64,000 nucleotides of DNA, from contig DATNEY010000026.1 of the NCBI GenBank assembly GCA_035606665.1, forward strand, positions 215,575-279,574, written 5' to 3'. This document shows positions 1 to 64,000 of the stretch, piece by piece. The notes beneath the pieces were generated by a model. The model was not told where the DNA came from. It worked only from the letters and a program-made list of their open reading frames with translations, and searched no databases. This DNA is from Vicinamibacterales bacterium (GTDB lineage Bacteria > Acidobacteriota > Vicinamibacteria > Vicinamibacterales > SCN-69-37). How positions within the stretch are numbered: position 1 is the first letter of the stretch; each line of letters begins with the position of its first letter. The position numbers and the translations under genes are program-made.

Positions 1-367
1 CGTTGCAGGTGGCCGGCCGTCTGGATCGAGTCCGGGAGGTGGCCGCAAATGTCTCCGACTGGACGTCGGTCGTCGACCTCGGTCGCCCGGAGGCGGCGCT
101 GTAATGCCGAGCGCCGCGTCCGTCCAGGTAACCGAGGTCCTGAGGCAGCGATATTTTCCTATCATGTCCGCGCTTTCGAACAACTGGACTCCGGAGCAAC
201 ACGAAAAGAATCGCCTAAGCCGGTCTCTTGCCGCCTTCGCCATAGAGGAGTTCGGCGGGTTGGTTCCGGCCCAAGCCGCATACAAGGTATGTGACGGCGG
301 GAACTTAGGGGTATTACAATCATCCAACTACTCAGCTGGTTTTGCTGAGAGCCTATAGAGGTGTGAC

Positions 368-1585
368 ATGACGGGTCTTGGACCGTTAGCGATCTCGATC
401 CTGCTTGTCGCAGTCACCGTTGGCCAGACATCCACGCAGAATGGTGAACTAGTCCGGGCAGCTTCGGACCTCGCGGCGCGCATTGCAGCCCTCGCTCCTG
501 GCACCACCGTCGGCGTGGTCGATTTCACGGATCTGCAGGGTCGGAAGACGGAACTGGGGCGCTCCCTCTCAGAGGAGTTGTCCGTTGCTCTAGTCAATAC
601 TTCCAAAGGCCTTCGGATCATCGATCGCGCCAACATCCGTGAGTTGCTCGCCGAGCAGAAACTGGCACAACAAGGAGTCATTGATGAAAGGACTGCGGCC
701 CAACTGGGTAAGATCGCGGGTCTGAGGGTTGTGATCACCGGAATAGTCAGAACTGAGACCTCTGACACGGCCCGAGTAACGCTGAAGGCCGTTGATACTC
801 AAACGGCGGAGACTCTCGCAGCCGCAGCGCTCACCATGCCGATCTCAATGGCTTCGCGACTGGACAGAGACCTCCTTGACCCGCCGCGGGTGTCGAATGC
901 CGCGCCGAATGTTCGGCCGTTTCAGAATGCCTTTCTGACGATGACTGCGGATTCCGCAACTTTCTCAGCGTCTTCCGGGCCAGCGGAGGCATCCGTCAAT
1001 TTGTCATTCGTGATCGAAAGCAGGACATCCGCCGAAGAGCTTCTTCTCTGCGTGGAAAAAAACCTCGTTGATGACCGGGGGACCGACTGGACCCTAGTCA
1101 AAGGCACCAGCCTTGCCGCATTAGCTGAAGGGTACAACGTTACGTACAGTTCAAGCGGCGGCAACACATTCGACCTGGCAGCTCACACTAGGCTGCCGCC
1201 AGGTGTCCGCGAGACCGTGTTCATGCGGTTCAATGGTGATCGCTCACAATCGCGTCCTGCGACCGTGGACCTGTCGATGAAGTGTTACCGAAGGCGCGGG
1301 AACGTCGACGAACCGTTTTCGATCACGATCTCGAGGATACCCATCGGCGGGACCGCTCCGGGCCGACCGGTGGTGTTCTGTGGTGCTTGCGGCCAATCGA
1401 ATCTAGATAGGTTACGTTCGTGCGCGTTTTGCGGTGCGCCGCTGTCTGCCACGTCTGAGCTGGCCTCCGCCGCCACCATCGTCGGTCTCGCTTCGGGTGC
1501 CAGAGAGTCGTCCGGAAGTCGAGCAGCGTCGATTCGCAGTTCATTGTCGAGAGCCTTCGACCTGACCAGTGACGCGCTTGAATAG
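368..1585 (+). CDS. Lipoprotein with FlgO/CsgG/LpoB-like (TolB-N-like) periplasmic domain and C-terminal zinc ribbon (CGACG...CAFCG)
   Basis: Signal-peptide-like N-terminus. Conserved block VGVVDFTDLQGRKTELGRSLSEEL...DRANIRELLAEQKL...GKIAGLRVVITG is shared with four paralogs in this window. C-terminal CxxC-x13-CxxC. Confidence 0.6.
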   Translation: MTGLGPLAISILLVAVTVGQTSTQNGELVRAASDLAARIAALAPGTTVGVVDFTDLQGRKTELGRSLSEELSVALVNTSKGLRIIDRANIRELLAEQKLAQQGVIDERTAAQLGKIAGLRVVITGIVRTETSDTARVTLKAVDTQTAETLAAAALTMPISMASRLDRDLLDPPRVSNAAPNVRPFQNAFLTMTADSATFSASSGPAEASVNLSFVIESRTSAEELLLCVEKNLVDDRGTDWTLVKGTSLAALAEGYNVTYSSSGGNTFDLAAHTRLPPGVRETVFMRFNGDRSQSRPATVDLSMKCYRRRGNVDEPFSITISRIPIGGTAPGRPVVFCGACGQSNLDRLRSCAFCGAPLSATSELASAATIVGLASGARESSGSRAASIRSSLSRAFDLTSDALE

Positions 1586-1602
1586 ACGACGACAGCAAGC
1601 CG

Positions 1603-4035
1603 CTATTCAATCGTGATCGGCTCTTGTGCCAGTGCAAGACGGACTGAGCGGCGCGTGTCTGAAATGGGACCGTACCAGATCGCCACACTGAGCAGCATCT
1701 GACCCTTCGGCCACTGCGACTTTAGAGTCAAGATCCGTTCGACGGTGCTTGCGCCAACGGCGATCGTCGCTTCTTGGTCCTCGGTGGCATCGTAGAAATA
1801 GCGGTCGCCCCTCGACAAGTCGGCACCAAGCCACCCATCGAAACCGAATGGCAGCCCACTGTGCGCCTTGTAGATTAGGCGGAGAACAGAACCCTGAGGA
1901 ACGGAGCCATCACGCTGACTCTTGAATAGACGGTCTTCCTTCTCCTTCGCCGCGCGCGATGCGACGCCGTCGAAGCCGGCGTCGACGCGTGGCGACCCGT
2001 CCTCATTCGTGTCGTAGAGGCCCTCCAAGATCGGGCCGCGCGGGCGTTTTGCGCCCTCCAACACTGTCGAGCGGCCCAGACTCAACTTCACAAGCGCCGT
2101 ACCCGTCGCGGCGCGGATAGCCTCGTCTCGCTTTCTAGCAAGCCATTCGTAACGGTACGCTCCATCGGGTCTTATCGAGCGCGCCTTCAGGAACTCTCGC
2201 AGGTCCAGTAACCCGATTGCGTCACCGGGTATTTCGCCGTGATCTAGCGAGACCTGCGGCCACAGGTATTTGCGCCACAGTCTCTTGGCCAGGTCACGCC
2301 GATGCTCGCAGGGGAGCTGTTGCCACACTGCGTCGAACCGGCGTCCCAGCTCACTCACCGTGGATGACAGAGACTGGACATCCCGATTGGCCGGTAACTC
2401 GGCCTGCAGGCCGGCGCAAAAACAACTCGCGAACTTCGTACGGACCTCATCGAGAACCGTGTCGCCCATCCCACCGCCAGGAAGGTTGGCCATCGGTGGG
2501 AATTCGCAACGAGCCCACGCGCTACAGCAAGCATCCAGCACGTCGTGGCCAGACACTAGCCGTAACGGCGCAAGGGAAACGGCAACAAACTCGCGTTCAT
2601 CATGCTTGGCCTGTCTTTCTTCGGCTTCACGTCGCAACACGTCCTCGGCCTCTGCCGCTCGGTGCTGCGCCTCCAGCAGGAGTTGGTAATCACCCCACGT
2701 TGTCCGCGGGTCAAGTTTCAGCCAGTCCAAGTACCGATCCAAATCGATGTGCTTCAGCACGACCTCTCGGAGTAACTCGCCCTCCTCGGAGGTGACGGGG
2801 CTTGAAAGTCGGTCTCGCATTACGGGAAGCCGCGAAGCCATCCAGGACTCGGTGACGAAGAGCCGATCGGGCCCCTTGTTGCATCCGTCAAAAAACGCTG
2901 CGATGACCTGCTCGACACCGAGCCCGCCACGAAGCTGGTCAAAGGTCACTGGACCTATGGATTCCGTCGAATTCTTCCCCGTCTTTCTATTCGCTTCAAT
3001 TCTCGCCTTGATCCGTGCTCTTGTTGCAGTTTCCGTTTTTCTATTCGCTGCAATTCTCGCTTCAATCCGTGCTCTCGTTGCAGTCTCGCCGCTCGGAGGC
3101 GACGCTTCGCTCTTGATCGCCGCGCCATCGAGTAACTCGCGCACTTGCGTTGCTCCAGGGCGCTCAGCCGGGTTCTTGGCAAGGAGTAGCGCTACTAGCT
3201 GGGCCAGTTCTTCTGACGCACCAACCAACCTGTCTGGTACTCGATGCAGGATCTGCGTCGCTATGTCGCCCGTCGAAAAGGGAGGTGCGCCGCTGACCAT
3301 TTCGTAGAGCGTCGCGCCGAGGGCGTACCAGTCGCTGGTTGGCCCAGCTTTGCCCATCACCGCTTCGGGTGCCATGTAGGCCAGCGTGCCCGACGTGTCG
3401 AGTCGTGACACCCGACTCAATGAGTCTCGAACCTCACGCGCGAGCCCGAAGTCCGCGAGCTTGACCGTGCCTTCTGGTCCCAGGAGCACGTTGGCGGGCT
3501 TCACATCGCGATGGAGCACGCCTTTTGCGTGAGCATAGGCAAGCGCTGCGGCTATTTGCGCGCCGACCCGTCGCGCGTCTCGGTCGTCGAGTCGGCGGTG
3601 ACGCAGAAGCAGGGCGGCGAGCGAGACGCCCTCGACATACTCCATCACCAGAAACTTGATCGGCCCCTGCGCCTCGAAGTGGAACATGCGCACGATATCC
3701 TCGTGCGCCAGTTCCATCGACGTCCGAGCCTCAATCTTGAGCCGATCGACTGCGCCGGTATCCTGGCTCAGGACATCCCGCAGGCGCTTAATCGCGCGCG
3801 GCTTCTTCAGCTCAACATCCTCAGCGAGGTAGACTTCACCTGTCGCCCCAGCGCCGATCAGCCGCTCGATGCGATACCGCCCACTGAGGAGCGCGCCGGT
3901 CGCCAGTCCAAGTTGCGTCGGATGCGCGTCGAGTGGATCCATCGGCGCCGCGCTGGCCGATGCAAGCTTGTGCCCACAGCGTCCGCAAAATGAAGTATCG
4001 TCAGGACTCGGCGCGCCGCATCTACGACACAACAT
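1603..4035 (-). CDS. Multidomain Ser/Thr protein kinase: N-terminal zinc ribbon, Hanks-type kinase, 18-aa tandem repeat, ~450-aa C-terminal domain of unknown function
   Basis: CRRCG...CGRCG zinc ribbon. Kinase motifs GAGATGEVY, AIK, HRDVKPANVLL, DFGLAR, APE. Confidence 0.9.
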   Translation of the reverse strand: MLCRRCGAPSPDDTSFCGRCGHKLASASAAPMDPLDAHPTQLGLATGALLSGRYRIERLIGAGATGEVYLAEDVELKKPRAIKRLRDVLSQDTGAVDRLKIEARTSMELAHEDIVRMFHFEAQGPIKFLVMEYVEGVSLAALLLRHRRLDDRDARRVGAQIAAALAYAHAKGVLHRDVKPANVLLGPEGTVKLADFGLAREVRDSLSRVSRLDTSGTLAYMAPEAVMGKAGPTSDWYALGATLYEMVSGAPPFSTGDIATQILHRVPDRLVGASEELAQLVALLLAKNPAERPGATQVRELLDGAAIKSEASPPSGETATRARIEARIAANRKTETATRARIKARIEANRKTGKNSTESIGPVTFDQLRGGLGVEQVIAAFFDGCNKGPDRLFVTESWMASRLPVMRDRLSSPVTSEEGELLREVVLKHIDLDRYLDWLKLDPRTTWGDYQLLLEAQHRAAEAEDVLRREAEERQAKHDEREFVAVSLAPLRLVSGHDVLDACCSAWARCEFPPMANLPGGGMGDTVLDEVRTKFASCFCAGLQAELPANRDVQSLSSTVSELGRRFDAVWQQLPCEHRRDLAKRLWRKYLWPQVSLDHGEIPGDAIGLLDLREFLKARSIRPDGAYRYEWLARKRDEAIRAATGTALVKLSLGRSTVLEGAKRPRGPILEGLYDTNEDGSPRVDAGFDGVASRAAKEKEDRLFKSQRDGSVPQGSVLRLIYKAHSGLPFGFDGWLGADLSRGDRYFYDATEDQEATIAVGASTVERILTLKSQWPKGQMLLSVAIWYGPISDTRRSVRLALAQEPITIE
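2984..3091. repeat. 54-bp x2 tandem duplication inside the kinase gene, encoding ATRARIEARIAANRKTET / ATRARIKARIEANRKTGK
   Basis: Two near-identical 54-nt units (tttctattcgc..gcagt) visible directly in the sequence. Confidence 0.8.
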
Positions 4036-4057
4036 CGTGGCCCATTTTGCCTCGACA

Positions 4058-4753
4058 CTACCGGCTCAGATCAATCCGGCTCAATTGACACGTGGAATCG
4101 GTGTGGAAGACAGCGAGGATGCTCACACGCCGCTCCTTCGCGAGGTCGGCGTTCGAAACTCCGAGTGCACGCTTCTGCGCGTCGGAAGTTCCCAGTTGCC
4201 GGAAGGCGGTGAGCGTGTTTCCTCGCCTAAGCCACCCTTGCAGCAAGGGTGAATGCGAATCTGAGTAGCTGGCGACCACGACGCAATCGTCCGGCATGCG
4301 GAGCTCGTTCACCAGGTAGTTCCGGACAGCCATGGCCCGGTCTTCGGCGAGTTGCTGGTTTCGTTTCCCCTCGGGCGACGCGTATCCAATGACCTGAAGA
4401 TGATTCGCTCCTCTTTCTCGGCTCTGTGCGCGGGCCCTGGCACTCTGCACAACCTGCTGAGCTACGCGGGCCACCGCCTGTGCGGTGTCAGGCGTCAGAG
4501 CAGATTGTCCGGCTTCGAAGAACCCCTGACCGGTGTTCTTCTCCGAAATGTCAATCAGCGTAGTCGGCAGAGTCGAGCGTGCCTTGCTCACATCCCGCCA
4601 ACCCAAAGCTGCGACGAGCAGGAACATCGCAAATAGCGAGAGCACGAGGGCCGCGCCCGGTCCAAAGTCATCATCCTCATGCGTTCCGACTTGCGGCGGG
4701 AGGCTCACCGAGATCCCAGTAACAGAAAGAGCAGCGTGAGACCAGACGCGCAC
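4058..4753 (-). CDS. MotB/OmpA-like protein: N-terminal TM with a conserved-Asp plug-like motif (DDDFGPGAALVLSLFAMFLLV) plus an OmpA-like peptidoglycan-binding C-terminal domain
   Basis: OmpA_C signature VIGYASPEGKRNQQLAEDRAMAVRNYL. TM segment with an acidic residue at its N-terminal edge as in MotB/ZorB/TolR. Start likely downstream of 4753 (alternative start), since it overlaps the upstream gene. Confidence 0.7.
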   Translation of the reverse strand: MRVWSHAALSVTGISVSLPPQVGTHEDDDFGPGAALVLSLFAMFLLVAALGWRDVSKARSTLPTTLIDISEKNTGQGFFEAGQSALTPDTAQAVARVAQQVVQSARARAQSRERGANHLQVIGYASPEGKRNQQLAEDRAMAVRNYLVNELRMPDDCVVVASYSDSHSPLLQGWLRRGNTLTAFRQLGTSDAQKRALGVSNADLAKERRVSILAVFHTDSTCQLSRIDLSR

Positions 4754-6183
4754 GCTAGAGCGACGAGTGCGTGCGGGACAAAACGAAACACACCGCTTCC
4801 CAGGTGTAATGACGTCATGTCTCTGACGCCGGTAACATCGCGATGGACGCTTGCGATCTCGGACTTCAGTGCGAACACGGCGTGATCCTGCGACATGTCG
4901 ATCTGTTTCGAAATCTGCCTGGCCATTCCAGCGATAGTCCCGACGTCGTAATAGGTATTGAGCTTTTTCAAGAACTCGTCATGCGACTGCGAGATCCCGT
5001 CCAGGAAGCCATCGAGCTTTGCCTTGGCGCCGCCTAGGCTTTCCAGACCTGCTTCAATGGTCTTCGCCTGCTCAGCGATGGCGCTTGCCAAGGTCACGAT
5101 GCCTTCCTTCACCGTCAGGGTCTGCTCCTGCAACCGGGCACTGACATGCTGCAGCGAAGCGAGCAGTTCGTCATTGTTCAGCGAGTTACTCGCCAACGCA
5201 ATCATGGTCGCCGTCGCTTCGTCCAGCTTCCGAAAATATGCGAATTGCTTCTTTCGAACCGACGAGAGCAGCATCGCGCCAAACACGGACACCGATAATC
5301 CGCCGACGCTGGCACCGAACGCGAGAAGCAGGCCATCTAGGACCTTTCGAATCGCGCCCTCGTCGGAAGCGGTGTCGTCAATCGCCTCAGCCGGCATTCC
5401 GGGTTCCGCGATGGCTTGAGCAGCGACGTGCTGCGGCGCTTCGCTGGATGCGATCATGGCCGGGACTGCGTTGATGACGAGCACAAGTCCAATAAAGTGA
5501 CAGAGGATTCCAAGCCGCAAGGCGGTGCGTTGAACGGCCTCCAGTCTCAGCGTGGACTCCATGCTTTCGCGCTGGTACGGTTCGATCAGGTTAATGGTCG
5601 ATTCGAAACGCCGGTCCATGGCCTCGGCGCAGATTCTCTGAAAAAGACGCAGACTGGCAGGTTTGGGATTGTCCGGGTTGTCGGGAAGGTGGAGGCTCTC
5701 GAGATGTGCCACATTCACCCGAGTTCTGGGATCGCGTCGAATCTGCTGCAGGGCCTGCGCCGCACTCTTCTCAACGTGCTGAGCGATCGCCAGATTCACT
5801 CCCAGATCAGCCAGCGCAGAACGGGCATGCGAAACTGCGCGAAACGCCAACAGAAATATCGGGACTGCTCCCCAGGCCACGATGAAATGGACGACATCAA
5901 CTGGTCCGGCAAACGTCGGCCGTGCTCGTGTCAGCGTCCAGGGGACTGCGATGACACCACAGACCGCGAGCAGCAGCACGCCGACGGCGACGAGGCTCCC
6001 GAACCGAGGGTTATCCTCACCGAAGAAGGCACTGCGTCGATAGTCCCGCACCGTCATTCGTGCGCGGCGCGTCGTCGGGTTCTGGTGCGACGTCTGGTCT
6101 TCGCTCGGAGACGACGCTGGTGGCTGATCGGTCTGTTCCATGCTAGTTCTCGTCTTCCGTGTCAGGCGCCGCCGGCGTTCCAA
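4705..6183 (-). CDS. Polytopic membrane protein with MotA/TolQ/ExbB-like topology (TM1-2, cytoplasmic loop, TM3-4) followed by a ~140-aa helical tail and an extra C-terminal TM
   Basis: Hydrophobic segments at about aa 63-85, 100-120, 215-240, 285-310 and 465-490. The TM3/TM4 sequences (IGLVLVIN; AFGASVGGLSVSVFGAML) are reminiscent of ExbB/MotA. It sits immediately upstream of the MotB-like gene. Confidence 0.45.
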   Translation of the reverse strand: MERRRRLTRKTRTSMEQTDQPPASSPSEDQTSHQNPTTRRARMTVRDYRRSAFFGEDNPRFGSLVAVGVLLLAVCGVIAVPWTLTRARPTFAGPVDVVHFIVAWGAVPIFLLAFRAVSHARSALADLGVNLAIAQHVEKSAAQALQQIRRDPRTRVNVAHLESLHLPDNPDNPKPASLRLFQRICAEAMDRRFESTINLIEPYQRESMESTLRLEAVQRTALRLGILCHFIGLVLVINAVPAMIASSEAPQHVAAQAIAEPGMPAEAIDDTASDEGAIRKVLDGLLLAFGASVGGLSVSVFGAMLLSSVRKKQFAYFRKLDEATATMIALASNSLNNDELLASLQHVSARLQEQTLTVKEGIVTLASAIAEQAKTIEAGLESLGGAKAKLDGFLDGISQSHDEFLKKLNTYYDVGTIAGMARQISKQIDMSQDHAVFALKSEIASVHRDVTGVRDMTSLHLGSGVFRFVPHALVALACASGLTLLFLLLGSR

Positions 6184-8314
6184 GCGCTCGAGTCGTGGGG
6201 GCAGGGCCGATCTGGAATGTCGGATCCATCGGCGTCATGATTGAACCTGTGCCGCGCTCGCGGTAGAGCGCCTCCAGATCCGCTTTGACCAGCTTCTTCC
6301 TGGCGTCGATCTCGGCCACCCTCTCGGTATCGCCCTCCACATACGCATTGCGCAGTTGGCTCGAAAGGTCATTCAGGATCAACTCAAAATCCCTCGTCTC
6401 GTTCTCCCAGTTCCGCAAAGGCCGGCCGACAGACTCGTCGTGGCGGAACCAATGAACGATCGCGATGCCAAGTCCAAGGTCCCGCGCGAGTCGCTCATTG
6501 ACCCAGCGTTCGGCGTGAACAACCACATCTCTGCTTGACGCAGAGACAAAGGTGCGTAGGTTCAAGCTGGAGTACTCGTTGATGAACGAGGCAACATGCT
6601 CGCGAACCGTTTCGGCCACGCGTTCGGGCGTCGGTCTCTTCTTCCGGAATTGCGAAAAATGCGTACCGGAAATGCTATTCACAGATGCGCGCACATCGAC
6701 GATGATCTTCGTATTAGGGTCTTCAACTCCTTTCAGGGCCAAGGGCGTCTCGACCAGGAGCTGGTAAGCTTTCATCAATTCGTCCTGACGAGGCGTAAAG
6801 TGAACAAGCGGTTCACTGTCCGGCTTGAATGGCTCACAGGCCGCTCTAATCGCTGACTCGAGCCGCGTCGCCACTGACACTTCGGACGAGCTCCCGTCGC
6901 CGAATAGGCGCAGGTAGAATTCCTCGGGGCTCGTCTTCCGAAGCTCCGCCGCCACGGTCGAGCGAATGCGTTCTTCGACCGTCTGGCGGATCCCGGTGTT
7001 CTTCTTGAATAGCGTGCCGAGCACTGACCGGTCGCCAATGCGCAGCCGCGTCTCGATATCCAGTACTACTTCGCACTCGCGTGACGCGAGTGGGAACGTT
7101 GCGTTTTCAATCGTGCATTCGAAGCCGCGCTGGAGAACGTCGAAATCAAGATTCGTCTGCAACACGAGCCGTGTCGCTGGCGCGTAGCCGATGTTTCGAG
7201 CCGCAGCTCGAATGGCCTCTTCCGTGTCATGAATCTTGTCGTCAAAGCAATCAAAGAGATCGACATAGTAGACGTCGAGAAGATGATGAGTAATAGCCTC
7301 CCGCACCGTCCTGCGAGCCCACGAATCGAGGTCGTCGTGATCGACACCGCTGCTCATCAACAAACCGAGATCCACGAGCTCGATTCGCAATGCGACATCA
7401 ACTTCGACTGGATCGGGATAGTCCAACTGCCGAAACTGCTCCTTGGTGATATCGATCTCGAACGAGCGCTGCACGCCGGCGACTGGCGGCTTCACGTCGA
7501 TCATGAGGCGAGCGACCTCGCGTCCCGCAGGTGCCGCCACAGCGGTAGCGACGGCTTCGACCATCGCTTTCAGCCGACCCTGGCTCTCGAACTGCCAGAG
7601 ATGGAGGCCGACCTGTGTTCGGAATAGGTCCCGCATCTCTCGCCTGAGCGTGTCTTCGACGATGTCACGACGGCCGGTAGGCATGAACGCGAGAACCGAG
7701 CCGGGCGCCAGGCGAAGATCGAGATCAAGCGACAGCTCCAGGTCCGGTTTGTAATCCCGGAGCACCACCGGCATTTTCGGAGCCCGAATCTCGAGTACCT
7801 CCTTGGCCTCGGCTTCGCCGCGAATCAGGATCTCAGCGCTCATAACTTGAAGGAGTGCTTCATCCTTGGCAACCTTGACGATGTGGGCTTTGAGGGGCTC
7901 CCTGAATCGGCCGAAGCTCTCGATAAACTGAGCGGGTGTTACGTTGCGGTCACCCATGAACCCGCCAATCCATCGATTGATGAGTATCTCGACAGCCCGG
8001 TCCGGATTGGGCGCCTCCCTCACCAGATCGACGAGCCTGCGCGCGTCGGCTTCCGTGTGGCCGGCAAACTGCAGCGCCAGGGATATCTGGAGCGGGAGCC
8101 GCCAGTCGCGCTCTGGAGCGTCGATGTCGCGGTCGATTCTGATGTTGGCCCACCCGGAATGAGCCTGCGGCCGGGTCACACAATAGAACCACTTTTCCGA
8201 GAACCAGCCACCAGCAACGGAGGCTTCGACGACGATTCCGTCAATCGCCGCCTCGTGTTTCTCGGACCGGTCGATTCTTCGAATAATCGGGTCCATTTGG
8301 AAATTGGTCGACAT
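6143..8314 (-). CDS. Hypothetical 723-aa cytoplasmic protein (possible SPFH-like repeats, unverified)
   Basis: Long ORF with high GC3 and no recognisable catalytic motif. Co-directional with, and overlapping, the flanking genes. Confidence 0.65.
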   Translation of the reverse strand: MSTNFQMDPIIRRIDRSEKHEAAIDGIVVEASVAGGWFSEKWFYCVTRPQAHSGWANIRIDRDIDAPERDWRLPLQISLALQFAGHTEADARRLVDLVREAPNPDRAVEILINRWIGGFMGDRNVTPAQFIESFGRFREPLKAHIVKVAKDEALLQVMSAEILIRGEAEAKEVLEIRAPKMPVVLRDYKPDLELSLDLDLRLAPGSVLAFMPTGRRDIVEDTLRREMRDLFRTQVGLHLWQFESQGRLKAMVEAVATAVAAPAGREVARLMIDVKPPVAGVQRSFEIDITKEQFRQLDYPDPVEVDVALRIELVDLGLLMSSGVDHDDLDSWARRTVREAITHHLLDVYYVDLFDCFDDKIHDTEEAIRAAARNIGYAPATRLVLQTNLDFDVLQRGFECTIENATFPLASRECEVVLDIETRLRIGDRSVLGTLFKKNTGIRQTVEERIRSTVAAELRKTSPEEFYLRLFGDGSSSEVSVATRLESAIRAACEPFKPDSEPLVHFTPRQDELMKAYQLLVETPLALKGVEDPNTKIIVDVRASVNSISGTHFSQFRKKRPTPERVAETVREHVASFINEYSSLNLRTFVSASSRDVVVHAERWVNERLARDLGLGIAIVHWFRHDESVGRPLRNWENETRDFELILNDLSSQLRNAYVEGDTERVAEIDARKKLVKADLEALYRERGTGSIMTPMDPTFQIGPAPTTRALGTPAAPDTEDEN

Positions 8315-8328
8315 GGCGCTCGCGCTCC

Positions 8329-10944
8329 TTACAGATCAAGTGAATGGGTCGTCGATGTCGAAGCCATCCGACGAAGCCGTCTCAACTGACTTCGCAGTCC
8401 CTTCAGGTGGGCTTCGATCGCGCGCCGGTCATTTGCCGGAAGAACTGGACCGGCGAGCAGTGTCGCCACTACGCGTCCGAAGCCGTCGTCAATTGCTCCA
8501 AGGCATTGCCGCAACGAGGCCAGACCGGCTTTCGGTACGACGGTGCGAAGCGAGGCACCCACCGCAAGCTCCGTCTTGTCGCCAGGAAAGCAAGTCAACC
8601 AGTCTGTCAGGGTCATCGCGCGAAACAGCACTGGTGAAGGACCAACGGCGCTCACCGTGTCCCGACTGGCTGCCGAGAAGGCCTCCCACCAGGCCATCAG
8701 CAGAATCGGCGCCGCTTCCAACGCGTCGCTCATCACGCGCCGGCGCAGGGAGAGAGGGAACATCCACAAGCCGGGCAATGCGGCCACGCGAATAGCGCGT
8801 GCCTCGATGGTCCTCGTTGCAAGCGGATGCCACAGCCACGAGACAAGACTCTGAACCTGACCCTGTTCGCCATCTTGAAGCACTCCCCCAAGAGGAGAGT
8901 GGACTTGAAGTCCGGCGAGGGACGACTCACAGATCTCCACCAGGAGACGCGCTGCGACCTCTTCTCTCAGGTTGGAACCTGACGCGTCGATGGGAATCCA
9001 GTCCGGTCCCCATAGCGTCGAGATTGGCAAACTGCCTTGCCGGATGGCTCCGCGCATCTGCCGAACGACCTGATCCCTGACGTCTGAAGGCGCCTCACTT
9101 AGGAGCCGTTTTGCCAGAGTCAGCGAACCCTGGAGAAGACCACCGACGCCCCAAAGTCGTCGAAGAAGCCCTGCCGCGAGCCAATGAGCGCCCAAGTCGA
9201 TGAAACGGCCCACGGCAGAAACTGCGCGATCGGGCTGGTGCCACTCGCGAATAACGTCCCCGGTCCAGACGAGTAACGCGGCACGCCGCTCCCTCGTCAA
9301 GCTCTGCCACAGAAGTGCCAGGCGTTCGTTCTCGCCGACGGCTCCTCCGGCGGCCGGTGCGCACGCCAGAATCCACTGCGCCAGTACCTGGTTGTCGTAC
9401 GTTGGGCTGGCGATAGCCTGAACCGCCGCCACCTGCGATGCGCCCCGCGACATATCCTCCTGCCCGAGGATGAACTGTGGGTCGCGAACGTAACCAGCGA
9501 GCCGGCCGAACACCCACTGGAATTGAGACTCCCCAAACAGCGCGGTCAGCTCGCCCCGCCAGGACCGATCGCCCAGCGCCGCAATCACAGCCCCGGAGCT
9601 CGACTTCAGAATGCGAATGCCGCAGGCAGACATCAACTGAGTTGCCTGGCGCCGCCACATTCGCTCGAGGCGGAACGCTGGGCTATCGTCAGGAGTTGCG
9701 CCGGCCGCAAGACAGGCGTCAGGTGCGGCGAACGGGATAAGTGTTCGGACGATGACATCGAAGCGGTCGAGGGGCAAGCCCGGCAGTGGCTCTTCGGGAT
9801 TCTCCCGGAAGAACGCGATCACGAAAAGAATTAGTTCGTTGAGAGCGCGCTCTTCGGGGGGTTCTACGTTCAGTAGTGCGTTCCACGTGGGAGGGTTGTC
9901 GTCACGGCATGCCGGGCCACCTTCGATCCCGTGTGCTCGGTCGATTCGCTGTTTGAGGCTTCCATCCGCGGCACCTTGAGTGAGCAATTCTGCGACACGT
10001 TCGTCCGTGCCGCCCCACAGTCCAGCCTTTCGTTGTCGCATGAACTCCTGTTCAAGAACGGCGGCGGCGCCACCAAAGGCGGCACGCAGACGGGGACCAA
10101 CGAAATCGACTTCGGTTTCCACCCATTCTCTCGGCAGCCCACCCTGTAGTCCGGCCGCCTTCATCAAGCTTGGAGTCGTGAGAACCAGGACCCAAGTGGC
10201 CGTGTCTTCAAGAACGCGTTCGAGGTCGGTCCGCCGGTACGGATCAATGCACAGGCTGGTCAGGAATCTTTCGGCAGACCTGTCCGCAGCGTAGACAACA
10301 ACAACTGCTGGGTCTCCTGTTCTTGACTCCAGGAGGTCCCACACGACAGGCATTTCGCCGCGAACGACCTGAAGCTTGCGGCATGAGACAAACTGGGACT
10401 GGAACGGCACCAGCCGAGCGGCCGAATTCAACACATCCCTATCGACGCATGTCAGAAACAGGACGCGGCGTTCATGTAGGCACCTTGCCCATCGCTCAAC
10501 AGCGGACGAGTCAAGCGGGACGAGCCCGACCGTGTTTGAATGCAGGGCCTCCAGGTACTGCTGTGGATTCTCCCGGTCCTCCTGGAATGCTTGCGTGATG
10601 TTGTTGATGATGGTGGTCGTGTTGGAGGTGCTGGTGATGTTGCCCCCCACTACCTGAGTACGTGCCACAGCCACGCCAGACGGAAACACAGTGTCTGTCT
10701 TAGCGGCGAGCGCGTCGCGCTGATCAGCCAAATCACCGTCGATGACGGTGGAGGCCTGCGGCGCTGACATCGCCGGCTCTGGCACGGGCGGTGGACGCTT
10801 CTCCACTAGAGCGCTACCGCACTCGCCGCAGAACTTCACGCCCGCCGAAAACTCGCGGTTGCAGCCAGCGCACCGCAATGGCGGTGCGACGGACACATCC
10901 GCTCGTTCCTGCGATTCAGCCACGTCCGCCGTCGGGTCCGCCAT
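8329..10944 (-). CDS. Hypothetical 871-aa protein with N-terminal zinc ribbon (CAGCN-x11-CGECG)
   Basis: Long ORF, first gene of a four-gene minus-strand operon. No Walker or other motifs recognised. Confidence 0.7.
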   Translation of the reverse strand: MADPTADVAESQERADVSVAPPLRCAGCNREFSAGVKFCGECGSALVEKRPPPVPEPAMSAPQASTVIDGDLADQRDALAAKTDTVFPSGVAVARTQVVGGNITSTSNTTTIINNITQAFQEDRENPQQYLEALHSNTVGLVPLDSSAVERWARCLHERRVLFLTCVDRDVLNSAARLVPFQSQFVSCRKLQVVRGEMPVVWDLLESRTGDPAVVVVYAADRSAERFLTSLCIDPYRRTDLERVLEDTATWVLVLTTPSLMKAAGLQGGLPREWVETEVDFVGPRLRAAFGGAAAVLEQEFMRQRKAGLWGGTDERVAELLTQGAADGSLKQRIDRAHGIEGGPACRDDNPPTWNALLNVEPPEERALNELILFVIAFFRENPEEPLPGLPLDRFDVIVRTLIPFAAPDACLAAGATPDDSPAFRLERMWRRQATQLMSACGIRILKSSSGAVIAALGDRSWRGELTALFGESQFQWVFGRLAGYVRDPQFILGQEDMSRGASQVAAVQAIASPTYDNQVLAQWILACAPAAGGAVGENERLALLWQSLTRERRAALLVWTGDVIREWHQPDRAVSAVGRFIDLGAHWLAAGLLRRLWGVGGLLQGSLTLAKRLLSEAPSDVRDQVVRQMRGAIRQGSLPISTLWGPDWIPIDASGSNLREEVAARLLVEICESSLAGLQVHSPLGGVLQDGEQGQVQSLVSWLWHPLATRTIEARAIRVAALPGLWMFPLSLRRRVMSDALEAAPILLMAWWEAFSAASRDTVSAVGPSPVLFRAMTLTDWLTCFPGDKTELAVGASLRTVVPKAGLASLRQCLGAIDDGFGRVVATLLAGPVLPANDRRAIEAHLKGLRSQLRRLRRMASTSTTHSLDL

Positions 10945-11013
10945 CGTGGTCTCCGGGATGAAAGGTCACGGCGCGCTGGAGCGGGCAGCCGCGAACCCGC
11001 ACATCGAGCGCTC

Positions 11014-11043
11014 ACTATAGGTAATTTAGGGTAATTAAGTCAA
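11014..11043 (-). promoter_or_regulatory. Sigma70-like promoter TTGACT-N18-TATAGT on the minus strand upstream of the 871-aa gene. Contains a TAGGGTAAT motif.
   Basis: Hexamers read directly from the sequence (reverse complement of 11014-11043) in an AT-rich intergenic gap. Confidence 0.45.
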
Positions 11044-11162
11044 CTAGGTTCGTCTTAATACCTAACCAACCGGCCGTGCCGGACTTTAGATCCTGCGCCG
11101 GCCCGCGGCTCGTGGCATTGCCTGGGCAGAGGCCGCGAACCTCCACATCAATCGGCCGATGA

Positions 11163-11870
11163 TCACCGCCGCGACTCCGGGCCGAGGTGGCGCAAGAGAA
11201 TCGGGCGCACAATCGGACCGCCTTGTCGATTAACGACATAGGTCCCGACCTCGCCGGCCGTAACTTCCACGGTTTCCACAATCAGGTTCCTTGCCCCGCG
11301 GGCCAGGAACGCCGCCCGGGCCTCATCGCCTTCAACGAGGTCGAGCGACGGCAACTCACTTCTCAGTCGAGCGAAGCAAAGGAGCAGACGCTCGTCCTGT
11401 GCCGGAGGCTGGAAGCGAATCAGAGGACTCACGTAGTCCTGGGTCGCCTTGACGGGCGTGCCCGCCGTATCGCCGTCTACAGGCAGCAACAGGGACGCCC
11501 GTCCCGATGTGTTCAGCGCCCAGACAGAAAGGAATCCGTCGACATTGGTTCGGACATGAATGCGGATCCGATCGCCGGACGCGAAGGAATGCGTGTCCGC
11601 CACAGGCCCGCGGCCTGTCAAGTCAATCCAGTAATGCACTCCAACGGATCGCGTACCCGTGGGAACCGGCGCCACTGGGCGAGGCGCTCCCGTGCTCGAC
11701 GCCGGTGGGGTCGCCGGCACGCGGGGCGGCGACGGAGCAGCCTTCGCCGTCGATCCTGTTGCGGGGTTGTAGAACAGTGACCGCGCGCCGGTCGGCTCCT
11801 GGACACCCATGCCGGCTGCCAGCGCAACCGCGGCGAATGTCGTCGAGAGCCGCGTCATGCCTGATCGCAT
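11163..11870 (-). CDS. Secreted DUF4384-like domain protein (caspase-associated beta-sandwich)
   Basis: Signal peptide. Motif GDRIRIHVRTNVDGFLSVWALNTSGRASLLLP is typical of the DUF4384 family that commonly accompanies bacterial caspase-domain proteins. Confidence 0.6.
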   Translation of the reverse strand: MRSGMTRLSTTFAAVALAAGMGVQEPTGARSLFYNPATGSTAKAAPSPPRVPATPPASSTGAPRPVAPVPTGTRSVGVHYWIDLTGRGPVADTHSFASGDRIRIHVRTNVDGFLSVWALNTSGRASLLLPVDGDTAGTPVKATQDYVSPLIRFQPPAQDERLLLCFARLRSELPSLDLVEGDEARAAFLARGARNLIVETVEVTAGEVGTYVVNRQGGPIVRPILLRHLGPESRR

Positions 11871-11895
11871 TGGTCGTGCCCTTCCATCTGGTCAG

Positions 11896-13191
11896 CTAGC
11901 CGCCAGGCTTCCTGGCGATCCGATCCTTCAGATACAGGTTCACCGAATCGCGGCTCCGTACGATCATCGGATGCTGCGACTCGCGCTTTTCGCTCATTAC
12001 GGCATCCGTGACTCGGAGCCTCACATGGCCGAAGACATCGTCGACGGACAACGGGCCTGGTTTCGTGAGCGCATCGAGCAAGAAATAGGTGAAGTAGCCG
12101 TGTTGAATCTTGTCGTCCTCCCAGGACCGCTCGGCCTGACTGCTCGACGTTATGATGATGCGGCCCACGCCCTGGGGGACCCGGCCTCTGCCGATTTCTG
12201 ATCCGGTATCAACCACCAGTGATCGCGACCCCGCCAGACCCTCTTCCAACCGGGCCATCGACACGCCAGTCTCGGTCGTCAGGGCGCGACTGCTGGCGGT
12301 CCATCCCGACGGCAACTCTTTGTAGGTGCCGCCGCTATAGCACGTGTCGAGGAACGCGATGACGCGTTCCGACTTGATTCGACTGCCGAGCGCTCTGAGC
12401 AGGTCGTCCATCGCGTAAGCAGTCGAGTACAGGCCGCTGACCTCGGTGTCGTACGTGACGATGTAATTCACACCGGCCGTGTCGAGATTCTCAGGAGACC
12501 CATGGCTGCTCATGTAGACCACCACGAGGTCCTCTGGTTCGGCATTCTTCGCGAGGTAGTCGATCTCCATCGTAATGTTCTTGCGCGTCGCCGCTTCGTC
12601 CAGGAGTGTCTTGACGGAGTCGAACTCGCAGCATTGCTTGAGTGCCGCGGAGACCGCCTCCGCATCACGTGCGGTGTACTTGAGCGCGTTGATTCTCGGG
12701 TCCTGAAAACGGCTGATTCCCACTACCAGTGCCCACCTCTTGCGCACGACCGAGGAAACGTGGATGGCGGGCACTGCCGGTGGCGGTGAAGCTACGCCTG
12801 GGGAGCGGACGGCTCCTGCGGCCGAGGTGGATGTGCTGGCCAGGGGCACCGGCGCATACAGCGACTCGCCGTTGCGCATCGCGGCAGAGTTCCAGGTCTC
12901 GGCCTGTTTGCGCCAGTACTGCGCTTTGGAGTCCTTCAGTTCTGCGCCAACAAGGCTCAGGAAATACCATGCATCCCCAAGGCCTGCGCAGAAGTCTGTC
13001 GCGCGCTTCAGATTCTGCAGAGCATCTTCAAGACTTGCCCGCTCGGCGTTCGGCTTGAGACTCTCACGCGTGCTCCGGACGAGCTCTGCCGCGGTATCGC
13101 ACCTGGTACCCTGCTCGGCAGAACCGGACGTGGACCCATACGGAAACGCGAGCGCGCAAACCCCGACGACCAACCATTTCAGAGAAGTCAT
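11896..13191 (-). CDS. Secreted caspase-like (peptidase C14, orthocaspase) protein
   Basis: KRWALVVGISRF...YMSSHGS (His) ...IAFLDTCYSGG (Cys) catalytic dyad contexts. Signal peptide. C-terminal HGYFTYFLLDAL block. ATGA start/stop overlap with the upstream gene. Confidence 0.85.
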   Translation of the reverse strand: MTSLKWLVVGVCALAFPYGSTSGSAEQGTRCDTAAELVRSTRESLKPNAERASLEDALQNLKRATDFCAGLGDAWYFLSLVGAELKDSKAQYWRKQAETWNSAAMRNGESLYAPVPLASTSTSAAGAVRSPGVASPPPAVPAIHVSSVVRKRWALVVGISRFQDPRINALKYTARDAEAVSAALKQCCEFDSVKTLLDEAATRKNITMEIDYLAKNAEPEDLVVVYMSSHGSPENLDTAGVNYIVTYDTEVSGLYSTAYAMDDLLRALGSRIKSERVIAFLDTCYSGGTYKELPSGWTASSRALTTETGVSMARLEEGLAGSRSLVVDTGSEIGRGRVPQGVGRIIITSSSQAERSWEDDKIQHGYFTYFLLDALTKPGPLSVDDVFGHVRLRVTDAVMSEKRESQHPMIVRSRDSVNLYLKDRIARKPGG

Positions 13192-14552
13192 TGCGCCGAC
13201 CAGTTCCAGTTTCCTGGACCTCCACTTGGTGTAGACACAAGTGGAGCTTTCTTGGTCGCCTGTCTCGCACGTATGGCTGCCATGACCTTGGCTGAGACCT
13301 TCCCGGCCAGGAGCTGCTTGTAACCCTCAGGTGACAGGTCGAACGCGACGGTCTTGGCGTTCTTGATGGCATCGAGGAGGCTGGCTTCGTCCAGGCCGCC
13401 CGCGACGAGTTCAACCACATCCTTATTGCCGAACGCTGCTGGCTTCGTCGTAGCCGGCGGAGTCGTCGTGAGTGCCCTGGCGCCAGACTTGCTGCTTGCG
13501 GAATCAGCCGCCTGTTTGGCGGCGGCCGCCGCCGCGATAATGGCCTGTTGACGTTCGAGTTGGGCGTAGGCCGCGATGCCCTCCTGGATTCTGATCTGGG
13601 GGGTCTGGAAGTACTTTTCGTCGACCTTCATTTCGATGGCTCTTCCGTAGAGGCTCGAGGCTTGCTCGAGCAATTTCTTCGACGTCGGGATGTCCTCAGA
13701 GCTGTAGGCCATGGCTTCCCTGGCGACGCCGAGATTGAACAGCCGATACGCTTCCTTCTTTGGATCCTTCAGCGGTGGTATCTGTTCCAGTTGCTCCAGC
13801 ATGCGATTCCACAGTCCCGCTTGACCGAGCTTGTTGATCTCGTCGATGGCGTCCGGTCGGGCGAGCATTACGGTTACCGGCTCGGTCGTGGGCGTCAGCC
13901 GACGCATCACCTGCTCGACGGCTGAATCGATCAACAGTTGTTCCACGCGGCTTTGGTCGGGTGGCGTCGTGCCAGCCAGGAACTCGCGCGTGTAGGTGGG
14001 CGTGAACGACTGCGAATCAATGGAGGCCCCGCTGACGCGATCCTGGACCTGGACGGCGACCGCCAAATCACCCTGCACCGCGGTGAAGTGTTGCGTCTCG
14101 TTCACGGTCGAGTACACATCCTGAGTTTCGTATGCTTTCTTCTTGGCGTTCCACACCTGCTTCGTGCCCGTCTTCTTGCTGACCTGCACTTGACGCTGGC
14201 CCGCCGACTGCTTGGTGTCGAGCCTGCTGATCGTGCACATGATGAGCGTATCTGGTTGAGCCGTTTCAACCCGTAGCCGTGCGTCACCGGCCAGGAGGCG
14301 CGTCTCGACCGTGGATTTGAACCGCTGTGCGATGTTCTCGCGCCCATTTGTCTGGGAAACGACCTCGACTTTGATTGCGGTACCGGTAATCAGCACTGTC
14401 GGAGGGTGCTTTCGATTCAGCGTGACCTCAGTTTTTTGCTGCGTAAGTCCCTTGCGGAATTGGGCTTCGGCCCGGGGCGGATTCCCCAACGCTACCGCGA
14501 CAACGACACTGGCAACGCCTGCAGCAAGAACCGTGTGGACGCTTCTCATCAT
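13188..14552 (-). CDS. Secreted hypothetical protein (start reassigned to the ATGATG at 14552, overlapping the upstream stop)
   Basis: SD GGAGGA then ATGATG. Signal peptide MMRSVHTVLAAGVASVVVAVALG. The ORF-track N-terminal extension is low-complexity. Confidence 0.7.
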   Translation of the reverse strand: MMRSVHTVLAAGVASVVVAVALGNPPRAEAQFRKGLTQQKTEVTLNRKHPPTVLITGTAIKVEVVSQTNGRENIAQRFKSTVETRLLAGDARLRVETAQPDTLIMCTISRLDTKQSAGQRQVQVSKKTGTKQVWNAKKKAYETQDVYSTVNETQHFTAVQGDLAVAVQVQDRVSGASIDSQSFTPTYTREFLAGTTPPDQSRVEQLLIDSAVEQVMRRLTPTTEPVTVMLARPDAIDEINKLGQAGLWNRMLEQLEQIPPLKDPKKEAYRLFNLGVAREAMAYSSEDIPTSKKLLEQASSLYGRAIEMKVDEKYFQTPQIRIQEGIAAYAQLERQQAIIAAAAAAKQAADSASSKSGARALTTTPPATTKPAAFGNKDVVELVAGGLDEASLLDAIKNAKTVAFDLSPEGYKQLLAGKVSAKVMAAIRARQATKKAPLVSTPSGGPGNWNWSAQ

Positions 14553-15433
14553 TCCTCCTCGACCTTCGTCAAGTTCTCGAAACGTACCCGTCCGTGCAGC
14601 GGCTGCAACATGGCGTCCGATCGGGCGTGTTCGGCGAGTGCCGCCCTGGTCATGCCCGGAGCGTTGGCGACCGCCATCAAGGCGGTACCCAATGACTCGA
14701 GCGCCCCGTCCGCTCGCCCGCTCAACGCCAGGGCGCAGGCGAGGTTGTAGTGCGCCAGCCAATTCGCCGGCGCAACCCTGATGGCGGCCCTGCACGATGC
14801 TTCCGCGCTGGCCACCTGGCCTGCCTGCAATTCCGCGCCGCAGAGGTTTGCAAGGACGGCTGCATTGGACGGCTCTCGCACGGCGAGTTCCGTGAACGCT
14901 CGGAGCGCCTCCGTCGTGCGTCCGTCAGCAGCCAGCGCGATTGCGGCCTCGAGTGTCACCAGCGGCGGAGCGCCCCCGTCGGAGTTCTGCACGGTATTCG
15001 CGTTCGCTTGCTCGACTCCCCGGCCGTCGGCGGAACTGCGGGTCACCCACATCGCAAGCACCACAACCGCGATGATCGAAACCACACCCATCAACAGGCC
15101 GCCAGCGATATTCACCCGCGAGTGCTTGACGCTACTGTCGACGTTGCTGGTAATCGTCGTGGCCCGTGACGAGTGATCGTCGTTCGTGACGGTCGTGACC
15201 GAGCGACTGTCCCGGACCGAATGGTCGTCTCGAGTGGAATGGTCGTCGCGGGTCGAACTCGACTGCGCCGAACTGTGGATGTTCGTCTCGCTGTAGTCGG
15301 CGCCCGTGTCGCCCTTCGACTGTGAGATCGTCGCTGGCGTAGCCGGCGGCCGTACCACGCGCAGCGCGCCGCCACAGGCGAGACAGAACTTCCCCGAAGC
15401 CTCCTGTCGCCCGCACTGAGCGCATTCCAACAT
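14549..15433 (-). CDS. Membrane-anchored protein: N-terminal zinc ribbon, STRDDHS-repeat linker, single TM, C-terminal TPR repeats
   Basis: CAQCG...CLACG. TM GGLLMGVVSIIAVVVLAMWV. TPR-like helices (AEASCRAAIRVAPANWLAHYNLACALALSG). The N-terminal ~100 aa are near-identical to the protein at 28021. Confidence 0.8.
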   Translation of the reverse strand: MLECAQCGRQEASGKFCLACGGALRVVRPPATPATISQSKGDTGADYSETNIHSSAQSSSTRDDHSTRDDHSVRDSRSVTTVTNDDHSSRATTITSNVDSSVKHSRVNIAGGLLMGVVSIIAVVVLAMWVTRSSADGRGVEQANANTVQNSDGGAPPLVTLEAAIALAADGRTTEALRAFTELAVREPSNAAVLANLCGAELQAGQVASAEASCRAAIRVAPANWLAHYNLACALALSGRADGALESLGTALMAVANAPGMTRAALAEHARSDAMLQPLHGRVRFENLTKVEEE

Positions 15434-15678
15434 CGACTACTCCTCGGCTCAGCCAGCCGATCTCGACGGGTTCAGCGCAGACCGTGCATTGCACTGAATA
15501 AGTACCCCCAAGATGACTTTAATGGACTCTAATTATCCGAGGAGTATACTCCCGCCGCCCGGCCGGGTTCAACTGGTGACTTGGCACGGCGCCTGGGCGG
15601 CCCGTGGCAGGGCAAGCTGGCAGGTCATAGGAAGGTATTACCCTGAAGTTCTGGAACCGTCTATATAATTGATGGCAA

Positions 15679-16521
15679 GTGTTCGGCTTCCTGCTCGGCA
15701 TCCTTGCTCGGCCCGTCGGTAAAATGCTGCTGGGTGCCGTTGTTGTCCTCCAAGGTTATTTGCTGTTCCGCCCGCAAGATCCGCTGGGCTTCGCGGGCCA
15801 TTCTGTGGTGACTCAGACCGCCGCCGCCGTGGCAGCGGATCTGCCTGATAGGAAGGGACTGACGACCCTTGCGGTGCTCCCGTTCGTCAATGACTTCAAT
15901 GCGGTCGTCGCCGGCCAGGTGAAGGATGCGATCCTCGAACGAGGCCGCTATGAGGTGTTGGACGAGTCTTTCTTCAGGCGGTTGCTGAACGAAGCCAGGG
16001 GCGGCGCTGCGCCGATCGCGGACCTGAAAGAGGCCGTGGCTGCCGCCCGCCGAATTGGCGTTGACGCGGTCGTGTTCGGGGAGGTGTCGCGGTTGACACG
16101 CGAGCCCGGGCAAGCAGATCTCGCGTTGAATCTGCGAATGGCCGAACGTGAGTCGGGCCAAGCCGTCTTTGCCCGCCAATATGAGGACCGTGCCGGTGGC
16201 AACTCGACGTCGGTCGCCTATTGGCGCGCAAGACTGGCAGACAGTTCCACGCCGCAGCGTATTCTGGCGTGGACCTGCATCGTGCTGCTCGCGCCGCTCG
16301 TCGGCGCTGGCCTCATCCGACGGGTGACGGCTGAGGAATCGAATCTCCGAAATGGCGTGCTGCTAGTTGCGATGACAGGCATTGACGTGCTTCTGGCCTG
16401 GGGACTCACGGGATTCTGGATCGCGTCCTGGGGGACCGCTGCCGCGATCGCCTTGGCAGCGGCCGCCAGCCTGGCGTACAACTACAAGGTAGCGTCGATA
16501 ATTGACGATTTGGCCCAGTGA
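15679..16521 (+). CDS. Membrane protein with FlgO/CsgG/LpoB-like domain and C-terminal TM helices
   Basis: Block LAVLPFVNDF...GVDAVVFGEVSRL. Hydrophobic C-terminus. Confidence 0.55.
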   Translation: MFGFLLGILARPVGKMLLGAVVVLQGYLLFRPQDPLGFAGHSVVTQTAAAVAADLPDRKGLTTLAVLPFVNDFNAVVAGQVKDAILERGRYEVLDESFFRRLLNEARGGAAPIADLKEAVAAARRIGVDAVVFGEVSRLTREPGQADLALNLRMAERESGQAVFARQYEDRAGGNSTSVAYWRARLADSSTPQRILAWTCIVLLAPLVGAGLIRRVTAEESNLRNGVLLVAMTGIDVLLAWGLTGFWIASWGTAAAIALAAAASLAYNYKVASIIDDLAQ

Positions 16522-16567
16522 GCAGGAAGTATCAACGCCGTGGTAGGTGGAGAGTCCATCTTAGTTC

Positions 16568-16595
16568 TTGACAGGGTAAAAGATTACTTTAGAAT
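16568..16595 (+). promoter_or_regulatory. Sigma70-like promoter TTGACA-N16-TAGAAT with a CAGGGTAAA motif abutting the -35
   Basis: Exact hexamers. Near-identical architecture to the promoter at 21034. Confidence 0.55.
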
Positions 16596-16623
16596 GGAGT
16601 CGAGTGCTCCGTTCGTGGTGAAA

Positions 16624-16839
16624 ATGCGAATGACGAAGACACCAACGAATCTCATGACGGTGGAGGAGGCTGCGGCCTACCTCAAAGTCGATCCCAAGAC
16701 GGTCTACCGGTTGATCAACGACAAGGAAATCAAGGCATTCCTCGTGGGGCGGGTGTACCGATTCGAGATGAAGGACATCGAGGACTTCGTCCAGAAATCC
16801 AAACTGAAGGTCCAGCGCGCGGCGAAGCGGAGCTACTGA
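16624..16839 (+). CDS. Excisionase-family helix-turn-helix DNA-binding protein (HTH_17/MerR-like)
   Basis: MTVEEAAAYLKVDPKTVYRLINDKEIKAFLVGRVYRFEMKDIEDFV matches the excisionase-family HTH pattern. The ORF-track start at 16540 overlaps the promoter, so a downstream Met (16624, 16630 or 16654) is the likely start. Confidence 0.6.
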   Translation: MRMTKTPTNLMTVEEAAAYLKVDPKTVYRLINDKEIKAFLVGRVYRFEMKDIEDFVQKSKLKVQRAAKRSY

Positions 16840-16857
16840 GCTTCTGGCAACTGGTCC

Positions 16858-17460
16858 ATGGGCCTTTTCAAGTCTAAAGAGGAGCGACGGCTCGAGCGGA
16901 CGATGAAAGTCCGCCAGGCTGTCGCGCAGCTCAGGCGCCAGATCAAGGACAGCGAAAAGCACGAAACGGCCTATGTCCAGAAGGCCAAGCGGTCCCGCAA
17001 GCTCGGCTGGAACAACCAGTACGAGTTCCTCAAGAAGGCGATCAAGAAGACCGCCACCGTAAAGGTCCAGCTCGAACGACAGCTTCTTGCGCTCGAGTCG
17101 GCTTCCCAAATCAAGGAACAGACCGAAAGCCACGCGCAGTTCGCGTCGGCAATGTCCGCGCTCTCGAAGAGTATCTCCGAGGCTTTTGGCATCACCGATC
17201 TCGCCAAGACTCAGGTGAACTTCGAGAAGGCCATGGCGCAAGCCTCGAACCTCGAAGAGCGCATGGACACGTTCCTGGACATGACGTCGGAAACGATGTT
17301 CGGCTACGAGGGCAGCCCGGAAGGCGAACTGGTGAGCGACGCCGACATCGACAGAATGCTGGTCGACGAGGTCACACGCGAAGAGAGGACCGACACGGGT
17401 CTCGACCTCGACGCGGACATCGCATCCGTCGAACGGGAACTGGATCGGGCAAAGAAGTAG
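16858..17460 (+). CDS. Snf7/ESCRT-III-like (CHMP2/Vps2-like) coiled-coil protein with C-terminal MIM-like helix
   Basis: MGLFKSK N-terminus. The helical layout is colinear with CHMP2A (basic N-half, acidic C-half). The C-terminal DLDADIASVERELDRAKK resembles the MIM1 of CHMP2A, DADADLEERLKNLRRD. Confidence 0.65.
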   Translation: MGLFKSKEERRLERTMKVRQAVAQLRRQIKDSEKHETAYVQKAKRSRKLGWNNQYEFLKKAIKKTATVKVQLERQLLALESASQIKEQTESHAQFASAMSALSKSISEAFGITDLAKTQVNFEKAMAQASNLEERMDTFLDMTSETMFGYEGSPEGELVSDADIDRMLVDEVTREERTDTGLDLDADIASVERELDRAKK

Positions 17461-17741
17461 TGACCCGATCCGGGATCTAGGAACTGACACGAGCCCACAC
17501 ACCTCCTTCGTCATCGTCTCGACCGCCGTTCGACTAATGCCGAGGTCCGCGGCGTCGATTCGTGGCTGGATTTGGGTTTCCACCGCGCGGGCACGTGCTT
17601 ACCGCCTCAAGAGGCTCAACGAGCAGCTGCCCGGCGGCAGCGCCAATCTATGGCATCCGCTACGGAAGTGATCAGACCATTCCAGAGTCTGTGCTTATAG
17701 GCCCGGTTCTTGTCGCAACGGCCACAGCCGCGAGCCGCCAG

Positions 17742-19073
17742 TCATTTCACCAGATTCCGCCGCGGCGGAACGGGTTCGGCGATCCTCGGCAACGTGAGGC
17801 CATCAAAGATCAAGTTGTGAAGTGAATAGGATCTTCTTGTGCCCGTCGTGACAACGCCGACCACGAATTCGGCACTGAGTTGAAACGACTTCGGAGCGGC
17901 ACCGGAATTCGTTTCGCTCGCATCCTGAACGAAGCTCATGGTAACTGCAATGTTCTGCCCAGCGGGGATGGGCGTTGTGGACCCGTACACGAACTGGTAG
18001 GGACCGCAAGTCGCGCCTTCCCGGATGTCCGTCGCAGTTTGTGAACCAGTGCCTTCCCACCTTTGAAGAACCAGCACGATCTCGGCAGGATTGTACTCGG
18101 CGCGACCCGGCGCACAGCTGTCCGCACTTCGTCCCACTCCGACAACACTCACGCCAGTAACCGCAGAAGGTGATAGGCGCCAGACCGTGCCTCGCTCGTC
18201 GATGAGGCTGGTCCGCAGGGACGCACCCATCTCCGTACCTTGTCGCTCTGGTGCAGCATCAGCATTCATCGCCACAACCATGGGCCTCTGAAGATCGCGG
18301 TTCAAGAGCTCGATCGAAAGCCTGAACCCGCTTCTGCTTCGACCGTCCTGTCCCTGGAGGCGCATCGGGACGGCCGATTTGAGAACCACACGAAGAGCCC
18401 CGACGTCCTTCGAAGCAATGGCATTGCCTTCGCGATAACTCGGAGTCCCACCGCCACCGCTTGCGGAGTCACCCGCGGGTGCCGTTGCCGTCGTCGAACC
18501 GGCGAACAGCCCTCGATTGAGCAGTTGCTGGATGTCGCTGGTCGTCGGGAAGGTGATCCTGCCGGCGGTGACGATCCGCGATGACTCCGTAGCAATGGCT
18601 TTGACTGTAAGAGTGATCTTCGCATCAAGGGAAGTTACTGTCCCCATCAGGAAGACATCAACCCCCGCGAACTCGCCCAGTTTCTTGGCGTTCGCTGGAT
18701 TGACCAGGCCTTGCACCGTCAGCTTGTTTTCCGCCAGGATGCGATTGGTGTTGGCGCGGTCCAGCATCGAGATGCCGCCGGCGAGCACCATCTCGACGGT
18801 CAGGAGCTCCGACAGGTGGCGCCCCAGTTCGGTCGGCTGTCCCTGGATGTCCGTGAAATCGACCGCGGCTACGTTCTTGATGCCTTGGCTCGCCAGCGCC
18901 TTGCCCAGGTTGGCCGCGAGCGTGGACAGTTCCTTGTCCAGCGATTGTGCCTGTACCTCCGTCGATTGTGCCCGTACCTCCGTGTTGATCGCGAGGCTGA
19001 GCGCAAGGACAACCATCAGTTTCACTGCCGCCAGGATCTTCAAAGTGAACCTCCAACCTGCGCGATGACGCAC
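17742..19073 (-). CDS. Lipoprotein/secreted protein with FlgO/CsgG/LpoB-like domain (paralog)
   Basis: VAAVDFTDIQGQPTELGRHLSELL...DRANTNRILAENKL...GVDVFLMGTVT. GTG start. 21-bp tandem duplication (TEVRAQS x2) in the signal region. Confidence 0.75.
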   Translation of the reverse strand: MRHRAGWRFTLKILAAVKLMVVLALSLAINTEVRAQSTEVQAQSLDKELSTLAANLGKALASQGIKNVAAVDFTDIQGQPTELGRHLSELLTVEMVLAGGISMLDRANTNRILAENKLTVQGLVNPANAKKLGEFAGVDVFLMGTVTSLDAKITLTVKAIATESSRIVTAGRITFPTTSDIQQLLNRGLFAGSTTATAPAGDSASGGGGTPSYREGNAIASKDVGALRVVLKSAVPMRLQGQDGRSRSGFRLSIELLNRDLQRPMVVAMNADAAPERQGTEMGASLRTSLIDERGTVWRLSPSAVTGVSVVGVGRSADSCAPGRAEYNPAEIVLVLQRWEGTGSQTATDIREGATCGPYQFVYGSTTPIPAGQNIAVTMSFVQDASETNSGAAPKSFQLSAEFVVGVVTTGTRRSYSLHNLIFDGLTLPRIAEPVPPRRNLVK

Positions 19074-19211
19074 GCAATCTACTTCTTCCTATTGGCCTTT
19101 AGTATACTTTGATACCATTTAATTCCGTCAAGTGTGCCGCATCTGCCTAGGGCGGGCCACTCGGTCGGGCTATTATGCGCGCGTCAGGCGGAGCCCTGAG
19201 GGAGGTTAGGC

Positions 19212-19424
19212 ATGTCGAAGCGACTGCCGTTCATGAGACTCGCAATGGCCTTGACCGTCGTTGGCGTGGCTGGGCGTTCGCCTCGCCAGAGGACCACCGC
19301 CTTCCGGATCCGCCGGGCCGCCCTTTCGCGCTCTTTCTACTTTGCCGGCCACGGCGTGCAAGTCAGTGGCGAGAACTTCCTGATCGCCTTGGACTTCTGC
19401 GGCCTCTCGGCGGCGGAAAGCTAG
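19212..19424 (+). CDS. Possible small protein (70 aa) immediately upstream of the kinase gene
   Basis: Strong SD (GAGGGAGG) 7 nt before the ATG, very high GC3, and it ends 1 nt before the kinase start. No homology recognised. Confidence 0.35.
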   Translation: MSKRLPFMRLAMALTVVGVAGRSPRQRTTAFRIRRAALSRSFYFAGHGVQVSGENFLIALDFCGLSAAES

Positions 19425-20909
19425 GTGCCGATGTTCTGCGGGTCCTGCGGTACCGCCAATCCCGACACGAACAGATTCTGTCGGAGCTGCGGCCGTTCCC
19501 TCGCCGCTGATTTCGCCGCAGCCCCGGCCGACGCGCTCGACGCTCGCGCGACCGTCATGGGCCTGCGCGCGGGCCAGATACTGAGCGATCGCCACGTGCT
19601 GGAGCGACTGCTCGGCCGAGGCGGAATGGGCGAGGTGTGGCTCGCGCGTGACCGGACGTTGGACCTGCCGGTCGCGATCAAAGTCGTGAGCGAACTGCTC
19701 GCGCGCGATGCGCAGGCGATGGCGCGGCTGCGCGTCGAGGCGCGGACAACCATTCCCCTCCACCACCCCCGCATTGTCCGGGTCAATCACTTTGAAAACC
19801 AGGGGCCGGTGACGTTCCTGGTGATGGAGTACATCGAGGGCGAGACGCTCGCCCAACGGCTGGCGCGAGAAAGGCAACTGCCCGAAGTTGACGCCCGTCG
19901 GATCGGACTGGCGGTGACCGAAGCGTTGGCTTACGCGCACGAACACCGTGTGTTGCATCGGGACATCAAGCCGGCGAACGTACTGCTCGGCGTAGATGGA
20001 GCGGTCAAGCTCGCGGACTTCGGGATTGCTCGTGCTGCTACGGATTCGCTGTCGCGACTGACGGGGTTGCAGACGTCGGGGACACTGCTCTATATGGCGC
20101 CGGAGGTCGTCGAAGGCGAACCGCCCCTGCCCGCGGCGGACTGGTATTCACTGGGGGCGACATTGTATGAACTCGTGACTGGTATGCCGCCGTTCCATTC
20201 CGGCGACCTGACCTATCAGATCCTGCACAAGACACCGACGCCGCTCGAGGGCGTTAGCGCCGTTTTTGGGGCACTGGTGGCGACGCTGCTGGCGAAGAAC
20301 CCGGCCGCGCGGCCGGCGGCGACCGAGATCCGCGAGACGCTCAGTGGGACGTTCGGGCGCCGGCAGAATCGAGAAGCCCAGGATTCGCAATCGGGGCGCG
20401 GCCCTGATGTTGTCATCGAGCATCCCATTGACCTCACGCTCGAAGATGCATTCACAGGAACAATCCGTCGCGTCCTGATTCCGCATGAGGGTCGCCAGGA
20501 CCGCACCGTTGATACGGCGGGGCCCACGAGCCTGAAGGTGCCCGAATCCACGCGATCGGGAGGTCTTCCGGCTAAGAGTCTTGGCATGCCGACCACGAGT
20601 AGGCCGGATGAGCGTGGCGATCTTCACGTGACCACGGATGTCGCAGTTCCATCGCTGTCGGACGGCGAATCGCGGCGCGCCCGGCGTATTCGCCGCGCCC
20701 TAATCGCAGCGCTGGCGCTCGCTATCGCAGGCGGCTCCCTCTACTGGTTCTACGGACGTCAACTGTTGGCGAGCGAACTGGAGTACACGCTGCCCCAGCG
20801 CGCCCAACAGCGGATGCCGCAGGTCGCGCCGGCGATCGGGATGCCGACGGATGCCGAACTTGAGGCCTATTTTAGGGAAATGCTGGGGATGGAAGTGGGA
20901 CGGAATTAG
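19425..20909 (+). CDS. Ser/Thr protein kinase with N-terminal zinc ribbon, DnaJ-C-terminal-like domain and C-terminal TM
   Basis: CGSCG...CRSCG. Kinase motifs GRGGMGEVW, AIK, HRDIKPANVLL, DFGIAR. The segment IEHPIDLTLEDAFTGTIRRV...GDLHVTTDVAVP resembles the DnaJ CTD. Confidence 0.9.
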   Translation: MPMFCGSCGTANPDTNRFCRSCGRSLAADFAAAPADALDARATVMGLRAGQILSDRHVLERLLGRGGMGEVWLARDRTLDLPVAIKVVSELLARDAQAMARLRVEARTTIPLHHPRIVRVNHFENQGPVTFLVMEYIEGETLAQRLARERQLPEVDARRIGLAVTEALAYAHEHRVLHRDIKPANVLLGVDGAVKLADFGIARAATDSLSRLTGLQTSGTLLYMAPEVVEGEPPLPAADWYSLGATLYELVTGMPPFHSGDLTYQILHKTPTPLEGVSAVFGALVATLLAKNPAARPAATEIRETLSGTFGRRQNREAQDSQSGRGPDVVIEHPIDLTLEDAFTGTIRRVLIPHEGRQDRTVDTAGPTSLKVPESTRSGGLPAKSLGMPTTSRPDERGDLHVTTDVAVPSLSDGESRRARRIRRALIAALALAIAGGSLYWFYGRQLLASELEYTLPQRAQQRMPQVAPAIGMPTDAELEAYFREMLGMEVGRN

Positions 20910-21033
20910 GTGTCGTCAGAGGGCAATAGTGTTCAGGCCTCACGATACCGGCGCGCCAATTGAATCCGCTCCCTCGGACTTGGCCCCGCCCCGGCCGTCG
21001 AACCGTTAGCGAATCGGCTCAGAATGTAAATAC

Positions 21034-21061
21034 TTGACAGGGTAATAGAGTCCAATAGAAT
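21034..21061 (+). promoter_or_regulatory. Sigma70-like promoter TTGACA-N16-TAGAAT with CAGGGTAAT abutting the -35
   Basis: Exact hexamers. Duplicate of the 16568 promoter architecture. Confidence 0.55.
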
Positions 21062-21084
21062 ACCCACAGATAAGGGCTTACCAG

Positions 21085-22224
21085 GTGCACTTCTTTCTCG
21101 ATCAATACATGCGCAACCGCGACCAGGGCGTTGACTACCTGAAGGTTGGTGACGGCACCCAGGCCCGGTACCACCTCCTCCAAGCGGCCCGATTCCTCCT
21201 CGAATCGGCCAAGCGATCGGAGCCCGCGCTGGCGAGGGTCCGGCGAGATAAGGCCGTTGAACTGCGAGAACTCGCGCTGAGTGTCCCTGAGAAGCCTCAT
21301 ACGCAACCCGCGCCCGTCCGTCAGCCCGGCGCGCTTGCCGACCCGCCGGCCCCTGGGGCCAAAGCCAACGAGGAAGGACTGACCGACGAGGCCAAATGGC
21401 TTCTATCGGAGAAGCCCAATATCCGTTTCTCGCAGATCGCTGGACTCGATGACGTGAAGCAGGCAATCGACCTGCGCCTGGTCTACCCATTCCGCCATCC
21501 GGAAGTCGCCGAGCGTTTCAAGAAGCGGGCGGGCGGCGGGTTGCTCCTGTATGGCCCGCCCGGCACGGGCAAGACAATGATCGGCAAGGCCGTGGCCGCT
21601 GAATTGGACGCGCAGTTCCTGAGCGTGAAGTGCTCGAGCATCATGTCGCAGTGGGTGGGCGTCGCCGAACGCAACATCGCGAAGCTGTTCGACGTCGCCC
21701 GGCGCTACCCCCTGTCAGTCGTGTTCCTCGATGAAACCGAAGCGCTCGTGGGCAAGCGCGGCGGCCATTCGACTGTGATGAACCGCGTCATTCCGGAGTT
21801 TCTTTCCCAGATCGATGGTGTGGATGCGGCGAAGAACGCCATCCTGCTCCTCGGCGCCACGAACCGCCCCTGGGACATGGATGAAGCCGCGTTGCGCACA
21901 GGCCGATTCGGGGAGAAATTCTACGTCGATCTGCCGAACGCTGCGGCGCGCGAGCAGATCCTGCACTTCAATCTCGATGAGATCCCGATGGGCGGTGGCA
22001 TCGATTTCAAAATGCTCGCCGCCGCCACGGACGGCTTCAGCGGTGCGGACATCGTCGGCGTTTGCCGCACGGCGACGGATTATCCCTTCCAGAGGCAGAT
22101 TCGATCCGGTGCCGAAACGGTGCTGCTGCAGGAAGATCTAGACCGCGCACGCAAAGCAACCAAGCCCTCGGTCACACCGGCGATGATTGCCCGATACCGG
22201 CGCTTTGCGGAGACGTCATCGTGA
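21085..22224 (+). CDS. Vps4-like AAA+ ATPase with N-terminal MIT-like domain
   Basis: N-terminal three-helix MIT-like region (GVDYLKVGDGTQARYHLLQAARFLLESAK). Walker A GPPGTGKT, Walker B VVFLDETEAL, meiotic-clade-like AAA. The start may be the ATG at 21109. Confidence 0.85.
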   Translation: MHFFLDQYMRNRDQGVDYLKVGDGTQARYHLLQAARFLLESAKRSEPALARVRRDKAVELRELALSVPEKPHTQPAPVRQPGALADPPAPGAKANEEGLTDEAKWLLSEKPNIRFSQIAGLDDVKQAIDLRLVYPFRHPEVAERFKKRAGGGLLLYGPPGTGKTMIGKAVAAELDAQFLSVKCSSIMSQWVGVAERNIAKLFDVARRYPLSVVFLDETEALVGKRGGHSTVMNRVIPEFLSQIDGVDAAKNAILLLGATNRPWDMDEAALRTGRFGEKFYVDLPNAAAREQILHFNLDEIPMGGGIDFKMLAAATDGFSGADIVGVCRTATDYPFQRQIRSGAETVLLQEDLDRARKATKPSVTPAMIARYRRFAETSS

Positions 22225-22811
22225 CCGCTTTGCGCGATCGACATCTGACCGCCGTGGCGGGCCGCCTCGCACACCTGCTTTGTGGCGCCGATGATCCGGC
22301 CGTGTTCATCGGCGTCCCCGGCGCGCTGGCCGGCGAAATCGGCCGACTGTTCGACCTGCGGCTGTTGCGGCGGGCGGAGGGCGACGGGCCGAAGTTGTCT
22401 TATCGCGATGTGGTGGCGACGTGCGCGATGCCAGCCCGACCTGTTGCGATCGAACGATTGGACGACGCGCCGCTGATCCTCCTTGACGGTTTGAGCGGGC
22501 CAGCGACGCTCGCCACCGCGCCGAGACTCGCTCTGCCGGACACGACGATCACCATCGACGTCGAGGCTCTCCTGCGCCAGCCGGTGCTGCGGTTCTACGT
22601 TCGCACAGACGCGCCGCAGCAGTTCAGCGACGCGATTCGCGCGGAACTGCCGCCGTCTGAGGTCGAGTCGATTCGGCCGATGGCCATCGGCGGAGGTCTG
22701 GCGCTGGTGGCGTCCTTTAACGCCGCCCGCCGGGCCCTGGCGCGGCCGGAAGTTCAGGCGTGGCAGGTGCCGGGCGAGATCGCGCTCAGCACGCCAGCGG
22801 AGTCCCGATGA
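22221..22811 (+). CDS. Hypothetical protein, translationally coupled (GTGA overlap)
   Basis: GTG start overlapping the stop of the Vps4-like gene. High GC3. Confidence 0.55.
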   Translation: MTALRDRHLTAVAGRLAHLLCGADDPAVFIGVPGALAGEIGRLFDLRLLRRAEGDGPKLSYRDVVATCAMPARPVAIERLDDAPLILLDGLSGPATLATAPRLALPDTTITIDVEALLRQPVLRFYVRTDAPQQFSDAIRAELPPSEVESIRPMAIGGGLALVASFNAARRALARPEVQAWQVPGEIALSTPAESR

Positions 22812-25486
22812 AGGCGAGCGCGAAGCTCCATCCGTTTCTCCTGACGTCACTGCCAGAACGCCGAACGGCGCTGCTGCGGCAGTACGCCGAGCGCCTGGTG
22901 ACGTTCGAGTTGACGAACGAACGCGTCGAGGAACACCACTATGACGAGGCGCAGCGGCTCCGGCTGCACCGCGTCATCGAGCGTCAGGTCCAGCGCGGTT
23001 CGCTGCGCGAGAGGTACGCCGCCGTGCTCGGTGCCGTCGCCGATGGCGCCACGGACCGAGCGGCCGCGACGATCCGCCTCAGCCAACTTCTGGACGAGGA
23101 CGCTTCGGGGATCGCCGCGCGAGACACCGTCTCGCTCGATGACCTGGTCCGAGACTACGCCGCGGTTCTTCCTAAGGACAACTGGCCCAATCTCCTCTGC
23201 ATGGCGTCGTCACGCGGCGATATCGAGGTGCTCGAGTCGGAACTGAAGAGCCGTGGGCTCGACGTGCGCCGGTCGCGCTTAACGGGCTTCGGCATTCTGC
23301 ATGTGGCATGTCCGCCCGAAGTCGCGGCGGCCACGCGCATCGCCGAAATGGGCCGGGTCGCCTGCCTGGCGGACGGCGCGTCGCCAGTCCTGTCCCCGGA
23401 ACCGGTGCCGACTGTTTCCGAAATGGTGGAAATGCGCGCCGCAATTGGCCTGACGCGCGAAATGCAGGATGCCGATCAGGGTCTGGCCACCATTGCTGTG
23501 CTCGACACCGGCCTCGACGTCAGCCATCCGGCGTTCGCTCGACTGGCGCGCTCCGACTACCGCAATTTCACCTCGTGGCCCCCGGCCGACGAGGAAGGGC
23601 ACGGTACGCACGTGGCCTCCATCGCCGCTGGCGACGGTGCGTTCGCCGGCCATGAGTACAGCGGCGTCGCGCCGAAGTGCCGGCTCATCGCCGGCAAAGT
23701 CGTGCATGGCCACGGCGTCGGCTCGCTCGAACAGATTCTGGACGGCATGGCGTGGGCCGTGTTCGATGAGCGGGCGGACGTGCTGTCGCTGTCTATCGCC
23801 GAGGAGCGCACTCCTGCCAACGGTCAGTCGATCTGGAGCCGTGCCTGTGACGAAGCGTTTCACCAGGGCACGATCGTGTGCGTGGCGGCGGGCAATCTGC
23901 GGCAGACGCCCGCGTACCCCGGCACTGTGGTGGTGCCGGGCGACGCTGCCACGGCCGTGACGGTCGGTGCCGTTGACAAGGCCGGCCGGCTGGCCCCGTT
24001 CTCGGCGCAGGGAAGCGACGACCCGCACTCGCCTTTGTACCGGCGGCCAACTTGCGTCGCGCCCGGCGTGAACATAACGGCGGCGCGCTCCACGGCGAGC
24101 CAGGAAGGCGCCGGCCTCCTCGTGAGCTACTCGGGCACGAGCATGGCGGCACCGGCCGTTGCAGGTTGTCTCGCTTTGCTCAAGTCGCGCGCGCGATTTC
24201 TTGGCTGGGAGATTCCTCCCGCGGAATTGCTCGACATCTTCTATTCAACGTGCCGGCCGCTCGACTCTGAGAGTGGTGAACCCTACAGCCCCAACTTTGA
24301 GGTTGGACGCGGGCTGGTTGACATGACGCCCGCGATGGAAAAATTGGAGCAGTACGCGGCGGCAGCGGTGGGAATGGGCAGGCCACCCGTGACATCGACC
24401 AGAGACAGAATTGAAATCGAGGGTGGGCAAACGCCGCCGACCGCAGTTCCGACGGCTTCCACGACTGGGCAAGTGGCACCACGCCACCAGGATGTTGTGC
24501 GCGAAGCCTACGCGCAAAACACCTGCTACGCTTGCGGCCGCCGCTACCTGACCGAGGTCGGGACCTTCTCGGAGGCTTGGAAGTGCCGGACGTGCGGGGC
24601 GCCGATCTGCGGCGTGTGTTGGGCGATTGGGCGGCGGGCCTGCGAGCCGCATGAGGCGCCAGGCGTTGCGCCGGGGCCACCGCCGCTGGCGGCGGTTGTC
24701 CCGCCCGGCATCGCCCAGCCGGCGCGAGCGTTATCAGGAGACCGACCGATGTCCAAGGAACTGTCGAATCCATGTGCGATTGCCGACGACGCCGTGATAG
24801 CGGGGCAGCGATTCTTCGATCGCTTTGATCAGCGGGCCGCGCGCGTGGAGGAACTGGTGAATCCAGTGACGGCGAAGGCCGTCCGGAAATCCGATCCTTT
24901 CCATCAGACGCCGCTACGAAAATTCGGGGCTGTTAGCCGCTACAACTTCACTGGAGGCATCAGAGTCTCGCGCCTCGATCTGACGCATTCCAGTCTGTCG
25001 CTGATCGCGGTGCGGGTCGGCGAAGGCGGATTGCAGGCGAAAGACGGTCGGTGCGAGCCGAGCACGGAGTTGCTGCGTAGCTTGCCCCAGGAACTGGACT
25101 TCAAGGATGGCGGCTACTACGTGGTGGGTGTGTTCAGCCCGGTCGGATGGCCAGCGACGTGGACCAATTTCGACCACGTCAGCGCGAACTTCGAGGTGCA
25201 CCTGGTTGAATGCCGCGACGGACGGTGGCAGGTGCATGGATCGGACACGGAGTTTCGCACCCTGTTTGATCCGCGGTCTGACAAGGAACTTCTGGCCGGG
25301 TTGATGTCGGCGCTGCAGGGCGAGGCGCGTCTCGTGATCCCCGGCGATCAGGTGAGCCTGGACGAGTTCTCTGCGGCGCACGGGATCGCGCCCGAGTTGG
25401 TCTCGAAGACACTGGCGGTCCAGGATCTCGGCTACCAGGTAATTTCACAAAAGGGGCGCTCGGTGATCCAGCGCCGCCATCGCTGA
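22808..25486 (+). CDS. Cytoplasmic subtilisin-like serine peptidase (S8) with N-terminal helical domain, internal zinc ribbon and C-terminal unknown domain
   Basis: Catalytic triad contexts IAVLDTGLD (Asp), HGTHVASIAAG (His), GTSMAAPAVAG (Ser). No signal peptide. CYACG...CRTCG. ATGA overlap with the upstream gene. Confidence 0.85.
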   Translation: MKASAKLHPFLLTSLPERRTALLRQYAERLVTFELTNERVEEHHYDEAQRLRLHRVIERQVQRGSLRERYAAVLGAVADGATDRAAATIRLSQLLDEDASGIAARDTVSLDDLVRDYAAVLPKDNWPNLLCMASSRGDIEVLESELKSRGLDVRRSRLTGFGILHVACPPEVAAATRIAEMGRVACLADGASPVLSPEPVPTVSEMVEMRAAIGLTREMQDADQGLATIAVLDTGLDVSHPAFARLARSDYRNFTSWPPADEEGHGTHVASIAAGDGAFAGHEYSGVAPKCRLIAGKVVHGHGVGSLEQILDGMAWAVFDERADVLSLSIAEERTPANGQSIWSRACDEAFHQGTIVCVAAGNLRQTPAYPGTVVVPGDAATAVTVGAVDKAGRLAPFSAQGSDDPHSPLYRRPTCVAPGVNITAARSTASQEGAGLLVSYSGTSMAAPAVAGCLALLKSRARFLGWEIPPAELLDIFYSTCRPLDSESGEPYSPNFEVGRGLVDMTPAMEKLEQYAAAAVGMGRPPVTSTRDRIEIEGGQTPPTAVPTASTTGQVAPRHQDVVREAYAQNTCYACGRRYLTEVGTFSEAWKCRTCGAPICGVCWAIGRRACEPHEAPGVAPGPPPLAAVVPPGIAQPARALSGDRPMSKELSNPCAIADDAVIAGQRFFDRFDQRAARVEELVNPVTAKAVRKSDPFHQTPLRKFGAVSRYNFTGGIRVSRLDLTHSSLSLIAVRVGEGGLQAKDGRCEPSTELLRSLPQELDFKDGGYYVVGVFSPVGWPATWTNFDHVSANFEVHLVECRDGRWQVHGSDTEFRTLFDPRSDKELLAGLMSALQGEARLVIPGDQVSLDEFSAAHGIAPELVSKTLAVQDLGYQVISQKGRSVIQRRHR

Positions 25487-25495
25487 GGGGATGCC

Positions 25496-26116
25496 ATGAA
25501 GCTGCTCGATCGGCTCAAAAAGATCTTTCAGCGCGCGTCGGTTCCCGAGGACGCGCGGCGCGTCTACGCCGAGTCTCGGTCAACGGAGGAGCTGGTCGCC
25601 GGGCTCGAGCGCCTATTCGGCACCAACCGCATGGAATACGACCGGCTGTATACCGAATTGGCCGCCGTGTCGAAGGCCATCGCCGCGCAGAAGGACAAAG
25701 TCAGGTCGGGCGGCTTGAGCGCGATCGAGGAAGACGTGACTCTGGATGACATTGAGATTCGACAGGAACACCAGGCAAGGCTGAGAGGCCGCTTGTCCGT
25801 GCTGAAGGGCAACCTGCTCCTGCACCAGCGCCTGATCGGCACCGTCCAGGACGCCCAGGTCCGTGAAATGCGCGGCATCAGCGAGGAAGACGTTGATGCC
25901 ATTGTCGAAGCCGCGCAGGATGCAGTTGCGTCATACGAGCGCGACATGAAAGCGGGCGAGGCGGCCGAGGCGTCGCCGGTCGAGGATGAGGCAGCCGAAG
26001 CGGCGCGGCGCGTCGAACGACGCCGGAAGCTCCTCGGCGAGGATCCCGTTGCCGCCGCGGAGCCTGCCGCTGTGCCGCGGCAGACGAAGGCTGACCGATC
26101 TCAGGAACCCGAATAG
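25496..26116 (+). CDS. Coiled-coil protein, possibly a divergent ESCRT-III-like subunit
   Basis: Helical, charged, ~200 aa, acidic C-terminal half. Sits between the subtilase and a Snf7-like gene. Assignment tentative. Confidence 0.45.
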   Translation: MKLLDRLKKIFQRASVPEDARRVYAESRSTEELVAGLERLFGTNRMEYDRLYTELAAVSKAIAAQKDKVRSGGLSAIEEDVTLDDIEIRQEHQARLRGRLSVLKGNLLLHQRLIGTVQDAQVREMRGISEEDVDAIVEAAQDAVASYERDMKAGEAAEASPVEDEAAEAARRVERRRKLLGEDPVAAAEPAAVPRQTKADRSQEPE

Positions 26117-26149
26117 ATCTCATTGATGAGGGAGATGACGCTGATGGTC

Positions 26150-26770
26150 ATGGACATCTGGAACAAGCTGTTTAAGAAGACGCCGAACGTGTCGGACTTG
26201 CGCGTGCAGTTCAAGGAAATCGAGCGCGAGCAGAAGAAGAAGCGCCGCGATCTAGAAATGGCTGAGGTGGCCAAGACTGCGAAACTCCGCGAGGCCGTGA
26301 AAGCCAAGAAGGACGGCAAGAGCGAGCTGCAGCGCGATATCTTCCGCGAATTGCGGCAGATGGAAATCAACCGCGGCCACATGGACACCGAATTGCGCCA
26401 ATTGTCGCTGTCGAAGACGGCGCTGACGCGGTTCATACGCCAGATCGAACGGCTCGAGAAGCGCAAGGATCGAAAGAGCCTGCAGAGCATCATCCTCCGA
26501 TTCAAGGAGAGCGACCTGCAAGCCATCATCAGCAAGGCTGAAGTGGACGACGACACGTTCAACGACGTGCTCGAAGAGATCCTCGGCGACGAAGAACTCG
26601 AGGTGACGGGCGGCAAGCTGAAGGAGGACTCGGGGTTCGCTGAGTTCGATCGCGCGCTCGAGCAGATGGTGAGGGCCGAGGAGTCGGGGTCCGAGGATGA
26701 CGTAGCCAAGATCCAGGCCGAGATCGACCGCGCGGTTCGCGCCGACCGCGACACGGACTCCGAGCGGTGA
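26150..26770 (+). CDS. Snf7/ESCRT-III-like coiled-coil protein
   Basis: MDIWNKLFKK N-terminus, basic helical hairpin (KEIEREQKKKRRDLEMAEVAKTAKLREAVKAKKDGK...), acidic C-terminal half (DDDTFNDVLEEILGDEELE). Pattern as in Snf7/CHMP4. Confidence 0.6.
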   Translation: MDIWNKLFKKTPNVSDLRVQFKEIEREQKKKRRDLEMAEVAKTAKLREAVKAKKDGKSELQRDIFRELRQMEINRGHMDTELRQLSLSKTALTRFIRQIERLEKRKDRKSLQSIILRFKESDLQAIISKAEVDDDTFNDVLEEILGDEELEVTGGKLKEDSGFAEFDRALEQMVRAEESGSEDDVAKIQAEIDRAVRADRDTDSER

Positions 26771-28002
26771 AGATCGATCTCAGCGGACCCATCAAGGCGA
26801 GCCTGGACAAGGCTGTCGCGGAGGCGCGCGCGCACCAGCAGGCGGGCCGGCTCAACGAAGCCGCGGCCGCGTTCATCAAGGCGGCGGGATTGATGAACAG
26901 CTACGGTGAATACGCGCTCACCCGGAGCGACGAAGTACGGCGCCGCCTCAAGGCCCGCACGTATTTGCAGGTCGCCGAACAGTTGCGTGCGGGAGGGGGC
27001 GGCACAAAGCCGCGGCGGCCCGCGCCGGCTCCGTCCGGACCAACTGGCTCCAGCGGGGCAGGTCAGCACGAGAGCCAGCCCGACGCCGAGCAGGAGGAGC
27101 AGACATCGGCCATCGAAGCCCTGATCTACCGCAGCCCGGCAACCTGGGATCAGATCGGCGGCCTGGACGAGACGAAGCGCGAAATCAAGTTCGCTTATGG
27201 CCTCGCGCTGGCCGCCAAGCCGGAGGGCGTGGCTTTGCCAGGGTGGCGCCGCATCTTGTTCTATGGCCCGCCGGGCACGGGCAAGACGCTCCTGGCCGCG
27301 GCCACGAGCAACGGCCTAAGCGCCACCTTCTTCAACGTGAAGGTGGGGAGCCTGTTGTCCAAGTACTTCGGGGAGTCGTCTCGACTGATCTCGACTCTCT
27401 TTGACGTGGCGCGGGATCGTGCTGACGAGGGGTTTTCAGTCGTGTTCGTCGACGAGATCGAATCGTTGTGCCTGCCGCGCGGCGAAGGTTCCGAAAGCGG
27501 CGCAGAGCGGCGCGTGCTGTCCACACTGCTGTCCGAACTGGACGGCCTGGCCGACAAAGGCGAGGATCGGTCCGTGCTGACCATCGCGGCGACGAACGCG
27601 CCCTGGGACCTCGACGACGCGATTCTGAGCCGGTTTCAGAAGCGCGTGTTCATCCCGCTTCCCGACGCTGCCGCGAGAAAGCAGATCCTCGGGATCCTGC
27701 TAGAGAAGGCCGGTCATCAGCTTGACGTGCCCGTGGACGATTTGGTTGCGCGGACCGAGTGGTTCAGCGGGCGCGATCTCGAACGGCTCGCGCATCAGGC
27801 GATCAATGTCATGGTGGCCGACTTGAACGGATCCGTTCCGGATCTGGTCGATCGCGGCCGAGCGCAGATCGAGGGGTACGAAATCAAGGTCCGGCCGCTC
27901 GGCCGGCCGGACTTCGATCGCGCCTTCGACCGTATCCGGGTGGACGTCGTCCGGCAGAAAGAGCAGGGCCAGCGGTATCGGGAGTTCGAGGCAGCGAACT
28001 GA
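26767..28002 (+). CDS. Vps4-like AAA+ ATPase with N-terminal MIT-like domain (second copy)
   Basis: GTG start overlapping the upstream stop. MIT-like helices (AEARAHQQAGRLNEAAAAFIKAAGLM). GPPGTGKT, VVFVDEIESL. Confidence 0.85.
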   Translation: MKIDLSGPIKASLDKAVAEARAHQQAGRLNEAAAAFIKAAGLMNSYGEYALTRSDEVRRRLKARTYLQVAEQLRAGGGGTKPRRPAPAPSGPTGSSGAGQHESQPDAEQEEQTSAIEALIYRSPATWDQIGGLDETKREIKFAYGLALAAKPEGVALPGWRRILFYGPPGTGKTLLAAATSNGLSATFFNVKVGSLLSKYFGESSRLISTLFDVARDRADEGFSVVFVDEIESLCLPRGEGSESGAERRVLSTLLSELDGLADKGEDRSVLTIAATNAPWDLDDAILSRFQKRVFIPLPDAAARKQILGILLEKAGHQLDVPVDDLVARTEWFSGRDLERLAHQAINVMVADLNGSVPDLVDRGRAQIEGYEIKVRPLGRPDFDRAFDRIRVDVVRQKEQGQRYREFEAAN

Positions 28003-28020
28003 TCGCGAGGGAATCGTCGA

Positions 28021-29061
28021 ATGTTGGAATGCGCCAGGTGCGGGCGGAGTGAGCCTTCTGATTCGGTGCGAGTCTGCCCCGGGTGTGGCGGCGCACTGAG
28101 GGCCGCCCCGCTACCGGGGCCGATTTCAATTTCGCGCGGTGACACGGGTCTCGACAAGAGCGTGACCAGTATCCACAGTTCCGCGCAGACCAGCTCGACC
28201 CGCGACGACCATTCCATTCGAGACGACCATTCGGTTCGAGATAGTCGCTCGGTCAGGAACGTCACGAAAGACGATCACTCGTCGAGGGCGACGACGATCA
28301 GGACGAATATCGACAACCGCGTCAAGCATTCGCGCGTGAATATCGGCGGTGGCGTCCTCGTCTTCTTCGCGATGATCGCTGCCTTGGGATTCGCCATGTG
28401 GGTCATCAATCGGCAGGCTCAGCCGTCGGCAATCACGCTTTCGCCCTCGCCGAACCAGCTCGTGGCTACGCCGGTGGTTTCGACGCCAGTTTCGAGCCCC
28501 ACTGGGGTCCCGCCAACGCCCATCGTGCAGCAGGCTCCAGCCCCGCAGCCTCCGGTCGCCGGAGCGGCTCCGCCGCCTGTGGCCACGCCGCCCAAGCTGG
28601 ATCGCACGAAGTATCTGAACATCGGGTCGATTCGCCCCGGCCTCGTCGCCGTTCTGATGGTCGATGAGCGCCGCGGCGCCGACGCCCTGCTTACCCAGCA
28701 GATGGCGGCAGCGCTTGGGGGGAACGACGATCTCTTCAAACCGGCGTTCGTCGGCGATGGCCTGTTCTCGCGCGTTCATCGCGGCGACATCGATCTGCTC
28801 AGGGAGCTTGGCATCGGTACAGACGTCGCGGAGATTGCACTCGGCACGCGGGCGGCGACGTTTTCGGGGATCGATGTGTCTGGGACGCCGATGACGCGCG
28901 CGAGCGTCACGTTGAGTGTGCGCATCACGCGGCCGTCGGCGGGCTTCGTGTCGAATATGCAAGCCGCCCCGGGGGTCGGTGCCGGATTCGATGAGGCATC
29001 AGCATTGGCGCTTGCCACTGAGAATGCCCTCAAGGTCTTGTTGAAGCAGATGGGAAGGTGA
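28021..29061 (+). CDS. Membrane-anchored protein: N-terminal zinc ribbon, STRDDHS-repeat linker, TM, Pro-rich spacer, C-terminal FlgO/LpoB-like domain
   Basis: CARCG...CPGCG. Linker and TM near-identical to the 14549..15433 protein. C-terminal block LVAVLMVDE...VAEIALGT...ASVTLSVRIT. Confidence 0.75.
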   Translation: MLECARCGRSEPSDSVRVCPGCGGALRAAPLPGPISISRGDTGLDKSVTSIHSSAQTSSTRDDHSIRDDHSVRDSRSVRNVTKDDHSSRATTIRTNIDNRVKHSRVNIGGGVLVFFAMIAALGFAMWVINRQAQPSAITLSPSPNQLVATPVVSTPVSSPTGVPPTPIVQQAPAPQPPVAGAAPPPVATPPKLDRTKYLNIGSIRPGLVAVLMVDERRGADALLTQQMAAALGGNDDLFKPAFVGDGLFSRVHRGDIDLLRELGIGTDVAEIALGTRAATFSGIDVSGTPMTRASVTLSVRITRPSAGFVSNMQAAPGVGAGFDEASALALATENALKVLLKQMGR

Positions 29062-30104
29062 GAGAGATGATGACGAGGTCGGCAAGATTCCGAACCGCAA
29101 CCTTCAGTGCCGTACTCCTCGTGGCGGCCATCCTTCCGACAGGGGTCAGCGGACAGCAGAAGCTGTCCGGCGAGGGTCTTCAGGATCTCGCGAATCAGAT
29201 CACCGCCGGGGTTACCAAAGAACGCAAGCAGAAGATCGGCGTGCTTCCGTTCGTCGAATTGGATGGGCGTCCGACGATGCTGGGCGCATTCCTTTCCGAG
29301 GAATTGACGACGAAATTGTTCACTGCCGGAGGTTTTGAGATCGTCGAGCGGACTCTGTTGGGCAAGGTCATGGCTCAACTGAAATTGAATGCATCCGGCG
29401 CCATCGATGCCGATCAGGCCAAGCAGATCGGGAAGCTGGCCGGCGTTGACGCGATTGTGACGGGCACGATCACGGATCTTCAATCGTCGATCGCGCTGAA
29501 CTGCCGGCTGATCGATGTTCTGACTGGCCGGGTCTTCGGTGCCGCGCAGACGAGAATCGTGAAAGACGATGACATCAAAGCTGTGATGAATCGGTCGCAG
29601 GGTCCGGCCGGCGGCGAGGAAAATGCTGGTGCGACCGGCACCGGCTTGCCAAACGCAACGCCGCGCGGGCCATCGGTGAGTGCAGCTGGGCTCCAGTTCA
29701 CAATGGTCGGTTGCACACGATCGGCCAATTCGATCGAGTGCCTGATCACTGTGGTGACGAGACAGGACCAGGAGGTCCGTGTTGGATGCGACAACTCCAC
29801 TGGAACGAAAGCCTTCGACACCAAGGGACAACCCCTGCGCTGCGGTCGCGTGACGCTCGTTGGCCAGCGGACCGGTTCGGCGTGGGGAAATGAAGTCACC
29901 CTTGTTTCGAATGTCGGCGCGCCCCTGGTCCTGGTGTTTGAGGGCGCGACACAGGATTCACGAACGCTATCTCGCCTGGACATTGCCTTTGCGTTCGGGA
30001 GGTCCGCTCTTGGTGGCGTTGGTGCTGGTGCCGCTGGGGCAGGAGGTGGCAGGGTTGGTTGGAGCGCCGTCCAATTCCGCAACGTGCCGGTGCAGGAGCG
30101 GTAG
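29058..30104 (+). CDS. Lipoprotein with FlgO/CsgG/LpoB-like domain (paralog)
   Basis: ATGA overlap start. Signal peptide. KIGVLPFVELDGRPTMLGAFLSEELTTKL...GVDAIVTGTITDL...LNCRLIDVLTGRV. Confidence 0.7.
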   Translation: MREMMTRSARFRTATFSAVLLVAAILPTGVSGQQKLSGEGLQDLANQITAGVTKERKQKIGVLPFVELDGRPTMLGAFLSEELTTKLFTAGGFEIVERTLLGKVMAQLKLNASGAIDADQAKQIGKLAGVDAIVTGTITDLQSSIALNCRLIDVLTGRVFGAAQTRIVKDDDIKAVMNRSQGPAGGEENAGATGTGLPNATPRGPSVSAAGLQFTMVGCTRSANSIECLITVVTRQDQEVRVGCDNSTGTKAFDTKGQPLRCGRVTLVGQRTGSAWGNEVTLVSNVGAPLVLVFEGATQDSRTLSRLDIAFAFGRSALGGVGAGAAGAGGGRVGWSAVQFRNVPVQER

Positions 30105-30109
30105 CTCGC

Positions 30110-30871
30110 ATGGATGGGCTGAAACACGCGTGGGACGCGGCCACCCAGGACCTGGCCGTTTGGTTGATCCGGGCGCTGATCACGACGCTCGTCGTGACGC
30201 TCATGTGGTGGTTCTGGGAACGAATTCGCCGGGCGATTCTGCGCCTGCTGGGACGCACGCCGGCTCCGCCAACGCAGGCGCAACAGCCGGATTGGCAGGA
30301 AGGTTACGCGGTGCGCCTGTGGCCGCTCGACCGGCTCCGTCAGGGCGTCGTCATTGCGCCGCGCACTCGTCTCCTCGTCATTGACCGGGACGTTGTCCAG
30401 TTCGAACTGGAGCCGGGGAAGTACGCCGGCAGCGATCTCGGACGCCGACTGGCCCGTCATGCGGTGGGGGCTGGCGCGATGGCGGTCCAGGTGCCGGATG
30501 GAGGTATTCAGTTTGAACGGACACTTGGCGCCGAGCTGGAGGGCAGGGCTGACGCGATGGCTGGGGGCGTGAGGTTAGGGCTGAACGTCGATCCGCACGG
30601 TTTCGGGAAGCTGGCGAGGTCGTCGCGCCTGCGCAATGGGGTGCTGACCAAGGATGATGTGTTTGCGTTCGTGGAGGAGGTCGTGCAGCCCCGACTGGCC
30701 CAGATAGCGGAACACCCGGCTATGCCTGGCGTCGGCTCGGAAACGGTCATGCAGCAGATCGCCGACCACCTCCACCAGGAATTGGGCTTGGTGGGGTCCG
30801 TTGATTCCACAGTCCCCGCGGTGCCGGCTGCGGCGCATCTGAACGTGCCCGCTCATGGGCCGACCAGCTAG
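30110..30871 (+). CDS. Membrane protein with one TM, possible SPFH-like fold
   Basis: ATG 6 nt after the upstream stop. TM LAVWLIRALITTLVVTLMWWFW. Weak similarity to the SPFH region of the 31017 protein. Confidence 0.55.
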   Translation: MDGLKHAWDAATQDLAVWLIRALITTLVVTLMWWFWERIRRAILRLLGRTPAPPTQAQQPDWQEGYAVRLWPLDRLRQGVVIAPRTRLLVIDRDVVQFELEPGKYAGSDLGRRLARHAVGAGAMAVQVPDGGIQFERTLGAELEGRADAMAGGVRLGLNVDPHGFGKLARSSRLRNGVLTKDDVFAFVEEVVQPRLAQIAEHPAMPGVGSETVMQQIADHLHQELGLVGSVDSTVPAVPAAAHLNVPAHGPTS

Positions 30872-30900
30872 AGCCGTGCGAGGCCGGTGGACAGTGAGCT

Positions 30901-30960
30901 TTGAGGAAATTTAGGGTATCAGGATATACTAGATTCATGTACATGGTTCCATGTGTATGT
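30901..30960 (+). promoter_or_regulatory. Promoter TTGAGG-N18-TATACT with TTAGGGTAT motif, followed by imperfect palindrome CATGTACATGG-ttc-CATGTGTATG (candidate operator)
   Basis: Read directly from the sequence. An SD GGGAGG lies 8 nt before the ATG at 31017. Confidence 0.45.
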
Positions 30961-31016
30961 GTCGCAAGCTGCCGGAAATCGGCCGTGGACGTTAGCGTCA
31001 GTGTGGGAGGCAACCG

Positions 31017-32984
31017 ATGAGCGCGTGGTTCGATGGCCAGGTTGAGTGTCCGTCCTGTCATAAGGGGACGCGTCCGGGCAAGTTCTGCGGCGAGTGCGGC
31101 AAGCCGATGCCCGGCAGCGAAGTGCGCTGCGGCCGCTGCAACGCGGCGGTGTCTGCTACCGCGACGTTCTGCGGCCAGTGCGGGGCTTCGCTTGCAGAGA
31201 GTACAGCGCCCGCGGTAGTGGGAAATCGTTGGGCCAGACGCGCGGATGACTTCGCCACGCGGGTTGACGTGAACGACGTCGAAGGCTTCTTCACGAAAGG
31301 ACTCGTCGTCGAGGAAGGCACGAAGGCCCTCTTCATTACGAATGGCGCATTCTCCGGTATCGTTGACGCTGGCCGCCACGATCTGGGCGGGCTCAAGCGC
31401 GCGATCCTGAACGTCTTCAGCTCGAAGAAAACGACAGCCGTACTGATTGATGCAGGCGATGTCGAGGTCTCCTTCTCGTTGGATGGCCTGCGAACGGCGG
31501 ACCCGCTGCATCTCTCGGCGGATTGCCGCGTGGTACTGCGACTCGATAACCCGGTCCCGTTTTTCGAAAATCTCCTGAAAGGACAACAGAGCTATTCGCT
31601 AACGGCGATGCGTGCCTTCATCGCCGATGAGTTACGCAATGCCGGACAGGAGTTCCTATCGGGTAGGACAGTGGCCGACCTCTCTGGCAATCTCGCGGTG
31701 AAACAGGCGCTTGAGCAGGGTATTGCCGCCCACTTGGCCCGTACGCTCGAGCGCAAAGGCCTGACGCTGGTCCAGGTGCGCGTGTTCGATTTCCGCCACG
31801 CGAAACTCAACGCGCTGACCGGCAAGCTTGAGGAGTACTGGCTGAACGCCGAAGAACTCCGAACGCGGCTCAAGGGCGGCGACATGCTCGCCGGCGTCGA
31901 GCGCAAGGTGCTCGATCAGGAGACGCAACGCGCGCTCATGCAGGTCGAAGTCTACGAAGATCGGGCGCGCGTCTATCAGCGTATGCGTGCCGCCGCCAAT
32001 TCGGAGGAATTCAACAAGATCAGCAGCGCCGACGATCTCGAGCGATTCGTGCATGGCATCGACAAAGGCGGGCTGATTCGTGCGAAGGAAATGGAGGAAC
32101 TGAAGGCGGACTTCGCCGACCGCACTGTGGATCGGGAAGTGGCGCGCAAACACCTGCTCGCGACACTTGGGGTGAACCATGCCGCTGAATTGCAGCGCCT
32201 GGAGCTCATCAGCAAGTTGTCGCTGCAGACGACACTCGCCGAGGCGATGCGGGGGGAGGAACTGAAGAATTTCGAGCTTCAGCAAGAGAAGGAACGGCGA
32301 GATGCCGCCCGGAAGCGCGAGGCGCGCATGGCTGAGCACGACCAAGACATTAAGAAGGCAAAAGACGGCCTCGAACTGCTGGCAGTGATGCGAAAACAGA
32401 AAGCCGAAGAGGCCGATCGCGATCAGGAGCGCGAATTGCGCGCCGAGAGAGACCGTCATGCTCGGGACCTCGAACGGTACCAGAAGCTCGCCGAACTGGG
32501 TCCGGACGCTCTCATCAGCTTCGCCCCCGCCGACCGGGCTCCCATCCTTGCCGAACTGCGTAAGACCGAAATGCTGAAGGGCATGACGGATAGCCAGATC
32601 CTGGCGATGGCCGCAGAGAAGAGCGGCGCCGTCGCTGACGCCCTGAAGGAGAAGTTCAAGGGCGAGGCAGGGCGCGAAGTTATGGAACGGCTGATTCTCG
32701 AGAAGGATCGGCACGCGGGGCAGAGCCACGAAGTGATGCGCGCCAATGCCGAGCAACTCGAACGTCTGGCAACGCGGGCCATGGACACGATGCGCGACAC
32801 GGCAACCGCCGCGACACGCGCCGGTCAGCCGGGCATGACAGTCATCACGCCTGGCATGAGTTCGGGCGTCGTTCAGACGGGCGCAGGCGGTGGGGTGGGC
32901 GCGATGAAGTGTCCGAAATGCCACCACGACGTGCCGCCGTCGCAGAACTTCTGCCAGAACTGCGGCCATAAGTTCCTGCCATAG
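31017..32984 (+). CDS. SPFH/band-7 (flotillin-like) protein with N-terminal double zinc ribbon, long EA/KR-rich coiled coil and C-terminal zinc ribbon
   Basis: CPSCH...CGECG...CGRCN...CGQCG. SPFH-like core (VLIDAGDVEVSF...CRVVLRLDNP...RTVADLSGN...LTLVQVRVFDF). C-terminal CPKCH...CQNCG. Confidence 0.7.
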   Translation: MSAWFDGQVECPSCHKGTRPGKFCGECGKPMPGSEVRCGRCNAAVSATATFCGQCGASLAESTAPAVVGNRWARRADDFATRVDVNDVEGFFTKGLVVEEGTKALFITNGAFSGIVDAGRHDLGGLKRAILNVFSSKKTTAVLIDAGDVEVSFSLDGLRTADPLHLSADCRVVLRLDNPVPFFENLLKGQQSYSLTAMRAFIADELRNAGQEFLSGRTVADLSGNLAVKQALEQGIAAHLARTLERKGLTLVQVRVFDFRHAKLNALTGKLEEYWLNAEELRTRLKGGDMLAGVERKVLDQETQRALMQVEVYEDRARVYQRMRAAANSEEFNKISSADDLERFVHGIDKGGLIRAKEMEELKADFADRTVDREVARKHLLATLGVNHAAELQRLELISKLSLQTTLAEAMRGEELKNFELQQEKERRDAARKREARMAEHDQDIKKAKDGLELLAVMRKQKAEEADRDQERELRAERDRHARDLERYQKLAELGPDALISFAPADRAPILAELRKTEMLKGMTDSQILAMAAEKSGAVADALKEKFKGEAGREVMERLILEKDRHAGQSHEVMRANAEQLERLATRAMDTMRDTATAATRAGQPGMTVITPGMSSGVVQTGAGGGVGAMKCPKCHHDVPPSQNFCQNCGHKFLP

Positions 32985-33007
32985 GCATTGGCGGACGGGA
33001 TTGCTGT

Positions 33008-34420
33008 ATGCCTGCGTGGGAATGTCCGAATTGCGGGGTCGCGAACCTACCGAATGACGGTGAGTGTCGGGCGTGCAGGACGCCGCGCCCGTCCGGGTGG
33101 ATCGACGGCAGCTGGGAGTGTCCGAGGTGCGGCAACGAGAACTCGAACAGCGACGAGCACTGCCAGCAGTGTGGCTATCTGCCCGGGGCTGATTCGATCT
33201 CCCGTGTGGCGAGTTCATCGAGCGAGCAGGCCGTCGGCAAGGACATCATGTCCAACCTCCGCAAGATGAATGAGGATCTGCTCGGGGACATTCGGAGCCA
33301 GGTTGCCGGCCTGATAGGGGCTCCCCCTGCGCGAACCGCCGCAAGTCTTCCCCTGTCGACGCCCAGCCGGCGACGGCCCATCGAGCGCGCCACGACACGG
33401 ACACTTGCAGTGCGAGTGCGTGCGCTCCCGAAGCTCAACTACGCTCTGCTACACGCAGGGTTGCCGCTGATCAGCGCGATCGAGCTTTCGAATGCAGACA
33501 CACAGTCAGCCGAGGATCTCCTCCTTAGGGCATGGGTTGCGCCCGACTACGGGGAGGCTTGGCAGACGAGCATATCGAGCATTCCCGGCCGGTCGAGCCT
33601 TGAAGTGAAAGACGTCGAAGTGCCGCTGCGGAAGGCGCGCCTGCAAGAGGTTCGTGAAGCCGAGCGGGCAAGCCTCAGGGTCGATGTCTTCAGCGAAGGA
33701 AAGATCGTGCAGTCGGTCACACAACCCCTGCAGGTGCTGGCCTACAACGAGTGGTATTTCCACCCCGCCATTCCGCATACGGCCGCATGCTTCGTGCAGC
33801 CGAATTCGTCTGCAGTGGAGACGATAACTTCGCTCGTGAGGGATCGGCTGCGTCGCGTGGGAGCCGACCCGTCCATGTCCGGTTACCAGGAGGGCGGAGC
33901 AGGCCGAGTGATGGCATTGGCAAAGGCCTTGTACGAGACGCTGCAGCAGGACCTGAAATTGTCGTACATCAACCCCCCGCCGAGCTTTGAGCATCCTGAG
34001 CTTCTCGATGATGGCGACATGACGATTTCGCAGAAGGTGTTCCTTCCGGAGCAGATTCTCAAAGAACAGCGCGGGACCTGCCTCGATCTGGCATTCCTCG
34101 GGGCGTCGTGCCTTGAGCGCATGGGCCTGAATCCGATCTTCTTTCTGGTTCCAGGCCACGCCTTCTTCGGCGTGTGGCTCGAACCATCGTATTTGCGCGA
34201 GCCTTGGACGCGTGATGGCGCGGCGGTTCGAGCTCTGGTGAACGATCGACGGTGGTTGCCGCTCAACTCCACGACATTCACGGCTAACCCCATGCGCCCG
34301 ATGGAACAGTGCCGCAATGAAGCGGTGAGTTTTCTCTCTGGCGACGTTCGACTCGAAGCCGCCGTCGACATTACAGCCGCGCGCCAGGCAGGCATCAAGC
34401 CGGTTCCGCCGCTCCTGTGA
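33008..34420 (+). CDS. Transglutaminase-like cysteine peptidase domain protein with N-terminal double zinc ribbon
   Basis: CPNCG...CRACR...CPRCG...CQQCG. Transglutaminase-core-like GTCLDLAFLGASCLERMGLNPIFFLVPGHAFFGVWLE (Cys ... His). Confidence 0.7.
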   Translation: MPAWECPNCGVANLPNDGECRACRTPRPSGWIDGSWECPRCGNENSNSDEHCQQCGYLPGADSISRVASSSSEQAVGKDIMSNLRKMNEDLLGDIRSQVAGLIGAPPARTAASLPLSTPSRRRPIERATTRTLAVRVRALPKLNYALLHAGLPLISAIELSNADTQSAEDLLLRAWVAPDYGEAWQTSISSIPGRSSLEVKDVEVPLRKARLQEVREAERASLRVDVFSEGKIVQSVTQPLQVLAYNEWYFHPAIPHTAACFVQPNSSAVETITSLVRDRLRRVGADPSMSGYQEGGAGRVMALAKALYETLQQDLKLSYINPPPSFEHPELLDDGDMTISQKVFLPEQILKEQRGTCLDLAFLGASCLERMGLNPIFFLVPGHAFFGVWLEPSYLREPWTRDGAAVRALVNDRRWLPLNSTTFTANPMRPMEQCRNEAVSFLSGDVRLEAAVDITAARQAGIKPVPPLL

Positions 34421-35643
34421 TGTCTGTGGGCACGCCTATAGCGATCGAAATCGACCGCTCCAAGCGGTACCGCGTTGGGGAGAGCGGAGTGATTGCGCTT
34501 CGCGTGACCGGCCTGGCGGCCGCCGCGCGATCAATCCATGTTCGAGTAGCCGGCCCTGGGCTCGATTCCCAGCGCGATCTTGCGTGCGAGCGAACGTCGG
34601 ACCCGCTCCTGGCCGCACTACTGCCGTGGGTTCCGCCTCACGCCGGCGAATCGCTGCTGGCGGTGTCGGGTACCGTCGGGGATGGGCGGCGCCGAGTGGG
34701 GCAGTTTGACGCGGCATTTTCAGTCGTCGTTGAACGGGCGCAGGCCGGGCCGAGCGTGTCCTACGTGATCCAGGGCCAGACGATCGACTTCAAGGGCGTC
34801 GACCTGAGCACCGTGGTACGGGAGCAGCGTCACGAGGAGATCCCGGCCGGCGCGCCGAGGTGGGAGTCGCTGGGTCTGGATTGGACGCCGGCCCGGCCAA
34901 TTCATGTTCTGGACGGCCCTTCTGCAAGCCGTAGGGCCGTTCTAAGGGCTGTAGAAACCGGCGTCGAATGGGTTGTCGTGACAGGCGCGCGCATCGCGTG
35001 CGGGCGTCACTCGCAGAACGACGTGGTCCTACGATTCCTTCCCGAGAATTCAGAAAACGACCAGCGCAGCGCGGTCATCAGCCGTGAACAGTTCGCCTTG
35101 GTGGTCGATGCAGGCCAAGTGCTTGCTGAAGTCTCGGGTACCAGCCCGACCTTCATCGACGGCAACAGGCTCACGCAGGGAAGCCGAGCTCTGATTGTGA
35201 CCGGGACGAGGTTGATGGCGGGACTGATGGGGCTCGAGTTGATGGCGGACATCCGGCACGACGACGATGCGGCTGCGGTGGAGACGCTCGCTCTGATCCA
35301 CGCCGAACACGATCGACAGCCCGTCGCTCATGCGCCGTCGGCTCCGACGATGGTTCGCCTGCGACGCGTCGGCAACCACCCCGGCGTGGAGTATTGCTGG
35401 CTCCACCGTTCAGTGACGCTCGGGACCACGTCGGAATGCGGATGGCGGCTGTCGCCACCGGCGGCTCCCCGGCAGGCGCGTCTCTTTTTCGTGAACGGGC
35501 GCTTCTTCATGGAGGCGCTAGCCTCGAAGCCGGCGCTGGTCATCTCAGGCCACGCGTTGGAGGCCGGGGATGTTCGGCAACTCGGCGCCGCCGAGCAAAT
35601 CCGGTGCGCCGAACAGGCATTCGACTGGCGTATCGATCGCTGA
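34420..35643 (+). CDS. Protein with two FHA (forkhead-associated) domains
   Basis: Two segments with FHA-like layout (CGRHSQNDVVL...ISREQFALVVDAGQVLAEVSGTSPTFIDGNRL ; LHRSVTLGTTSECGWRL...ARLFFVNGRFFMEA). Start overlaps the upstream stop (TGATG). Confidence 0.75.
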   Translation: MSVGTPIAIEIDRSKRYRVGESGVIALRVTGLAAAARSIHVRVAGPGLDSQRDLACERTSDPLLAALLPWVPPHAGESLLAVSGTVGDGRRRVGQFDAAFSVVVERAQAGPSVSYVIQGQTIDFKGVDLSTVVREQRHEEIPAGAPRWESLGLDWTPARPIHVLDGPSASRRAVLRAVETGVEWVVVTGARIACGRHSQNDVVLRFLPENSENDQRSAVISREQFALVVDAGQVLAEVSGTSPTFIDGNRLTQGSRALIVTGTRLMAGLMGLELMADIRHDDDAAAVETLALIHAEHDRQPVAHAPSAPTMVRLRRVGNHPGVEYCWLHRSVTLGTTSECGWRLSPPAAPRQARLFFVNGRFFMEALASKPALVISGHALEAGDVRQLGAAEQIRCAEQAFDWRIDR

Positions 35644-35652
35644 AGTCAGACC

Positions 35653-37068
35653 ATGAGCGTCTCCTTGCGGCTTCCACGCTTCCTTTCACGCCGTGTTCAG
35701 GTAGCGGTTCCTGCCCAGCAGGCGTCGGCGACGTTCGCTGCGCACGAACTCCCGCGCTGCGGCTATCTCGCTGTCGGCCATGGCGCCGCCCTCGTCGAGA
35801 AGGACACGATTCAGGACGTCGTGATGGCTCACGCTCGCCCAGAGCCACTGGACCGATTGCGAACCGGAGCGTCGAAATCCGCGGACGCGTTCGTATGCGT
35901 GTGGTTGTTCCGACCCGTCTGCCTGGCTCTTGACCCGGTCGGAGTCGTTTCGCGCGACGGTCACAGTTTTCTGATCTCCCTCGGTCTGTCAGTTCGATTC
36001 GCCGAGCGCGCGCACGCCGGCGATCGATTCCGAACGTTGCCGGCTTCACTCGCGGATGTGTCAAATCAGCTGTGGTCGCCAATCGCCGCGGCGCTGCGCG
36101 CCGCCGCGCGTGATGTCGATGGCGAGGCACTGTTTTCGCGATGGCCGACGGACACGGTTGTGTCGGAACTTGTGTGTCAGGCGGCGCAAGCCACCGGCGA
36201 TGGAGTTCTGTCGACCGTCGGCCCGGCGGAGATCGGCCTCCGTAACCCGTTCTTCGAGTCCCAGCGTGAGCAGCACACCGACCGGTCCACCCGCCGAGGC
36301 GAACTCGCCCTGCTCGAGGAAGACAGTCGGATTCGCGGCGCCGTACGGGTGCTCGTGCATCAGGAACGGCTGATCAACTTGCAGCGCGACGCCGAATTCG
36401 AGGCGGTCGCGACGACGCTTGGTCAGGACGCCGAGCTGCGTGCGAGGGCACTGCGAAAAGAACTGCAACGGGAGGATCTCGATGCCGCCGCGGAGCGAGT
36501 CGCGGCGGCGCGCAGAAGCGCAGACCTTGTCGCTGATCTTGTCGCGGCGGTGGACAAGACCCATGCGGCCGTTTTTGAGTCGGGGAGCCGCCTCGCATCG
36601 GCGCTCACGGCCGCGGTTGGATCGCTCGGCGCTGGCCGTTTCACCGCGCACGAACTCGAATGGGTGCGGTCCGCCCTTGCAAACGCTGCGCTGGCCGCTC
36701 GATCGCCTGAGGATGTGCTGGCGGCGATCCAGAATGGCGGCCCGCTGTCGTCCATCCTCGTCGATCCATTCCGCCGCCTCGATGGCGTGCACTCGGTCAA
36801 GCCCGGGACCAGATGGCGGGTGTTCGACGGCGAGACGCTCTGGACGATTGCCGTACAGCAGATCGACTGGCGGCGGTGCGGGTTTCTTTGGCTGCGTCAG
36901 CGCCCGAAGGCTGCTCGACTGCACATCGTTGGCAAGCCGGATGGCCGCGAACTGCGATATCACGTTGGGACCGAGGATATGATCCTTGAGATTCATTCTC
37001 ACAGGGTCGCGTGTCGCCTGCAGTCGGACGTTGCGGTTCCGACCCTACGGTTCGCAAGTTCGGCATAG
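35653..37068 (+). CDS. Hypothetical 471-aa protein
   Basis: Long ORF starting 10 nt after the FHA gene stop. No motif recognised. Confidence 0.6.
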   Translation: MSVSLRLPRFLSRRVQVAVPAQQASATFAAHELPRCGYLAVGHGAALVEKDTIQDVVMAHARPEPLDRLRTGASKSADAFVCVWLFRPVCLALDPVGVVSRDGHSFLISLGLSVRFAERAHAGDRFRTLPASLADVSNQLWSPIAAALRAAARDVDGEALFSRWPTDTVVSELVCQAAQATGDGVLSTVGPAEIGLRNPFFESQREQHTDRSTRRGELALLEEDSRIRGAVRVLVHQERLINLQRDAEFEAVATTLGQDAELRARALRKELQREDLDAAAERVAAARRSADLVADLVAAVDKTHAAVFESGSRLASALTAAVGSLGAGRFTAHELEWVRSALANAALAARSPEDVLAAIQNGGPLSSILVDPFRRLDGVHSVKPGTRWRVFDGETLWTIAVQQIDWRRCGFLWLRQRPKAARLHIVGKPDGRELRYHVGTEDMILEIHSHRVACRLQSDVAVPTLRFASSA

Positions 37069-37138
37069 CCAACGTAAGCCGACTCTGATTCCTGGTTCTC
37101 AGTCGATCGGGATGGAATCCCGAGAAAAGAAGGTAGCG

Positions 37139-38356
37139 ATGGCGCGAAAGTTCATTCTGGTGTTCCTGGGGTGTTGGCTTGTCAGCACCGGCCCACTGCG
37201 GGCTCAGGCGTTGAATCTTGAGATGCGAGGCCTGGCCGAAAGACTGAGCAAGGCCGTTCAAGGACAAGGCATCAAGAACCTCGCCATCGTGGACTTCACA
37301 GATATTCAGGACCAGCCGACCGAACTCGGGCGGGTCCTGGCGGACAGGCTTACAGCTGAGGTTGTGTCACTCGGCCAGGTATCGGTGGTCGATCGAGCCA
37401 ACCTCAAAACCGTTCTCGCGGAGCACAAGCTCACAGCAGCGGGCCTCGTGAACCCGGCAGATGCCAAGAAACTGGGGGAATTCGCTGGGGCGGACGCGGT
37501 TGTTACCGGTACGATCACTGTCCTCGAAGGAGTTGGGCTGACAATCAAGGCCATCTCCACGGGGTCGGCGAAAGTCGCTGCGGCTGGAACCATCACATTT
37601 TCCATGACTCCTGACATCCAGCAGCTTCTCAATCGCCGGATACTCTCCGGTTCGACCGGTGCTGGGGGCTTGGCCGGCGCTTCGACTAACTCCGAGATGG
37701 GTACCATTGTGACCAAAGATTTTGGCCCTCTTCGAGTGACTCTCAAATCGGTATCGCCGCTCCAGACCAGGGACGTTTCCGGCCGCAGCGTGAACAGCGT
37801 AAGTGGAATCCGCTGCACTTTCGAGTTCACCAGTCGGGAAACGCAACGGTCAATTGTTGTCGGACTAAATGCCGTACCGGATGATCGGCCGCCGGTTGAG
37901 GGCAGGGTTCTTCGCACGACGCTGATCGACGATCACGGCAGTACCTGGTATCTTTTCGCACCGGACGTCAGTGGGCTGAGTATCGTGTCTGTTGGGTTGC
38001 GTGACCCTCGGACTAGGTACGATCCGACAGACATCGGGACTGCCCTCCGGCGTCAGGACCTGACGGGTGCAAACACGGCGACTGCCCCTCCTTCGACTTC
38101 CCCCACCGGCGGTAACCCTTTCGACAGAGTCCCCTACACGTTTGTATTTGGCACAACGACTCCACTCACCCCAGGACAGAGCCTGACGGTGACCATGAAC
38201 TTCGCGCAGCCTGACCGCGACTCGCGCAGCCCCCGACCGCAGTTCTTCCAGCTTGTGAGCGAGATGGTCGTGGGCGTGGTTACTTCAGACCGGGAGAAGA
38301 CCTACTCGCTCCACAATGTGGCGTTCGATCACGTGACCATGCCAGGCGGCGGCTAG
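37139..38356 (+). CDS. Lipoprotein with FlgO/CsgG/LpoB-like domain (paralog of 17742..19073). Start moved to the Met preceding the signal peptide.
   Basis: MARKFILVFLGCWLVSTGPLRAQA signal. LAIVDFTDIQDQPTELGRVLADRL...DRANLKTVLAEHKL...GADAVVTGTIT. Confidence 0.75.
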   Translation: MARKFILVFLGCWLVSTGPLRAQALNLEMRGLAERLSKAVQGQGIKNLAIVDFTDIQDQPTELGRVLADRLTAEVVSLGQVSVVDRANLKTVLAEHKLTAAGLVNPADAKKLGEFAGADAVVTGTITVLEGVGLTIKAISTGSAKVAAAGTITFSMTPDIQQLLNRRILSGSTGAGGLAGASTNSEMGTIVTKDFGPLRVTLKSVSPLQTRDVSGRSVNSVSGIRCTFEFTSRETQRSIVVGLNAVPDDRPPVEGRVLRTTLIDDHGSTWYLFAPDVSGLSIVSVGLRDPRTRYDPTDIGTALRRQDLTGANTATAPPSTSPTGGNPFDRVPYTFVFGTTTPLTPGQSLTVTMNFAQPDRDSRSPRPQFFQLVSEMVVGVVTSDREKTYSLHNVAFDHVTMPGGG

Positions 38357-38881
38357 TTGGAGACTGTGTGAGCCAGTTCTCTGTGAGTCTCAAGGACATC
38401 GGTGCATGGAAACCGGCCGCGAGGGTCTGCGCCCCGGTGTGTGTTTTGAGGCATTTCTGACTATGCGATCCTAGAAGGCCTTTTGGTAACGACTGGCATC
38501 TTGCCGCGTCTCTTTCCGCGGCATCGTGCGCAACGGCTTGGCCATCGTCCGCCCTCTGACAATCAGTTCTGACTTTGAAGTGTAAGGTCTCCACTATCGT
38601 TGGAGACTCGCAGCTGGGCCGCTGATCATCTCTGGGCATCCTGTCCGCTAATCGAACCGCCGGCATCCAACCGGGAGGGTTGCCGGCCGAAAGCTGTGAT
38701 CCGAACTGTGATCCAACCCCGACGAAATACTGGTTGCTACCGAGGTTTACGGCTTGTTACCGAGATCGATGAATCGCCGCCAAGTCTCTCGCGCTCTATC
38801 ACTTGGCACCATTCCATCGCATGCCATCATTTCTTTCGTTTTCTCCTGTTAACCGGAGGGTTGGCAAGCGGCTCGGGTGGC
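38357..38881. other. 525-bp lower-GC non-coding region between convergent genes. Contains repeated GTTGGAGACT and GGAGGGTTG words and bulged GC hairpins. Candidate terminators or small RNA.
   Basis: No ORF with coding-like GC3. Hairpin CCGGCAtccAACC-gggag-GGTTGCCGG at ~38668-38696. Stem GTCTCCA-ctatcgt-TGGAGAC at ~38588-38610. Confidence 0.35.
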
Positions 38882-40231
38882 TCACTTCCCCCTCAACTTC
38901 CTCAACACCCTGTCGTTGATCCAATGCTCGTCCCACCACTCGATCGGATTCACCATCTGTCCGTTCACGAGCATGGTGAAGTGCAGATGGTCACCGCCCG
39001 CGAGGCCGGTCATGCCGCTCTTGCCGAGTTCCTGTTGTTTCGCGACCATGTCGCCGACCTTGACGGCGATCGATGAGAGATGGCCATAGAGCGACTGCAC
39101 GCCGAGGCCGTGATCGATGACGACGCAGTTGCCGTAGATGCCGAGATCGCCGGCGAAGAGGACCTTGCCGCGGTTGGCGGCGATGATGGGCGTGTTGGCA
39201 AACGATGCGAGATCGAAGCCGAGGTGGACCTGCTTGTCGACCTCGCGGCCCTGATACACGTAAGTCCGGAAGTCGGCGAACGCGGCCTCGGCCTTGGTGT
39301 TCGTGAACGGATGAAAGACGACGCCGTTCCAGAGCATCTCCGGTGATGTCTGCGAAGCCATCGCCTTGATCGTCGCGTTGTTCTTGAGACGCAGCTCGCG
39401 ATTGATCGCAACGTACTGCTCGATCATCGTCCCCGTCGGCTTGAAGTCCTTGGCGCCGTCGCCGGCGAGAACCGCGGGGACGACGCGCTCGAGAAACTTG
39501 TCCTCGAGCGGGATGGTGCTCTTCTTGAACGGCTTCGGGAACGTGAGGTGATCGAAGTCGCTCGTCGCCTCCTCGCCGGTGGGATCGCGCGCGAACAGCT
39601 TCATCGGCACGTTCACAGGCTGGTCGTAACGGAGGGCGAAGAAGGCCACCCGCAGTGTCGACGGATCGCCATCGGTCACGAGCCCGTTGAGCTTGACGCC
39701 GGCGATGGGGAAGCCGGGATACTCGATGTCGCCGACGCGCACGCCGGAGGCCGCATCGGCCGGTGTGGCTCGGTACACGATCATCTCCGACCCGCCAAGA
39801 TTGATGTAGTGCTTGGTCGAGACGACCGACACGCGAGGCTTCTCGAGCCGAATGGTGAGGGGCTTCGACACCTCAGCCGTGACCCGGCGAATCCACCACA
39901 CCTTTCGTGACGCAGAGACGATAAGGTTCGCCGGCCCAGCCTTGGGGGCAAAGCCGGGCACCTCCTTGGCGCCCGCAACCACATTGGTCATTGTGGAACC
40001 CTCGGGCGCTTCGAAACCGGGCAGCGGAGTGCGCGTGCCGTTCTGCTCGAAGAAAACCTGCACCTCGGCGGGCGAGGGCGAGGCGATCTGCAATTCGATC
40101 GGAATCGTCGCGCCGGCAAAGTCACCGGGCTTGACGATGGTTATTGACGGGCCTGGCCGGAATCCGGCTGCGACATATACGCCGAGGGCAACCAGGACGA
40201 GGACAACGACAGCGACGAGAAGCTTGCGCAC
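38882..40231 (-). CDS. M23 family metallopeptidase (LytM domain) with N-terminal TM/signal
   Basis: HLGFDLA...GNCVVIDHGLGVQSLYGHLSSIAVKVGDMV...GDHLHFTMLVNG. Confidence 0.85.
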   Translation of the reverse strand: MRKLLVAVVVLVLVALGVYVAAGFRPGPSITIVKPGDFAGATIPIELQIASPSPAEVQVFFEQNGTRTPLPGFEAPEGSTMTNVVAGAKEVPGFAPKAGPANLIVSASRKVWWIRRVTAEVSKPLTIRLEKPRVSVVSTKHYINLGGSEMIVYRATPADAASGVRVGDIEYPGFPIAGVKLNGLVTDGDPSTLRVAFFALRYDQPVNVPMKLFARDPTGEEATSDFDHLTFPKPFKKSTIPLEDKFLERVVPAVLAGDGAKDFKPTGTMIEQYVAINRELRLKNNATIKAMASQTSPEMLWNGVVFHPFTNTKAEAAFADFRTYVYQGREVDKQVHLGFDLASFANTPIIAANRGKVLFAGDLGIYGNCVVIDHGLGVQSLYGHLSSIAVKVGDMVAKQQELGKSGMTGLAGGDHLHFTMLVNGQMVNPIEWWDEHWINDRVLRKLRGK

Positions 40232-40319
40232 GCTGGCATCGTACCAAAAGTGATGCGGGCAACGACGCGAACGAGCGGGAACGACGGGAACGAACGTGAA
40301 CGAAAGCCGGTTCGAGGTT

Positions 40320-40823
40320 CTACTTCCCGATCCTATCCATCGTGTAGATCCGCTCGCCCGCGGCTCGATTCGCCGTCGCGGGCAGGAAGATCACCGCGCG
40401 CCACTGATTGGCGTCGACGCGCTCCCACTTCCAGCCGCTGCCGGCACGTCCGACGTTCGCGAACGTGATGGACTTCTCGTCGAACGCTGTTGCGACCGAG
40501 CGTGTGGGATCGGCGCCGGATCCGAACTCGCCGTTCTTGAGCTCGAACCGGCTGGTGTCCTTGACCTTGTCGTCCTCAATGGTGTCCACGAGGAGCGTGG
40601 TTCCCTCGAAGCGATACCGCTCGTAGAACGTCGGCACGCCACCGCCGGTACCCCTCCAGCAACCCTCGATCCAGTGAAGCTTCTGCAGATCCGCCGCAGT
40701 GAGAGTGCGCGGCTTGAGGGGCGCAGTCTGTGCCTGCCTTCGCTCTTCGAGCTTCGGCGAGGCAAGGCTCCAGCCGCTGAGGCAGACGACGCAGATCAGA
40801 ACAGCGACGGTTCGAGAGAGCAT
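40320..40823 (-). CDS. Secreted hypothetical protein
   Basis: Signal peptide MLSRTVAVLICVVCLSGWSLASP. Coding-like composition. Confidence 0.55.
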   Translation of the reverse strand: MLSRTVAVLICVVCLSGWSLASPKLEERRQAQTAPLKPRTLTAADLQKLHWIEGCWRGTGGGVPTFYERYRFEGTTLLVDTIEDDKVKDTSRFELKNGEFGSGADPTRSVATAFDEKSITFANVGRAGSGWKWERVDANQWRAVIFLPATANRAAGERIYTMDRIGK

Positions 40824-40893
40824 GCGTCAGTTTACCGCTCGCAATCCCGGCGACGGCACAGCCATTGCTCATGTACTGGCTGAGGTTGGGTTT

Positions 40894-41895
40894 ATGACGT
40901 CCAGCGGCATATCTCGGCAGAACGGCGACCAGAAGTCGGTAATTAAGCGCGCGCGGTGGACAATCGCGGCATTCTTCGGAGCGATGACGGCCGTCGCCGT
41001 CCCGATCGGTGGAGCGGCGCAGCAGAAGCCCGCATCAGCGCCGCAGGCGCAGGCGGCCGGGGCAATCTCAGTGCTCGATCAGCAGATCCGTCTCGATCGG
41101 GCCGGCTTCTCGCCGGGCGAAATTGACGGCGTGCCGGGCGCGAACACCGATCGCGCGTTGGCGGCGGCGAAGAAGGCGGGCCGGGACCTGGAGTCCGATT
41201 CCGCTGAAACGACGGTCGCGCACAAGATCGCGCCAGAAGAAGTCGCCGGGCCCTTCACGCAACCGATCCCGCGCGACCTGATGGAGCAGTCGAAGCTCGA
41301 GGCACTGAACTACTCGTCCGCGCTCGAAGCGCTGGGCGAGCGCTTTCATTGCTCGCCGGCGCTGCTGCGGAAACTGAATCCCGGCGCGAAGTTCGCCGCC
41401 GGTGAATCAATCACCGTGCCCAATGTGATGCCCCGAGGAGGCGAAGAGCCGGCGCCCGCGCGTGGCAGCGTGCCGCCCGGTCCCGCTCTCACCATCGTCG
41501 TCTCCAAGAGCACGTCGTCGCTGACGCTCGTGGACGAGAAGGGGACGGTCGTCTTTCACGCGCCCGTGACGAGCGGCAGCGAGCACGATCCACTGCCGAT
41601 CGGGAAGTGGGCCGTGACGACCGTGAGCCGGCGGCCGGCGTTTCACTACAACCCGGAACTGTTCTGGGACGCGAATCCCACCCACGCGAAGGCGAAGATT
41701 CCGGCCGGCCCGAACAATCCCGTCGGCCTGGTGTGGATCGACCTGACGCGCGAGCACTACGGCATCCACGGCACTCCGGAGCCCGGAAAAATCGGGCACA
41801 CCGAATCGCATGGATGCGTGCGCCTGACGAACTGGGACGCGCTCCACGTCGCAAGCCTCGTACGCAAGGGGACCGTCGTGCTGTTCGAACAATAG
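40894..41895 (+). CDS. L,D-transpeptidase (YkuD domain) with peptidoglycan-binding domain
   Basis: YkuD motif GIHGTPEPGKIGHTESHGCVRLTNWD. PG-binding-like LDRAGFSPGEIDGVPGANTDRAL. Start set at Met66 of the track ORF (signal-like RWTIAAFFGAMTAVAV). Confidence 0.8.
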   Translation: MTSSGISRQNGDQKSVIKRARWTIAAFFGAMTAVAVPIGGAAQQKPASAPQAQAAGAISVLDQQIRLDRAGFSPGEIDGVPGANTDRALAAAKKAGRDLESDSAETTVAHKIAPEEVAGPFTQPIPRDLMEQSKLEALNYSSALEALGERFHCSPALLRKLNPGAKFAAGESITVPNVMPRGGEEPAPARGSVPPGPALTIVVSKSTSSLTLVDEKGTVVFHAPVTSGSEHDPLPIGKWAVTTVSRRPAFHYNPELFWDANPTHAKAKIPAGPNNPVGLVWIDLTREHYGIHGTPEPGKIGHTESHGCVRLTNWDALHVASLVRKGTVVLFEQ

Positions 41896-41928
41896 GCCTG
41901 GGCTTCCGCTTCGGCGGTCAGGATCAAC

Positions 41929-42642
41929 ATGAAAAGAGTCAGGCGGTCGTGGTCGCACGCGCTGGCATTCCTTGCCGGTGCCGGCGTGACGAGTGCGCTG
42001 ATCTGGAGCATCCAGAACGCTCCGGCGCGTCTGCAGGCGCGGCTCGCGGACGACTGCGGTCCCCTCGCGACCGAGGCCGAGGCACGCGGGGGCGTTCCGC
42101 GCGAGCAGCCGTCCGCAAAAGGACGAGACGATGAGCCGATCCGAACGAGCCGCAGCACTGCTGTGATGCCGGTGATTGGCGCGGACTCGCTCGCTGATCT
42201 CCACTCGCGTGCGCTCATGCTGCCCGTGAAGGGCATGAAGGTCGATGACCTGCAGGAGTCATTCGACGACAAGCGCGGCGAGGGCCGGCGGCACGAGGCG
42301 ATCGACATCCTGGCCCCGCGCAACACGCCCGTGCTCGCCGTCGAGGACGGCACCATCGCGCGGCTCTTCACGAGCAAGGCGGGCGGCCTGACTGTCTATC
42401 AGTTCGATCCCGCGTCCCGCTATGCCTACTACTACGCGCATCTGGAGCGATACGCTCCAGGACTGACCGGCGGCGCCGAGGTCCGGCGTGGCCAGCTGCT
42501 CGGGTTTGTCGGAACGTCCGGCAACGCTCCACCCGACACCCCGCACCTGCACTTCGCGATCTACAGGCTCAACGACAAGAAGCAATGGTGGCAGGGCACG
42601 CCGATCGATCCGTACATGGTGCTTCGAAAGGCAGGCAGGTAA
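41929..42642 (+). CDS. M23 family metallopeptidase
   Basis: HEAIDILAP...YYYAHLERYAPGL...GTSGNAPPDTPHLHFAIY. Confidence 0.85.
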   Translation: MKRVRRSWSHALAFLAGAGVTSALIWSIQNAPARLQARLADDCGPLATEAEARGGVPREQPSAKGRDDEPIRTSRSTAVMPVIGADSLADLHSRALMLPVKGMKVDDLQESFDDKRGEGRRHEAIDILAPRNTPVLAVEDGTIARLFTSKAGGLTVYQFDPASRYAYYYAHLERYAPGLTGGAEVRRGQLLGFVGTSGNAPPDTPHLHFAIYRLNDKKQWWQGTPIDPYMVLRKAGR

Positions 42643-42686
42643 CGACGGGTAACGACGGGTGACGACAGGTAACGACAGGTGACGAG
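42638..42686. repeat. Tandem array of a 10-bp unit GTRACGACRG (~5 copies), with the stop codon TAA embedded in it
   Basis: gtaacgacgg gtaacgacgg gtgacgacag gtaacgacag gtgacgagg read directly. Confidence 0.85.
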
Positions 42687-42844
42687 GCGGGCTGAACAGT
42701 CCTGTCAGCACCCGGTTTGACGATTCTCCAATGCGATTCCTCGAAAGCTTTGGAGAAACTCCATCGTCGCAAGACCCGCACTTCGGTTTGCAGCCGCGCG
42801 AGTTCGGCACCGCGCTTGCAGTAGATCGGCCACGGCAACGCATC

Positions 42845-43375
42845 ATGGCCAATCGACCATCCATCGTGCCGGGCCAGATCGAACATGCCATTCTTCGCAT
42901 CCGCGGGCTCAATGTGATTCTCGACACTGAGTTGGCTGGGTTGTACGGAGTTGAGACAAAGGTGCTGAATCAGGCCGTCAGGCGCAATATCAAGCGCTTC
43001 CCGTCTGACTTCATGTTCCAGCTCGCTCCAACCGAGGCGGCGGAGGGTTTAAGGTCACAATTTGTGACCTTAAACGCTGGCCGTGGGTCGCATCGAAAAT
43101 ATGCTCCCTACGCCTTCACCGAGCAAGGCGTCGCCATGCTCTCGTCCGTTCTCCGGAGCCCTCGCGCCATCGCGGTGAACATCGAGATCATGCGTGCCTT
43201 TGTCCAGCTGCGCCGTATGCTCGACTCCAACGCCGAACTCGCCCGCAAGCTCGCAGATCTGGAGCGGAAGTACGACGGCAAGTTCAGCGTCGTCTTCGAG
43301 GCCATCAGGCAGCTGATGGCGCCGCCTGCGGCGCCACGCCGGGAGATTGGTTTTCGCGGGAAACGCCCCATGTGA
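42845..43375 (+). CDS. ORF6N/KilA-N-like domain protein (typically associated with mobile elements or phage)
   Basis: IRGLNVILDTELAGLYGVETKVLNQAVRRNIKRFPSDFMFQL...YAFTEQGVAMLSSVLRSPRAIAVNIEIMRAF matches the ORF6N family pattern. Confidence 0.7.
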   Translation: MANRPSIVPGQIEHAILRIRGLNVILDTELAGLYGVETKVLNQAVRRNIKRFPSDFMFQLAPTEAAEGLRSQFVTLNAGRGSHRKYAPYAFTEQGVAMLSSVLRSPRAIAVNIEIMRAFVQLRRMLDSNAELARKLADLERKYDGKFSVVFEAIRQLMAPPAAPRREIGFRGKRPM

Positions 43376-43390
43376 TTCCACGATTCCGAA

Positions 43391-43460
43391 TCAATGGGTC
43401 AATGACCCCAGGAGTGAGGGGTCATTGGCCCAGAAACGCACAGAATCAGATCCCGCGGCG
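43391..43460. repeat. Intergenic element: GGGTCAATGACCCC inverted against GGGGTCATTGGCCCAGA...CAGATCCCGCG. A second copy lies at 46993..47058.
   Basis: ~45-bp block shared with the 47013 region (GGGGTCATTGGCCCAGAnnCnnAnnAAnCAGATCCCGCG). Confidence 0.7.
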
Positions 43461-43562
43461 GCGCCTCGATCGCTCCACAAGCGCGTCGGCCGGCGGCCGA
43501 CAACGATCGTAGTAACCGGGCGCTTCGAGCGGCGCCCTCCAAACCGCATACACTTGCTCCGC

Positions 43563-43736
43563 ATGTCACTCCCCGCGGGCACCAAACTCGGCACGTACGA
43601 AATTATTTCTCCTCTCGGCGCAGGCGGCATGAGCGCCTGCGGCCGGGCGAGCGCGCGAAGCGCGTCGAGCCCTCCAGGCGTGGGGGTGGGGCCCCACGCA
43701 ACTTCTAGAAGAGGACGGCCGAGCCCATGCCGCTAG
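43563..43736 (+). pseudogene. Remnant of a Ser/Thr kinase 5' end (MSLPAGTKLGTYEIISPLGAGGMS...) immediately upstream of the intact kinase
   Basis: ~75% identity in the first 25 codons to the N-terminus of the 43727 kinase (MPLAAGTRLGSFEIISALGAGGMG), then the similarity decays into a GC-rich out-of-context tail. Confidence 0.55.
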
Positions 43737-46393
43737 CCGCAGGTACACGTCTCGGTTCTTTCGAAATCATCTCGGCTCTCGGCGCTGGCGGCATGGGCGA
43801 GGTTTATCGCGCCCGCGACGCGAAGCTGAATCGCGAGGTCGCCATCAAGGTCCTGCCCGAGCGGCTGGCGCAGGATCCGGCGGCGCTGGCGCGATTCGAG
43901 CGCGAGGCGCATGCGGTTGCGGCGCTTTCGCATCCGAACATCCTGGCGATCTTTGATTTCGGCACTTCGACTCCTGGTGACTCTCAGAGTCGCTCAGTGC
44001 AGGGCACGCCGGCGATCACCTACGCGGTCACCGAGCTGCTCGAGGGTACGACGCTCCGCCAGCGTTTGTCCGACGGAGCGCTGCCCGTCCGCAAGGCCAT
44101 AGACTTCGCGGTCCACATCGTCCGCGGTATCGCCGCTGCCCACGAGCGTGGCATCGTCCATCGGGATCTCAAGCCCGAGAACATCTTCATTACCAATGAT
44201 GGCGCGGTGAAGATCCTCGACTTTGGCCTTGCCAAGAGCGCCGGACCTGAAAGCCAGGCCGGCGCCGCGCCAACTGCGATGCAGACGCAGATGGCGGACA
44301 CGACGCCCGGCATGGTCCTCGGGACTGTCGGCTACATGTCTCCCGAACAAGTCCGCGGCCTCGCACTCGATCACCGCACGGACATCTTCTCGTTCGGCGC
44401 GATCTTCTACGAGATGCTGACCGGGCAGCGCGCGTTCCGCGGCGACTCGCACGTGGAGACGATGAATGCGATCCTGAAAGAAGATCCGCCGGAGTTCAGC
44501 GCGGTCACGGCGAACGTGCCGGGCGCGCTGGAGCGCGTGATCCGGCGGTGTCTCGAGAAGCTGCCGTCCGATCGGTTCCACTCGGCCCACGACCTCGCGA
44601 TCTCGCTCGAGGCGTTTTCGGGCGCGTCGACGTCGAGCGGAGTCCACACGGGGTCAATGGCCCACCTACAGGGGTCAGCGGCCCACCAGGCGCTCCACGA
44701 CGTTCCTGCGCGCAGCAAGACAATGCCGCTCGTGATCGCAGGCGTCGTCATCGCGGCCAGCGCCGCGGCCTTCTTCGCCGGCCGCTTCACGTCGCAGCCG
44801 GAGCCGCCCAGCCAGCCGGACATGAGGCGCCTGACGTACCGCCGCGGACCCGTGATGTCGGCCCGCATGTCGAAAGACGGCACCACCTTCGTGTACTCGG
44901 CGGCGTGGGAGGGCACTCCGCGCCAGGTCTACGCAGCACGCAGCGACACGACGGAATCGCTATCGCTCCCGTATCTGGATGCCGATGTCGTGTCGGTTTC
45001 AGCCAAGGGCGACCTCGCCATCATCCAGAAGCGGCGCAACATCACCGGCTACTCACGACCGGGGACGCTGGCACGCGCGACGATGACCGGCGGCGCGTCG
45101 CGGGATGTCCTTGAAGACGTGCAGGATGCGGACTGGCTGCCCGACGGCTCCAACCTCGCCGTTTCCCGCGTCGTAGACGGCAAATACCAGCTCGAGTTTC
45201 CGATCGGCAAGGTCCTCTACAAGACCGACGGCTGGATCAGCCACGTGCGCGTGTCGCCGGACGGTCAGAAGATCGCGTTTCTGGATCAGCCGATCATCGG
45301 AGACGACCGCGGCACGCTGTCGATCGTCGATGGCGCGGGCAAGAAGTTTTCGATGTCCATCAACTGCGAGAGCACGCAGGGAATGGCGTGGCTGCCGTCG
45401 GGGAAGGAAGTCTGGTTCAGCTGCGCTGCGAATGGCCTGTCGCGCGCGGTGATGGCCGGCGCGATGGACGGCACCGTGCGCACGGTGCTTCGCGTGCCAG
45501 GCAGCCTGTATCTCGGAGACGTCGGCGCCGACGGCTCGGTGCTCGTCTCGCACGACAACGAACGCATGGCGGTGGTCGGGCTGCCGCCCGGCGAAACGCG
45601 CGAGCGTGATATTTCGTGGCTCGACTGGACGCAGGCCAGCATGCTCTCCGAAGACGGCCGCACGCTGCTGATCACCGAAGCGGGCGAGGGCGGCGGCAAA
45701 GGGTACAGCACATTCATTCGGAAGACCGACGGATCGCCGGCGGTCCGCCTGGGGAAGGGACTCGGGCTCGCGATGTCGGCCGACGGCAAATGGGTGATCG
45801 CACAGAACATCGACACGTCGCCCGAGCAGCTCGTGCTGATGCCGACGGGCGCCGGCGAAGCACGCGCGCTCACGCAGGACGACATCACGCACGTCAGTGC
45901 GCGATTCCTTCCCGACGGCAAACGCTTCATCTTCAATGGATACAAGCCCGGGAAGCCGCCTCGCACGTGGATTCAGCCGCTCTCTGGTGGCGCGGCCCTA
46001 CCAGTCACACCCGAGGGCGTCGTGACCGGACAACTGGTTCCGGACGGCACCAAGGTGATGGCGCGCGACGCGGACGGCCAGCGCAAACTCTTTCCCATCG
46101 ATCCGCCCGGTGGCGCGCCGGAGCCGATCAAGTTTCTCGAAGCTGCCGAGGGCGTACTCCGCATCATCGACGCGCACACCGTGTTCGTTCGTCGTCAGGG
46201 GCCGAATGGCACCATTCTGGTTAGCCGGCTGGATCTGGCCACAGGCACACGGACGCCGGTCAGAACGATCATCCCGCCACAGGAGGCGCTCACCACGGGC
46301 TGCACAGTGCTGGTTTCGGCCGACGGCAGCTCGTACACGTGCAACTTCACGGCAACAAACTCGGACTTATTTCTCGTCAAAGGACTCAGGTAA
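43727..46393 (+). CDS. Ser/Thr protein kinase with C-terminal TolB-like/WD40-like beta-propeller (PD40 repeats)
   Basis: GAGGMGEVY, AIKVL, HRDLKPENIFI, DFGLAK, SPEQ. C-terminal repeated hydrophobic-DG-x-x-[IV]-x-F beta-propeller blades. Confidence 0.9.
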   Translation: MPLAAGTRLGSFEIISALGAGGMGEVYRARDAKLNREVAIKVLPERLAQDPAALARFEREAHAVAALSHPNILAIFDFGTSTPGDSQSRSVQGTPAITYAVTELLEGTTLRQRLSDGALPVRKAIDFAVHIVRGIAAAHERGIVHRDLKPENIFITNDGAVKILDFGLAKSAGPESQAGAAPTAMQTQMADTTPGMVLGTVGYMSPEQVRGLALDHRTDIFSFGAIFYEMLTGQRAFRGDSHVETMNAILKEDPPEFSAVTANVPGALERVIRRCLEKLPSDRFHSAHDLAISLEAFSGASTSSGVHTGSMAHLQGSAAHQALHDVPARSKTMPLVIAGVVIAASAAAFFAGRFTSQPEPPSQPDMRRLTYRRGPVMSARMSKDGTTFVYSAAWEGTPRQVYAARSDTTESLSLPYLDADVVSVSAKGDLAIIQKRRNITGYSRPGTLARATMTGGASRDVLEDVQDADWLPDGSNLAVSRVVDGKYQLEFPIGKVLYKTDGWISHVRVSPDGQKIAFLDQPIIGDDRGTLSIVDGAGKKFSMSINCESTQGMAWLPSGKEVWFSCAANGLSRAVMAGAMDGTVRTVLRVPGSLYLGDVGADGSVLVSHDNERMAVVGLPPGETRERDISWLDWTQASMLSEDGRTLLITEAGEGGGKGYSTFIRKTDGSPAVRLGKGLGLAMSADGKWVIAQNIDTSPEQLVLMPTGAGEARALTQDDITHVSARFLPDGKRFIFNGYKPGKPPRTWIQPLSGGAALPVTPEGVVTGQLVPDGTKVMARDADGQRKLFPIDPPGGAPEPIKFLEAAEGVLRIIDAHTVFVRRQGPNGTILVSRLDLATGTRTPVRTIIPPQEALTTGCTVLVSADGSSYTCNFTATNSDLFLVKGLR

Positions 46394-46430
46394 CGACGGG
46401 TGACGACAAGTGATGACGGGTAACGACAGG
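46388..46430. repeat. Second tandem array of the GTRAYGACRG decamer (~4 copies), again containing the gene stop codon
   Basis: gtaacgacgg gtgacgacaa gtgatgacgg gtaacgacag. Direct orientation relative to the 42638 array. Confidence 0.85.
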
Positions 46431-46442
46431 CAGGAGGCACTG

Positions 46443-46922
46443 ATGAAGACAGCACTACTCGCGTCGTTCGTTGTGGCGCTTGGTGTGGCGGCGGCGATGC
46501 CGATCGCTGCGGACCAGGCCAGTAGAGGGACGAGCCCGATCGCGAAGGGATTCGATCGCGCTGGCGTCGAAGCGGCGGCGCTGGACTACGTCGAGGGTCT
46601 GTATAACGCCGACCCGTCGCGCATCGAGCGCAGTGTCCATCCGCAGCTCACCAAGCGCGGCTTCTGGCGTGATTCTCCCACCGCGCCCTGGGGCGCGCAG
46701 GAAACGATGACCTACGACCAGCTCGTCGCGCTCGCGAAGACCTGGAACGCCAAGAAGAATCGCGACCTCTCGATCAAGAAGGTGGAAATCCTGGACGTTG
46801 CTGATCAGACCGCCAGCGCGAAGGTGACCGCGATGTGGGGCATCGACTATCTGCAGCTCGCCAAGTACGAGGGCCGCTGGAAGATCATCAACATCCTCTG
46901 GCAGGCGCACCCGGCGAAGTAG
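46443..46922 (+). CDS. Secreted NTF2-like (lumazine-binding/SnoaL-like) protein
   Basis: Signal peptide MKTALLASFVVALGVAAA. AALDYVEGLYNADPSRIERSVHPQL...AKVTAMWGIDYLQLAKYEGRWKIINILWQ. Confidence 0.55.
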   Translation: MKTALLASFVVALGVAAAMPIAADQASRGTSPIAKGFDRAGVEAAALDYVEGLYNADPSRIERSVHPQLTKRGFWRDSPTAPWGAQETMTYDQLVALAKTWNAKKNRDLSIKKVEILDVADQTASAKVTAMWGIDYLQLAKYEGRWKIINILWQAHPAK

Positions 46923-46992
46923 CGCTTGGGCGCGCGCGACTGGCGGCCGTGGGGCCCCCAGGAGCCCCGCGGGATGTCGCGATCGGCATTTG

Positions 46993-47058
46993 CCGGGCCA
47001 ATGGCCTAGTTGCACAGGGGTCATTGGCCCAGATTCCGAAGAAACAGATCCCCGCGTT
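46993..47058. repeat. Second copy of the GGCCAATGGCC...GGGGTCATTGGCCCAGA...CAGATCCCCGCG element
   Basis: Aligned by eye to 43391..43460. Confidence 0.7.
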
Positions 47059-47060
47059 GG

Positions 47061-47231
47061 CTACTCGCGATACCAGACGACAATCACGCCCTTGGAGTGG
47101 TCTTCCGACATCGATATGTTGATGATTCGGTCAGGCCCTTTCGCGGTTGCGAACGCGGCCGCTTCCGCGCAAAGTTTCTCCCACGATTTCATCGAACTCT
47201 TGAACACCTCGAACTTGACCTCGATCTGCAT
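47061..47231 (-). CDS. Small hypothetical protein (56 aa, MQIEVKFEVFKSSMKSWEKLCAEAAAFATAKGPDRIINISMSEDHSKGVIVVWYRE), absent from the ORF track
   Basis: GGAGG 4 nt upstream of the ATG. Balanced, non-low-complexity sequence. Confidence 0.4.
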   Translation of the reverse strand: MQIEVKFEVFKSSMKSWEKLCAEAAAFATAKGPDRIINISMSEDHSKGVIVVWYRE

Positions 47232-47335
47232 TTAGCCTCCAATCCGGCTGACGAATGATACGGGCCGCAGGACCTTCGCGACGATACGGCCTTTTCTTGC
47301 GGTGAGTCGGCATCCTCGTTGCACTTGCTGGGGTC

Positions 47336-47539
47336 GTGAAAGTCCGCGACGTACTCCGAGTGCTGAGGGACGATGGTTGGGAGCAGCTCAGACAATCACG
47401 AAGTCACCGACATTTTGCGCATTCGACGAAACCGGGCATCGTCACTGTCGCAGGCGCCGAGGGTAGTGAAGTTCCCACCGGTACTCTGAGGGGTATCTAC
47501 CGGCAGGCTGGGCTAGACTGGAAGGCGAGACGGCAATGA
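47336..47539 (+). CDS. hicA: HicA-family mRNA interferase toxin
   Basis: MKVRDVLRVLRDDGWEQLRQSRSHRHFAHSTKPGIVTVAGAEGSEVPTGTLRGIYRQAGL fits the HicA/YcfA pattern. Confidence 0.85.
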   Translation: MKVRDVLRVLRDDGWEQLRQSRSHRHFAHSTKPGIVTVAGAEGSEVPTGTLRGIYRQAGLDWKARRQ

Positions 47540-47754
47540 GATACGCGGTTGTGATCGAAAGGGGTGCGACCAGTTTTGGTGCAACTGTCCCCGACCTGCC
47601 TGGATGCTTTGCCGTTGGCGAGTCCAGGGAGGAGGTCGAGCGCCTGATTCAGGAAGCGATCACGGAACACCTGGCGCTTCTTCGCTCTCAGGGGCGCCAG
47701 ATTCCGGAACCTCGGTCATCGACGGCCGAAGTTGAAATCGAACAGGCGAAGTAG
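47536..47754 (+). CDS. hicB: HicB-family antitoxin
   Basis: MRYAVVIERGATSFGATVPDLPGCFAVGESREEVERLIQEAITEHL. ATGA overlap with hicA. Confidence 0.8.
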   Translation: MRYAVVIERGATSFGATVPDLPGCFAVGESREEVERLIQEAITEHLALLRSQGRQIPEPRSSTAEVEIEQAK

Positions 47755-47764
47755 CTCCTTGCCC

Positions 47765-48229
47765 ATGCCCACGCCACCGGGCATTTCTCGACGGCATCGC
47801 TGGTTCATCGGCGTCATGGTCGCGCTGCTCGTCGCGCCGATGCTGCTGCTCTGGTCGCCACTGCCGCTGCCCGTCACGGCTCTTCTCGTAATCCTTGCGC
47901 TTCCGGCGCTGCTGATCTGGATCTCGGCTGGGCAGTCCTGGGTGTGGGCCGCCGGACCACCTCGTCCGCCCGACGCTGTCGGTGAAGCCCGGCGCGTCGG
48001 GCGACGCATCATGGTGCTGAATTTCGTCGTGCTTCTTTCAATCGAGGTCGTCTCCTGGGCCTTCGGCGCGCGTCAGGAAAAGACCGCGACCGAAGCGTTG
48101 ATCAAGGCCGCCTTCACCGGAGCGATCATGGCGTTTGGGTCGGGGAAGATGGCCGAGTACCTCTGGTCGCGGCGCCCGGCGGATGCGCCCGTGCCGTGGC
48201 TGTTCCGTATCTGGCCTCTCAGAGACTGA
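47765..48229 (+). CDS. Hypothetical membrane protein (two or three TM helices)
   Basis: Hydrophobic segments FIGVMVALLVAPMLLLW and LLVILALPALLIWI. Confidence 0.5.
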   Translation: MPTPPGISRRHRWFIGVMVALLVAPMLLLWSPLPLPVTALLVILALPALLIWISAGQSWVWAAGPPRPPDAVGEARRVGRRIMVLNFVVLLSIEVVSWAFGARQEKTATEALIKAAFTGAIMAFGSGKMAEYLWSRRPADAPVPWLFRIWPLRD

Positions 48230-48286
48230 CGGAGAAGACGACTCGCGACTGAGTTCCACTTACACTACGCACTTCGGAGGCCCCTC

Positions 48287-51043
48287 ATGAGATCCCGTCT
48301 GGTAGGCGCGCTCATCCTCGTCGCGCTGTGTGGTCTGACGCTCAACTCGCAAACGCCCGCAAGGCCGGCGCCGCAGGCCGCGCCAATTCCAGACATTTCC
48401 TACACGAAGTTCGTGCTGAAGAACGGCCTCACGCTGCTCGTGCACGAGGATCACAAGGCGCCGATCGCGGCCGTGAACGTGTGGTACCACGTCGGCTCGA
48501 AGAACGAGAAGCCCGGGCGGACGGGATTCGCGCACTTGTTCGAACACCTGATGTTCAACGGCAGCGAGCACTACAACAACGACTACTTCAAAGCCGTCGA
48601 GCCCGTCGGCGCGACCGACCTGAACGGCACGACCAACGAAGACCGCACGAACTACTTCCAGAATGTGCCGGTCTCAGCGCTCGATCGGATCCTGTGGCTC
48701 GAGTCAGACCGCATGGGCCATCTCGTCGGCGTCATCGACAAAGCCCGCCTCGACGAGCAGCGCGGCGTCGTCCAGAACGAGAAGCGGCAGGGTGAGAACG
48801 GCCCGTACGGCAAGTCATTCATCACCGTCGCGGAGAACACGTATCCCAAGGGACATCCGTACTCCTGGTCAGTCATCGGATCGATGGACGACCTCAATGC
48901 TGCGTCCCTCGAGGACGTGAAAGGCTGGTTCGCCGAGTACTACGGCGCCGCCAACGCGACGCTCGTGGTCGCCGGCGACGTGAATCCAGCGGACATCAAA
49001 CAGCGCGTCGAGAAGTTCTTCGGGGACATTCCGTCCGGCCCGCCGCTCATCAAGCCGAAGGCGTGGGTCGCGAAGCGCACGGGTGTACAGCGGCAGACGA
49101 TGCAGGATCGCGTGCCGCAGACGCGAATCATCAAGGTGTGGAACGTGGCGCAGTTCGGGACCGCAGACTCCACGTACCTCGGCCTGGTCGTGGATCTTCT
49201 CGCCGGCGGGGAGTCGTCGCGACTGTACAAGCGATTGGTCTACAGAGACCGCACCGCCACGAGCGTCGTTGGCTTCCAGGACGATCGCGAGATCAGCGGA
49301 CAAGTATGGTTCTGGGCGGACGTGCAGCCGGGCGGCGATGCGAAAGCCGTGGAACGCGCGCTCGACGAAGAGATCGGCACGTTCATCGCAAAAGGCCCGA
49401 CGGCCGAGGAAGTGCAACGCGCTCGCACGCAGGCGCTCTCGGGATACGTTCGCGGCATCGAGCGCATCGGCGGCTTCGGCGGCAAGTCCGATTTGCTCGC
49501 GCGCGGCCAGGTGCTGCTGGGAGATCCCGAGGCGTACCTGAAGGATCAGCGTGAGATTCAGGCGGCCACGGCTGCCGATCTGCAGGGTGCGGCGCAGCGC
49601 TGGCTGTCGGACGGCGTCTATGTCCTCGAGGTCACGCCGTTCGCGGAGTACGAGACGACGAAATCAACCGCGGATCGAACGAAGCTGCCCGACGCGAACC
49701 AGCCCCCGGATGCGCCGTTGCCGGCCTCGCAGACCGCGACGCTTTCCAACGGCGTCAAGGTCGTGCTCGCGAATCGCAAAGCCGTACCGGTCGTCCGGAT
49801 GACGATGATCCTCGACGGCGGATTCTCGGCGGATCGCGCAGATCTGCCGGGCGTCGCGTCGATGACCGCGGCGATGCTGACGCAGGGAACGTCCACGAGG
49901 ACGGCGCTGCAGCTGGCGGACCAGCGCGCGCTGATAGCCGCCGACATCGGCGCCGGGGCCGATCTCGACACGTCCACGGTCTCGTTGTCGGTTCTCACCG
50001 AGCGGCTCGATCCCGCGCTCGATTTGTTCGCGGACGTGCTCCTCAATCCGGCGTTCCCGCAAGCAGATCTGGATCGCCTGAAGAAGAACGCGCTCGCGAA
50101 TATCGAGCAGGAGAAGGTCGATCCCATCGGCGTGGCGTTGCGTGTGCTGCCCGGGTTGCTCTACGGTCCAGGGCACGCGTATGCCCAGCCGCTGACCGGA
50201 TCCGGCACCGAAGCGTCGGTCAACGCCATGACGAGGGCCGACCTGTCGGCGTTCCATCAGGCTTGGTTCAAACCGAATCGCGCGACGCTCATCGTGGCTG
50301 GCGATATCACGATGGAAGCGCTGACGGCGAAGCTCGAACGCGTGTTCAAGACGTGGAAGGGTGGTACGGTTCCGACCAAGAACATTCCAACGGTTCCCGC
50401 GCTCGCGCGCGACCAGATCTACATCGTCGATCGACCGGGAGCCGAGCAGAGCGTCGTGATTTCCGGCCAGCTCATCGCGCCGAAGAAGAACCCCGATGAG
50501 TTCGCGTTCACGATGTTCAACGACGCGTTCGGCGGCGCGTTCGGATCGCGCGTCAACCTGAATCTGCGCGAGGACAAGCACTGGTCGTACGGCGCCGGCA
50601 GCTTCGCGTTCGACGCGCGCGGTCAGCGCATGTGGATCGTCTATGCGCCGGTGCAGACGGACAAGACGCGCGAGTCCGTGATCGAAATGATCAAGGAACT
50701 GAAGGCCGTCATCGACGACAGGCCGATCACCGCGGTCGAAGTCCAGGAGGCCAAGGATCGCCAAACCAGGACGATGGCGGGTCGGTGGGAGACGACGGGC
50801 GCGATTCGATCGGCGTTGCAGGAAATCGCGACGTTCGATCTTCCGGCCGACTACTACGCGACGTTTGCGCAGAACGTCCGCGCTGTGACTCCGGCTCAGG
50901 TGACCTCGGCGGTCTCGAAGTCGGTCACCGGCCGCAAGGTATGGGTCATCGTCGGCGACCGGGCCAAGATCGAGGAGAGCCTCAAAGGCCTGAACCTCGG
51001 CGAGATTCGATTGCTGGATGGCGACGGGAAGATTAAGAAGTAG
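48287..51043 (+). CDS. Secreted M16-family zinc peptidase (pitrilysin-like, two fused M16 halves)
   Basis: Inverted zincin motif HLFEHLMFNGSEHY. Signal peptide. Long two-lobe architecture. Confidence 0.9.
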   Translation: MRSRLVGALILVALCGLTLNSQTPARPAPQAAPIPDISYTKFVLKNGLTLLVHEDHKAPIAAVNVWYHVGSKNEKPGRTGFAHLFEHLMFNGSEHYNNDYFKAVEPVGATDLNGTTNEDRTNYFQNVPVSALDRILWLESDRMGHLVGVIDKARLDEQRGVVQNEKRQGENGPYGKSFITVAENTYPKGHPYSWSVIGSMDDLNAASLEDVKGWFAEYYGAANATLVVAGDVNPADIKQRVEKFFGDIPSGPPLIKPKAWVAKRTGVQRQTMQDRVPQTRIIKVWNVAQFGTADSTYLGLVVDLLAGGESSRLYKRLVYRDRTATSVVGFQDDREISGQVWFWADVQPGGDAKAVERALDEEIGTFIAKGPTAEEVQRARTQALSGYVRGIERIGGFGGKSDLLARGQVLLGDPEAYLKDQREIQAATAADLQGAAQRWLSDGVYVLEVTPFAEYETTKSTADRTKLPDANQPPDAPLPASQTATLSNGVKVVLANRKAVPVVRMTMILDGGFSADRADLPGVASMTAAMLTQGTSTRTALQLADQRALIAADIGAGADLDTSTVSLSVLTERLDPALDLFADVLLNPAFPQADLDRLKKNALANIEQEKVDPIGVALRVLPGLLYGPGHAYAQPLTGSGTEASVNAMTRADLSAFHQAWFKPNRATLIVAGDITMEALTAKLERVFKTWKGGTVPTKNIPTVPALARDQIYIVDRPGAEQSVVISGQLIAPKKNPDEFAFTMFNDAFGGAFGSRVNLNLREDKHWSYGAGSFAFDARGQRMWIVYAPVQTDKTRESVIEMIKELKAVIDDRPITAVEVQEAKDRQTRTMAGRWETTGAIRSALQEIATFDLPADYYATFAQNVRAVTPAQVTSAVSKSVTGRKVWVIVGDRAKIEESLKGLNLGEIRLLDGDGKIKK

Positions 51044-51048
51044 GGGAG

Positions 51049-51249
51049 ATGCCGGTTGACGATCCCGACACGACCCAGTTCCAGATCACCTGTCCCTACT
51101 GCGGTGAGCAAGTCGAGATCTACATCGAACCGGAAGTGGCCGGCACGCTCGTGATGGACTGTGAGGTCTGCTGCCAGCCCTGGCAGGTGCACGTCACGCG
51201 CGACGAAGACTATCGCTATGTCGACGTCGCGCGTGGTGACGGATCGTAG
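51049..51249 (+). CDS. Small cysteine-rich CPXCG-family zinc-ribbon protein
   Basis: CPYCG...CEVCC. Confidence 0.65.
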   Translation: MPVDDPDTTQFQITCPYCGEQVEIYIEPEVAGTLVMDCEVCCQPWQVHVTRDEDYRYVDVARGDGS

Positions 51250-51263
51250 TAAAGCCCTGAGTC

Positions 51264-52013
51264 CTACTTGGTGCCGACGCGGGTCGAGTAGCGCGCAAGC
51301 ATGATCGGGAAGGCGCGCACGGAAGCGATCGCCATCGACTGATTGCCTGCGAGCACCTGCTTGGCCATCATGCCGGCGCCGTACACGTCGCTCATGTCGT
51401 CCTTGTCGGGCTTGATGACGACGCCCTTGAGCTCAAGACCCGCGAACAGACCCTTGCTGCGTGAGTAGGAAAGAATCTGCGCATTGAGCTTGAGGTCGGT
51501 GTCTGCGCCTGCCTGGCGGCCGACCGGGCCGGCGGCCACGGACGCATCGCCGCCCAGCGTGAATTCATTGGACAAGAGACTGTTCATGCCGCCGGTGTTC
51601 ATGAAGAGCATGACGAAGTCCGTGGACTGCGCGCCGATCTGGAACCCGATGCTGCCGCCGCCCAGGTTGAAGTACGCAGGCGCGCTCCAGCCGGAGGTTG
51701 TGCGGCAGCTTGCCACACCACGCCCGCCGCGGCCACCGACGACGAACCCTGCTTTGAGCACGTTGGGAAACACGGCCACGCACTCGGCCTTGTCGAGCAC
51801 CCACTGGGGGATGCCCTTGTCCGGCGCGTCCATGATTTCCTTGAACACGCGCGCCGCTTTGTCGGACTGGCTGACCTCGTCCGTCAAGTCCTTCTTCTGC
51901 GCCGACACGGGGCTCACTGCGACCGAGGCCAGCAGTGCCGCGCCAACAAGTGTCGTTGTGATGATTCCAATCGCCCGGCGGCTCGCGCGCGGGTATTTCG
52001 TATGCGTTGTCAT
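51264..52013 (-). CDS. Secreted SYLF (Ysc84-like, DUF500) lipid-binding domain protein
   Basis: GFVVGGRGGRGVASCRTTSGWSAPAYFNLGGGSIGFQIGA...LGGDASVAAGPVGR is characteristic of SYLF. Confidence 0.75.
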   Translation of the reverse strand: MTTHTKYPRASRRAIGIITTTLVGAALLASVAVSPVSAQKKDLTDEVSQSDKAARVFKEIMDAPDKGIPQWVLDKAECVAVFPNVLKAGFVVGGRGGRGVASCRTTSGWSAPAYFNLGGGSIGFQIGAQSTDFVMLFMNTGGMNSLLSNEFTLGGDASVAAGPVGRQAGADTDLKLNAQILSYSRSKGLFAGLELKGVVIKPDKDDMSDVYGAGMMAKQVLAGNQSMAIASVRAFPIMLARYSTRVGTK

Positions 52014-52154
52014 TCTTATGTACTCCAACTGAGCAGCCTACGTGGCTGGCCCCAGATTGGGTGTACCGAACAGCACAGGCGCGTGAGTGCGGCACGCGCC
52101 GTTATGTGCCTTTGGGTACAGCACGCGTTTGCGACGTCCGCCTAAGGTGGATGG

Positions 52155-52673
52155 ATGGCTGAACCACTGGCGGCGGAAGAAGCGCGGCGATCGGTCCAGC
52201 ACGAATCAGTAAAGTCCGAAGTGGAGGGCAAGGTGCAGGCCGAGATCGCCGATGAGGCGCGGCAGGCGCCGGCGGCGGACGAGTCACGGAAGATAAAACT
52301 GGTCGCCGGTCAGTTTCGCGAGAAGGCCGTCGACGAAGTCATCAGCACCGAACGAGAAGTCGATCGCTCCAGGGGTGCCGCGAGGATTTCGCAGTTCGTG
52401 GACTACTTCTTCTATCTCGTGTACGCCCTCATGGGGATGCGCTTCCTGCTGGCCCTGATTGCCGCACGCAGCTCCGCCGGATTCGTCAAGTTCGTCGTTG
52501 CGGTGACGACTCCGTTCTACGCGCCATTCAGGGACATTGTGGGAAGTCCACGCTCGGACGGCGGGCACACGTTGCTCATGCCGATCGTCGTCGCGCTCGT
52601 CGCCTACGTCATCCTCCACATCGCCATCAACGGGATCCTCAGGATCGCCGCCCAACGGAAGACCCAGATCTGA
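52155..52673 (+). CDS. YggT-like integral membrane protein
   Basis: ISQFVDYFFYLVYALMGMRFLLALI and C-terminal TM are typical of the YggT family. Confidence 0.5.
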   Translation: MAEPLAAEEARRSVQHESVKSEVEGKVQAEIADEARQAPAADESRKIKLVAGQFREKAVDEVISTEREVDRSRGAARISQFVDYFFYLVYALMGMRFLLALIAARSSAGFVKFVVAVTTPFYAPFRDIVGSPRSDGGHTLLMPIVVALVAYVILHIAINGILRIAAQRKTQI

Positions 52674-52694
52674 GGAGGCCGGGCGCGCGCTCGG

Positions 52695-53438
52695 CTACTT
52701 CTTCCGCAACTCCACATCCAACGTCGATCTGCCCGTGAGATCGCCGGACGAGGCGAACGACTCGTAGCCGTTGAGTCCCGCCGTAACCGTGAGGCCGGGG
52801 AGAAACGGCACATTGCAGAACACGTAGCGGCCGTCCTGGTCCGTGCGCGTGCGGGCGATGACGTGACCGTTTCCGTTGACGGCGTCGAGCAACACGGTGA
52901 CGTTCTCGAGCGGCCGCCTGCTTGCGGGCGTGCCGAATGAGCCGGGCGCCATCTCATAAATCTCGCCGGCGAGCGTTGGATCCCGGCCGACCAGCGCGGC
53001 GGGAAGGTGCGCGCCGAGCATGCTCTCGTCGCGGACGATGAAGATGTCGGCGATTGTGTCGCCCGTGGGTTCGAGCGTGACAGCGCACGGCTGGAATAGC
53101 GGCCCCTGGAGACGAATGCGCTTCGTGCCGGCCGGAATCGTGAGGTCATAGCGACCCTCGACCGAAATCGGAGTGACATCGGTCGCGCGACCGGCATCGC
53201 CCGGCGCGCCGCTTTCGACCCAGGCGAAGGCCTCGCCTCTGGTCGCGACTTCAACACCAAAGGAGCCTGCAACCCACACCGTACCCGTCACGGTCCAGGT
53301 CGACCCGGGAGCGGCAGACCCGCTGGCCGGTTGCTGTGTTGGCGACGCGGACGTGCGTCCGCAACCAGCCAGCGTCAGGAGGCCGATGAGGAGGATAATG
53401 GAGATGCCATGAAGCGACCTGAACAGACGTACGCCGAC
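52695..53438 (-). CDS. Lipoprotein with carboxypeptidase-regulatory-like (CarboxypepD_reg) beta-sandwich domains. Start uncertain (non-ATG).
   Basis: Lipobox LTLAGC. TVTGTVWVAG and GHVIARTRTDQDGRYVFCNVP motifs. The track N-terminal extension has non-coding-like GC3 and collides with the plus-strand small ORF. Confidence 0.55.
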   Translation of the reverse strand, partial: VGVRLFRSLHGISIILLIGLLTLAGCGRTSASPTQQPASGSAAPGSTWTVTGTVWVAGSFGVEVATRGEAFAWVESGAPGDAGRATDVTPISVEGRYDLTIPAGTKRIRLQGPLFQPCAVTLEPTGDTIADIFIVRDESMLGAHLPAALVGRDPTLAGEIYEMAPGSFGTPASRRPLENVTVLLDAVNGNGHVIARTRTDQDGRYVFCNVPFLPGLTVTAGLNGYESFASSGDLTGRSTLDVELRKK

Positions 53439-53624
53439 CCGACCGTCGAAACCCTGATTCGTGCGTTCAAGAAGAAGGGGAAGCACCTCGACACGGACCT
53501 CGCGAATCTCCATAAGGCGCTGAAGAAGCACTACCTGGACACGAAGCTGACGAGCAAGCAGTCTCAGGCCAGAGCGAGCTGGGACGTTGAACAGACCCGG
53601 CGCACGATGACCCACTCCTGGTAA
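53409..53624 (+). CDS. Small basic hypothetical protein (71 aa)
   Basis: High GC3, GGAG 7 nt upstream of the ATG. Confidence 0.35.
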   Translation: MKRPEQTYADPTVETLIRAFKKKGKHLDTDLANLHKALKKHYLDTKLTSKQSQARASWDVEQTRRTMTHSW

Positions 53625-53652
53625 GACCTTCGGCTGAAGCCCGCCGACAACG

Positions 53653-55374
53653 CTACGTTCGTCGTCCCCGATCTCTCCGCACTTCGACCCGCTGTCCCCG
53701 CAACGTCGTCTTCTGGAGCGCGCGAATGACGCGGTCCGCGAGCGCTTCCGGCAGCTCGACCAGCGAATAGCTTGGTGTGATCGTGATCTTGCCGAGCTCG
53801 CGCGCGTCGAGACGCGCCTCACTCGTAATTGCGCCGACCAGATCGCCCGGGCGGATATTGGCAGTGCGGCCGGCGCCGACCCAGAGCAGGGTCATTGGCC
53901 TGCCTGACTGGTCCGCCGGCCCCTCCCGGTGGGCCGCTGGCCCCTCCCGGTGGGCCGCTGACCCACCCCGATGGGTCACTGGCCCGCGATCATCGTGATC
54001 CCCATCATCATCGTCGTCCTCTGACTCACCACCATCCTGAAGCAGCGATACCGCGGCGGCCGCGATGTCGAGGATGTCGACGTTGTGCGCAAGCTCCGCC
54101 ACGAACGCACGCGGGCCGTCGAGTTCGCCCGCCTTGATGCGTTCCTCGATCGCGGCGCGCATGGCGCTGAGACGCTTTGCCTGAAGCGCGGCCTCCGTCG
54201 GGAGCGGCGCGACCTCGATCGGCTGGCGCGTGAGTCCTTCGATCTGCCGGAGCAGGCGCTGTTCGCGCGGATCGACGAGCGTGATCGCAACGCCTTCGCG
54301 GCCGATGCGGCCCGTGCGGCCGATCCGGTGCACGTAGACCTCTGGTGATGTCGGGATGTCGTAGTTGATCACGTGAGAGACATGGTCAATGTCGAGGCCC
54401 CGGGCCGCCACGTCAGTCGCGACGAGCACGTGCGCCTGCTCCTGCCTGAACATCGCCATGACGCGATCGCGCTGCCGCTGCTCCATGCCGCCGTGGAGCG
54501 CCTGCGCGTCGTAACCATGGGACTTGAGCGTGTCCGTGAGCTCTTCGACTTCGAGCCGGGTACGGCAGAAGACAATAGCCGACGCTGGTTCTTCGAATTC
54601 CAGGATGCGCCCGAGCGCGTAGGCTTTGTTCGCGCGTGCGGCGATGAACGCGACCTGGCGAACGCGCGGAAGCTTGCCGGCGGCGCGCTTCTCGCCCTTG
54701 ATCATCACCCGCGCCGGTTTCGTCAGATGGTTTTCCGCAATCGCCGCAATCCGCGGTGCCATCGTCGCCGCGAAGAGCGCCGTCTGTCGCGAATCAGGTG
54801 TGGCTGTGAGGATCGTCTCGAGGTCCTCGGCGAATCCCATGTCGAGCATCTCGTCGGCCTCGTCGAGGACGAGCACAGCGACGGCGTCGAGCACCAGCGC
54901 CTTCCGGCGCATGAGATCGAGCGCGCGGCCGGGCGTGGCGACCACGATGTCGACGCCGCGGCGGAGGGAGCGGATCTGCTGATCCATCGGTGCGCCGCCG
55001 TAGACCGGTACGACGCGCAAGCTGGTCTGCTTCGAGTACTTGTGCACGGCTTCCGCGACCTGCATCGCGAGCTCGCGCGTCGGCACGAGAATCAGGCCAC
55101 GGGGCCCAATGGAGGCCGGGTCTTTAGACCCGGCCTGAGACGCCTTGCGCGGCTCGAGCAGCCGATGGAGCAACGGCAGCGCGAACGCCGCGGTCTTGCC
55201 GGTACCGGTGCCGGCCTGGCCAATCAGATCGCGGCCGGCGAGCAGCACGGGAATGGCCTCTCGCTGAATCGGCGTGGGCTCCTCGTAGCCGAGCGCGGAA
55301 ACGGCTTTGACGAGGGAAGCGGACAGGCCGAGCGAATCGAAGCGAGGGGCGGGGGTCTCTGACGTCACGCACAA
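53653..55374 (-). CDS. DEAD-box ATP-dependent RNA helicase with C-terminal RNA-binding extension
   Basis: PTPIQ (Q motif), GTGKTAAF, DEAD, SAT-like, HRIGRTGR. C-terminal 7-aa tandem repeats REGPAAH. Confidence 0.9.
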   Translation of the reverse strand: MCVTSETPAPRFDSLGLSASLVKAVSALGYEEPTPIQREAIPVLLAGRDLIGQAGTGTGKTAAFALPLLHRLLEPRKASQAGSKDPASIGPRGLILVPTRELAMQVAEAVHKYSKQTSLRVVPVYGGAPMDQQIRSLRRGVDIVVATPGRALDLMRRKALVLDAVAVLVLDEADEMLDMGFAEDLETILTATPDSRQTALFAATMAPRIAAIAENHLTKPARVMIKGEKRAAGKLPRVRQVAFIAARANKAYALGRILEFEEPASAIVFCRTRLEVEELTDTLKSHGYDAQALHGGMEQRQRDRVMAMFRQEQAHVLVATDVAARGLDIDHVSHVINYDIPTSPEVYVHRIGRTGRIGREGVAITLVDPREQRLLRQIEGLTRQPIEVAPLPTEAALQAKRLSAMRAAIEERIKAGELDGPRAFVAELAHNVDILDIAAAAVSLLQDGGESEDDDDDGDHDDRGPVTHRGGSAAHREGPAAHREGPADQSGRPMTLLWVGAGRTANIRPGDLVGAITSEARLDARELGKITITPSYSLVELPEALADRVIRALQKTTLRGQRVEVRRDRGRRT

Positions 55375-55421
55375 GAGTATCGTGATCGCTCGCCGCGCGT
55401 CCGCTATCCTTCGGAGCGGCC

Positions 55422-55688
55422 GTGCACTTCGTCTACATCGTTCGCTGCAACGACAAGTCCCTCTACACCGGCTACGCGCGCGATCTGCGCGCGCGCCTGC
55501 AGCTGCACAACAGCGGCAAGGGCGCGAAGTACACGCGTGGGAGACGCCCTGTCAGGCTGGTCTACTCGGAAGAATTCGCAACGGTGTCCGATGCGCTCAA
55601 GCGCGAGCACGAGCTCAAGCAGTTGCCGCGAATGATGAAGCAGCGGCTGATTCGCGAGGCCGCGCGCCTGCGGCGCGGCAATGCTTGA
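55422..55688 (+). CDS. GIY-YIG nuclease family protein (UPF0213/Slx1-like small protein)
   Basis: FVYIVRCNDKSLYTGYARDLRARLQLHNSGKGAKYTRGRRPVRLVYSEEF. Confidence 0.85.
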   Translation: MHFVYIVRCNDKSLYTGYARDLRARLQLHNSGKGAKYTRGRRPVRLVYSEEFATVSDALKREHELKQLPRMMKQRLIREAARLRRGNA

Positions 55689-55707
55689 CCGCTGCGCGAC
55701 GCGCAGC

Positions 55708-56208
55708 TCATTCGACTCGCACGGCCTTGATCGTGAACGGATTCGGGAAAGGCCCGTTCTGATTGCGGTCCTGCGTCAACTGAAGCGAGCTACCACTGAT
55801 ATTGAACGTGTATCTGACGAAGACGGTCGGGCCCATGACGGCGGGATTCTTCGATGCGATCGGATGCATCGTGACCGCGTTTCCTGTGACCTCGTACGTG
55901 CCTGCCTCGGCGACGAACGGGCCCCAGGTCGCGCGTAGTTCGTCAGCGGTGGCTTTGGCGATATCCGGGATCAACGGCCGTGGGTTCTCCGACTGAACTT
56001 CGACCCGGCTGTAGTGTTTGCCCGTGAAGATGACCAGATTGGCCCGCGGCTCGGCGAATGTGATGGTTCGAGCCGACGGACCGGTGATGTTGATCTCGGT
56101 GATCTGCCAGGCGCCCTGAAGCCCACGCGCCGACTGGCGTGCGACGACGTCACTGCCGGCGAGTCCAATGACGACCAGCAAAATGCCAGAAAACACTAGT
56201 GTTCTCAC
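55708..56208 (-). CDS. Secreted hypothetical protein
   Basis: Signal peptide MRTLVFSGILLVVIGLAG. Confidence 0.55.
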   Translation of the reverse strand: MRTLVFSGILLVVIGLAGSDVVARQSARGLQGAWQITEINITGPSARTITFAEPRANLVIFTGKHYSRVEVQSENPRPLIPDIAKATADELRATWGPFVAEAGTYEVTGNAVTMHPIASKNPAVMGPTVFVRYTFNISGSSLQLTQDRNQNGPFPNPFTIKAVRVE

Positions 56209-56258
56209 GCCCCACCTCTCTTGAACATCCTAATCATCCTCTGTATTGTCTGCCCACC

Positions 56259-57043
56259 ATGATGCGTAAACACGTTCTTCTCCTCGTGCTGTTGATCTCG
56301 GCCGCGCCCGTTCGCGCGCAATTGCCAGCGCCGAACGCCGCCGGCGTGTCCGCCGGGCACATACACATGATGGTGCGGGACCCAGCGGCCCACAAGAAAC
56401 TCTGGGTCGATGTCCTCGGCGCCGAGGTCACGAAGACGGGCTCGCTCGAGCTGCTCAGGTTACCGGGAATCTTTCTGACCTCGGGAAGGGTGAGCCAGCC
56501 GAGGGTTCAGAAGGGTCGACGGTCGATCATTTCGCGTTTCGCGTCAAAGACCTGGCGGCTATCAGAACGAAACTCCTCGCCGCATCGATTCCACTGACGC
56601 GCGATGACGCGATGGAAATCGTCGCGATCTTTCCGGACAAGGTGAAAGTCGAGTTCTACCCGGCGCCAACACTTGCCGTGCCCGTGGAGCATTTTCACGC
56701 GCACTTTTACGCGGCCGACATCGACGCACTCCGCGCCTGGTACGTGAAGCACTTCGGCGCGGCGCTGCCGCCGCCGGCGAATGCGAACGCGACCGGCGTG
56801 CCCGGCATCAGCTTCAGTTTCCGTAAGACGGATGTGGCGCAGGCCGCGACGAAGGGTCGCTCGCTCGATCACATCGGTTTCGAGGTGAAGGACCTCGAGG
56901 CGTTCTGCAAGAAACTCGCAGCCGACGGCGTCACCTTCGAGAGCCCGCTTCGGAACGTTCCAAGCATCGGGCTGAAGATCGCCTTTCTGATCGATCCCGC
57001 CGGGACCAGGATCGAACTCACGGAAGGTCTCGCGGGCAAGTAG
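56259..57043 (+). pseudogene. VOC (glyoxalase/bleomycin-resistance-fold) family gene interrupted by a frameshift near 56500 (or a sequencing error)
   Basis: Signal peptide plus first beta-alpha-beta module in one frame. Switching frame at ~56505 gives the continuous ...EGSTVDHFAFRVKDLAAIRTKLLAASIPL...DHIGFEVKDLEAFCKKLAADGVTFESP. The track shows two abutting ORFs. Confidence 0.55.
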
Positions 57044-57047
57044 CGCC

Positions 57048-58286
57048 ATGCCTCAACCCCGTCGCCGGCGTAGCCCTTGGCCGCTAATTACCTTCGCCGC
57101 GCTCGGCCTGGCATGTCTTCTCCGCGCGGAAGCTCCGGTCGATCGCTTTGTCCGGTCCGCGGACGGCCTGACCGTTCACGACGATGAACTGAAGGTCACG
57201 TGGCTCGCCGACGCGAACCTGCCGGCATCGAAGCCATTCGGCCTGCCTGTACAGAAGAGCGGTTCGATGACGTATCCCGTCGCGAGAAAGTGGCTCGCGG
57301 CGTTGAACGCGAGCAAGTATCTCGGCCGAAGCGACTGGTCAATTCCGGCGACACCGGCGACGGATTCAGGATGCAGTGTCGCGAAGGGCCCGAACGGAAA
57401 CTCGTTTGGATTCGATTGCGCGCAGGGTGCGATGGGGTCGCTCTACTATCGCGGCCTTGGTCTCAAGTCGCCGAACACGGCCGTGCCGATCCCGCCCAGC
57501 AAAGTTGGTCCCTTCAGAAACTTTCAGCCGTACCTCTACTGGTCGCTGAACGGGAAGGCACGCCCCGGTGGCGAGCGCGCCCGGCGGGCGGACCGGCGCG
57601 ACAACGGCGATCACACGTTCTCGTTCAACACCGGCTGGCAAGGTGGGAATGTTTCCGCGCATGTGATGTACGTGCTGCCGATGATTCCCGGAGCGCTGCC
57701 GGGCTCGCGGCCGGCGCCCGGCACGGAGCTGCAGCCGAGCGCCGACGGGCAGACCGTCTACGATCCGATCGCGAAAGTCACGTGGCTCGCCAATGCCAAC
57801 CTCGCCGCGGAAAACACGTTCGGTGTCTCCGGCATCGTTCGCGACGGCGCTATGTCACGAACGACGGCCGACGACTTCATCGCCGCGATGAACAGGAATG
57901 GGCGCGATGGGTATCTCGGTCAGAAACGCTGGCAGCTTCCGCCGACGAATCCCGATCCGAGCTGCACGATGCCGGAGGGCGGCTACGACTGCAGCGGCTC
58001 GCCGATGGGCGGCCTGTACTACAACCACCTCATCGAGCTGCTTCACCTCTCGGCCCGCGAGCCCGTCGTCCGCGCCCCTGATATTCAAGCGGGGCCGTTT
58101 CACAATTTCCAGCCGTACCTGTACTGGTCGTGCGCCGGCGGCAGGAGCCGCACGCAGTGCAGCGGAGAGCCGGCCGCACGCGGCTTCGAATTCAGCTTCT
58201 CGTTTGGAAACGGCTTTCAGGGCACGGACGTGATCGGGAACACGCTCTACGTGATGGTGTACGCGCCGGATCCCAAGGGACGCTGA
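57048..58286 (+). CDS. Secreted protein with two DUF1566 (Lcl C-terminal-like) domains
   Basis: Twice-repeated pattern V.D..TG.VTWLA.ANL ... W.[IL]P. Signal peptide. Confidence 0.65.
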   Translation: MPQPRRRRSPWPLITFAALGLACLLRAEAPVDRFVRSADGLTVHDDELKVTWLADANLPASKPFGLPVQKSGSMTYPVARKWLAALNASKYLGRSDWSIPATPATDSGCSVAKGPNGNSFGFDCAQGAMGSLYYRGLGLKSPNTAVPIPPSKVGPFRNFQPYLYWSLNGKARPGGERARRADRRDNGDHTFSFNTGWQGGNVSAHVMYVLPMIPGALPGSRPAPGTELQPSADGQTVYDPIAKVTWLANANLAAENTFGVSGIVRDGAMSRTTADDFIAAMNRNGRDGYLGQKRWQLPPTNPDPSCTMPEGGYDCSGSPMGGLYYNHLIELLHLSAREPVVRAPDIQAGPFHNFQPYLYWSCAGGRSRTQCSGEPAARGFEFSFSFGNGFQGTDVIGNTLYVMVYAPDPKGR

Positions 58287-58412
58287 CGGCGGGCTGAACC
58301 TGCCGGCTACGCGGGGCCGACGTTTCGGCCATATTCGGGGACCTGTTATACACTGACGGTGTTCGCCCGCCCGATAGTTTTCGGCCCCCCGGCGCTACTT
58401 TAAGGAATTCAG

Positions 58413-59969
<1,557 letters not shown>

Positions 59970-59987
59970 GTCAGGCAGACGAAGCGA

Positions 59988-60824
59988 TTAGCGCATCGTG
60001 ACGACCAGCGCGTGGTGATCCGAGATGTCCATCGGATGAATCGCGCGCGCGATTGGTTGCAGATCCCTCAGGAACATCCAGTCCAGGCGCATTCGTAACG
60101 TGTCATGCGTCGCACCGCGCTCGAACGCCGAGCGCAATCCGTGCGATGCCATGTACCGTTCGAGGCCCGAGCCCTGGCGCCCGAGGAACGGCAGCGGGAT
60201 CGTATGGAAGAGCCAGAGATTCTCGTTGGTGTTGAAGTCACCGGCCACGAGCGCACGGCCGGGCGCGGCTTCCATGTCCTTGACGATGTCCGCGACCTGG
60301 TCGACGCGGTCCCCACCGTTGATTCGTGTATCCAGATGCACGTTGTAGGTGGTGAGCGGACCGGACGGGGTGTCGAGTGTCACGGCCAGCGCTGAGCGTT
60401 CGCGCGATCGGAAGATCAGTGAGAAACGCTTCAGCGGCAGCGCGCGTGAGTGGGCGATCGGAAAGCGGCTGAGCGTCGCAAGCCCGACATTGCGGCCACC
60501 ATCGATCTTGAAGCTCGATTGGTACGCGGCGTCGAGCCCGAGTGAGCCGGCAATCTGGCTGCCGATATCGGGCGCACCCTCGACCTGAACCACCTCCTGC
60601 AGCACCAGCACATCCGCGGCGTCCGCGCCAATCTCCCGAATGCCGTTCACGATGCGGCCGACGTCCTCGCGCATTTCGAGATTCAGCGACACAACAGTGA
60701 GTGGGGAGGCCGAGCCGGGCGCCGCGGCGGCCATGTCCTGCGCGAGGCCAGATTCAGGCGACCACGAAACGGTCACGACGACAATCAGTGCAAGGACAAC
60801 TGCGCGAACCTGGGCTCGGGACAT
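59988..60824 (-). CDS. Secreted endonuclease/exonuclease/phosphatase (EEP) family protein. Start moved to the Met preceding the signal peptide.
   Basis: LTVVSLNLE...VLVLQEV...DFNT...SDHHALVVTM are EEP family hallmarks. Signal MSRAQVRAVVLALIVVVTV. Confidence 0.8.
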   Translation of the reverse strand: MSRAQVRAVVLALIVVVTVSWSPESGLAQDMAAAAPGSASPLTVVSLNLEMREDVGRIVNGIREIGADAADVLVLQEVVQVEGAPDIGSQIAGSLGLDAAYQSSFKIDGGRNVGLATLSRFPIAHSRALPLKRFSLIFRSRERSALAVTLDTPSGPLTTYNVHLDTRINGGDRVDQVADIVKDMEAAPGRALVAGDFNTNENLWLFHTIPLPFLGRQGSGLERYMASHGLRSAFERGATHDTLRMRLDWMFLRDLQPIARAIHPMDISDHHALVVTMR

Positions 60825-60882
60825 ACCTTTCGAGTGTCGCGTGCCGCGGTCGATCTGGCAAATCGGGCGTAGACTTGCGCCC

Positions 60883-63800
60883 ATGATGAACCGGCGCATG
60901 CCGGGTCTAAAGACCCGGCCTCCACTCTTCTTCGCATGCTTGCTGCTCGTCGCTGTCGTCGCGCTTCCGTCCGCGCAGACCACGCCCCAGGTGTCGCCCT
61001 CACTCTTCCAGGAGATGAAATGGCGCAACATCGGGCCGTTTCGCGCGGGCCGGACGAAGGCCGCAGCGGGGCATCGGAGCCAGCCCTTCACCTTCTATAT
61101 AGGGATGGTGAACGGCGGCGTGTGGAAGACGACCGACGCCGGCCGCACGTGGAAGCCGATCTTCGAGGATCAGCCGACGGGCTCCATCGGCGCGATCGCG
61201 GTGGCGCCGTCGGACGCGAATGTCGTGTACGTCGGCACCGGCGAGGGCCTGCCACGACCGGATCTGGCCGTCGGCGATGGCATGTACAAATCCACCGACG
61301 CCGGCAAGACGTGGACGCATCTGGGACTTCGTGATGCTCAGCAGATACCCAAGATCGCCGTCGATCCGACCGACCCGAACCGGCTGTTCGTCGCGGCGCT
61401 CGGACATCCGTACGGCCCCAACAAGGAACGCGGCATCTTCCGCTCGACTGACGGTGGCCGCACGTTCCAGCAGGTCCTCTTCAAGAACGAGGACACCGGC
61501 GGCAAGGACGTGGACATCGATCCAGCCAATCCGCAAATCGTCTACGCGACCATGTGGGAGCAGCGGCAGGGGCCGTGGGAAAACGGCGCGTGGTCGGGAA
61601 TGAATGGCGGGCTGTTCAAGTCCACCGACGGCGGTATGACGTGGACGCAGATGAAGCAAGGCCTGCCCGACGGCGTCATCAATGCGGAGCTGGCGATTGC
61701 GCCGTCGAATCCACGGAGGCTCTACGTCACGCTCGAGGCCGGCGCGGGCGGTACGGGGCTCTATCGATCGGACGACGCAGGCGCGACGTGGGCACGCGCG
61801 ACGACCGACAATCGCCCGACCTCACGGATCAATGAAGTCGTTCCGCACGTGCATCCCAAAGACGCCGACACCATCGTCGTCACAGACATCGTCAGCTTCA
61901 AGTCCACGGACGGCGGGAAGACATTCGTGCCGTTCAAGGGCGCGCCCGGCGGCGACGACAATCAGAACATCTGGTGGAATCCTGACAACCCCGACATCAT
62001 GCTGCTCGTCATCGATCAGGGCGCCGTCGTCACGCTCAACGGCGGACAGACCTGGAGCTCGTGGTTCACGCAGTCGACGGCCGCGCTGTACCACGTGATG
62101 ACGGACAACGCCTTTCCGTACCGCGTGTGCGGCGGCCAGCAGGACAGCGGATCGGTTTGTGTCGCGAGCCGCGGTACTGATGGACAGATCACCTTCCGCG
62201 AGTGGCATCCCGTCGGCGTCGAAGAGTACGGCTATGCGGCGCCGGATCCACTCGATCCGGATCTCGTGTACGGCGGCAAGGTCACGCGATACGACCGGCG
62301 GACGGCCCAGGTCTCAGACGTCGGTCCGGTCGGCCGCGGCGGCGGGGCCGGTGGACCAGGGGGTGGGCCAGCGGCCCCCGCGTACCGCACGGTGCGTACG
62401 CAGCCCGTCGTCTTTTCCCAGGTCGACAAGCGCACGCTTTACTACGGCAACAACGTCCTGTGGAAGACGATCGACGGCGGCATCAACTGGACGCAAATCA
62501 GCCCCGATCTCACGCGGGAAACGTGGACTGTGCCGAAGAACGTCGGCTCGTACATGTCGCGCGTTCAGAACACCAAGCGCGGCGCCATCGGCGCGCAGGT
62601 CATCTACACGATCGGCCCGTCATACAAGGACATCAATCGCATCTGGATTGGCACCGACGACGGCACCATCGCGACCACGGCTGATGGCGGTCTCCACTGG
62701 ACGAACGTGACGCCGCCGGGCGTGACGGACTTCATGAAGGTGTTCACGATCGACCCAGGCCGATTCGATCCGCTCACGGCGTACGCGGCCGTCAACACGC
62801 TCCGTCTCGATGACATGAATCCGCACATCTACCGCACGCACGATGGTGGAAAGACGTGGAAGGAAATCGTTAACGGGATCCCGGGCGGGGCGCCGGTGAG
62901 CGTCGTCCGCGAGGATCCGGTGCGAAAGGGCCTGCTCTTTGCGGGATCGGAGACGCAGGTCTACGTCTCGTTCGATGACGGCGACAACTGGCAGTCTCTT
63001 CGCCTCAACATGGCCGCGTCGTCTGTCCGCGACCTGGTGATCAAGGACGATGACGTGGTCGTCGGCACGCACGGGCGGGGAATCTGGATTCTCGACAACA
63101 TCACGCCGCTTCGTCAGGTGAGCGCAACGACGGCGCAGCAGGACGCGGTGTTGTACAAGCCGCAGGCGGCGTGGCGCGTTCGCTGGAACACGAATACCGA
63201 TACGCCGCTGCCACCGGACGAGCCGACCGCGCCGAATCCGCCGGAGGGCGCGATCATCGACTACTACCTGAAAGCCGCGGCAAGCGGCCCGGTTACGCTC
63301 GAGATCCTGGACGGGAAGACGGTGTTGCGGAAGTACTCGAGCGACGACGAGGTGTTCAGGCCGAATGCGGCGACGACCACGATTCCTCTGTACTGGTATC
63401 GCGAGCCGATGACGCTCAAGACCACGGCGGGTATGCACCGGTTCACGTGGGACGTGCACTACCAGCCGGTCGATGGCGTGAATCGGGTCGGCGGTCCGGC
63501 GCTGCCGATCGCCGCGATTGGCTACAACACGGTGCCGGTTCCATCGACGCCGTGGGCGAACCCCGGCTCGTACACGGTGAGGCTCACGGTGAACGGCAAG
63601 AGCTACACGCAGCCGATCCTGGTGAAGCAGGATCCGCGCGTGAAGACGCCGGCGCTCGCGATGCAGCAGATCTACACGCAGTCACGCGGGGCATACGACG
63701 GCGCAGTGGCTGCGCGGTTGAACGCCGCCCAGGGCCGGGCGTGGCGGGATGAGATCGCGACGCTGCAGCCGAGGGCCGTCGGCCCCGTCGCTGACGCGCT

Positions 63801-64000
63801 CGCGGCCTTCGACAAGAAGCTGGAGGCGATCGTCGGAGTCGCGGCCGGAGGCGGCGGAGGGCGCGGACGCGGTGCGGGCGGTGGAGGTGGTGGGGCCGCC
63901 GGCCCCGGAGGGCGGGCCGGTGGCCCACCCCCCGCTACGGGTGGCTCCACTGGCCCACCGGCGGAGACATTTGCCACGGCCGGCGCCGCTCTCTCAGGCG
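60883..64000 (+). CDS. Secreted sortilin/Vps10-like BNR (Asp-box) repeat beta-propeller protein, 3' partial (runs off the window)
   Basis: Not in the ORF track because there is no stop inside the window. Repeated S-x-D-x-G-x-T-W Asp-box motifs (KTTDAGRTW, KSTDAGKTW, RSTDGGRTF, KSTDGGMTW, ...). Signal peptide. Open frame to position 64000. Confidence 0.85.
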   Translation, partial: MMNRRMPGLKTRPPLFFACLLLVAVVALPSAQTTPQVSPSLFQEMKWRNIGPFRAGRTKAAAGHRSQPFTFYIGMVNGGVWKTTDAGRTWKPIFEDQPTGSIGAIAVAPSDANVVYVGTGEGLPRPDLAVGDGMYKSTDAGKTWTHLGLRDAQQIPKIAVDPTDPNRLFVAALGHPYGPNKERGIFRSTDGGRTFQQVLFKNEDTGGKDVDIDPANPQIVYATMWEQRQGPWENGAWSGMNGGLFKSTDGGMTWTQMKQGLPDGVINAELAIAPSNPRRLYVTLEAGAGGTGLYRSDDAGATWARATTDNRPTSRINEVVPHVHPKDADTIVVTDIVSFKSTDGGKTFVPFKGAPGGDDNQNIWWNPDNPDIMLLVIDQGAVVTLNGGQTWSSWFTQSTAALYHVMTDNAFPYRVCGGQQDSGSVCVASRGTDGQITFREWHPVGVEEYGYAAPDPLDPDLVYGGKVTRYDRRTAQVSDVGPVGRGGGAGGPGGGPAAPAYRTVRTQPVVFSQVDKRTLYYGNNVLWKTIDGGINWTQISPDLTRETWTVPKNVGSYMSRVQNTKRGAIGAQVIYTIGPSYKDINRIWIGTDDGTIATTADGGLHWTNVTPPGVTDFMKVFTIDPGRFDPLTAYAAVNTLRLDDMNPHIYRTHDGGKTWKEIVNGIPGGAPVSVVREDPVRKGLLFAGSETQVYVSFDDGDNWQSLRLNMAASSVRDLVIKDDDVVVGTHGRGIWILDNITPLRQVSATTAQQDAVLYKPQAAWRVRWNTNTDTPLPPDEPTAPNPPEGAIIDYYLKAAASGPVTLEILDGKTVLRKYSSDDEVFRPNAATTTIPLYWYREPMTLKTTAGMHRFTWDVHYQPVDGVNRVGGPALPIAAIGYNTVPVPSTPWANPGSYTVRLTVNGKSYTQPILVKQDPRVKTPALAMQQIYTQSRGAYDGAVAARLNAAQGRAWRDEIATLQPRAVGPVADALAAFDKKLEAIVGVAAGGGGGRGRGAGGGGGGAAGPGGRAGGPPPATGGSTGPPAETFATAGAALSG

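What the first reader, a model, noticed from the sequence alone, without database searches (positions are those of the whole stretch)
296..30930. Recurrent AGGGTAAT motif embedded in near-identical promoters of the island
The word (C/T)AGGGTA(A/T) occurs in six AT-rich intergenic regions: ~305-313, 11027-11035, 15628-15640 (minus), 16574-16582, 21040-21048, 30910-30918. At 16568 and 21034 it is fused to TTGACA in otherwise near-identical TTGACA-N16-TAGAAT promoters. In a ~68% GC genome such repeated AT-rich words are unlikely by chance. They suggest co-regulation of the kinase/ESCRT-like/caspase operons by one factor (perhaps the excisionase-family HTH protein at 16624).
Basis: seen in the sequence. 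Interest (0 to 1): 0.6.

Follow-up and report, generated by a model that had tools for sequence, protein, structure and literature searches.

The report
Shared promoter-operator of an acidobacterial island
Most operons of a kinase/ESCRT-III-like/caspase gene island in an uncultured soil acidobacterium start from variants of one conserved 28-base promoter containing AGGGTAAT, which is found in related genomes only where a small Xis/BldC-like DNA-binding protein is also encoded, so that protein is the likely common regulator; this is a sound but fairly ordinary regulatory finding.

Summary
The word is real, but it is the core of a longer element: TTGACAGGGTAAT-AnAGTCCAnTAGAAT, a sigma-70-type promoter with a conserved spacer.

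- **Independent recovery.** A 28-nt matrix trained only on 11 sites from other metagenomes finds window 21034, 16568, 11023 and 30908, plus a new site at 19123(-). Scores are 20.9-41.3 bits; shuffled windows give a mean maximum of 10.7.
15638(-) is not promoter-shaped; it is an AGGTA-T-TACCCT inverted pair. 305 is AGGGGTA inside a called ORF and is unsupported. 31716 is a coding-region chance hit.
- **Corrections.** GC is 63%, not 68%. The organism is a Vicinamibacterales MAG.
- **Conservation.** TTGACAGGGTA is conserved upstream of the HTH_17 gene in eight of eleven loci that carry an orthologue. One of these has a neighbouring Snf7-like protein only 52% identical to the window's. The motif is absent from 80 related loci (1.2 Mb) that lack the orthologue, including loci at 64-69% identity.
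- **The protein.** The HTH models as a BldC/Xis-like winged helix.
- **Best reading.** It is an autoregulated, island-specific regulator whose operator overlaps the operon promoters. I favour repression. Binding is inferred, not shown.

The parts
16568..16595 (+). Promoter-operator of the HTH_17/Snf7-like operon: TTGACAGGGTAAAAGATTACTTTAGAAT (-35, 16-nt spacer carrying AGGGTA, -10)
   Evidence: Sigma-70 scan gives 11/12. The matrix trained on other genomes scores it 34.9 bits. The orthologous position is conserved in L084, L085, L087, L088, L089, L097 and L099.
21034..21061 (+). Promoter-operator of the AAA(CdvC-like)/subtilase/AAA/CsgG-like operon: TTGACAGGGTAATAGAGTCCAATAGAAT
   Evidence: 11/12 and 41.3 bits, the best hit in the window. 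It is 23/28 identical to 16568. The orthologous promoter in L084 keeps AGTCCAATAGAA but has AAGGAAC in place of AGGGTAA.
11014..11068 (.). Operator cluster between the 871-aa operon start (10944, minus strand) and the end of the caspase operon. It holds two direct units TAGGTAATT and TAGGGTAATT on the plus strand (11018-11036) and an inverted AGGTATTAAG on the minus strand (11063-11054). It overlaps a plus-strand promoter-like 28-mer (11023-11050) and the minus-strand promoter TTGACT-N18-TATAGT (11043-11014).
   Evidence: (26.6 bits). The orthologous operon in L085 (51% identity) carries TTTACAGGGTAATAAAGTGTATTAAAAT in the sense orientation.
30908..30935 (+). Promoter-like site without a -35 hexamer upstream of the SPFH/zinc-ribbon operon (start 31017): AATTTAGGGTATCAGGATATACTAGATT
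   Evidence: 23.9 bits. It shares GGAAATTTAGGGTAT with L083 site 1909.
19096..19123 (-). New variant site upstream of the CsgG-like gene 17742-19043(-): ATTAAATGGTATCAAAGTATACTAAAGG, lying within TTGACG-N19-TATACT
   Evidence: 20.9 bits with the independent matrix. Sequence read. The core is ATGGTA, not AGGGTA, and the score is within the range of the best shuffles.
15633..15645 (.). Isolated operator-like inverted pair AGGTA-T-TACCCT (minus strand CAGGGTAAT) in the divergent region between the TPR-caspase operon and the 280-aa membrane-protein gene. It lies at about -38 to -31 of a plus-strand TATAAT (15664-15669).
   Evidence: Exact word match. The full-promoter matrix gives only 6.0 bits. 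Sequence read.
15516..15543 (-). Degenerate relative of the promoter on the minus strand ahead of the TPR-caspase operon: TCCTCGGATAATTAGAGTCCATTAAAGT. Weak.
   Evidence: 5.4 bits. It shares AGAGTCCA-TTAAAGT with the consensus. A TTGAAC-N18-TATACT match lies next to it.
16624..16839 (+). Gene of the 71-aa HTH_17 (excisionase/BldC-like winged helix) protein, the candidate regulator
   Evidence: Pfam HTH_17 E=2e-16. TIGR01764 'excise' domain. The AF2 model (core pLDDT 81-85) has BldC 6ama and Pukovnik Xis 4j2n as best fold matches, TM 0.75-0.78 normalised to the target, rmsd 1.3-1.6 A.
307..313 (+).
   Evidence: Not an exact match. Below 5 bits with the matrix. Inside a called 84-aa ORF.
31716..31723 (+). 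CAGGGTAT inside the SPFH gene; regarded as a chance occurrence
   Evidence: Coding context with no -10 at the fixed distance.

Best explanation
The AGGGTAAT word is the most conserved part of a roughly 28-bp promoter-operator module with consensus TTGACAGGGTAAT-A(A/G)AGTCCA-nTA(G/A)AAT. RNA polymerase with the housekeeping sigma factor would use the TTGACA and TAnAAT hexamers. The 16-nt spacer (AGGGTA, then AGTCCA one helical turn later) would be the binding site of the 71-aa Xis/BldC-like winged-helix protein encoded at 16624-16839.

That protein would sit on its own promoter (autoregulation) and on copies or variants of the same site at the other island operons. This would couple expression of the Snf7-like/AAA, subtilase, SPFH/FHA, kinase and caspase operons. 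The sites overlap the spacer and -10 of otherwise near-consensus promoters, and one copy (11027) is inverted inside the spacer of the minus-strand promoter it would control. I therefore favour repression that is lifted by an unknown signal.

**Shown here:** the element exists, is non-random, is restricted to the island, is conserved across distant relatives, and co-occurs with the HTH gene.

**Inferred:** that the HTH protein is the binder, the sign of regulation, and the transcription start sites.

My sub-probabilities are about 0.85 that this is a real, selected cis-regulatory module shared by the island operons, about 0.55 that the HTH_17 protein binds it, and about 0.35 that it acts as a repressor.
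For: 1. **Independent matrix.** Trained on 11 non-window sites, it finds five window sites at 20.9-41.3 bits, all between 11.0 and 31.0 kb. The shuffle maximum has mean 10.7. There are no hits in the 10 kb left of the window and none in 31-64 kb.
2. **Fixed spacing.** AGGGTA-N11-TAGRWT occurs at four sites.
3. **Conservation at the HTH gene.** TTGACAGGGTA(A/G) lies upstream of the HTH_17 orthologue in the window, L084, L085, L087, L088, L089, L097 and L099, while the flanking intergenic DNA is not alignable. L083 has the variant TTAGGGTAT and L098 has TTGACATGGAAA.
4. **Co-occurrence not explained by distance.** L088, whose Snf7-like protein is 52% identical, keeps both gene and motif. L003-L008 (64-69% identical) lack both. 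Across 1.22 Mb of HTH-less control loci there is one hit of at least 20 bits.
5. **Regulon conservation.** The 871-aa operon orthologue in L085 carries the site. In relatives the AAA operon directly follows the Snf7-like gene under the single HTH promoter. In the window the split-off AAA operon has its own copy of that promoter.
6. **The protein.** It is a single-domain wHTH whose nearest solved folds are BldC-DNA complexes, phage Xis, RacA and RdfS. BldC binds phased direct repeats head to tail, each repeat being an AT-rich segment plus a G/C contact (PMC5859096).
7. **Phasing.** Self-similarity of the sites peaks at a 10-nt shift, 0.49 against 0.20-0.35 at other shifts. Unit clusters occur at 11018-11068 and 15633-15645.
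Against: - No binding, transcription-start or expression data exist for this organism.
- In the neighbour-joining tree the HTH-less loci form one clade. The co-loss of gene and motif may therefore be a single event, and the tree rests on a 200-aa protein.
- L100 has an HTH orthologue but no motif.
- In L084 the AAA promoter lacks AGGGTA although the HTH gene is present.
- The training sites were collected by looking for AGGGTA. The core's information content is therefore inflated, and part of the matrix score is generic sigma-70 signal.
- The 10-nt phasing test uses related, non-independent sites.
- Promoters lacking a -35 hexamer (11023, 30908) would fit activation better than repression.
- The 19123 site scores within the range of the best shuffles (maximum 22.8).
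Confidence: 0.55

Rival explanations
1. The element is a regulated promoter, but the small HTH_17 protein acts as an activator. It would bind at about -30 to -13, bend DNA as BldC does, and substitute for the missing -35 contact at sites such as 11023 and 30908. Analogues are PhoB boxes or the phage T4 MotA box replacing the -35 element.
For: Window sites 11023 and 30908 and L083 site 1909 keep AGGGTA and a -10 hexamer but have AATTTA where TTGACA should be. BldC acts on many promoters and distorts DNA.
Against: The best-conserved copies have a perfect TTGACA and a near-perfect -10, and would not need an activator. The 11027 copy is inverted relative to the operon it precedes, whereas the L085 orthologue is in sense. 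That is easier to reconcile with occlusion than with a fixed activator-polymerase contact.
Confidence: 0.2
2. The conserved spacer is bound by some other factor, or is an intrinsic promoter-strength or DNA-shape element of these promoters. On this view the HTH_17 gene is simply one of the genes expressed from it.
For: There is no direct link between protein and DNA. L100 has the protein without the motif. The co-occurrence may reflect a single loss event. The L084 AAA promoter works without AGGGTA while keeping AGTCCAATAGAA.
Against: No other DNA-binding protein or sigma factor was seen among 30 island proteins scanned. The element is not a general feature of promoters in the rest of the window, the left flank or 1.2 Mb of related loci. 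Isolated units without promoter hexamers at 15633-15645 and 11054-11063 are hard to explain as polymerase elements.
Confidence: 0.2
3. There is no function: AT-rich words recur by chance in AT-rich intergenic DNA, or the copies are remnants of a small mobile repeat.
For: A 6-mer shared by 5 of 8 intergenic segments is common in shuffles. The relaxed word is not enriched. The exact TTGACAGGGTAA-N10-TAnnnT pattern occurs 85 times in viral contigs, as single hits mostly in low-GC phage DNA with no HTH orthologue nearby, which is what random sigma-70-like sequence would give.
Against: The independent matrix scores far exceed the shuffles. The spacing to the -10 hexamer is fixed. The element is conserved at orthologous positions down to 52% identity of the neighbouring protein. 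Similarity stops about 10 nt outside the 28-mer and there are no terminal repeats.
Confidence: 0.05

Closest known systems
BldC of Streptomyces (small MerR-like wHTH regulator; PDB 6AMA, 6AMK; PMC5859096)
   Same: It is a single-domain protein of about 70 aa with the same predicted fold; 6ama is the top Foldseek hit at rmsd 1.6 A. BldC binds promoter regions as head-to-tail multimers on roughly 9-bp phased direct repeats made of an AT-rich segment plus a G/C contact, AATTxxxx(C). The reverse complement of the present unit, AATTACCCT, has that general layout, and the sites show a 10-nt periodicity.
   Different: Sequence similarity is marginal: PDB profile E=0.002 and the NCBIfam BldC model at 21.5 bits against a cutoff of 77. 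The unit sequence differs. This protein has a conserved basic C-terminal tail, KLKVQRAPKRSY. It appears to serve one gene island rather than a genome-wide developmental regulon. Binding is untested.
Excisionases / recombination directionality factors (lambda-type Xis, mycobacteriophage Pukovnik Xis 4J2N, RdfS)
   Same: Pfam HTH_17 and the TIGR01764 'excise' domain. The fold matches 4j2n and 8dgl. These proteins also oligomerise on phased repeats, and some also regulate transcription.
   Different: There is no adjacent integrase or att site. The nearest integrase is about 20 kb away, outside the window, and has its own 239-aa HTH_17 neighbour. The sites lie in promoters of several operons, not at an element end.
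Small HTH repressors that keep defence or toxic islands silent (for example the MAD1 HTH of methylation-associated defence systems)
   Same: The second-best NCBIfam hit is the MADS1 HTH model at 50.6 bits. This is likewise a small HTH gene at the head of an island rich in kinases, proteases and AAA ATPases, with its site in its own promoter.
   Different: The score is below the model's cutoff of 80. The island's function is unknown, and no defence-system model was tested.
MerR-type spacer-binding regulators
   Same: The binding site is placed in the spacer between the -35 and -10 hexamers, and the DNA-binding fold is related.
   Different: MerR operators are palindromes in overlong 19-20-bp spacers, and the proteins are dimers with effector domains. 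Here the spacers are 16 nt, the units are direct, and the protein has no dimerisation or effector domain.

Membership tests
Sigma-70-type promoter | -35 TTGACA-like and -10 TAnnnT hexamers separated by 16-18 nt | tested here: met
   16568 and 21034 match 11/12 with a 16-nt spacer. The minus-strand 11043-11014 matches 10/12 with an 18-nt spacer. 11023 and 30908 have only the -10 half.
Sigma-70-type promoter | Located upstream of, and oriented toward, a gene | tested here: met
   16595 to the ATG at 16624. 21061 to the GTG at 21085. 30935 to the ATG at 31017. 19096 to the start at 19043. Exception: the plus-strand 28-mer at 11023 faces the 3' end of a convergent gene.
Sigma-70-type promoter | Mapped transcription start site | not testable with these tools
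   No transcript data are available for this uncultured organism.
BldC-family regulator with direct-repeat operator | Small single-domain MerR-like/Xis-like winged helix | tested here: met
   The AF2 model has the order beta-H-H-wing-H. Top fold matches are 6ama (BldC) and 4j2n (Xis).
BldC-family regulator with direct-repeat operator | Sequence membership (NCBIfam NF033787 HTH_BldC at or above 77 bits) | tested here: not met
   21.5 bits, covering residues 10-38 only. It is therefore not filed as a BldC family member, only as working like one.
BldC-family regulator with direct-repeat operator | Operator made of phased head-to-tail direct repeats | tested here: inconclusive
   Self-similarity peaks at a 10-nt shift, 0.49 against 0.20-0.35. 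11018-11036 has two clear direct units. However, the sites are related to one another, and an inverted pair also occurs.
BldC-family regulator with direct-repeat operator | Demonstrated binding of the protein to the sites | not testable with these tools
   Requires EMSA, footprinting or ChIP.
Excisionase / recombination directionality factor | Encoded next to a cognate integrase, with binding sites at an attachment site | tested here: not met
   The neighbours are a membrane-protein gene and the Snf7-like gene. The only integrase found is about 20 kb to the left, next to another HTH_17 gene.
MerR-type activator operator | Palindromic operator in a 19-20-bp spacer | tested here: not met
   Spacers are 16 nt at the two best sites. 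The spacer has no dyad. Only the weak 19123 site lies in a 19-nt spacer.
Mobile promoter / miniature repeat element | Repeat copies extending beyond the promoter, with terminal repeats or target duplications | tested here: not met
   The only repeat family covering the sites is 38 nt at 76% identity (D10).

The most novel reading that the evidence does not exclude
The 71-aa Xis/BldC-like protein is the master switch of a bacterial island that pairs an ESCRT-III (Snf7)-like protein and a CdvC/Vps4-like AAA ATPase with caspase, subtilase and Ser/Thr kinases. The 28-bp cassette would have been copied onto each operon when the island was rearranged, so that one small repressor gates a membrane-remodelling or programmed-death machine. 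If so, the cassette and protein give a direct experimental handle (derepression) on a system whose existence in bacteria is not yet acknowledged in reviews.
Probability: 0.25. Interest if true: 0.6.

Novelty: new member of a known kind. Interest (0 to 1): 0.4.

Why it matters
The motif is an ordinary kind of object: a lineage-specific transcription-factor site embedded in sigma-70 promoters.

Its value is practical. It defines which operons of a large, uncharacterised island are likely to be expressed together, and it names a testable regulator. The island contains a Snf7-like protein, a CdvC/Vps4-like AAA ATPase, a subtilase, a caspase, SPFH and FHA proteins, zinc-ribbon kinases and CsgG-like lipoproteins.

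Nothing is known about promoter or operator sequences in Vicinamibacteria. A 28-bp element conserved down to 52% identity of the neighbouring protein is therefore a useful first example. It could be used to drive or derepress the island in a heterologous host.

Tried and rejected
- **Naive k-mer enrichment in the island's intergenic DNA.** Not significant once all 6-8-mers are considered. The short word alone was dropped as evidence.
- **Relaxed unit AGG(G)(G)TAWW.** No enrichment, 14 observed against 15.6 expected.
- **Motif in 80 GTDB loci encoding Snf7-like homologues (Acidobacteriota and Planctomycetota).** Absent. This became the negative control.
- **Viral-contig scan for TTGACAGGGTAA-N10-TAnnnT.** 85 single hits, mostly in low-GC phage DNA, with no HTH orthologue. 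I read these as chance promoters and see no sign of a phage origin.
- **Rfam and tRNA scans of the window.** Nothing found.
- **Repeat search for a larger mobile element around the sites.** Only a 38-nt similarity.
- **Alternative-sigma reading, with AGGGTA as a -35 element.** Rejected because the 11-nt distance to the -10 hexamer is too short, and no sigma gene was seen in the island.
- **Consensus fold of the 5'-UTR hairpin.** Only four invariant GGAG/CTCC pairs and no covariation.
- **Literature search for acidobacterial promoter motifs.** Nothing relevant.
- **I-SceI resemblance.** ACAGGGTAAT equals half of the I-SceI site. I treat this as coincidence.
Full report
**Source and context.** The window is part of a 712-kb metagenome contig (ENA ERZ27256670, k141_1044100). 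A near-identical copy exists in a Logan assembly. NCBI names the Snf7-like protein as coming from a 'Vicinamibacterales bacterium' MAG, phylum Acidobacteriota. GC content is 63.2%, not about 68%.

Pfam scans show a dense island between about 0.4 and 37 kb. Its genes are:
- CsgG/FlgO-like lipoproteins: 368+, 17742-, 29058+
- zinc-ribbon Ser/Thr kinases: 1603-, 19425+
- an OmpA protein
- an 871-aa...723-aa operon
- DUF4384, caspase C14 and TPR: 11163-15433, minus strand
- a 280-aa membrane protein
- HTH_17: 16624+
- a Snf7-like protein: 16858+
- two AAA ATPases: 21085+, 26767+
- subtilase: 22760+
- SPFH with zinc ribbons: 31017+
- FHA: 34417+

**Checking the observation.** YAGGGTAW occurs six times against 0.78 expected. 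The '305' site is AGGGGTA and lies inside a called 84-aa ORF. An extra match at 31716 is coding.

The composition argument alone is weak. In Markov shuffles of the eight island intergenic segments, some 6-mer is shared by at least five segments 74% of the time.

What stands out is the architecture. AGGGTA is followed after exactly 11 nt by TAG(A/G)(A/T)T at 11028, 16573, 21039 and 30913. 16568 and 21034 are TTGACA-N16-TAGAAT promoters matching 11/12 consensus positions, and they are 23/28 identical to each other.

**Related sequences.** I fetched 80 GTDB loci encoding Snf7-like homologues from Acidobacteriota and Planctomycetota, at 40-69% identity. None has AGGGTA-N11-TAnnnT. The acidobacterial loci whose upstream region I read (L004, L006, L042) have no HTH_17 gene between the 280-aa gene and the Snf7-like gene. 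tblastn finds no close HTH_17 orthologue in any of the 80 loci; there is only a weak 34%-identity hit, in L016.

Closer relatives were fetched by exact-protein look-up (L083, L084, L085). A metagenome scan with an alignment of the 14 known HTH orthologues gave L087-L089. Four further look-ups gave L097-L100. All of these carry the HTH gene.

Upstream of the HTH gene the element reads:
- TTGACAGGGTAA in L084, L085, L087 and L097
- TTGACAGGGTAT in L099
- TTGACAGGGTAG in L088 and L089
- TTAGGGTAT in L083
- TTGACATGGAAA in L098
- nothing in L100

More distant HTH_17 genes (47% identity or less, L090-L096) have no such sequence.

Further copies precede other island genes. One is the L085 orthologue of the 871-aa operon (51% identity). 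Others precede small cargo genes in L083 and L084.

**An independent test.** I built a 28-nt matrix from the 11 non-window sites and scanned the window.

| Window site | Score (bits) |
|---|---|
| 21034+ | 41.3 |
| 16568+ | 34.9 |
| 11023+ | 26.6 |
| 30908+ | 23.9 |
| 19123- (new) | 20.9 |
| next best | 7.3 |

Windows shuffled in 200-bp blocks give a maximum of mean 10.7, sd 2.8, highest 22.8. The 1.22 Mb of HTH-less control loci give one hit of at least 20 bits. The 10 kb left of the window has none.

So the element is real, island-restricted and clade-restricted. 15644(-) scores 6.0 and 305 scores below 5. These are not promoter-type sites.

**Anatomy.** The consensus is TTGACAGGGTAAT-A(A/G)AGTCCA-nTA(G/A)AAT.
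- Besides the two hexamers, the spacer carries AGGGTA and, 10 nt later, AGTCCA or AGTnnA.
- Self-similarity of the sites peaks at a 10-nt shift.
- At 11018-11068 there are two direct units (TAGGTAATT, TAGGGTAATT) and an inverted AGGTATTAAG.
- That cluster overlaps the minus-strand promoter TTGACT-N18-TATAGT of the 871-aa operon. Relative to that operon the motif is inverted, whereas in L085 it is in sense.
- At 15633-15645 the word is part of an inverted pair, AGGTA-T-TACCCT, over the -35 region of a plus-strand TATAAT.

Orientation-independent units and isolated units argue for a protein operator rather than a polymerase-recognition element.

**Link to the HTH protein.** The link is comparative.
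- The element sits in that gene's own promoter.
- It is kept in L088, whose Snf7-like protein is only 52% identical to the window's.
- It is absent from L003-L008, at 64-69% identity, which also lack the gene.
- In most relatives Snf7-like, AAA and the rest form one operon behind the HTH gene. In the window lineage the AAA operon has been separated by a CsgG-like gene and a kinase gene, and it carries its own copy of the promoter.

The caveat is that the HTH-less loci form one clade in a neighbour-joining tree, so the co-loss may be a single event.

**The protein.** Pfam gives HTH_17 at E=2e-16, and NCBIfam gives the 'excise' domain. By sequence the nearest solved structures are Pukovnik Xis and BldC-DNA complexes. 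The AF2 model (core pLDDT 81-85) matches BldC 6ama and Xis 4j2n best, followed by RacA and RdfS.

BldC binds phased direct repeats head to tail and bends DNA (PMC5859096). The NCBIfam BldC model is far below its cutoff, so I do not file the protein as a BldC family member.

**Mechanism proposed.** The small winged-helix protein binds phased units across the spacer and -10 of near-consensus promoters. It thereby autoregulates and co-regulates the island operons, most likely by repression. Activation is the main alternative, because two sites lack a -35 hexamer.

Chance, a mobile repeat, a phage origin and an alternative sigma factor were considered and rejected.

**Verdict.** This is a genuine, conserved, island-specific promoter-operator with a plausible cognate regulator. 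It is a new member of a known kind. It is modestly interesting in itself and more useful as a handle on the unusual island it controls.

Noticed in passing
window 16858-17460 (+) and 21085-22224 (+); L009, L012, L013, L085: A Snf7-like protein (Pfam Snf7 E=1.5e-4, below the gathering score; some homologues carry a precomputed PF03357 hit) is genomically linked across Acidobacteriota and Planctomycetota to a classical AAA ATPase. That ATPase's best NCBIfam hit is archaeal CdvC/Vps4, at 202 bits against a cutoff of 650. The two genes are adjacent in most loci. A 2025 review states that a Vps4-like ATPase 'appears absent in bacteria' (PMC7619361). An MIT domain and true Vps4 orthology were not tested.
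   Followed up: partly
window 16596-16615; L084, L087, L097, L099 at the equivalent position: Directly after the -10 hexamer, the HTH_17 leader starts with GGAG...CTCC, which can form a 5'-terminal hairpin whose loop and inner stem differ between loci. RNAalifold kept only four invariant pairs and found no covariation.
   Followed up: partly
L101 1-10000 (the 10 kb left of the window); window 104-358: Immediately left of the island lie a tyrosine integrase, a 239-aa HTH_17 protein, an SNF2-type helicase, a HigB toxin, an M78 peptidase and a 'Beta_protein'. This looks like a mobile or defence element. The last three genes and an 84-aa ORF run straight into the CsgG-like gene at window 368, so the island's left border is unclear.
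   Followed up: no
window 21085 vs 21109: The metagenome gene call starts the AAA ATPase at 21109. Alignment with relatives (MQFYLDQY against the window's MHFFLDQY) indicates the GTG at 21085 is the true start, only 23 nt after the -10 hexamer.
   Followed up: yes
window 296-340: The rejected '305' site reads GGGAACTT-N16-TCCAAC, which loosely resembles ECF-sigma promoters (GGAAC...). It lies inside the 84-aa ORF just upstream of the CsgG-like gene. This is from reading the sequence only.
   Followed up: no
window 2979-3086: A tandem 54-nt repeat (87% identical copies) lies inside the 810-aa zinc-ribbon Ser/Thr kinase gene, which is on the minus strand.
   Followed up: no
window 15664-15681 and 19076-19081: A perfect TATAAT ends 9 nt before the GTG start of the 280-aa gene at 15679, suggesting a leaderless or nearly leaderless mRNA. 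A TAGATT lies just upstream of an alternative GTG at 19073 of the CsgG-like gene.
   Followed up: no
alignment A2 (HTH_17 orthologues): All orthologues end in a highly conserved basic tail, KLKVQRAPKRSY, with an invariant terminal tyrosine. The tail lies beyond the winged-helix core and is modelled at low confidence. It could be a DNA-binding arm or a site of modification by the island's kinases or proteases.
   Followed up: no
L085 9690-9745; L088 355-412: In two relatives the HTH promoter is preceded by a second copy of its own -10-proximal part (CACTAAAAT), exactly 30 nt upstream. This looks like the remnant of a tandem promoter or an additional phased unit.
   Followed up: no

What the first reader, a model, noticed from the sequence alone, without database searches (positions are those of the whole stretch)
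4058..10944. MotA-like/MotB-like stator pair at the end of an operon with two large uncharacterised proteins (Zorya-like logic?)
The last two genes encode a polytopic protein with MotA/ExbB-like topology plus a long helical tail, and a MotB-like protein with a plug-like acidic TM and an OmpA peptidoglycan-binding domain. They are preceded in the same operon by an 871-aa zinc-ribbon protein and a 723-aa protein with no recognisable domains, under a promoter at ~11014-11043. Ion-driven stator pairs coupled to unknown effectors are the organising principle of Zorya-type and related systems. This arrangement (effectors first, stator last, no flagellar or Ton context) does not match any canonical system I recognise.
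Basis: inference. Interest (0 to 1): 0.75.

Follow-up and report, generated by a model that had tools for sequence, protein, structure and literature searches.

The report
Zorya-like motor with SPFH-repeat partner
A rare four-gene operon in a soil acidobacterium pairs a ZorA/ZorB-like ion-driven membrane motor with a protein made of five stomatin-type (SPFH) domains and a large helical protein; it is probably an undescribed relative of the Zorya anti-phage systems.

The parts
11014..11043 (-). Sigma-70-like promoter candidate (TTGACT, 18 nt, TATAGT) in the AT-rich gap upstream of X
   Evidence: It matches 10 of 12 positions. GGAG lies 6 nt before the X ATG at 10944.
8329..10944 (-). X: 871-aa soluble protein. 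It has a variable, low-complexity N-terminus with a CxxC...CxxC zinc ribbon (residues 25-42). The conserved core (about residues 150-860) is an alpha/beta-like N-terminal part followed by a large Trp-rich helical part. No known domain.
   Evidence: no Pfam, NCBIfam or PADLOC family; no PDB sequence relative; alignments. X-like proteins always sit immediately upstream of Y-like proteins (L013 1.6e-50, L017 1.6e-23, L016 1.4e-17); no hydrophobic segment.
6143..8314 (-). Y: 723-aa soluble tandem SPFH/Band-7 protein. It has five beta-sheet-plus-helix modules (about 1-153, 155-263, 265-374, 377-495, 503-625). A helical hairpin follows (633-687), then a disordered Pro-rich tail.
4705..6141 (-). A: ZorA/ExbB-superfamily stator subunit (478 aa from ATG 6141). 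It has four core TM helices (48-66, 81-99, 212-230, 271-289) and a conserved cytoplasmic loop (HLPDNP...DRRFES). The TM3-TM4 loop is acidic. A helical tail of about 160 aa follows, then a fifth, C-terminal hydrophobic helix (458-476).
   Evidence: PADLOC ZorA2/ZorA3 hits in 14 of 14 homologs. AF2 pLDDT 71; 39 of the 40 best Foldseek PDB hits are ExbB, ZorA (8qyd) or TolQ; hydropathy and charge; start codon. No Pfam MotA_ExbB hit for this copy.
4058..4708 (-). B: MotB/ZorB-type subunit (216 aa from GTG 4708, which overlaps the A stop). It carries an acidic cluster, an invariant FGPG motif, a single TM (18-36) and an OmpA-like peptidoglycan-binding domain.
   Evidence: Pfam OmpA 3.2e-10 (residues 78-166 of the long ORF).. 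No PADLOC ZorB hit for this copy. Distant cassette B proteins hit ZorB1 weakly at the N-terminal TM (0.0017-0.01).
1603..4035 (-). Zn-ribbon Ser/Thr protein kinase (810 aa) with an uncharacterised C-terminal half of about 450 aa. It is probably co-transcribed in this window only and is not part of the conserved cassette.
   Evidence: Pkinase 9e-51; 22-nt gap after the B stop; no terminator-like site there. Other loci carry different genes at this position.

Best explanation
The locus encodes a four-component, Zorya-like membrane-to-cytoplasm signalling machine, most likely an anti-phage or conflict system.

A and B would form a ZorAB/MotAB-type complex in the inner membrane (stoichiometry 5:2 by analogy). 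The OmpA-like domain of B tethers it to peptidoglycan and senses envelope perturbation. Ion flow turns or reshapes the A ring and its roughly 160-residue cytoplasmic helical tail.

The cassette carries no nuclease partners like ZorC/D/E. It carries Y, a soluble protein of five SPFH domains plus a coiled-coil hairpin, and X, its obligate helical partner. SPFH proteins characteristically build rings or cages on membranes around a client: FliL around MotAB, HflK/C around FtsH, stomatin around channels. Y, with X as adaptor or sensor, would therefore assemble on the cytoplasmic face around the motor tail. There it would either gate the motor's ion conduction or convert its movement into a large-scale assembly change.

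The output is either ion leak and membrane depolarisation (abortive infection) or activation of variable neighbouring effectors. Those neighbours are caspase- or trypsin-FGE-sulfatase proteins, a TIR protein, and here a kinase.

Shown: gene order, homology, folds, topology and context. Inferred: complex formation, stoichiometry, the ring, the trigger, the output and the defence role.
For: - A is ZorA-like. A distant member has a sub-threshold Pfam MotA_ExbB hit, and another has a precomputed weak hit.
- B has the MotB/ZorB architecture and is translationally coupled to A.
- Y is a tandem SPFH protein at high model confidence.
- The X-Y-A-B order is conserved from 67% down to about 18-30% identity: L001, L002, L004, L006, L016, L017 and L020.
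- X-Y is an autonomous pair (L013).
- X and Y have no TM or signal-like hydrophobic segment, so they are cytoplasmic like ZorC/D.
- Flanks differ in every locus and are rich in conflict-system domains: TIR, caspase, CHAT, nSTAND-WD40, trypsin-nSTAND, PLD, HTH and DDE transposases.
- One Y relative is fused to an HNH nuclease, the ZorE-type domain.
- Distribution is very sporadic. The word-indexed search found 14 clusters at 90% identity among 5.8 billion, and a motif-based scan found one hit in 185,579 species genomes. Both methods are limited to close relatives.
- SPFH rings around stators and Band-7 'superstructure-forming' modules in conflict systems both have precedent (PMC8794807, PMC6426602, PMC7159879).
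- ZorAB mechanism and tail signalling are described in PMC11946911 and PMC11890865.
Against: - No phage-defence assay exists for any member.
- PADLOC has no model for X or Y.
- The window's B does not hit ZorB models.
- No protein in the core cassette has a recognisable catalytic effector domain.
- The A tail is much shorter than the long tails reported for all Zorya types (PMC11946911) and ends in a hydrophobic helix that ZorA is not described as having.
- In the window's subfamily the expected TM Asp of B is Ala, and the Gly-Thr of A TM3 is Cys-His. Canonical proton-driven rotation is therefore not assured.
- Profile searches of A against PDB sequences and hhalign against E. coli ExbB were not significant.
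- Acidobacterial genomes are so rich in caspase, kinase and FGE genes that 'defence island' context is weaker evidence than in Enterobacteria.
Confidence: 0.58

Rival explanations
1. This is a housekeeping or stress-response envelope machine rather than immunity. A Tol/Ton-like PMF motor would work with a cytoplasmic SPFH scaffold to organise membrane microdomains, control a client protein or maintain envelope integrity. HflK/C-FtsH, QmcA-YbbJ and flotillins do comparable jobs.
For: The closest structural relatives of Y are all membrane-scaffold proteins. The core cassette has no enzymatic effector. One B homolog (L004) carries an extra C-terminal TonB_C domain, which suggests force transduction towards the outer membrane. 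In L009 the cassette is followed by a housekeeping thiC gene.
Against: The distribution is extremely patchy. The close subfamily was found in one of 185,579 species representatives (motif-based scan, close relatives only) and in 14 clusters overall. The flanking genes are non-syntenic and variable, and dominated by TIR, caspase, CHAT, STAND and PLD genes, with transposases next to L020. A Y relative is fused to an HNH nuclease. In sequence A is closer to ZorA profiles than to the generic MotA_ExbB model.
Confidence: 0.22
2. This is a canonical Zorya system (type I, II or III) that merely looks divergent because it comes from Acidobacteriota.
For: ZorA profiles of all three types hit the A family. 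Zorya III also has two partner proteins of unknown function flanking zorAB (PMC8565338).
Against: X and Y and their relatives give no hit to PADLOC ZorC, D, E, F or G models. They also give no hit to Pfam DUF3348 or DUF2894, the ZorF/ZorG domains, at E<=1. Y is an SPFH repeat protein, a fold not reported for any Zor protein in the papers read. The A tail is about 160 aa rather than long. The window's B does not hit ZorB models.
Confidence: 0.05
3. This is a motility-type stator (flagellar MotAB, gliding AglRQS/GldLM-like) whose partner genes are structural accessories, with Y acting like FliL.
For: FliL is an SPFH-fold protein that rings MotAB (PMC8794807, PMC6426602), and FliL structures are among the hits for Y. 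A has the 4-TM, N-in topology typical of MotA rather than the 3-TM ExbB/ZorA layout.
Against: No flagellar, gliding or T9SS gene lies within 8-10 kb in any locus examined. Y is cytoplasmic with no TM, whereas FliL is a periplasmic, membrane-anchored single-domain protein. No MotA or MotB NCBIfam or Pfam model reaches threshold.
Confidence: 0.05

Closest known systems
Zorya anti-phage systems (ZorAB with ZorC/D, ZorE or ZorF/G; Doron 2018, PADLOC 2021, PMC11946911, PMC11890865)
   Same: A MotA/ExbB-superfamily subunit with a helical cytoplasmic tail is encoded next to a MotB-type subunit that has a peptidoglycan-binding domain. They sit in one operon with two soluble cytoplasmic proteins, in variable, defence-like neighbourhoods. 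In sequence A is closest to ZorA profiles.
   Different: The partners are an SPFH-repeat protein and a novel helical protein, not ZorC-G. The partners are encoded upstream of the motor genes. The tail is about 160 aa against roughly 500 aa in E. coli ZorA, and it ends in a hydrophobic helix. A has four core TMs rather than three. The window's B lacks a ZorB profile match and lacks the TM Asp at the position seen in distant cassettes.
FliL-MotAB (SPFH-fold ring around flagellar stator units; PMC8794807, PMC6426602)
   Same: An SPFH-fold protein is genetically or physically paired with a MotAB-type ion-driven unit. FliL structures are among the structural hits for Y.
   Different: FliL is a small, single-domain, membrane-anchored periplasmic protein in flagellar operons. 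Y is a 723-aa, five-domain, soluble cytoplasmic protein with no flagellar context.
SPFH cage or ring assemblies (HflK/C-FtsH, QmcA-YbbJ, stomatin, prohibitin, flotillin, erlin)
   Different: All of these have one or two SPFH domains and an N-terminal membrane anchor. Y has five tandem modules and no anchor. Its partner is a stator-like motor rather than a protease or NfeD.
ExbBD / TolQR 5:2 motors
   Same: They are the best Foldseek matches for the A model (TM-score to target up to 0.65). One B homolog (L004) even carries a TonB_C domain.
   Different: ExbD and TolR lack an OmpA-like domain. No TonB, TolA or Pal genes are adjacent. The Pfam MotA_ExbB model does not reach threshold, and hhalign against E. 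coli ExbB is not significant.
NTP-dependent conflict systems of multicellular bacteria (Kaur, Burroughs, Iyer and Aravind 2020, PMC7159879)
   Same: They share the genomic milieu: EACC1-type caspase, CHAT, TIR, nSTAND, DO-GTPase, vWA-PP2C-kinase. That paper lists Band-7-like domains as 'superstructure-forming' modules in such systems.
   Different: That paper does not mention MotA (no occurrence in the text search), and its only SPFH/Band-7 passage concerns vWA proteins. The cassette here contains no NTPase.

Membership tests
Zorya (any type) | ZorA: MotA/ExbB-superfamily membrane protein matching ZorA profiles | tested here: met
   PADLOC ZorA2/ZorA3 hits for 14 of 14 homologs, best 4.8e-11 (window copy 1e-6). 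Distant cassette A proteins reach 1e-11. Foldseek hits include ZorA 8qyd.
Zorya (any type) | Long cytoplasmic ZorA tail (reported as conserved in all types, PMC11946911) | tested here: inconclusive
   A helical tail is present but only about 160 aa. It is followed by a C-terminal hydrophobic helix.
Zorya (any type) | ZorB: single TM with the essential Asp (D26 in EcZorB) plus a peptidoglycan-binding domain | tested here: inconclusive
   The OmpA domain is met (3.2e-10). There is no PADLOC ZorB hit for the window copy. In the window subfamily the position that carries Asp in the distant cassettes (FGPGTD) is Ala, and a conserved Asp/Glu sits 6 residues upstream.
Zorya type I / II / III | Type-specific partners: ZorC+ZorD, ZorE (HNH), or ZorF (DUF3348)+ZorG (DUF2894) | tested here: not met
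   No PADLOC or Pfam hit of X, Y or their relatives to any of these.
Zorya (any type) | Protection against phage that depends on all components | not testable with these tools
   Needs an experiment.
MotA/ExbB/TolQ superfamily (5:2 motor A subunit) | Pfam PF01618 MotA_ExbB match above the gathering score | tested here: not met
   No hit for the window A. There are sub-threshold hits for the distant cassette members L017 (E 0.0036, 17.5 bits against a 22.9 cutoff) and L020 (precomputed, weak).
MotA/ExbB/TolQ superfamily (5:2 motor A subunit) | ExbB/TolQ/ZorA-type fold of the membrane core | tested here: met
   AF2 model with pLDDT 71 (core 80-92). Of the 40 best Foldseek PDB hits, 39 are ExbB, ZorA or TolQ, with probability up to 1.0 and TM-score to target up to 0.65. 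E-values are only about 1e-2.
MotA/ExbB/TolQ superfamily (5:2 motor A subunit) | A5B2 assembly and ion-driven rotation | not testable with these tools
   No multimer prediction was available.
SPFH / Band-7 family (for Y) | Pfam PF01145 Band_7 match | tested here: inconclusive
   The window Y itself gives no hit at E<=1. Of 61 family members, 20 hit (best 5.3e-9), as do three long relatives.
SPFH / Band-7 family (for Y) | SPFH alpha/beta fold followed by a coiled coil | tested here: met
SPFH / Band-7 family (for Y) | N-terminal membrane anchor (TM or hairpin) | tested here: not met
   No hydrophobic segment anywhere in Y.
Flagellar stator MotAB | Flagellar gene context and MotA/MotB equivalog models | tested here: not met
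   NCBIfam MotB PRK06667 scores only 15 bits against a 300 cutoff. No flagellar genes appear in any locus.

The most novel reading that the evidence does not exclude
X-Y-A-B would define a new family of membrane-motor immune systems. In it, a 5:2 ZorAB-type motor is coupled in the cytoplasm to a giant SPFH cage (Y, five SPFH domains per chain, with X as adaptor or sensor), not to nucleases. This would be the first cytoplasmic counterpart of the FliL-stator pairing. The SPFH assembly would gate the motor's ion path, so that depolarisation or a cage rearrangement is itself the output. X-Y would be a portable module that can plug into other membrane partners, such as the DUF4407 protein encoded beside the pair in L013. 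In the window's subfamily the ion path has been re-engineered: the B Asp is moved six residues, and Gly-Thr in A is replaced by Cys-His. That points to a different coupling ion, a His relay or a metal-dependent gate.
Probability: 0.3. Interest if true: 0.85.

Novelty: new variant of a known kind. Interest (0 to 1): 0.7.

Why it matters
Zorya is the only known immune system built on a flagellar-type ion motor, and how the motor's movement is read out in the cytoplasm is still being worked out. This cassette keeps the motor but swaps the nuclease partners for a multi-SPFH scaffold plus a novel helical protein. That would be a natural experiment on what the ZorA tail actually transmits.

It would extend stator-SPFH coupling, known from FliL and MotAB, from the periplasm to the cytoplasm. 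It would also assign a context to a family of at least 316 clusters of uncharacterised 750-aa proteins.

The concerted replacement of the canonical Asp/Thr ion-pathway residues within one subfamily offers a handle on how 5:2 motors can change their coupling chemistry.

The X-Y pair also occurs without the motor, which suggests a modular effector or sensor unit worth adding to defence-system catalogues.

Tried and rejected
- Single-sequence and profile searches of A against PDB sequences found only coiled-coil noise. The same searches for X and Y found nothing.
- hhalign of the A and B family profiles against single E. coli ExbB and ExbD sequences was not significant (probability 1% and 0.3%). 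Residue-level equivalence to ExbB T148, ZorA T147 or ExbD D25 is therefore inference only.
- Pfam, NCBIfam and PADLOC scans on X gave nothing, even for distant relatives.
- tblastn of Y and A against 72,556 plasmids gave no match.
- No A relative was found in IMG/VR viral contigs. The Y alignment was too divergent for that scan.
- The genome contigs and metagenome-contig scans with the A alignment found only 1 and 4 loci. These scans use motifs, so they see only the close subfamily.
- The afdb50 fold library was unavailable, so no taxonomic view of Y-like folds was obtained.
- I tested whether the second gene pair in L002 (623 and 705 aa, upstream of a DUF4407 gene) is a paralogous X-Y. It is not; both are TPR proteins.
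- Literature searches for SPFH with Zorya, for DUF4407 and for MotAB-like defence motors found no description of this cassette.
Full report
**1. What is in the sequence**

Four long minus-strand ORFs fill window positions 4058-10944. I call them X (8329-10944, 871 aa), Y (6143-8314, 723 aa), A (ORF 4705-6183) and B (ORF 4058-4753).
- The X stop is followed by GGAG, and 14 nt after the stop comes the Y ATG.
- The Y stop TAG (6145-6143) is one base from an ATG at 6141.
- The A stop TGA overlaps a GTG at 4708 in a GTGA motif.
- With these starts A is 478 aa and B is 216 aa. That fits the homologs: B proteins are 202-218 aa, and the A-B overlap in L002 is also 4 nt. It also retains a conserved P.T.RARM motif that the database start (P0001, 450 aa) cuts off.
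- The only sizeable upstream gap holds a TTGACT-18-TATAGT site at 11043-11014. This is suggestive, not statistically strong.
- No terminator-like site separates B from a Zn-ribbon Ser/Thr kinase gene (1603-4035) that starts 22 nt downstream.
- The window comes from a Vicinamibacterales (Acidobacteriota) MAG, according to the source name of the identical protein P0019.

**2. The motor pair**

A has no Pfam or NCBIfam family, and neither the sequence nor its profile finds PDB relatives. Other evidence places it in the ZorA/ExbB group.
- It hits four PADLOC ZorA models (1e-6 to 4e-4).
- When all 14 homologs are scanned, every one hits ZorA2 and ZorA3 models (best 4.8e-11). Nothing else is consistent across them.
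- An AlphaFold2 model built on the 14-sequence alignment has mean pLDDT 71 and a core of 80-92. Searched against the PDB with Foldseek, 39 of its 40 best matches are ExbB, ZorA (8qyd and mutants) and TolQ chains. Probabilities are mostly 0.8-1.0 and TM-scores to the target reach 0.65, but E-values are only about 1e-2.
- Distant cassette members strengthen the link. The A protein of L020 hits ZorA3 at 1e-11 and ZorA1 at 5e-10. The A proteins of L017 and L020 give weak Pfam MotA_ExbB matches.

Hydropathy shows four core TM segments, an acidic TM3-TM4 loop, a strongly basic stretch after TM4, a helical tail of about 160 residues and a fifth hydrophobic helix at the extreme C-terminus. This is a MotA-like N-in, four-TM topology with a cytoplasmic tail. 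The tail is much shorter than the roughly 500-residue tail of E. coli ZorA, and long tails are reported for all Zorya types (PMC11946911).

B has a single TM (residues 18-36) and an OmpA-like domain (Pfam 3.2e-10; weak PDB profile hits to OmpA-like and MotY domains). The window's B gives no PADLOC ZorB hit. The B proteins of L020 and L017 hit ZorB1 weakly over the N-terminal TM region (0.0017 and 0.01). By architecture, adjacency and coupling, A-B is a ZorAB/MotAB-type pair. The 5:2 stoichiometry and rotation are inferred by analogy.

**3. Y is a tandem SPFH protein**

Word-indexed homology search found only three relatives of Y. A profile search of 1.84 billion cluster representatives found 316 clusters at E<=1e-3 and 229 at E<=1e-10. 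Most are 720-800 aa and align over their full length.
- With a 117-sequence alignment, AlphaFold2 gives mean pLDDT 91.2. The model has five successive beta-sheet-plus-helix modules, a helical hairpin (633-687) and a disordered tail.
- Foldseek's confident matches are all SPFH proteins: stomatin, HflK/C, prohibitin, erlin, flotillin and FliL. The major vault protein and a few uricase chains appear at low probability.
- Independently, 20 of 61 family members hit Pfam Band_7 (best 5.3e-9), as do three longer relatives. One of those, P0045 (1723 aa), has an N-terminal HNH nuclease.
- The window's Y itself gives no Pfam hit, which is why it looked domain-less.
- Y has no hydrophobic segment. Unlike classical SPFH proteins, it has no membrane anchor of its own.

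**4. X**

X has no family in Pfam, NCBIfam or PADLOC and no PDB sequence relative.
- Its N-terminal 100-150 residues are variable and low-complexity. A CxxC...CxxC zinc ribbon is present in the window copy and, in a different form, in the distant L017 copy.
- The conserved core looks like an alpha/beta region followed by a long Trp-rich helical region. No conserved catalytic-looking motif appears: the invariant residues are mostly Trp, Leu and Pro, with single Gly, Gln and Cys.
- Its most informative property is genetic. An X-like gene lies immediately upstream of every complete Y-like gene examined, except the HNH-fused L019: L013 (HMM 1.6e-50), L017 (1.6e-23), L016 (1.4e-17), and an unscored 894-aa gene in L020.

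**5. Conservation and context**

The order X-Y-A-B recurs widely.
- It occurs in a Terriglobales MAG (L001), in three metagenome loci of the close subfamily (L002/3, L004, L006), and as partial cassettes in L005/L011, L007 and L009.
- It also occurs in three distant loci, L016, L017/18 and L020. There Y is only about 18-22% identical to the window's Y and A is about 30% identical.
- X-Y also occurs without A-B. In L013/L014 the pair is preceded by a faint DO-GTPase2 match, a DUF4407 membrane protein and a 995-aa protein, and followed by CAP12/PCTIR-type TIR and PLD genes. In L015 the Y-like gene is followed by a convergent TIR gene.
- The flanks differ in every locus. They carry TIR, nSTAND-WD40, trypsin-nSTAND, caspase, CHAT-TPR, S8 peptidase, AAA, vWA-PP2C-kinase, HTH and DDE-transposase genes.
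- In the window the neighbours are an EACC1-type caspase, a DUF4384 protein, Zn-ribbon kinases and CsgG/FlgO-like lipoproteins.
- No flagellar, gliding, T9SS, Tol or Ton gene is seen in any locus.
- The close A subfamily is very rare. It comprises 14 clusters among 5.8 billion. It was found in one of 185,579 species genomes and four metagenome loci by motif scan. None was found in plasmids or viral contigs.

**6. An unexplained feature of the ion path**

A gapless alignment anchored on the invariant FGPG motif compares the B proteins.
- Distant cassettes (L007, L017, L020) read [S/Q]-FGPG-T-D-L-[I/V]. This places an Asp at the start of the TM, where MotB, ExbD and ZorB carry their essential Asp. 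That equivalence rests on my knowledge of those families and on the ZorB1 hit coordinates; it is not a significant alignment.
- All seven B proteins of the window subfamily read [D/E]-FGPG-[A/T]-A-L-V. The Asp position is Ala, and a conserved carboxylate appears six residues upstream.
- In parallel, A TM3 reads GILGTFVGL in the distant members and in P0014. It reads GILCHFIGL in all 13 close members.
- The two changes co-occur perfectly in the loci available.

This could mean a relocated proton acceptor with a His relay, a different ligand or metal, or a motor that no longer rotates. I cannot decide between these.

**7. Mechanism proposed**

The best-supported reading is a Zorya-like machine.
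- The A-B complex sits in the inner membrane, tethered to peptidoglycan through B. It responds to envelope perturbation with ion-coupled movement of the A ring and tail, as shown for ZorAB (PMC11946911, PMC11890865).
- The cytoplasmic readout differs from Zorya. Y, alone or with X, would oligomerise as SPFH proteins do. FliL forms rings around stator units (PMC8794807), and HflK/C, stomatin, flotillin, erlin, prohibitin and QmcA appear among the fold-search hits as membrane complexes or cages. Y would enclose or contact the tail. There it would either gate ion conduction or turn motor movement into an assembly change.
- The core has no enzyme. The output is therefore either depolarisation (abortive infection) or activation of variable neighbours.
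- One recurrent candidate neighbour is a convergent gene just after B. Its FGE-sulfatase domain is 40-57% identical between loci, about as conserved as the cassette itself, while its N-terminal protease domain is swapped between caspase and trypsin. In the window this position is taken by the kinase.
- All steps beyond homology, fold, topology and synteny are inference.

**8. Comparison and verdict**

The cassette works like Zorya but fails membership in types I-III, because ZorC-G are absent by PADLOC and Pfam. It deviates in tail length, TM number, ZorB profile match and the Asp position.
- It is not a flagellar or Tol/Ton motor by context.
- Y is an SPFH-fold protein by structure but lacks the family's membrane anchor and has an unusual five-module layout.
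- Nothing in the searchable literature links SPFH proteins to ZorAB-type motors or describes this cassette. Band-7-like domains are mentioned only as 'superstructure-forming' modules of vWA-MoxR conflict systems (PMC7159879).

I rate it a new variant of a known kind, with interest 0.7. The main rival is a non-immune envelope or scaffold function. It is supported by the scaffold nature of SPFH proteins, the lack of an effector and one B-TonB_C fusion. It is opposed by the sporadic distribution, the variable conflict-gene flanks and the HNH fusion.

Noticed in passing
window 4640-4708 (B N-terminus) and 5497-5511 (A TM3, codons 211-215); also L007, L017 and L020: The presumed ion-pathway residues change in concert. 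In the window subfamily B reads [D/E]FGPG[A/T]A and A reads GILCH. Distant cassettes have [S/Q]FGPGTD and GILGT. The canonical TM Asp is Ala here, with a new carboxylate six residues upstream, and Gly-Thr is replaced by Cys-His.
   Followed up: partly
L002 10013-11344, L004 10033-11943, L005 2733-4640 (= L011 2704-4611), L006 7895-9259: A convergent gene immediately downstream of B recurs in four distinct close loci. It encodes an FGE-sulfatase domain that is 40-57% identical between loci, fused to different N-terminal proteases (trypsin, caspase) or to none. It may be a fifth, loosely attached component. In L001 this position holds a TIR gene, in the window a kinase, and in L009 thiC.
   Followed up: partly
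L004 9044-9985: The B homolog of this locus carries an extra C-terminal TonB_C domain after the OmpA-like domain.
   Followed up: no
L019 285-5456 (P0045): A 1723-aa relative of Y has an N-terminal HNH endonuclease domain fused to the SPFH-repeat region. It appears to stand alone on its 6.4-kb contig.
   Followed up: no
L013 1-10316: The X-Y pair occurs without any ZorAB-like genes. It is preceded by a faint DO-GTPase2 match, a DUF4407 membrane protein and a 995-aa unknown protein, and followed by CAP12/PCTIR-type TIR and PLD genes. This suggests that X-Y is a portable module with alternative membrane partners.
   Followed up: partly
window 4705-4776 (A C-terminus): A ends in a strongly hydrophobic helix (ALVALACASGLTLLFLLLG). 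It is conserved in the close subfamily and in P0014 but absent from the L017 and L020 A proteins. It could return the tail tip to the membrane or insert into a partner.
   Followed up: no
window 1603-4035, 8329-10944 and 19425-20909: Three proteins in the window start with the same kind of short N-terminal zinc ribbon: the two Ser/Thr kinases and X. The second kinase also has a DnaJ_C-like domain.
   Followed up: no
window 11163-15433: Directly upstream on the same strand lie four genes: a DUF4384 protein, an EACC1-type caspase (Peptidase_C14, NCBIfam caspase_w_EACC1 at 83.7 bits, below its 140-bit cutoff), a 535-aa protein with no family and a TPR protein. This looks like a separate caspase-centred conflict module.
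   Followed up: no
window 368-1585 and 17742-19073: Two paralogous CsgG/FlgO-like putative lipoproteins bracket the region on opposite strands.
   Followed up: no
L002 11476-19359: Next to the cassette lies a second module: two TPR proteins, a DUF4407 protein, then vWA, PP2C phosphatase and protein kinase genes. DUF4407 therefore appears near this system in two unrelated loci (L002 and L013).
   Followed up: partly

What the first reader, a model, noticed from the sequence alone, without database searches (positions are those of the whole stretch)
11163..15433. Caspase operon: zinc-ribbon/TPR membrane protein, secreted unknown, secreted orthocaspase, DUF4384 protein, all translationally coupled
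Genes overlap by ATGA at 14549-14552 and 13188-13191. The caspase-like protein carries a signal peptide (periplasmic caspase). It is followed by a DUF4384-type beta-sandwich and preceded by a membrane protein whose cytoplasmic zinc ribbon could relay a signal. Together these suggest a trans-envelope proteolytic signalling module.
Basis: partly seen in the sequence, partly recalled or inferred. Interest (0 to 1): 0.6.

Follow-up and report, generated by a model that had tools for sequence, protein, structure and literature searches.

The report
Secreted caspase with conserved partner protein
This soil-bacterium (Acidobacteriota) operon encodes an exported, apparently active caspase-like protease whose gene is almost always fused head-to-tail with that of an undescribed exported partner protein, so the two probably work together outside the cytoplasm, though nobody has tested what they do.

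Summary
The four minus-strand genes and both ATGA overlaps are real. C and D are separated by 25 nt, so "all translationally coupled" overstates it.

- **C** is a Peptidase_C14 protein with an invariant His230/Cys284 dyad, both acidic S1-pocket Asp residues, a Sec-type leader and a conserved Cys pair.
- **D** is a divergent DUF4384 protein.
- **A** is a four-Cys zinc-ribbon motif, one TM helix and a TPR domain.

The main result concerns the "secreted unknown", B. It belongs to an undescribed family with no Pfam, NCBIfam or PDB sequence match (296 cluster representatives at E≤1e-30). Its model has an LptE/PelC/CsgG/LpoB-like fold plus a helical domain.

In 94 of 104 informative loci across Acidobacteriota, a full-length C homologue lies directly downstream of B, most often with a 4-nt overlap. 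B and C divergence correlate (r=0.91). A and D occur only in the window's lineage. However, TPR and DUF4384 recur around B–C elsewhere, fused to a CHAT protease and to a second caspase.

In one orthologous operon, A's cytoplasmic head is a Ser/Thr kinase plus cyclase.

Best reading: a regulated extracytoplasmic protease module with core B–C. Signal relay through A is plausible but unproven. I rate it a new variant of a known kind, of moderate interest.

The parts
14549..15433 (-). Gene A, 294 aa: a bitopic membrane protein. N-terminal four-Cys zinc-ribbon motif (aa 4-20, nt 15374-15424). Low-complexity cytoplasmic linker. One TM helix (aa 109-130, nt 15044-15109). TPR domain predicted to be periplasmic (aa 161-252), with a TPR_END cap (aa 227-289).
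   Evidence: The TPR-outside orientation is inferred from the L088 orthologue, which carries kinase + cyclase N-terminal to its TM helix.
13188..14552 (-). Gene B, 454 aa: an exported protein of an undescribed family. Leader aa 1-30, with predicted cleavage at AEA|QFRKG. LptE/PelC/CsgG/LpoB-like alpha/beta domain (aa ~38-231) with long lysine-rich beta-strands. TPR/MIT-like helical domain (aa 234-354). Disordered linker. Small helical C-terminal domain (aa 374-434).
11896..13191 (-). Gene C, 431 aa: an exported C14 orthocaspase. Leader aa 1-25. Helical N-domain aa 27-106 with conserved Cys31 and Cys68. Disordered linker. Caspase domain aa 143-425 with His230 (nt 12502-12504), Cys284 (nt 12340-12342) and S1-pocket Asp176 and Asp282. 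A lineage-specific Arg-containing insert at aa 288-342 follows the catalytic Cys.
   Evidence: Pfam. Alignments. PDB sequence match to Yca1. AF2 model pLDDT 83.9. Foldseek hits to MALT1, GSU0716 and metacaspases.
11163..11870 (-). Gene D, 235 aa: an exported protein with a divergent DUF4384 domain (aa 96-149, nt 11424-11585).
   Evidence: The 25-nt gap to C is read.
14549..14552 (-). ATGA overlap of A's stop codon with B's start codon, preceded by GAGGAGGA.
   Evidence: Read directly.
13188..13191 (-). ATGA overlap of B's stop codon with C's start codon. The same 4-nt overlap is the modal arrangement across the phylum.
15543..15572 (-). Sigma-70-like promoter match (TTGAAC-18-TATACT) about 110 nt upstream of A, in the 245-nt divergent intergenic region.
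   Evidence: This is a consensus match only.

Best explanation
This is the Vicinamibacterales version of an Acidobacteriota-wide extracytoplasmic protease module.

**Core.** The core is a co-translated pair:
- C is a Sec-exported C14 orthocaspase predicted to be active and Arg/Lys-specific. It carries an N-terminal disulfide-type helical domain.
- B is an exported, non-enzymatic partner built from an LptE/PelC/LpoB-like domain, a TPR/MIT-like helical domain and a small C-terminal domain.

**Inferred mechanism.**
- B binds C, probably B's helical domain to C's N-domain, and controls where and when the protease acts in the periplasm.
- The periplasmic TPR of the membrane protein A and the secreted DUF4384 protein D act as docking or substrate-recognition accessories.
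- Proteolysis at A, or of a ligand held by A or D, is communicated through A's single TM helix to its cytoplasmic head. That head is a zinc ribbon here and a Ser/Thr kinase plus cyclase in an orthologue.

**Shown versus inferred.**
- Shown: gene order, conservation, catalytic and S1 residues, folds, export signals and domain swaps.
- Inferred: B-C binding, the protease's targets, and any signalling.
For: **B and C are linked.**
- C lies directly downstream of B in 94 of 104 informative distinct loci. The modal distance is -4 nt.
- An independent gene call also gives a 4-nt overlap (L123).
- All 3 caspase homologues looked up from the C side have B directly upstream.
- Pairwise identities of B and C correlate at r = 0.91, with 0 of 999 Mantel permutations reaching that value.
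- B's helical domain tracks C's N-domain (partial r 0.55) more than it tracks the catalytic domain (0.30).
- In L120, C's catalytic domain is 52% identical to the window's, the similarity does not extend into C's N-domain, and B has dropped to 26%.

**C looks like an active protease.**
- His230, Cys284, Asp176 and Asp282 are each conserved in 63 of 63 homologues.
- The two Asp residues align with the S1 Asp residues of Yca1.
- The model has a caspase fold.

**Export.**
- C homologues keep their leaders.
- Cys31 and Cys68 are conserved in 63 of 63.
- B's fold class is otherwise made up of envelope proteins.

**Accessory domains recur around B-C.**
- Terriglobia loci carry [C14+DUF4384] - B - C - [TPR+CHAT], all with leaders.
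- Other loci carry B - C - CHASE2.

**Link to the cytoplasm.**
- In L088 the A-equivalent is Pkinase + Guanylate_cyc + TM + TPR.
- The full A-B-C-D operon occurs in the window, L003/L004, L088 and L121. L087 is a truncated contig with at least A-B-C.
Against: - There is no experimental data on any member.
- Ten loci carry B without an adjacent caspase, so B is not strictly dependent on C in cis.
- A and D are detectable only in the window's lineage.
- A's zinc ribbon is not conserved among its own orthologues. It is also a very common N-terminal module in this genome region: 7 proteins in 35 kb.
- TPR is a promiscuous domain.
- The covariation statistics are confounded by shared phylogeny.
- No complex could be modelled with these tools.
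- Signal-peptide calls are heuristic.
Confidence: 0.42

Rival explanations
1. An envelope-maintenance or maturation protease with no signalling role. B-C processes or turns over periplasmic, outer-membrane or surface proteins. B's LptE/PelC/LpoB-like domain targets the protease to an outer-membrane or peptidoglycan-associated machine. A merely tethers it to the inner membrane.
For: - The pair is found across the phylum, and its divergence follows taxonomy: Vicinamibacterales 45-62%, Blastocatellia 39%, Terriglobia and Bryobacterales 27-35%. This looks like an old, vertically inherited function.
- All of B's fold relatives are envelope-assembly or ring lipoproteins.
- In Terriglobia the neighbours are further secreted proteases, with no membrane signalling protein.
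Against: - B has no lipobox, whereas most of its fold relatives are lipoproteins.
- Membrane-spanning sensor-type proteins recur next to B-C: CHASE2, and kinase-cyclase-TM-TPR.
Confidence: 0.25
2. B is not a regulator. It is either the dedicated substrate or pro-protein, or the dedicated inhibitor ('immunity' protein), of the caspase. It is made first to protect the periplasm.
For: - B precedes C and is translationally coupled to it.
- B has long exposed lysine- and arginine-rich beta-strands: 8 K/R in 48 residues. These would suit an Arg/Lys-specific protease.
- B's mature N-terminus, [AG]|Q-x-F-x-G, is conserved across the phylum.
Against: - The RK dipeptide at B's N-terminus is conserved only in the window's clade.
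- B exists without C in 10 loci.
- B has no similarity to any known protease inhibitor.
Confidence: 0.15
3. An anti-phage or programmed-cell-death effector. The operon belongs to a defence island, and the periplasmic caspase destroys envelope proteins on infection.
For: The window neighbourhood holds the following:
- IetA/IetS-like genes at 21085-25486 (PADLOC 1.9e-33 and 1.7e-10).
- A weak ZorA/MotA-like protein plus an OmpA-like pair.
- Kinases, an FHA protein and AAA ATPases.

The caspase-like DdvA protein regulates a defence island (PMC11506125).
Against: - A, B and D match no PADLOC model, and C matches only the generic caspase model.
- The flanking genes E-H and the divergent operon are not found next to B-C in any other locus.
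- B-C sits in ordinary and varied contexts elsewhere.
- Divergence follows taxonomy rather than a mobile pattern.
Confidence: 0.08
4. A nutritional secreted protease. C is exported to digest environmental protein, and its neighbours are incidental.
For: Acidobacteriota secrete many hydrolases (own knowledge). C has a Sec leader.
Against: - Strict translational coupling to a non-enzymatic partner across the phylum.
- A conserved regulatory-looking N-domain.
- Association with sensor-type membrane proteins.
- A narrow Arg/Lys-type pocket.
Confidence: 0.07

Closest known systems
Orthocaspases and metacaspases (MEROPS C14B; e.g. Microcystis MaOC1, yeast Yca1 4F6O, Geobacter GSU0716 3BIJ)
   Same: - Pfam Peptidase_C14.
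- His-Cys dyad.
- Two acidic S1-pocket Asp residues, which predict cleavage after Arg or Lys.
- Caspase-haemoglobinase fold.
- Definitions follow PMC5756287.
   Different: - C is exported: Sec leader plus a conserved Cys pair.
- It carries a conserved ~80-aa helical N-domain.
- The S1-pocket Cys of TbMC2/AtMC9 is replaced by Thr here (alignment).
- It is always paired with B.

N-terminal TM helices or leaders on prokaryotic metacaspases were already noted in a 2012 survey (PMC3501461) but have not been studied.
Myxococcus xanthus DdvA (anti-sigma factor: cytoplasmic zinc-bound domain, TM helix, periplasmic TPR-CHAT; PMC11506125)
   Same: A zinc-binding cytoplasmic head, a single TM helix, a periplasmic TPR, and a caspase-superfamily protease in the periplasm. 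The published model is periplasmic proteolysis that starts a signal to the cytoplasm.
   Different: - There the protease (CHAT, with an incomplete active site) is fused to the TPR in one chain. Here the protease is a separate soluble C14 enzyme with a complete dyad.
- A's head is a CxxC...CxxC ribbon, not a CHCC anti-sigma three-helix bundle.
- No ECF sigma gene is adjacent.
- B has no counterpart in DdvA.
LptE / PelC / CsgG / LpoB / TolB-N / TraT-type envelope proteins
   Different: - No sequence-level relationship was found: no Pfam hit, and hhalign probability 0.1 against the window's own CsgG/FlgO-like protein.
- B has no lipobox.
- B has extra helical and C-terminal domains.
- Ring formation is untested.
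Caspase-DUF4384 and kinase-DUF4384 fusion proteins
   Same: DUF4384 is a known companion of p20 domains and of kinases (PMC6426788). In Terriglobia loci a C14+DUF4384 fusion sits next to B-C.
   Different: In the window, DUF4384 is a separate 235-aa secreted protein and is a divergent member (25.8 bits). An HMM built from D and its orthologues does not detect the fused Terriglobia copies.
Cyanobacterial metacaspase-CHASE2 fusions
   Same: They link a caspase homologue to an extracytoplasmic CHASE2 sensor (PMC3501461). CHASE2 genes follow B-C in about 30 loci.
   Different: In cyanobacteria the caspase is predicted to be cytoplasmic and is fused to the sensor. Here the caspase is exported and the CHASE2 protein is a separate gene. 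The window has no CHASE2 gene.

Membership tests
Peptidase C14 (caspase / metacaspase / orthocaspase) - gene C | Sequence match to PF00656 above the gathering score | tested here: met
   86.6 bits against a cut-off of 21.4, E 2.7e-24.
Peptidase C14 - gene C | Catalytic His-Cys dyad | tested here: met
   His230 (SSHGSP) and Cys284 (LDTCYSGG) are invariant in 28 homologues and in 63 of 63 B-linked homologues.
Peptidase C14 - gene C | Caspase-haemoglobinase fold | tested here: met
   AF2 model pLDDT 83.9. Foldseek probability 1.00 to MALT1, GSU0716, metacaspases and caspases.
Orthocaspase/metacaspase subtype (basic P1 specificity) | Two acidic residues in the S1 pocket | tested here: met
   Asp176 and Asp282 align with the Asp residues of GCxND and DSCHSG in Yca1 and are conserved in 63 of 63. 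The pocket Cys is replaced by Thr.
Orthocaspase subtype | Demonstrated Arg/Lys-specific proteolysis; absence of a separate p10 domain | not testable with these tools
   Activity needs biochemistry. Residues 343-422 complete the fold in the model, but p10 status was not analysed.
EACC1-associated caspase (NCBIfam NF047832) | Score above the curated cut-off | tested here: not met
   83.7 bits against a cut-off of 140.
DUF4384 (PF14326) - gene D | Sequence match above the gathering score | tested here: inconclusive
   Window D scores 25.8 bits against 27. Its orthologues give 28.9 bits in L088 and 22.5 bits in L003, and the family is on record for L121. No solved relative was found.
TPR proteins - gene A | TPR repeats above the gathering score | tested here: met
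   TPR_19 at 33 bits against 25, and TPR_2 at 29.1 against 27. TPR_END_plus at 36.3 against 32.
Zinc ribbon - gene A N-terminus | Two CxxC knuckles and a family match | tested here: inconclusive
   C4xxC7-x9-C17xxC20 is present. The DZR hit is only E 0.0045, 17.6 bits against 27.3. Metal binding is untested.
DdvA-type / ZAS transmembrane anti-sigma factor | Anti-sigma zinc domain, an adjacent ECF sigma gene, and a protease fused to the TPR | tested here: not met
   No anti-sigma or sigma-70 family hit was found in A or in neighbours within about 10 kb. The protease is a separate gene.
LptE/PelC/CsgG/LpoB-like envelope lipoproteins - gene B | Shared fold | tested here: met
LptE/PelC/CsgG/LpoB-like envelope lipoproteins - gene B | Sequence-family membership and lipoprotein signal (lipobox Cys) | tested here: not met
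   No Pfam or NCBIfam hit. hhalign probability 0.1 against a CsgG/FlgO-like protein. The mature N-terminus is Q-x-F-x-G with no Cys.
Known anti-phage defence systems (PADLOC) | Match of the system's proteins to PADLOC models | tested here: not met
   Only the generic 'caspase' model hits C. A, B and D have no hits.
Sec-exported proteins - B, C, D | Cleavable signal peptide | tested here: inconclusive
   n/h/c regions and AxA-type sites were identified by eye and by hydropathy. Leaders are conserved in 63 C homologues and 26 B homologues. No SignalP or DeepTMHMM was available.

The most novel reading that the evidence does not exclude
B is a ring- or scaffold-forming periplasmic platform, like its fold relatives PelC, CsgG and TraT. 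It assembles and activates the exported caspase, making an extracytoplasmic bacterial counterpart of a caspase-activation platform. The activated protease cleaves the periplasmic TPR domain of bitopic proteins such as A. This starts a regulated-proteolysis pathway that controls cytoplasmic zinc-ribbon, kinase or cyclase heads. If so, it would be a previously unrecognised trans-envelope signalling route characteristic of Acidobacteriota.
Probability: 0.12. Interest if true: 0.8.

Novelty: new variant of a known kind. Interest (0 to 1): 0.52.

Why it matters
Bacterial caspase homologues are numerous, but only a handful have been studied, and almost all of those are cytoplasmic. This work defines a phylum-wide, exported caspase with an obligate partner of an undescribed protein family, together with a recurring set of accessory domains: TPR, DUF4384, CHAT and CHASE2.

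That gives a concrete, testable two-protein unit for asking what caspase-type proteases do in a bacterial cell envelope. Acidobacteriota are among the most abundant and least understood soil bacteria.

It also supplies a new protein family (B) that merits a family model in the databases.

Tried and rejected
- **Homologues of A's periplasmic domain**. The search returned a single hit, so fusion statistics for A could not be built that way. An HMM of the five A-type TPR domains found only generic TPR proteins beyond the orthologues.
- **Home-made greedy gene callers**. Both mis-called overlapping genes. I replaced them with clustering of raw ORFs across loci. Clusters c18, c20 and c23 proved to be Arg-rich off-frame or antisense artefacts.
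- **Profile comparison of B with the window's CsgG/FlgO-like protein**. No relationship was found.
- **B and D against PDB sequences**. Nothing useful.
- **afdb50 fold library**. Not available.
- **E-F-G-H downstream and the divergent membrane/HTH/Snf7-like operon upstream.** I considered them as parts of the system and rejected them, because they accompany B-C in no other locus. A promoter-like site (10 of 12 matches) also precedes E.
- **Terminator after D.** None was found, and the intergenic RNA fold is not significant (z -1.1).
- **Tandem repeat in A's linker.** Not supported by TRF.
- **Lipoprotein status of C.** Only 6 of 63 homologues have a lipobox-like motif.
- **Paralogues of B or C in the window.** None.
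Full report
**Source.** Proteins identical to the window's are on record from a 711,930-bp metagenome contig (ENA ERZ27256670 k141_1044100). NCBI lists them as 'caspase family protein' and 'hypothetical protein' of a Vicinamibacterales bacterium MAG, phylum Acidobacteriota. The window is about 62% G+C.

**Observation.** Four minus-strand ORFs occupy 11163-15433:
- A, 14549-15433, 294 aa
- B, 13188-14552, 454 aa
- C, 11896-13191, 431 aa
- D, 11163-11870, 235 aa

GAGGAGGA lies just before B's start. C and D are separated by 25 nt, so D is close to C but does not overlap it. A sigma-70-like match lies about 110 nt upstream of A, and another (10 of 12 matches) lies in the 218-nt gap between D and the next gene. 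A-D is therefore most simply one operon.

**The parts.**

*Gene A.* A has a CxxC-x9-CxxC motif at its N-terminus, with only a sub-threshold DZR hit. It then has an 85-residue low-complexity linker, one hydrophobic helix at aa 109-130, and C-terminal TPRs with a TPR_END cap.

*Gene C.* C is Peptidase_C14 (86.6 bits).
- In an alignment of 28 homologues, His230 and Cys284 are invariant.
- In 63 distinct B-linked homologues, His230, Cys284, Asp176, Asp282, Cys31 and Cys68 are all 100% conserved.
- The two Asp residues align with the S1-pocket Asp residues of yeast metacaspase Yca1. This predicts cleavage after Arg or Lys, as in metacaspases and orthocaspases (PMC5756287).
- The AF2 model (pLDDT 83.9) has a helical N-domain (aa 24-106), a disordered linker and a caspase domain. 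Foldseek matches the caspase domain to MALT1, Geobacter GSU0716, metacaspases and caspases.
- Every C homologue keeps a leader with a basic n-region, a hydrophobic core and an A-x-A|Q...RC site. Only 6 of 63 have a lipobox-like motif.
- The leader, together with the invariant Cys pair, argues for export.

*Gene D.* D is a divergent DUF4384 protein: 25.8 bits here, 28.9 bits in the L088 orthologue, and on record for L121.

**The unexpected centre: gene B.**
- B matches nothing in Pfam, NCBIfam, PADLOC or PDB sequences.
- It nonetheless belongs to a well-conserved family: 296 representatives of 50%-identity clusters at E≤1e-30 and 776 at E≤1e-10. Nearly all sources are Acidobacteriota, spanning Vicinamibacterales, Blastocatellia, Terriglobia and Bryobacterales.
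- Its AF2 model is confident (pLDDT 86.6).
- There is no lipobox. The mature N-terminus, [AG]|Q-x-F-x-G, is conserved across the phylum.

**Synteny.** I fetched 113 loci that encode B relatives and searched them with the window's proteins.
- Of 112 distinct loci, 104 have enough downstream sequence to be informative. In 94 of those, a full-length C homologue follows B directly on the same strand.
- The modal distance between B's stop and C's first start codon is -4 nt, seen in about 55 of 94 loci. An independent gene call in L123 gives the same 4-nt overlap.
- Starting from the caspase side, all three homologues I looked up have B directly upstream.
- Pairwise identities of B and C correlate at r = 0.91, with 0 of 999 Mantel permutations reaching that value.
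- B's helical domain tracks C's N-domain (partial r 0.55) more than it tracks the catalytic domain (0.30). In L120 the catalytic domain is 52% identical to the window's, the similarity does not extend into C's N-domain, and B is only 26% identical.
- These last two observations are weak, phylogeny-confounded hints of a contact between B and C's N-domain.
- Ten loci have B without an adjacent caspase.

**Accessory genes.**
- A and D are detectable only in the window's lineage. The full A-B-C-D order is seen in L003/L004, L088 and L121. L087 is a truncated contig with at least A-B-C.
- A's cytoplasmic head varies among these orthologues:
  - a zinc ribbon in the window;
  - no ribbon in L003;
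  - a 45-aa tail with three Cys in L121;
  - Pkinase + Guanylate_cyc in L088, N-terminal to the TM helix.
- A kinase must be cytoplasmic, so the orthologous TPR domain lies outside the cytoplasm.
- In Terriglobia the pair is flanked by a secreted C14+DUF4384 protein (800-900 aa), often a TAT-signal protein of about 380 aa, and a secreted TPR+CHAT protein of about 1000 aa.
- In other lineages a CHASE2 membrane protein follows B-C.
- So TPR, DUF4384, extra caspase-superfamily proteases and extracytoplasmic sensor domains recur around B-C in rearranged forms. This supports a functional link between A, D and the core, even though A and D themselves are lineage-specific.

**Mechanism.** The evidence shows an exported protease with an intact catalytic site and an acidic S1 pocket, co-produced with a dedicated non-enzymatic partner.
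- I infer that B binds and positions or regulates C in the periplasm.
- I infer that A's TPR and D's DUF4384 act as docking or recognition modules.
- Relay to the cytoplasm through A is possible. The kinase-cyclase orthologue and the CHASE2 neighbours favour it.
- The M. xanthus anti-sigma factor DdvA (zinc domain, TM helix, periplasmic TPR-CHAT; PMC11506125) is a published analogue. However, A lacks an anti-sigma domain, and no sigma gene is nearby.
- Rival readings are an envelope-maturation protease without signalling, B as substrate or inhibitor, a defence or cell-death role, and a digestive role. Each is weighed in its own section of this report.

**Context and novelty.**
- The window's first 40 kb form a dense island of signalling and defence-like genes. 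None of these genes accompanies B-C elsewhere.
- Leaders on prokaryotic metacaspases were already noted in 2012 (PMC3501461). The DUF4384-p20 association is also known (PMC6426788).
- I found no paper that uses any phrase for a periplasmic or secreted metacaspase or orthocaspase. B has no family model in the databases.
- I therefore rate the finding a new variant of a known kind. The caspase itself is ordinary. The obligate B-C module and its extracytoplasmic setting are the new part.

Noticed in passing
window 21085-25486 (+), also 26767-28002: An AAA ATPase matches PADLOC IetA (E 1.9e-33). After a 196-aa ORF comes a 908-aa S8 subtilase matching IetS (E 1.7e-10). This is probably an Iet-type anti-phage system. 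A second AAA ATPase lies just downstream.
   Followed up: partly
window 4058-10944 (-): Directly downstream of the caspase operon lie four genes: an 871-aa protein with an N-terminal zinc ribbon and no other hit, a 723-aa protein with no hit, a multi-TM protein with weak ZorA/MotA/ExbB matches (E 1.2e-6), and an OmpA-like protein with an N-terminal TM helix (MotB-like). This may be a Zorya-like or stator-coupled system. It is not found next to B-C in any other locus.
   Followed up: partly
window 1603-34420: Seven proteins within about 35 kb begin with the same CxxC-x9-13-CxxC zinc ribbon:
- A
- the 871-aa protein
- two Ser/Thr kinases (1603-4035 and 19425-20909)
- 28021-29061
- a DZR+Band_7 protein (31017-32984)
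- 33008-34420

An A-like TPR gene also sits next to a DZR+Band_7 gene in a related contig.
   Followed up: partly
window 368-1585 (+), 17742-19073 (-), 29058-30104 (+), 36986-38356 (+): Four secreted paralogues have a CsgG/FlgO-like N-terminal domain. Two of them are 40% identical over that domain. They share a fold class with B's N-domain but have no detectable sequence relationship to B.
   Followed up: partly
window 15679-17460 (+): A divergent operon lies upstream of A. It encodes a 280-aa membrane protein with a weak DUF2380-type hit, an HTH_17 protein and a 200-aa Snf7-like protein (ESCRT-III/PspA-type, E 1.5e-4). It is not conserved with B-C elsewhere.
   Followed up: no
window 34417-35643 (+) and 38882-40231 (-): An FHA-domain protein and an M23 peptidase complete the signalling and envelope flavour of the island.
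   Followed up: no
L028, L040, L042, L044, L050, L052, L055, L063, L101, L102, L123 (Terriglobia loci): An alternative operon built around B-C: a secreted Peptidase_C14+DUF4384 protein (800-900 aa), an uncharacterised TAT-signal protein of about 380 aa (in about half of these loci), B, C, and a secreted TPR+CHAT protein of about 1000 aa. That places up to three caspase-superfamily proteases, all exported, in one cluster.
   Followed up: partly
L011, L013, L014, L016, L018, L020, L034, L047, L058, L064, L069, L093: Downstream of B-C-CHASE2 lies a small secreted low-complexity protein with a conserved 'ERMSTRGLKPP' motif. The Arg and Lys residues in this motif make it a candidate substrate for an Arg/Lys-specific protease.
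   Followed up: no
L121:1-5700: In one A-B-C-D locus, the genes upstream on the same strand are a 1501-aa CHAT protein and a 981-aa Tubulin_2 protein.
   Followed up: no
L087:3-836, L088:588-2774 and L121:5727-6572: A-type proteins in these loci carry an extra helical segment between the TM helix and the TPR domain (e.g. 'LLRTVYADGIKTKEEQTEIEQ'). The window's A lacks it. Its nature was not examined.
   Followed up: no
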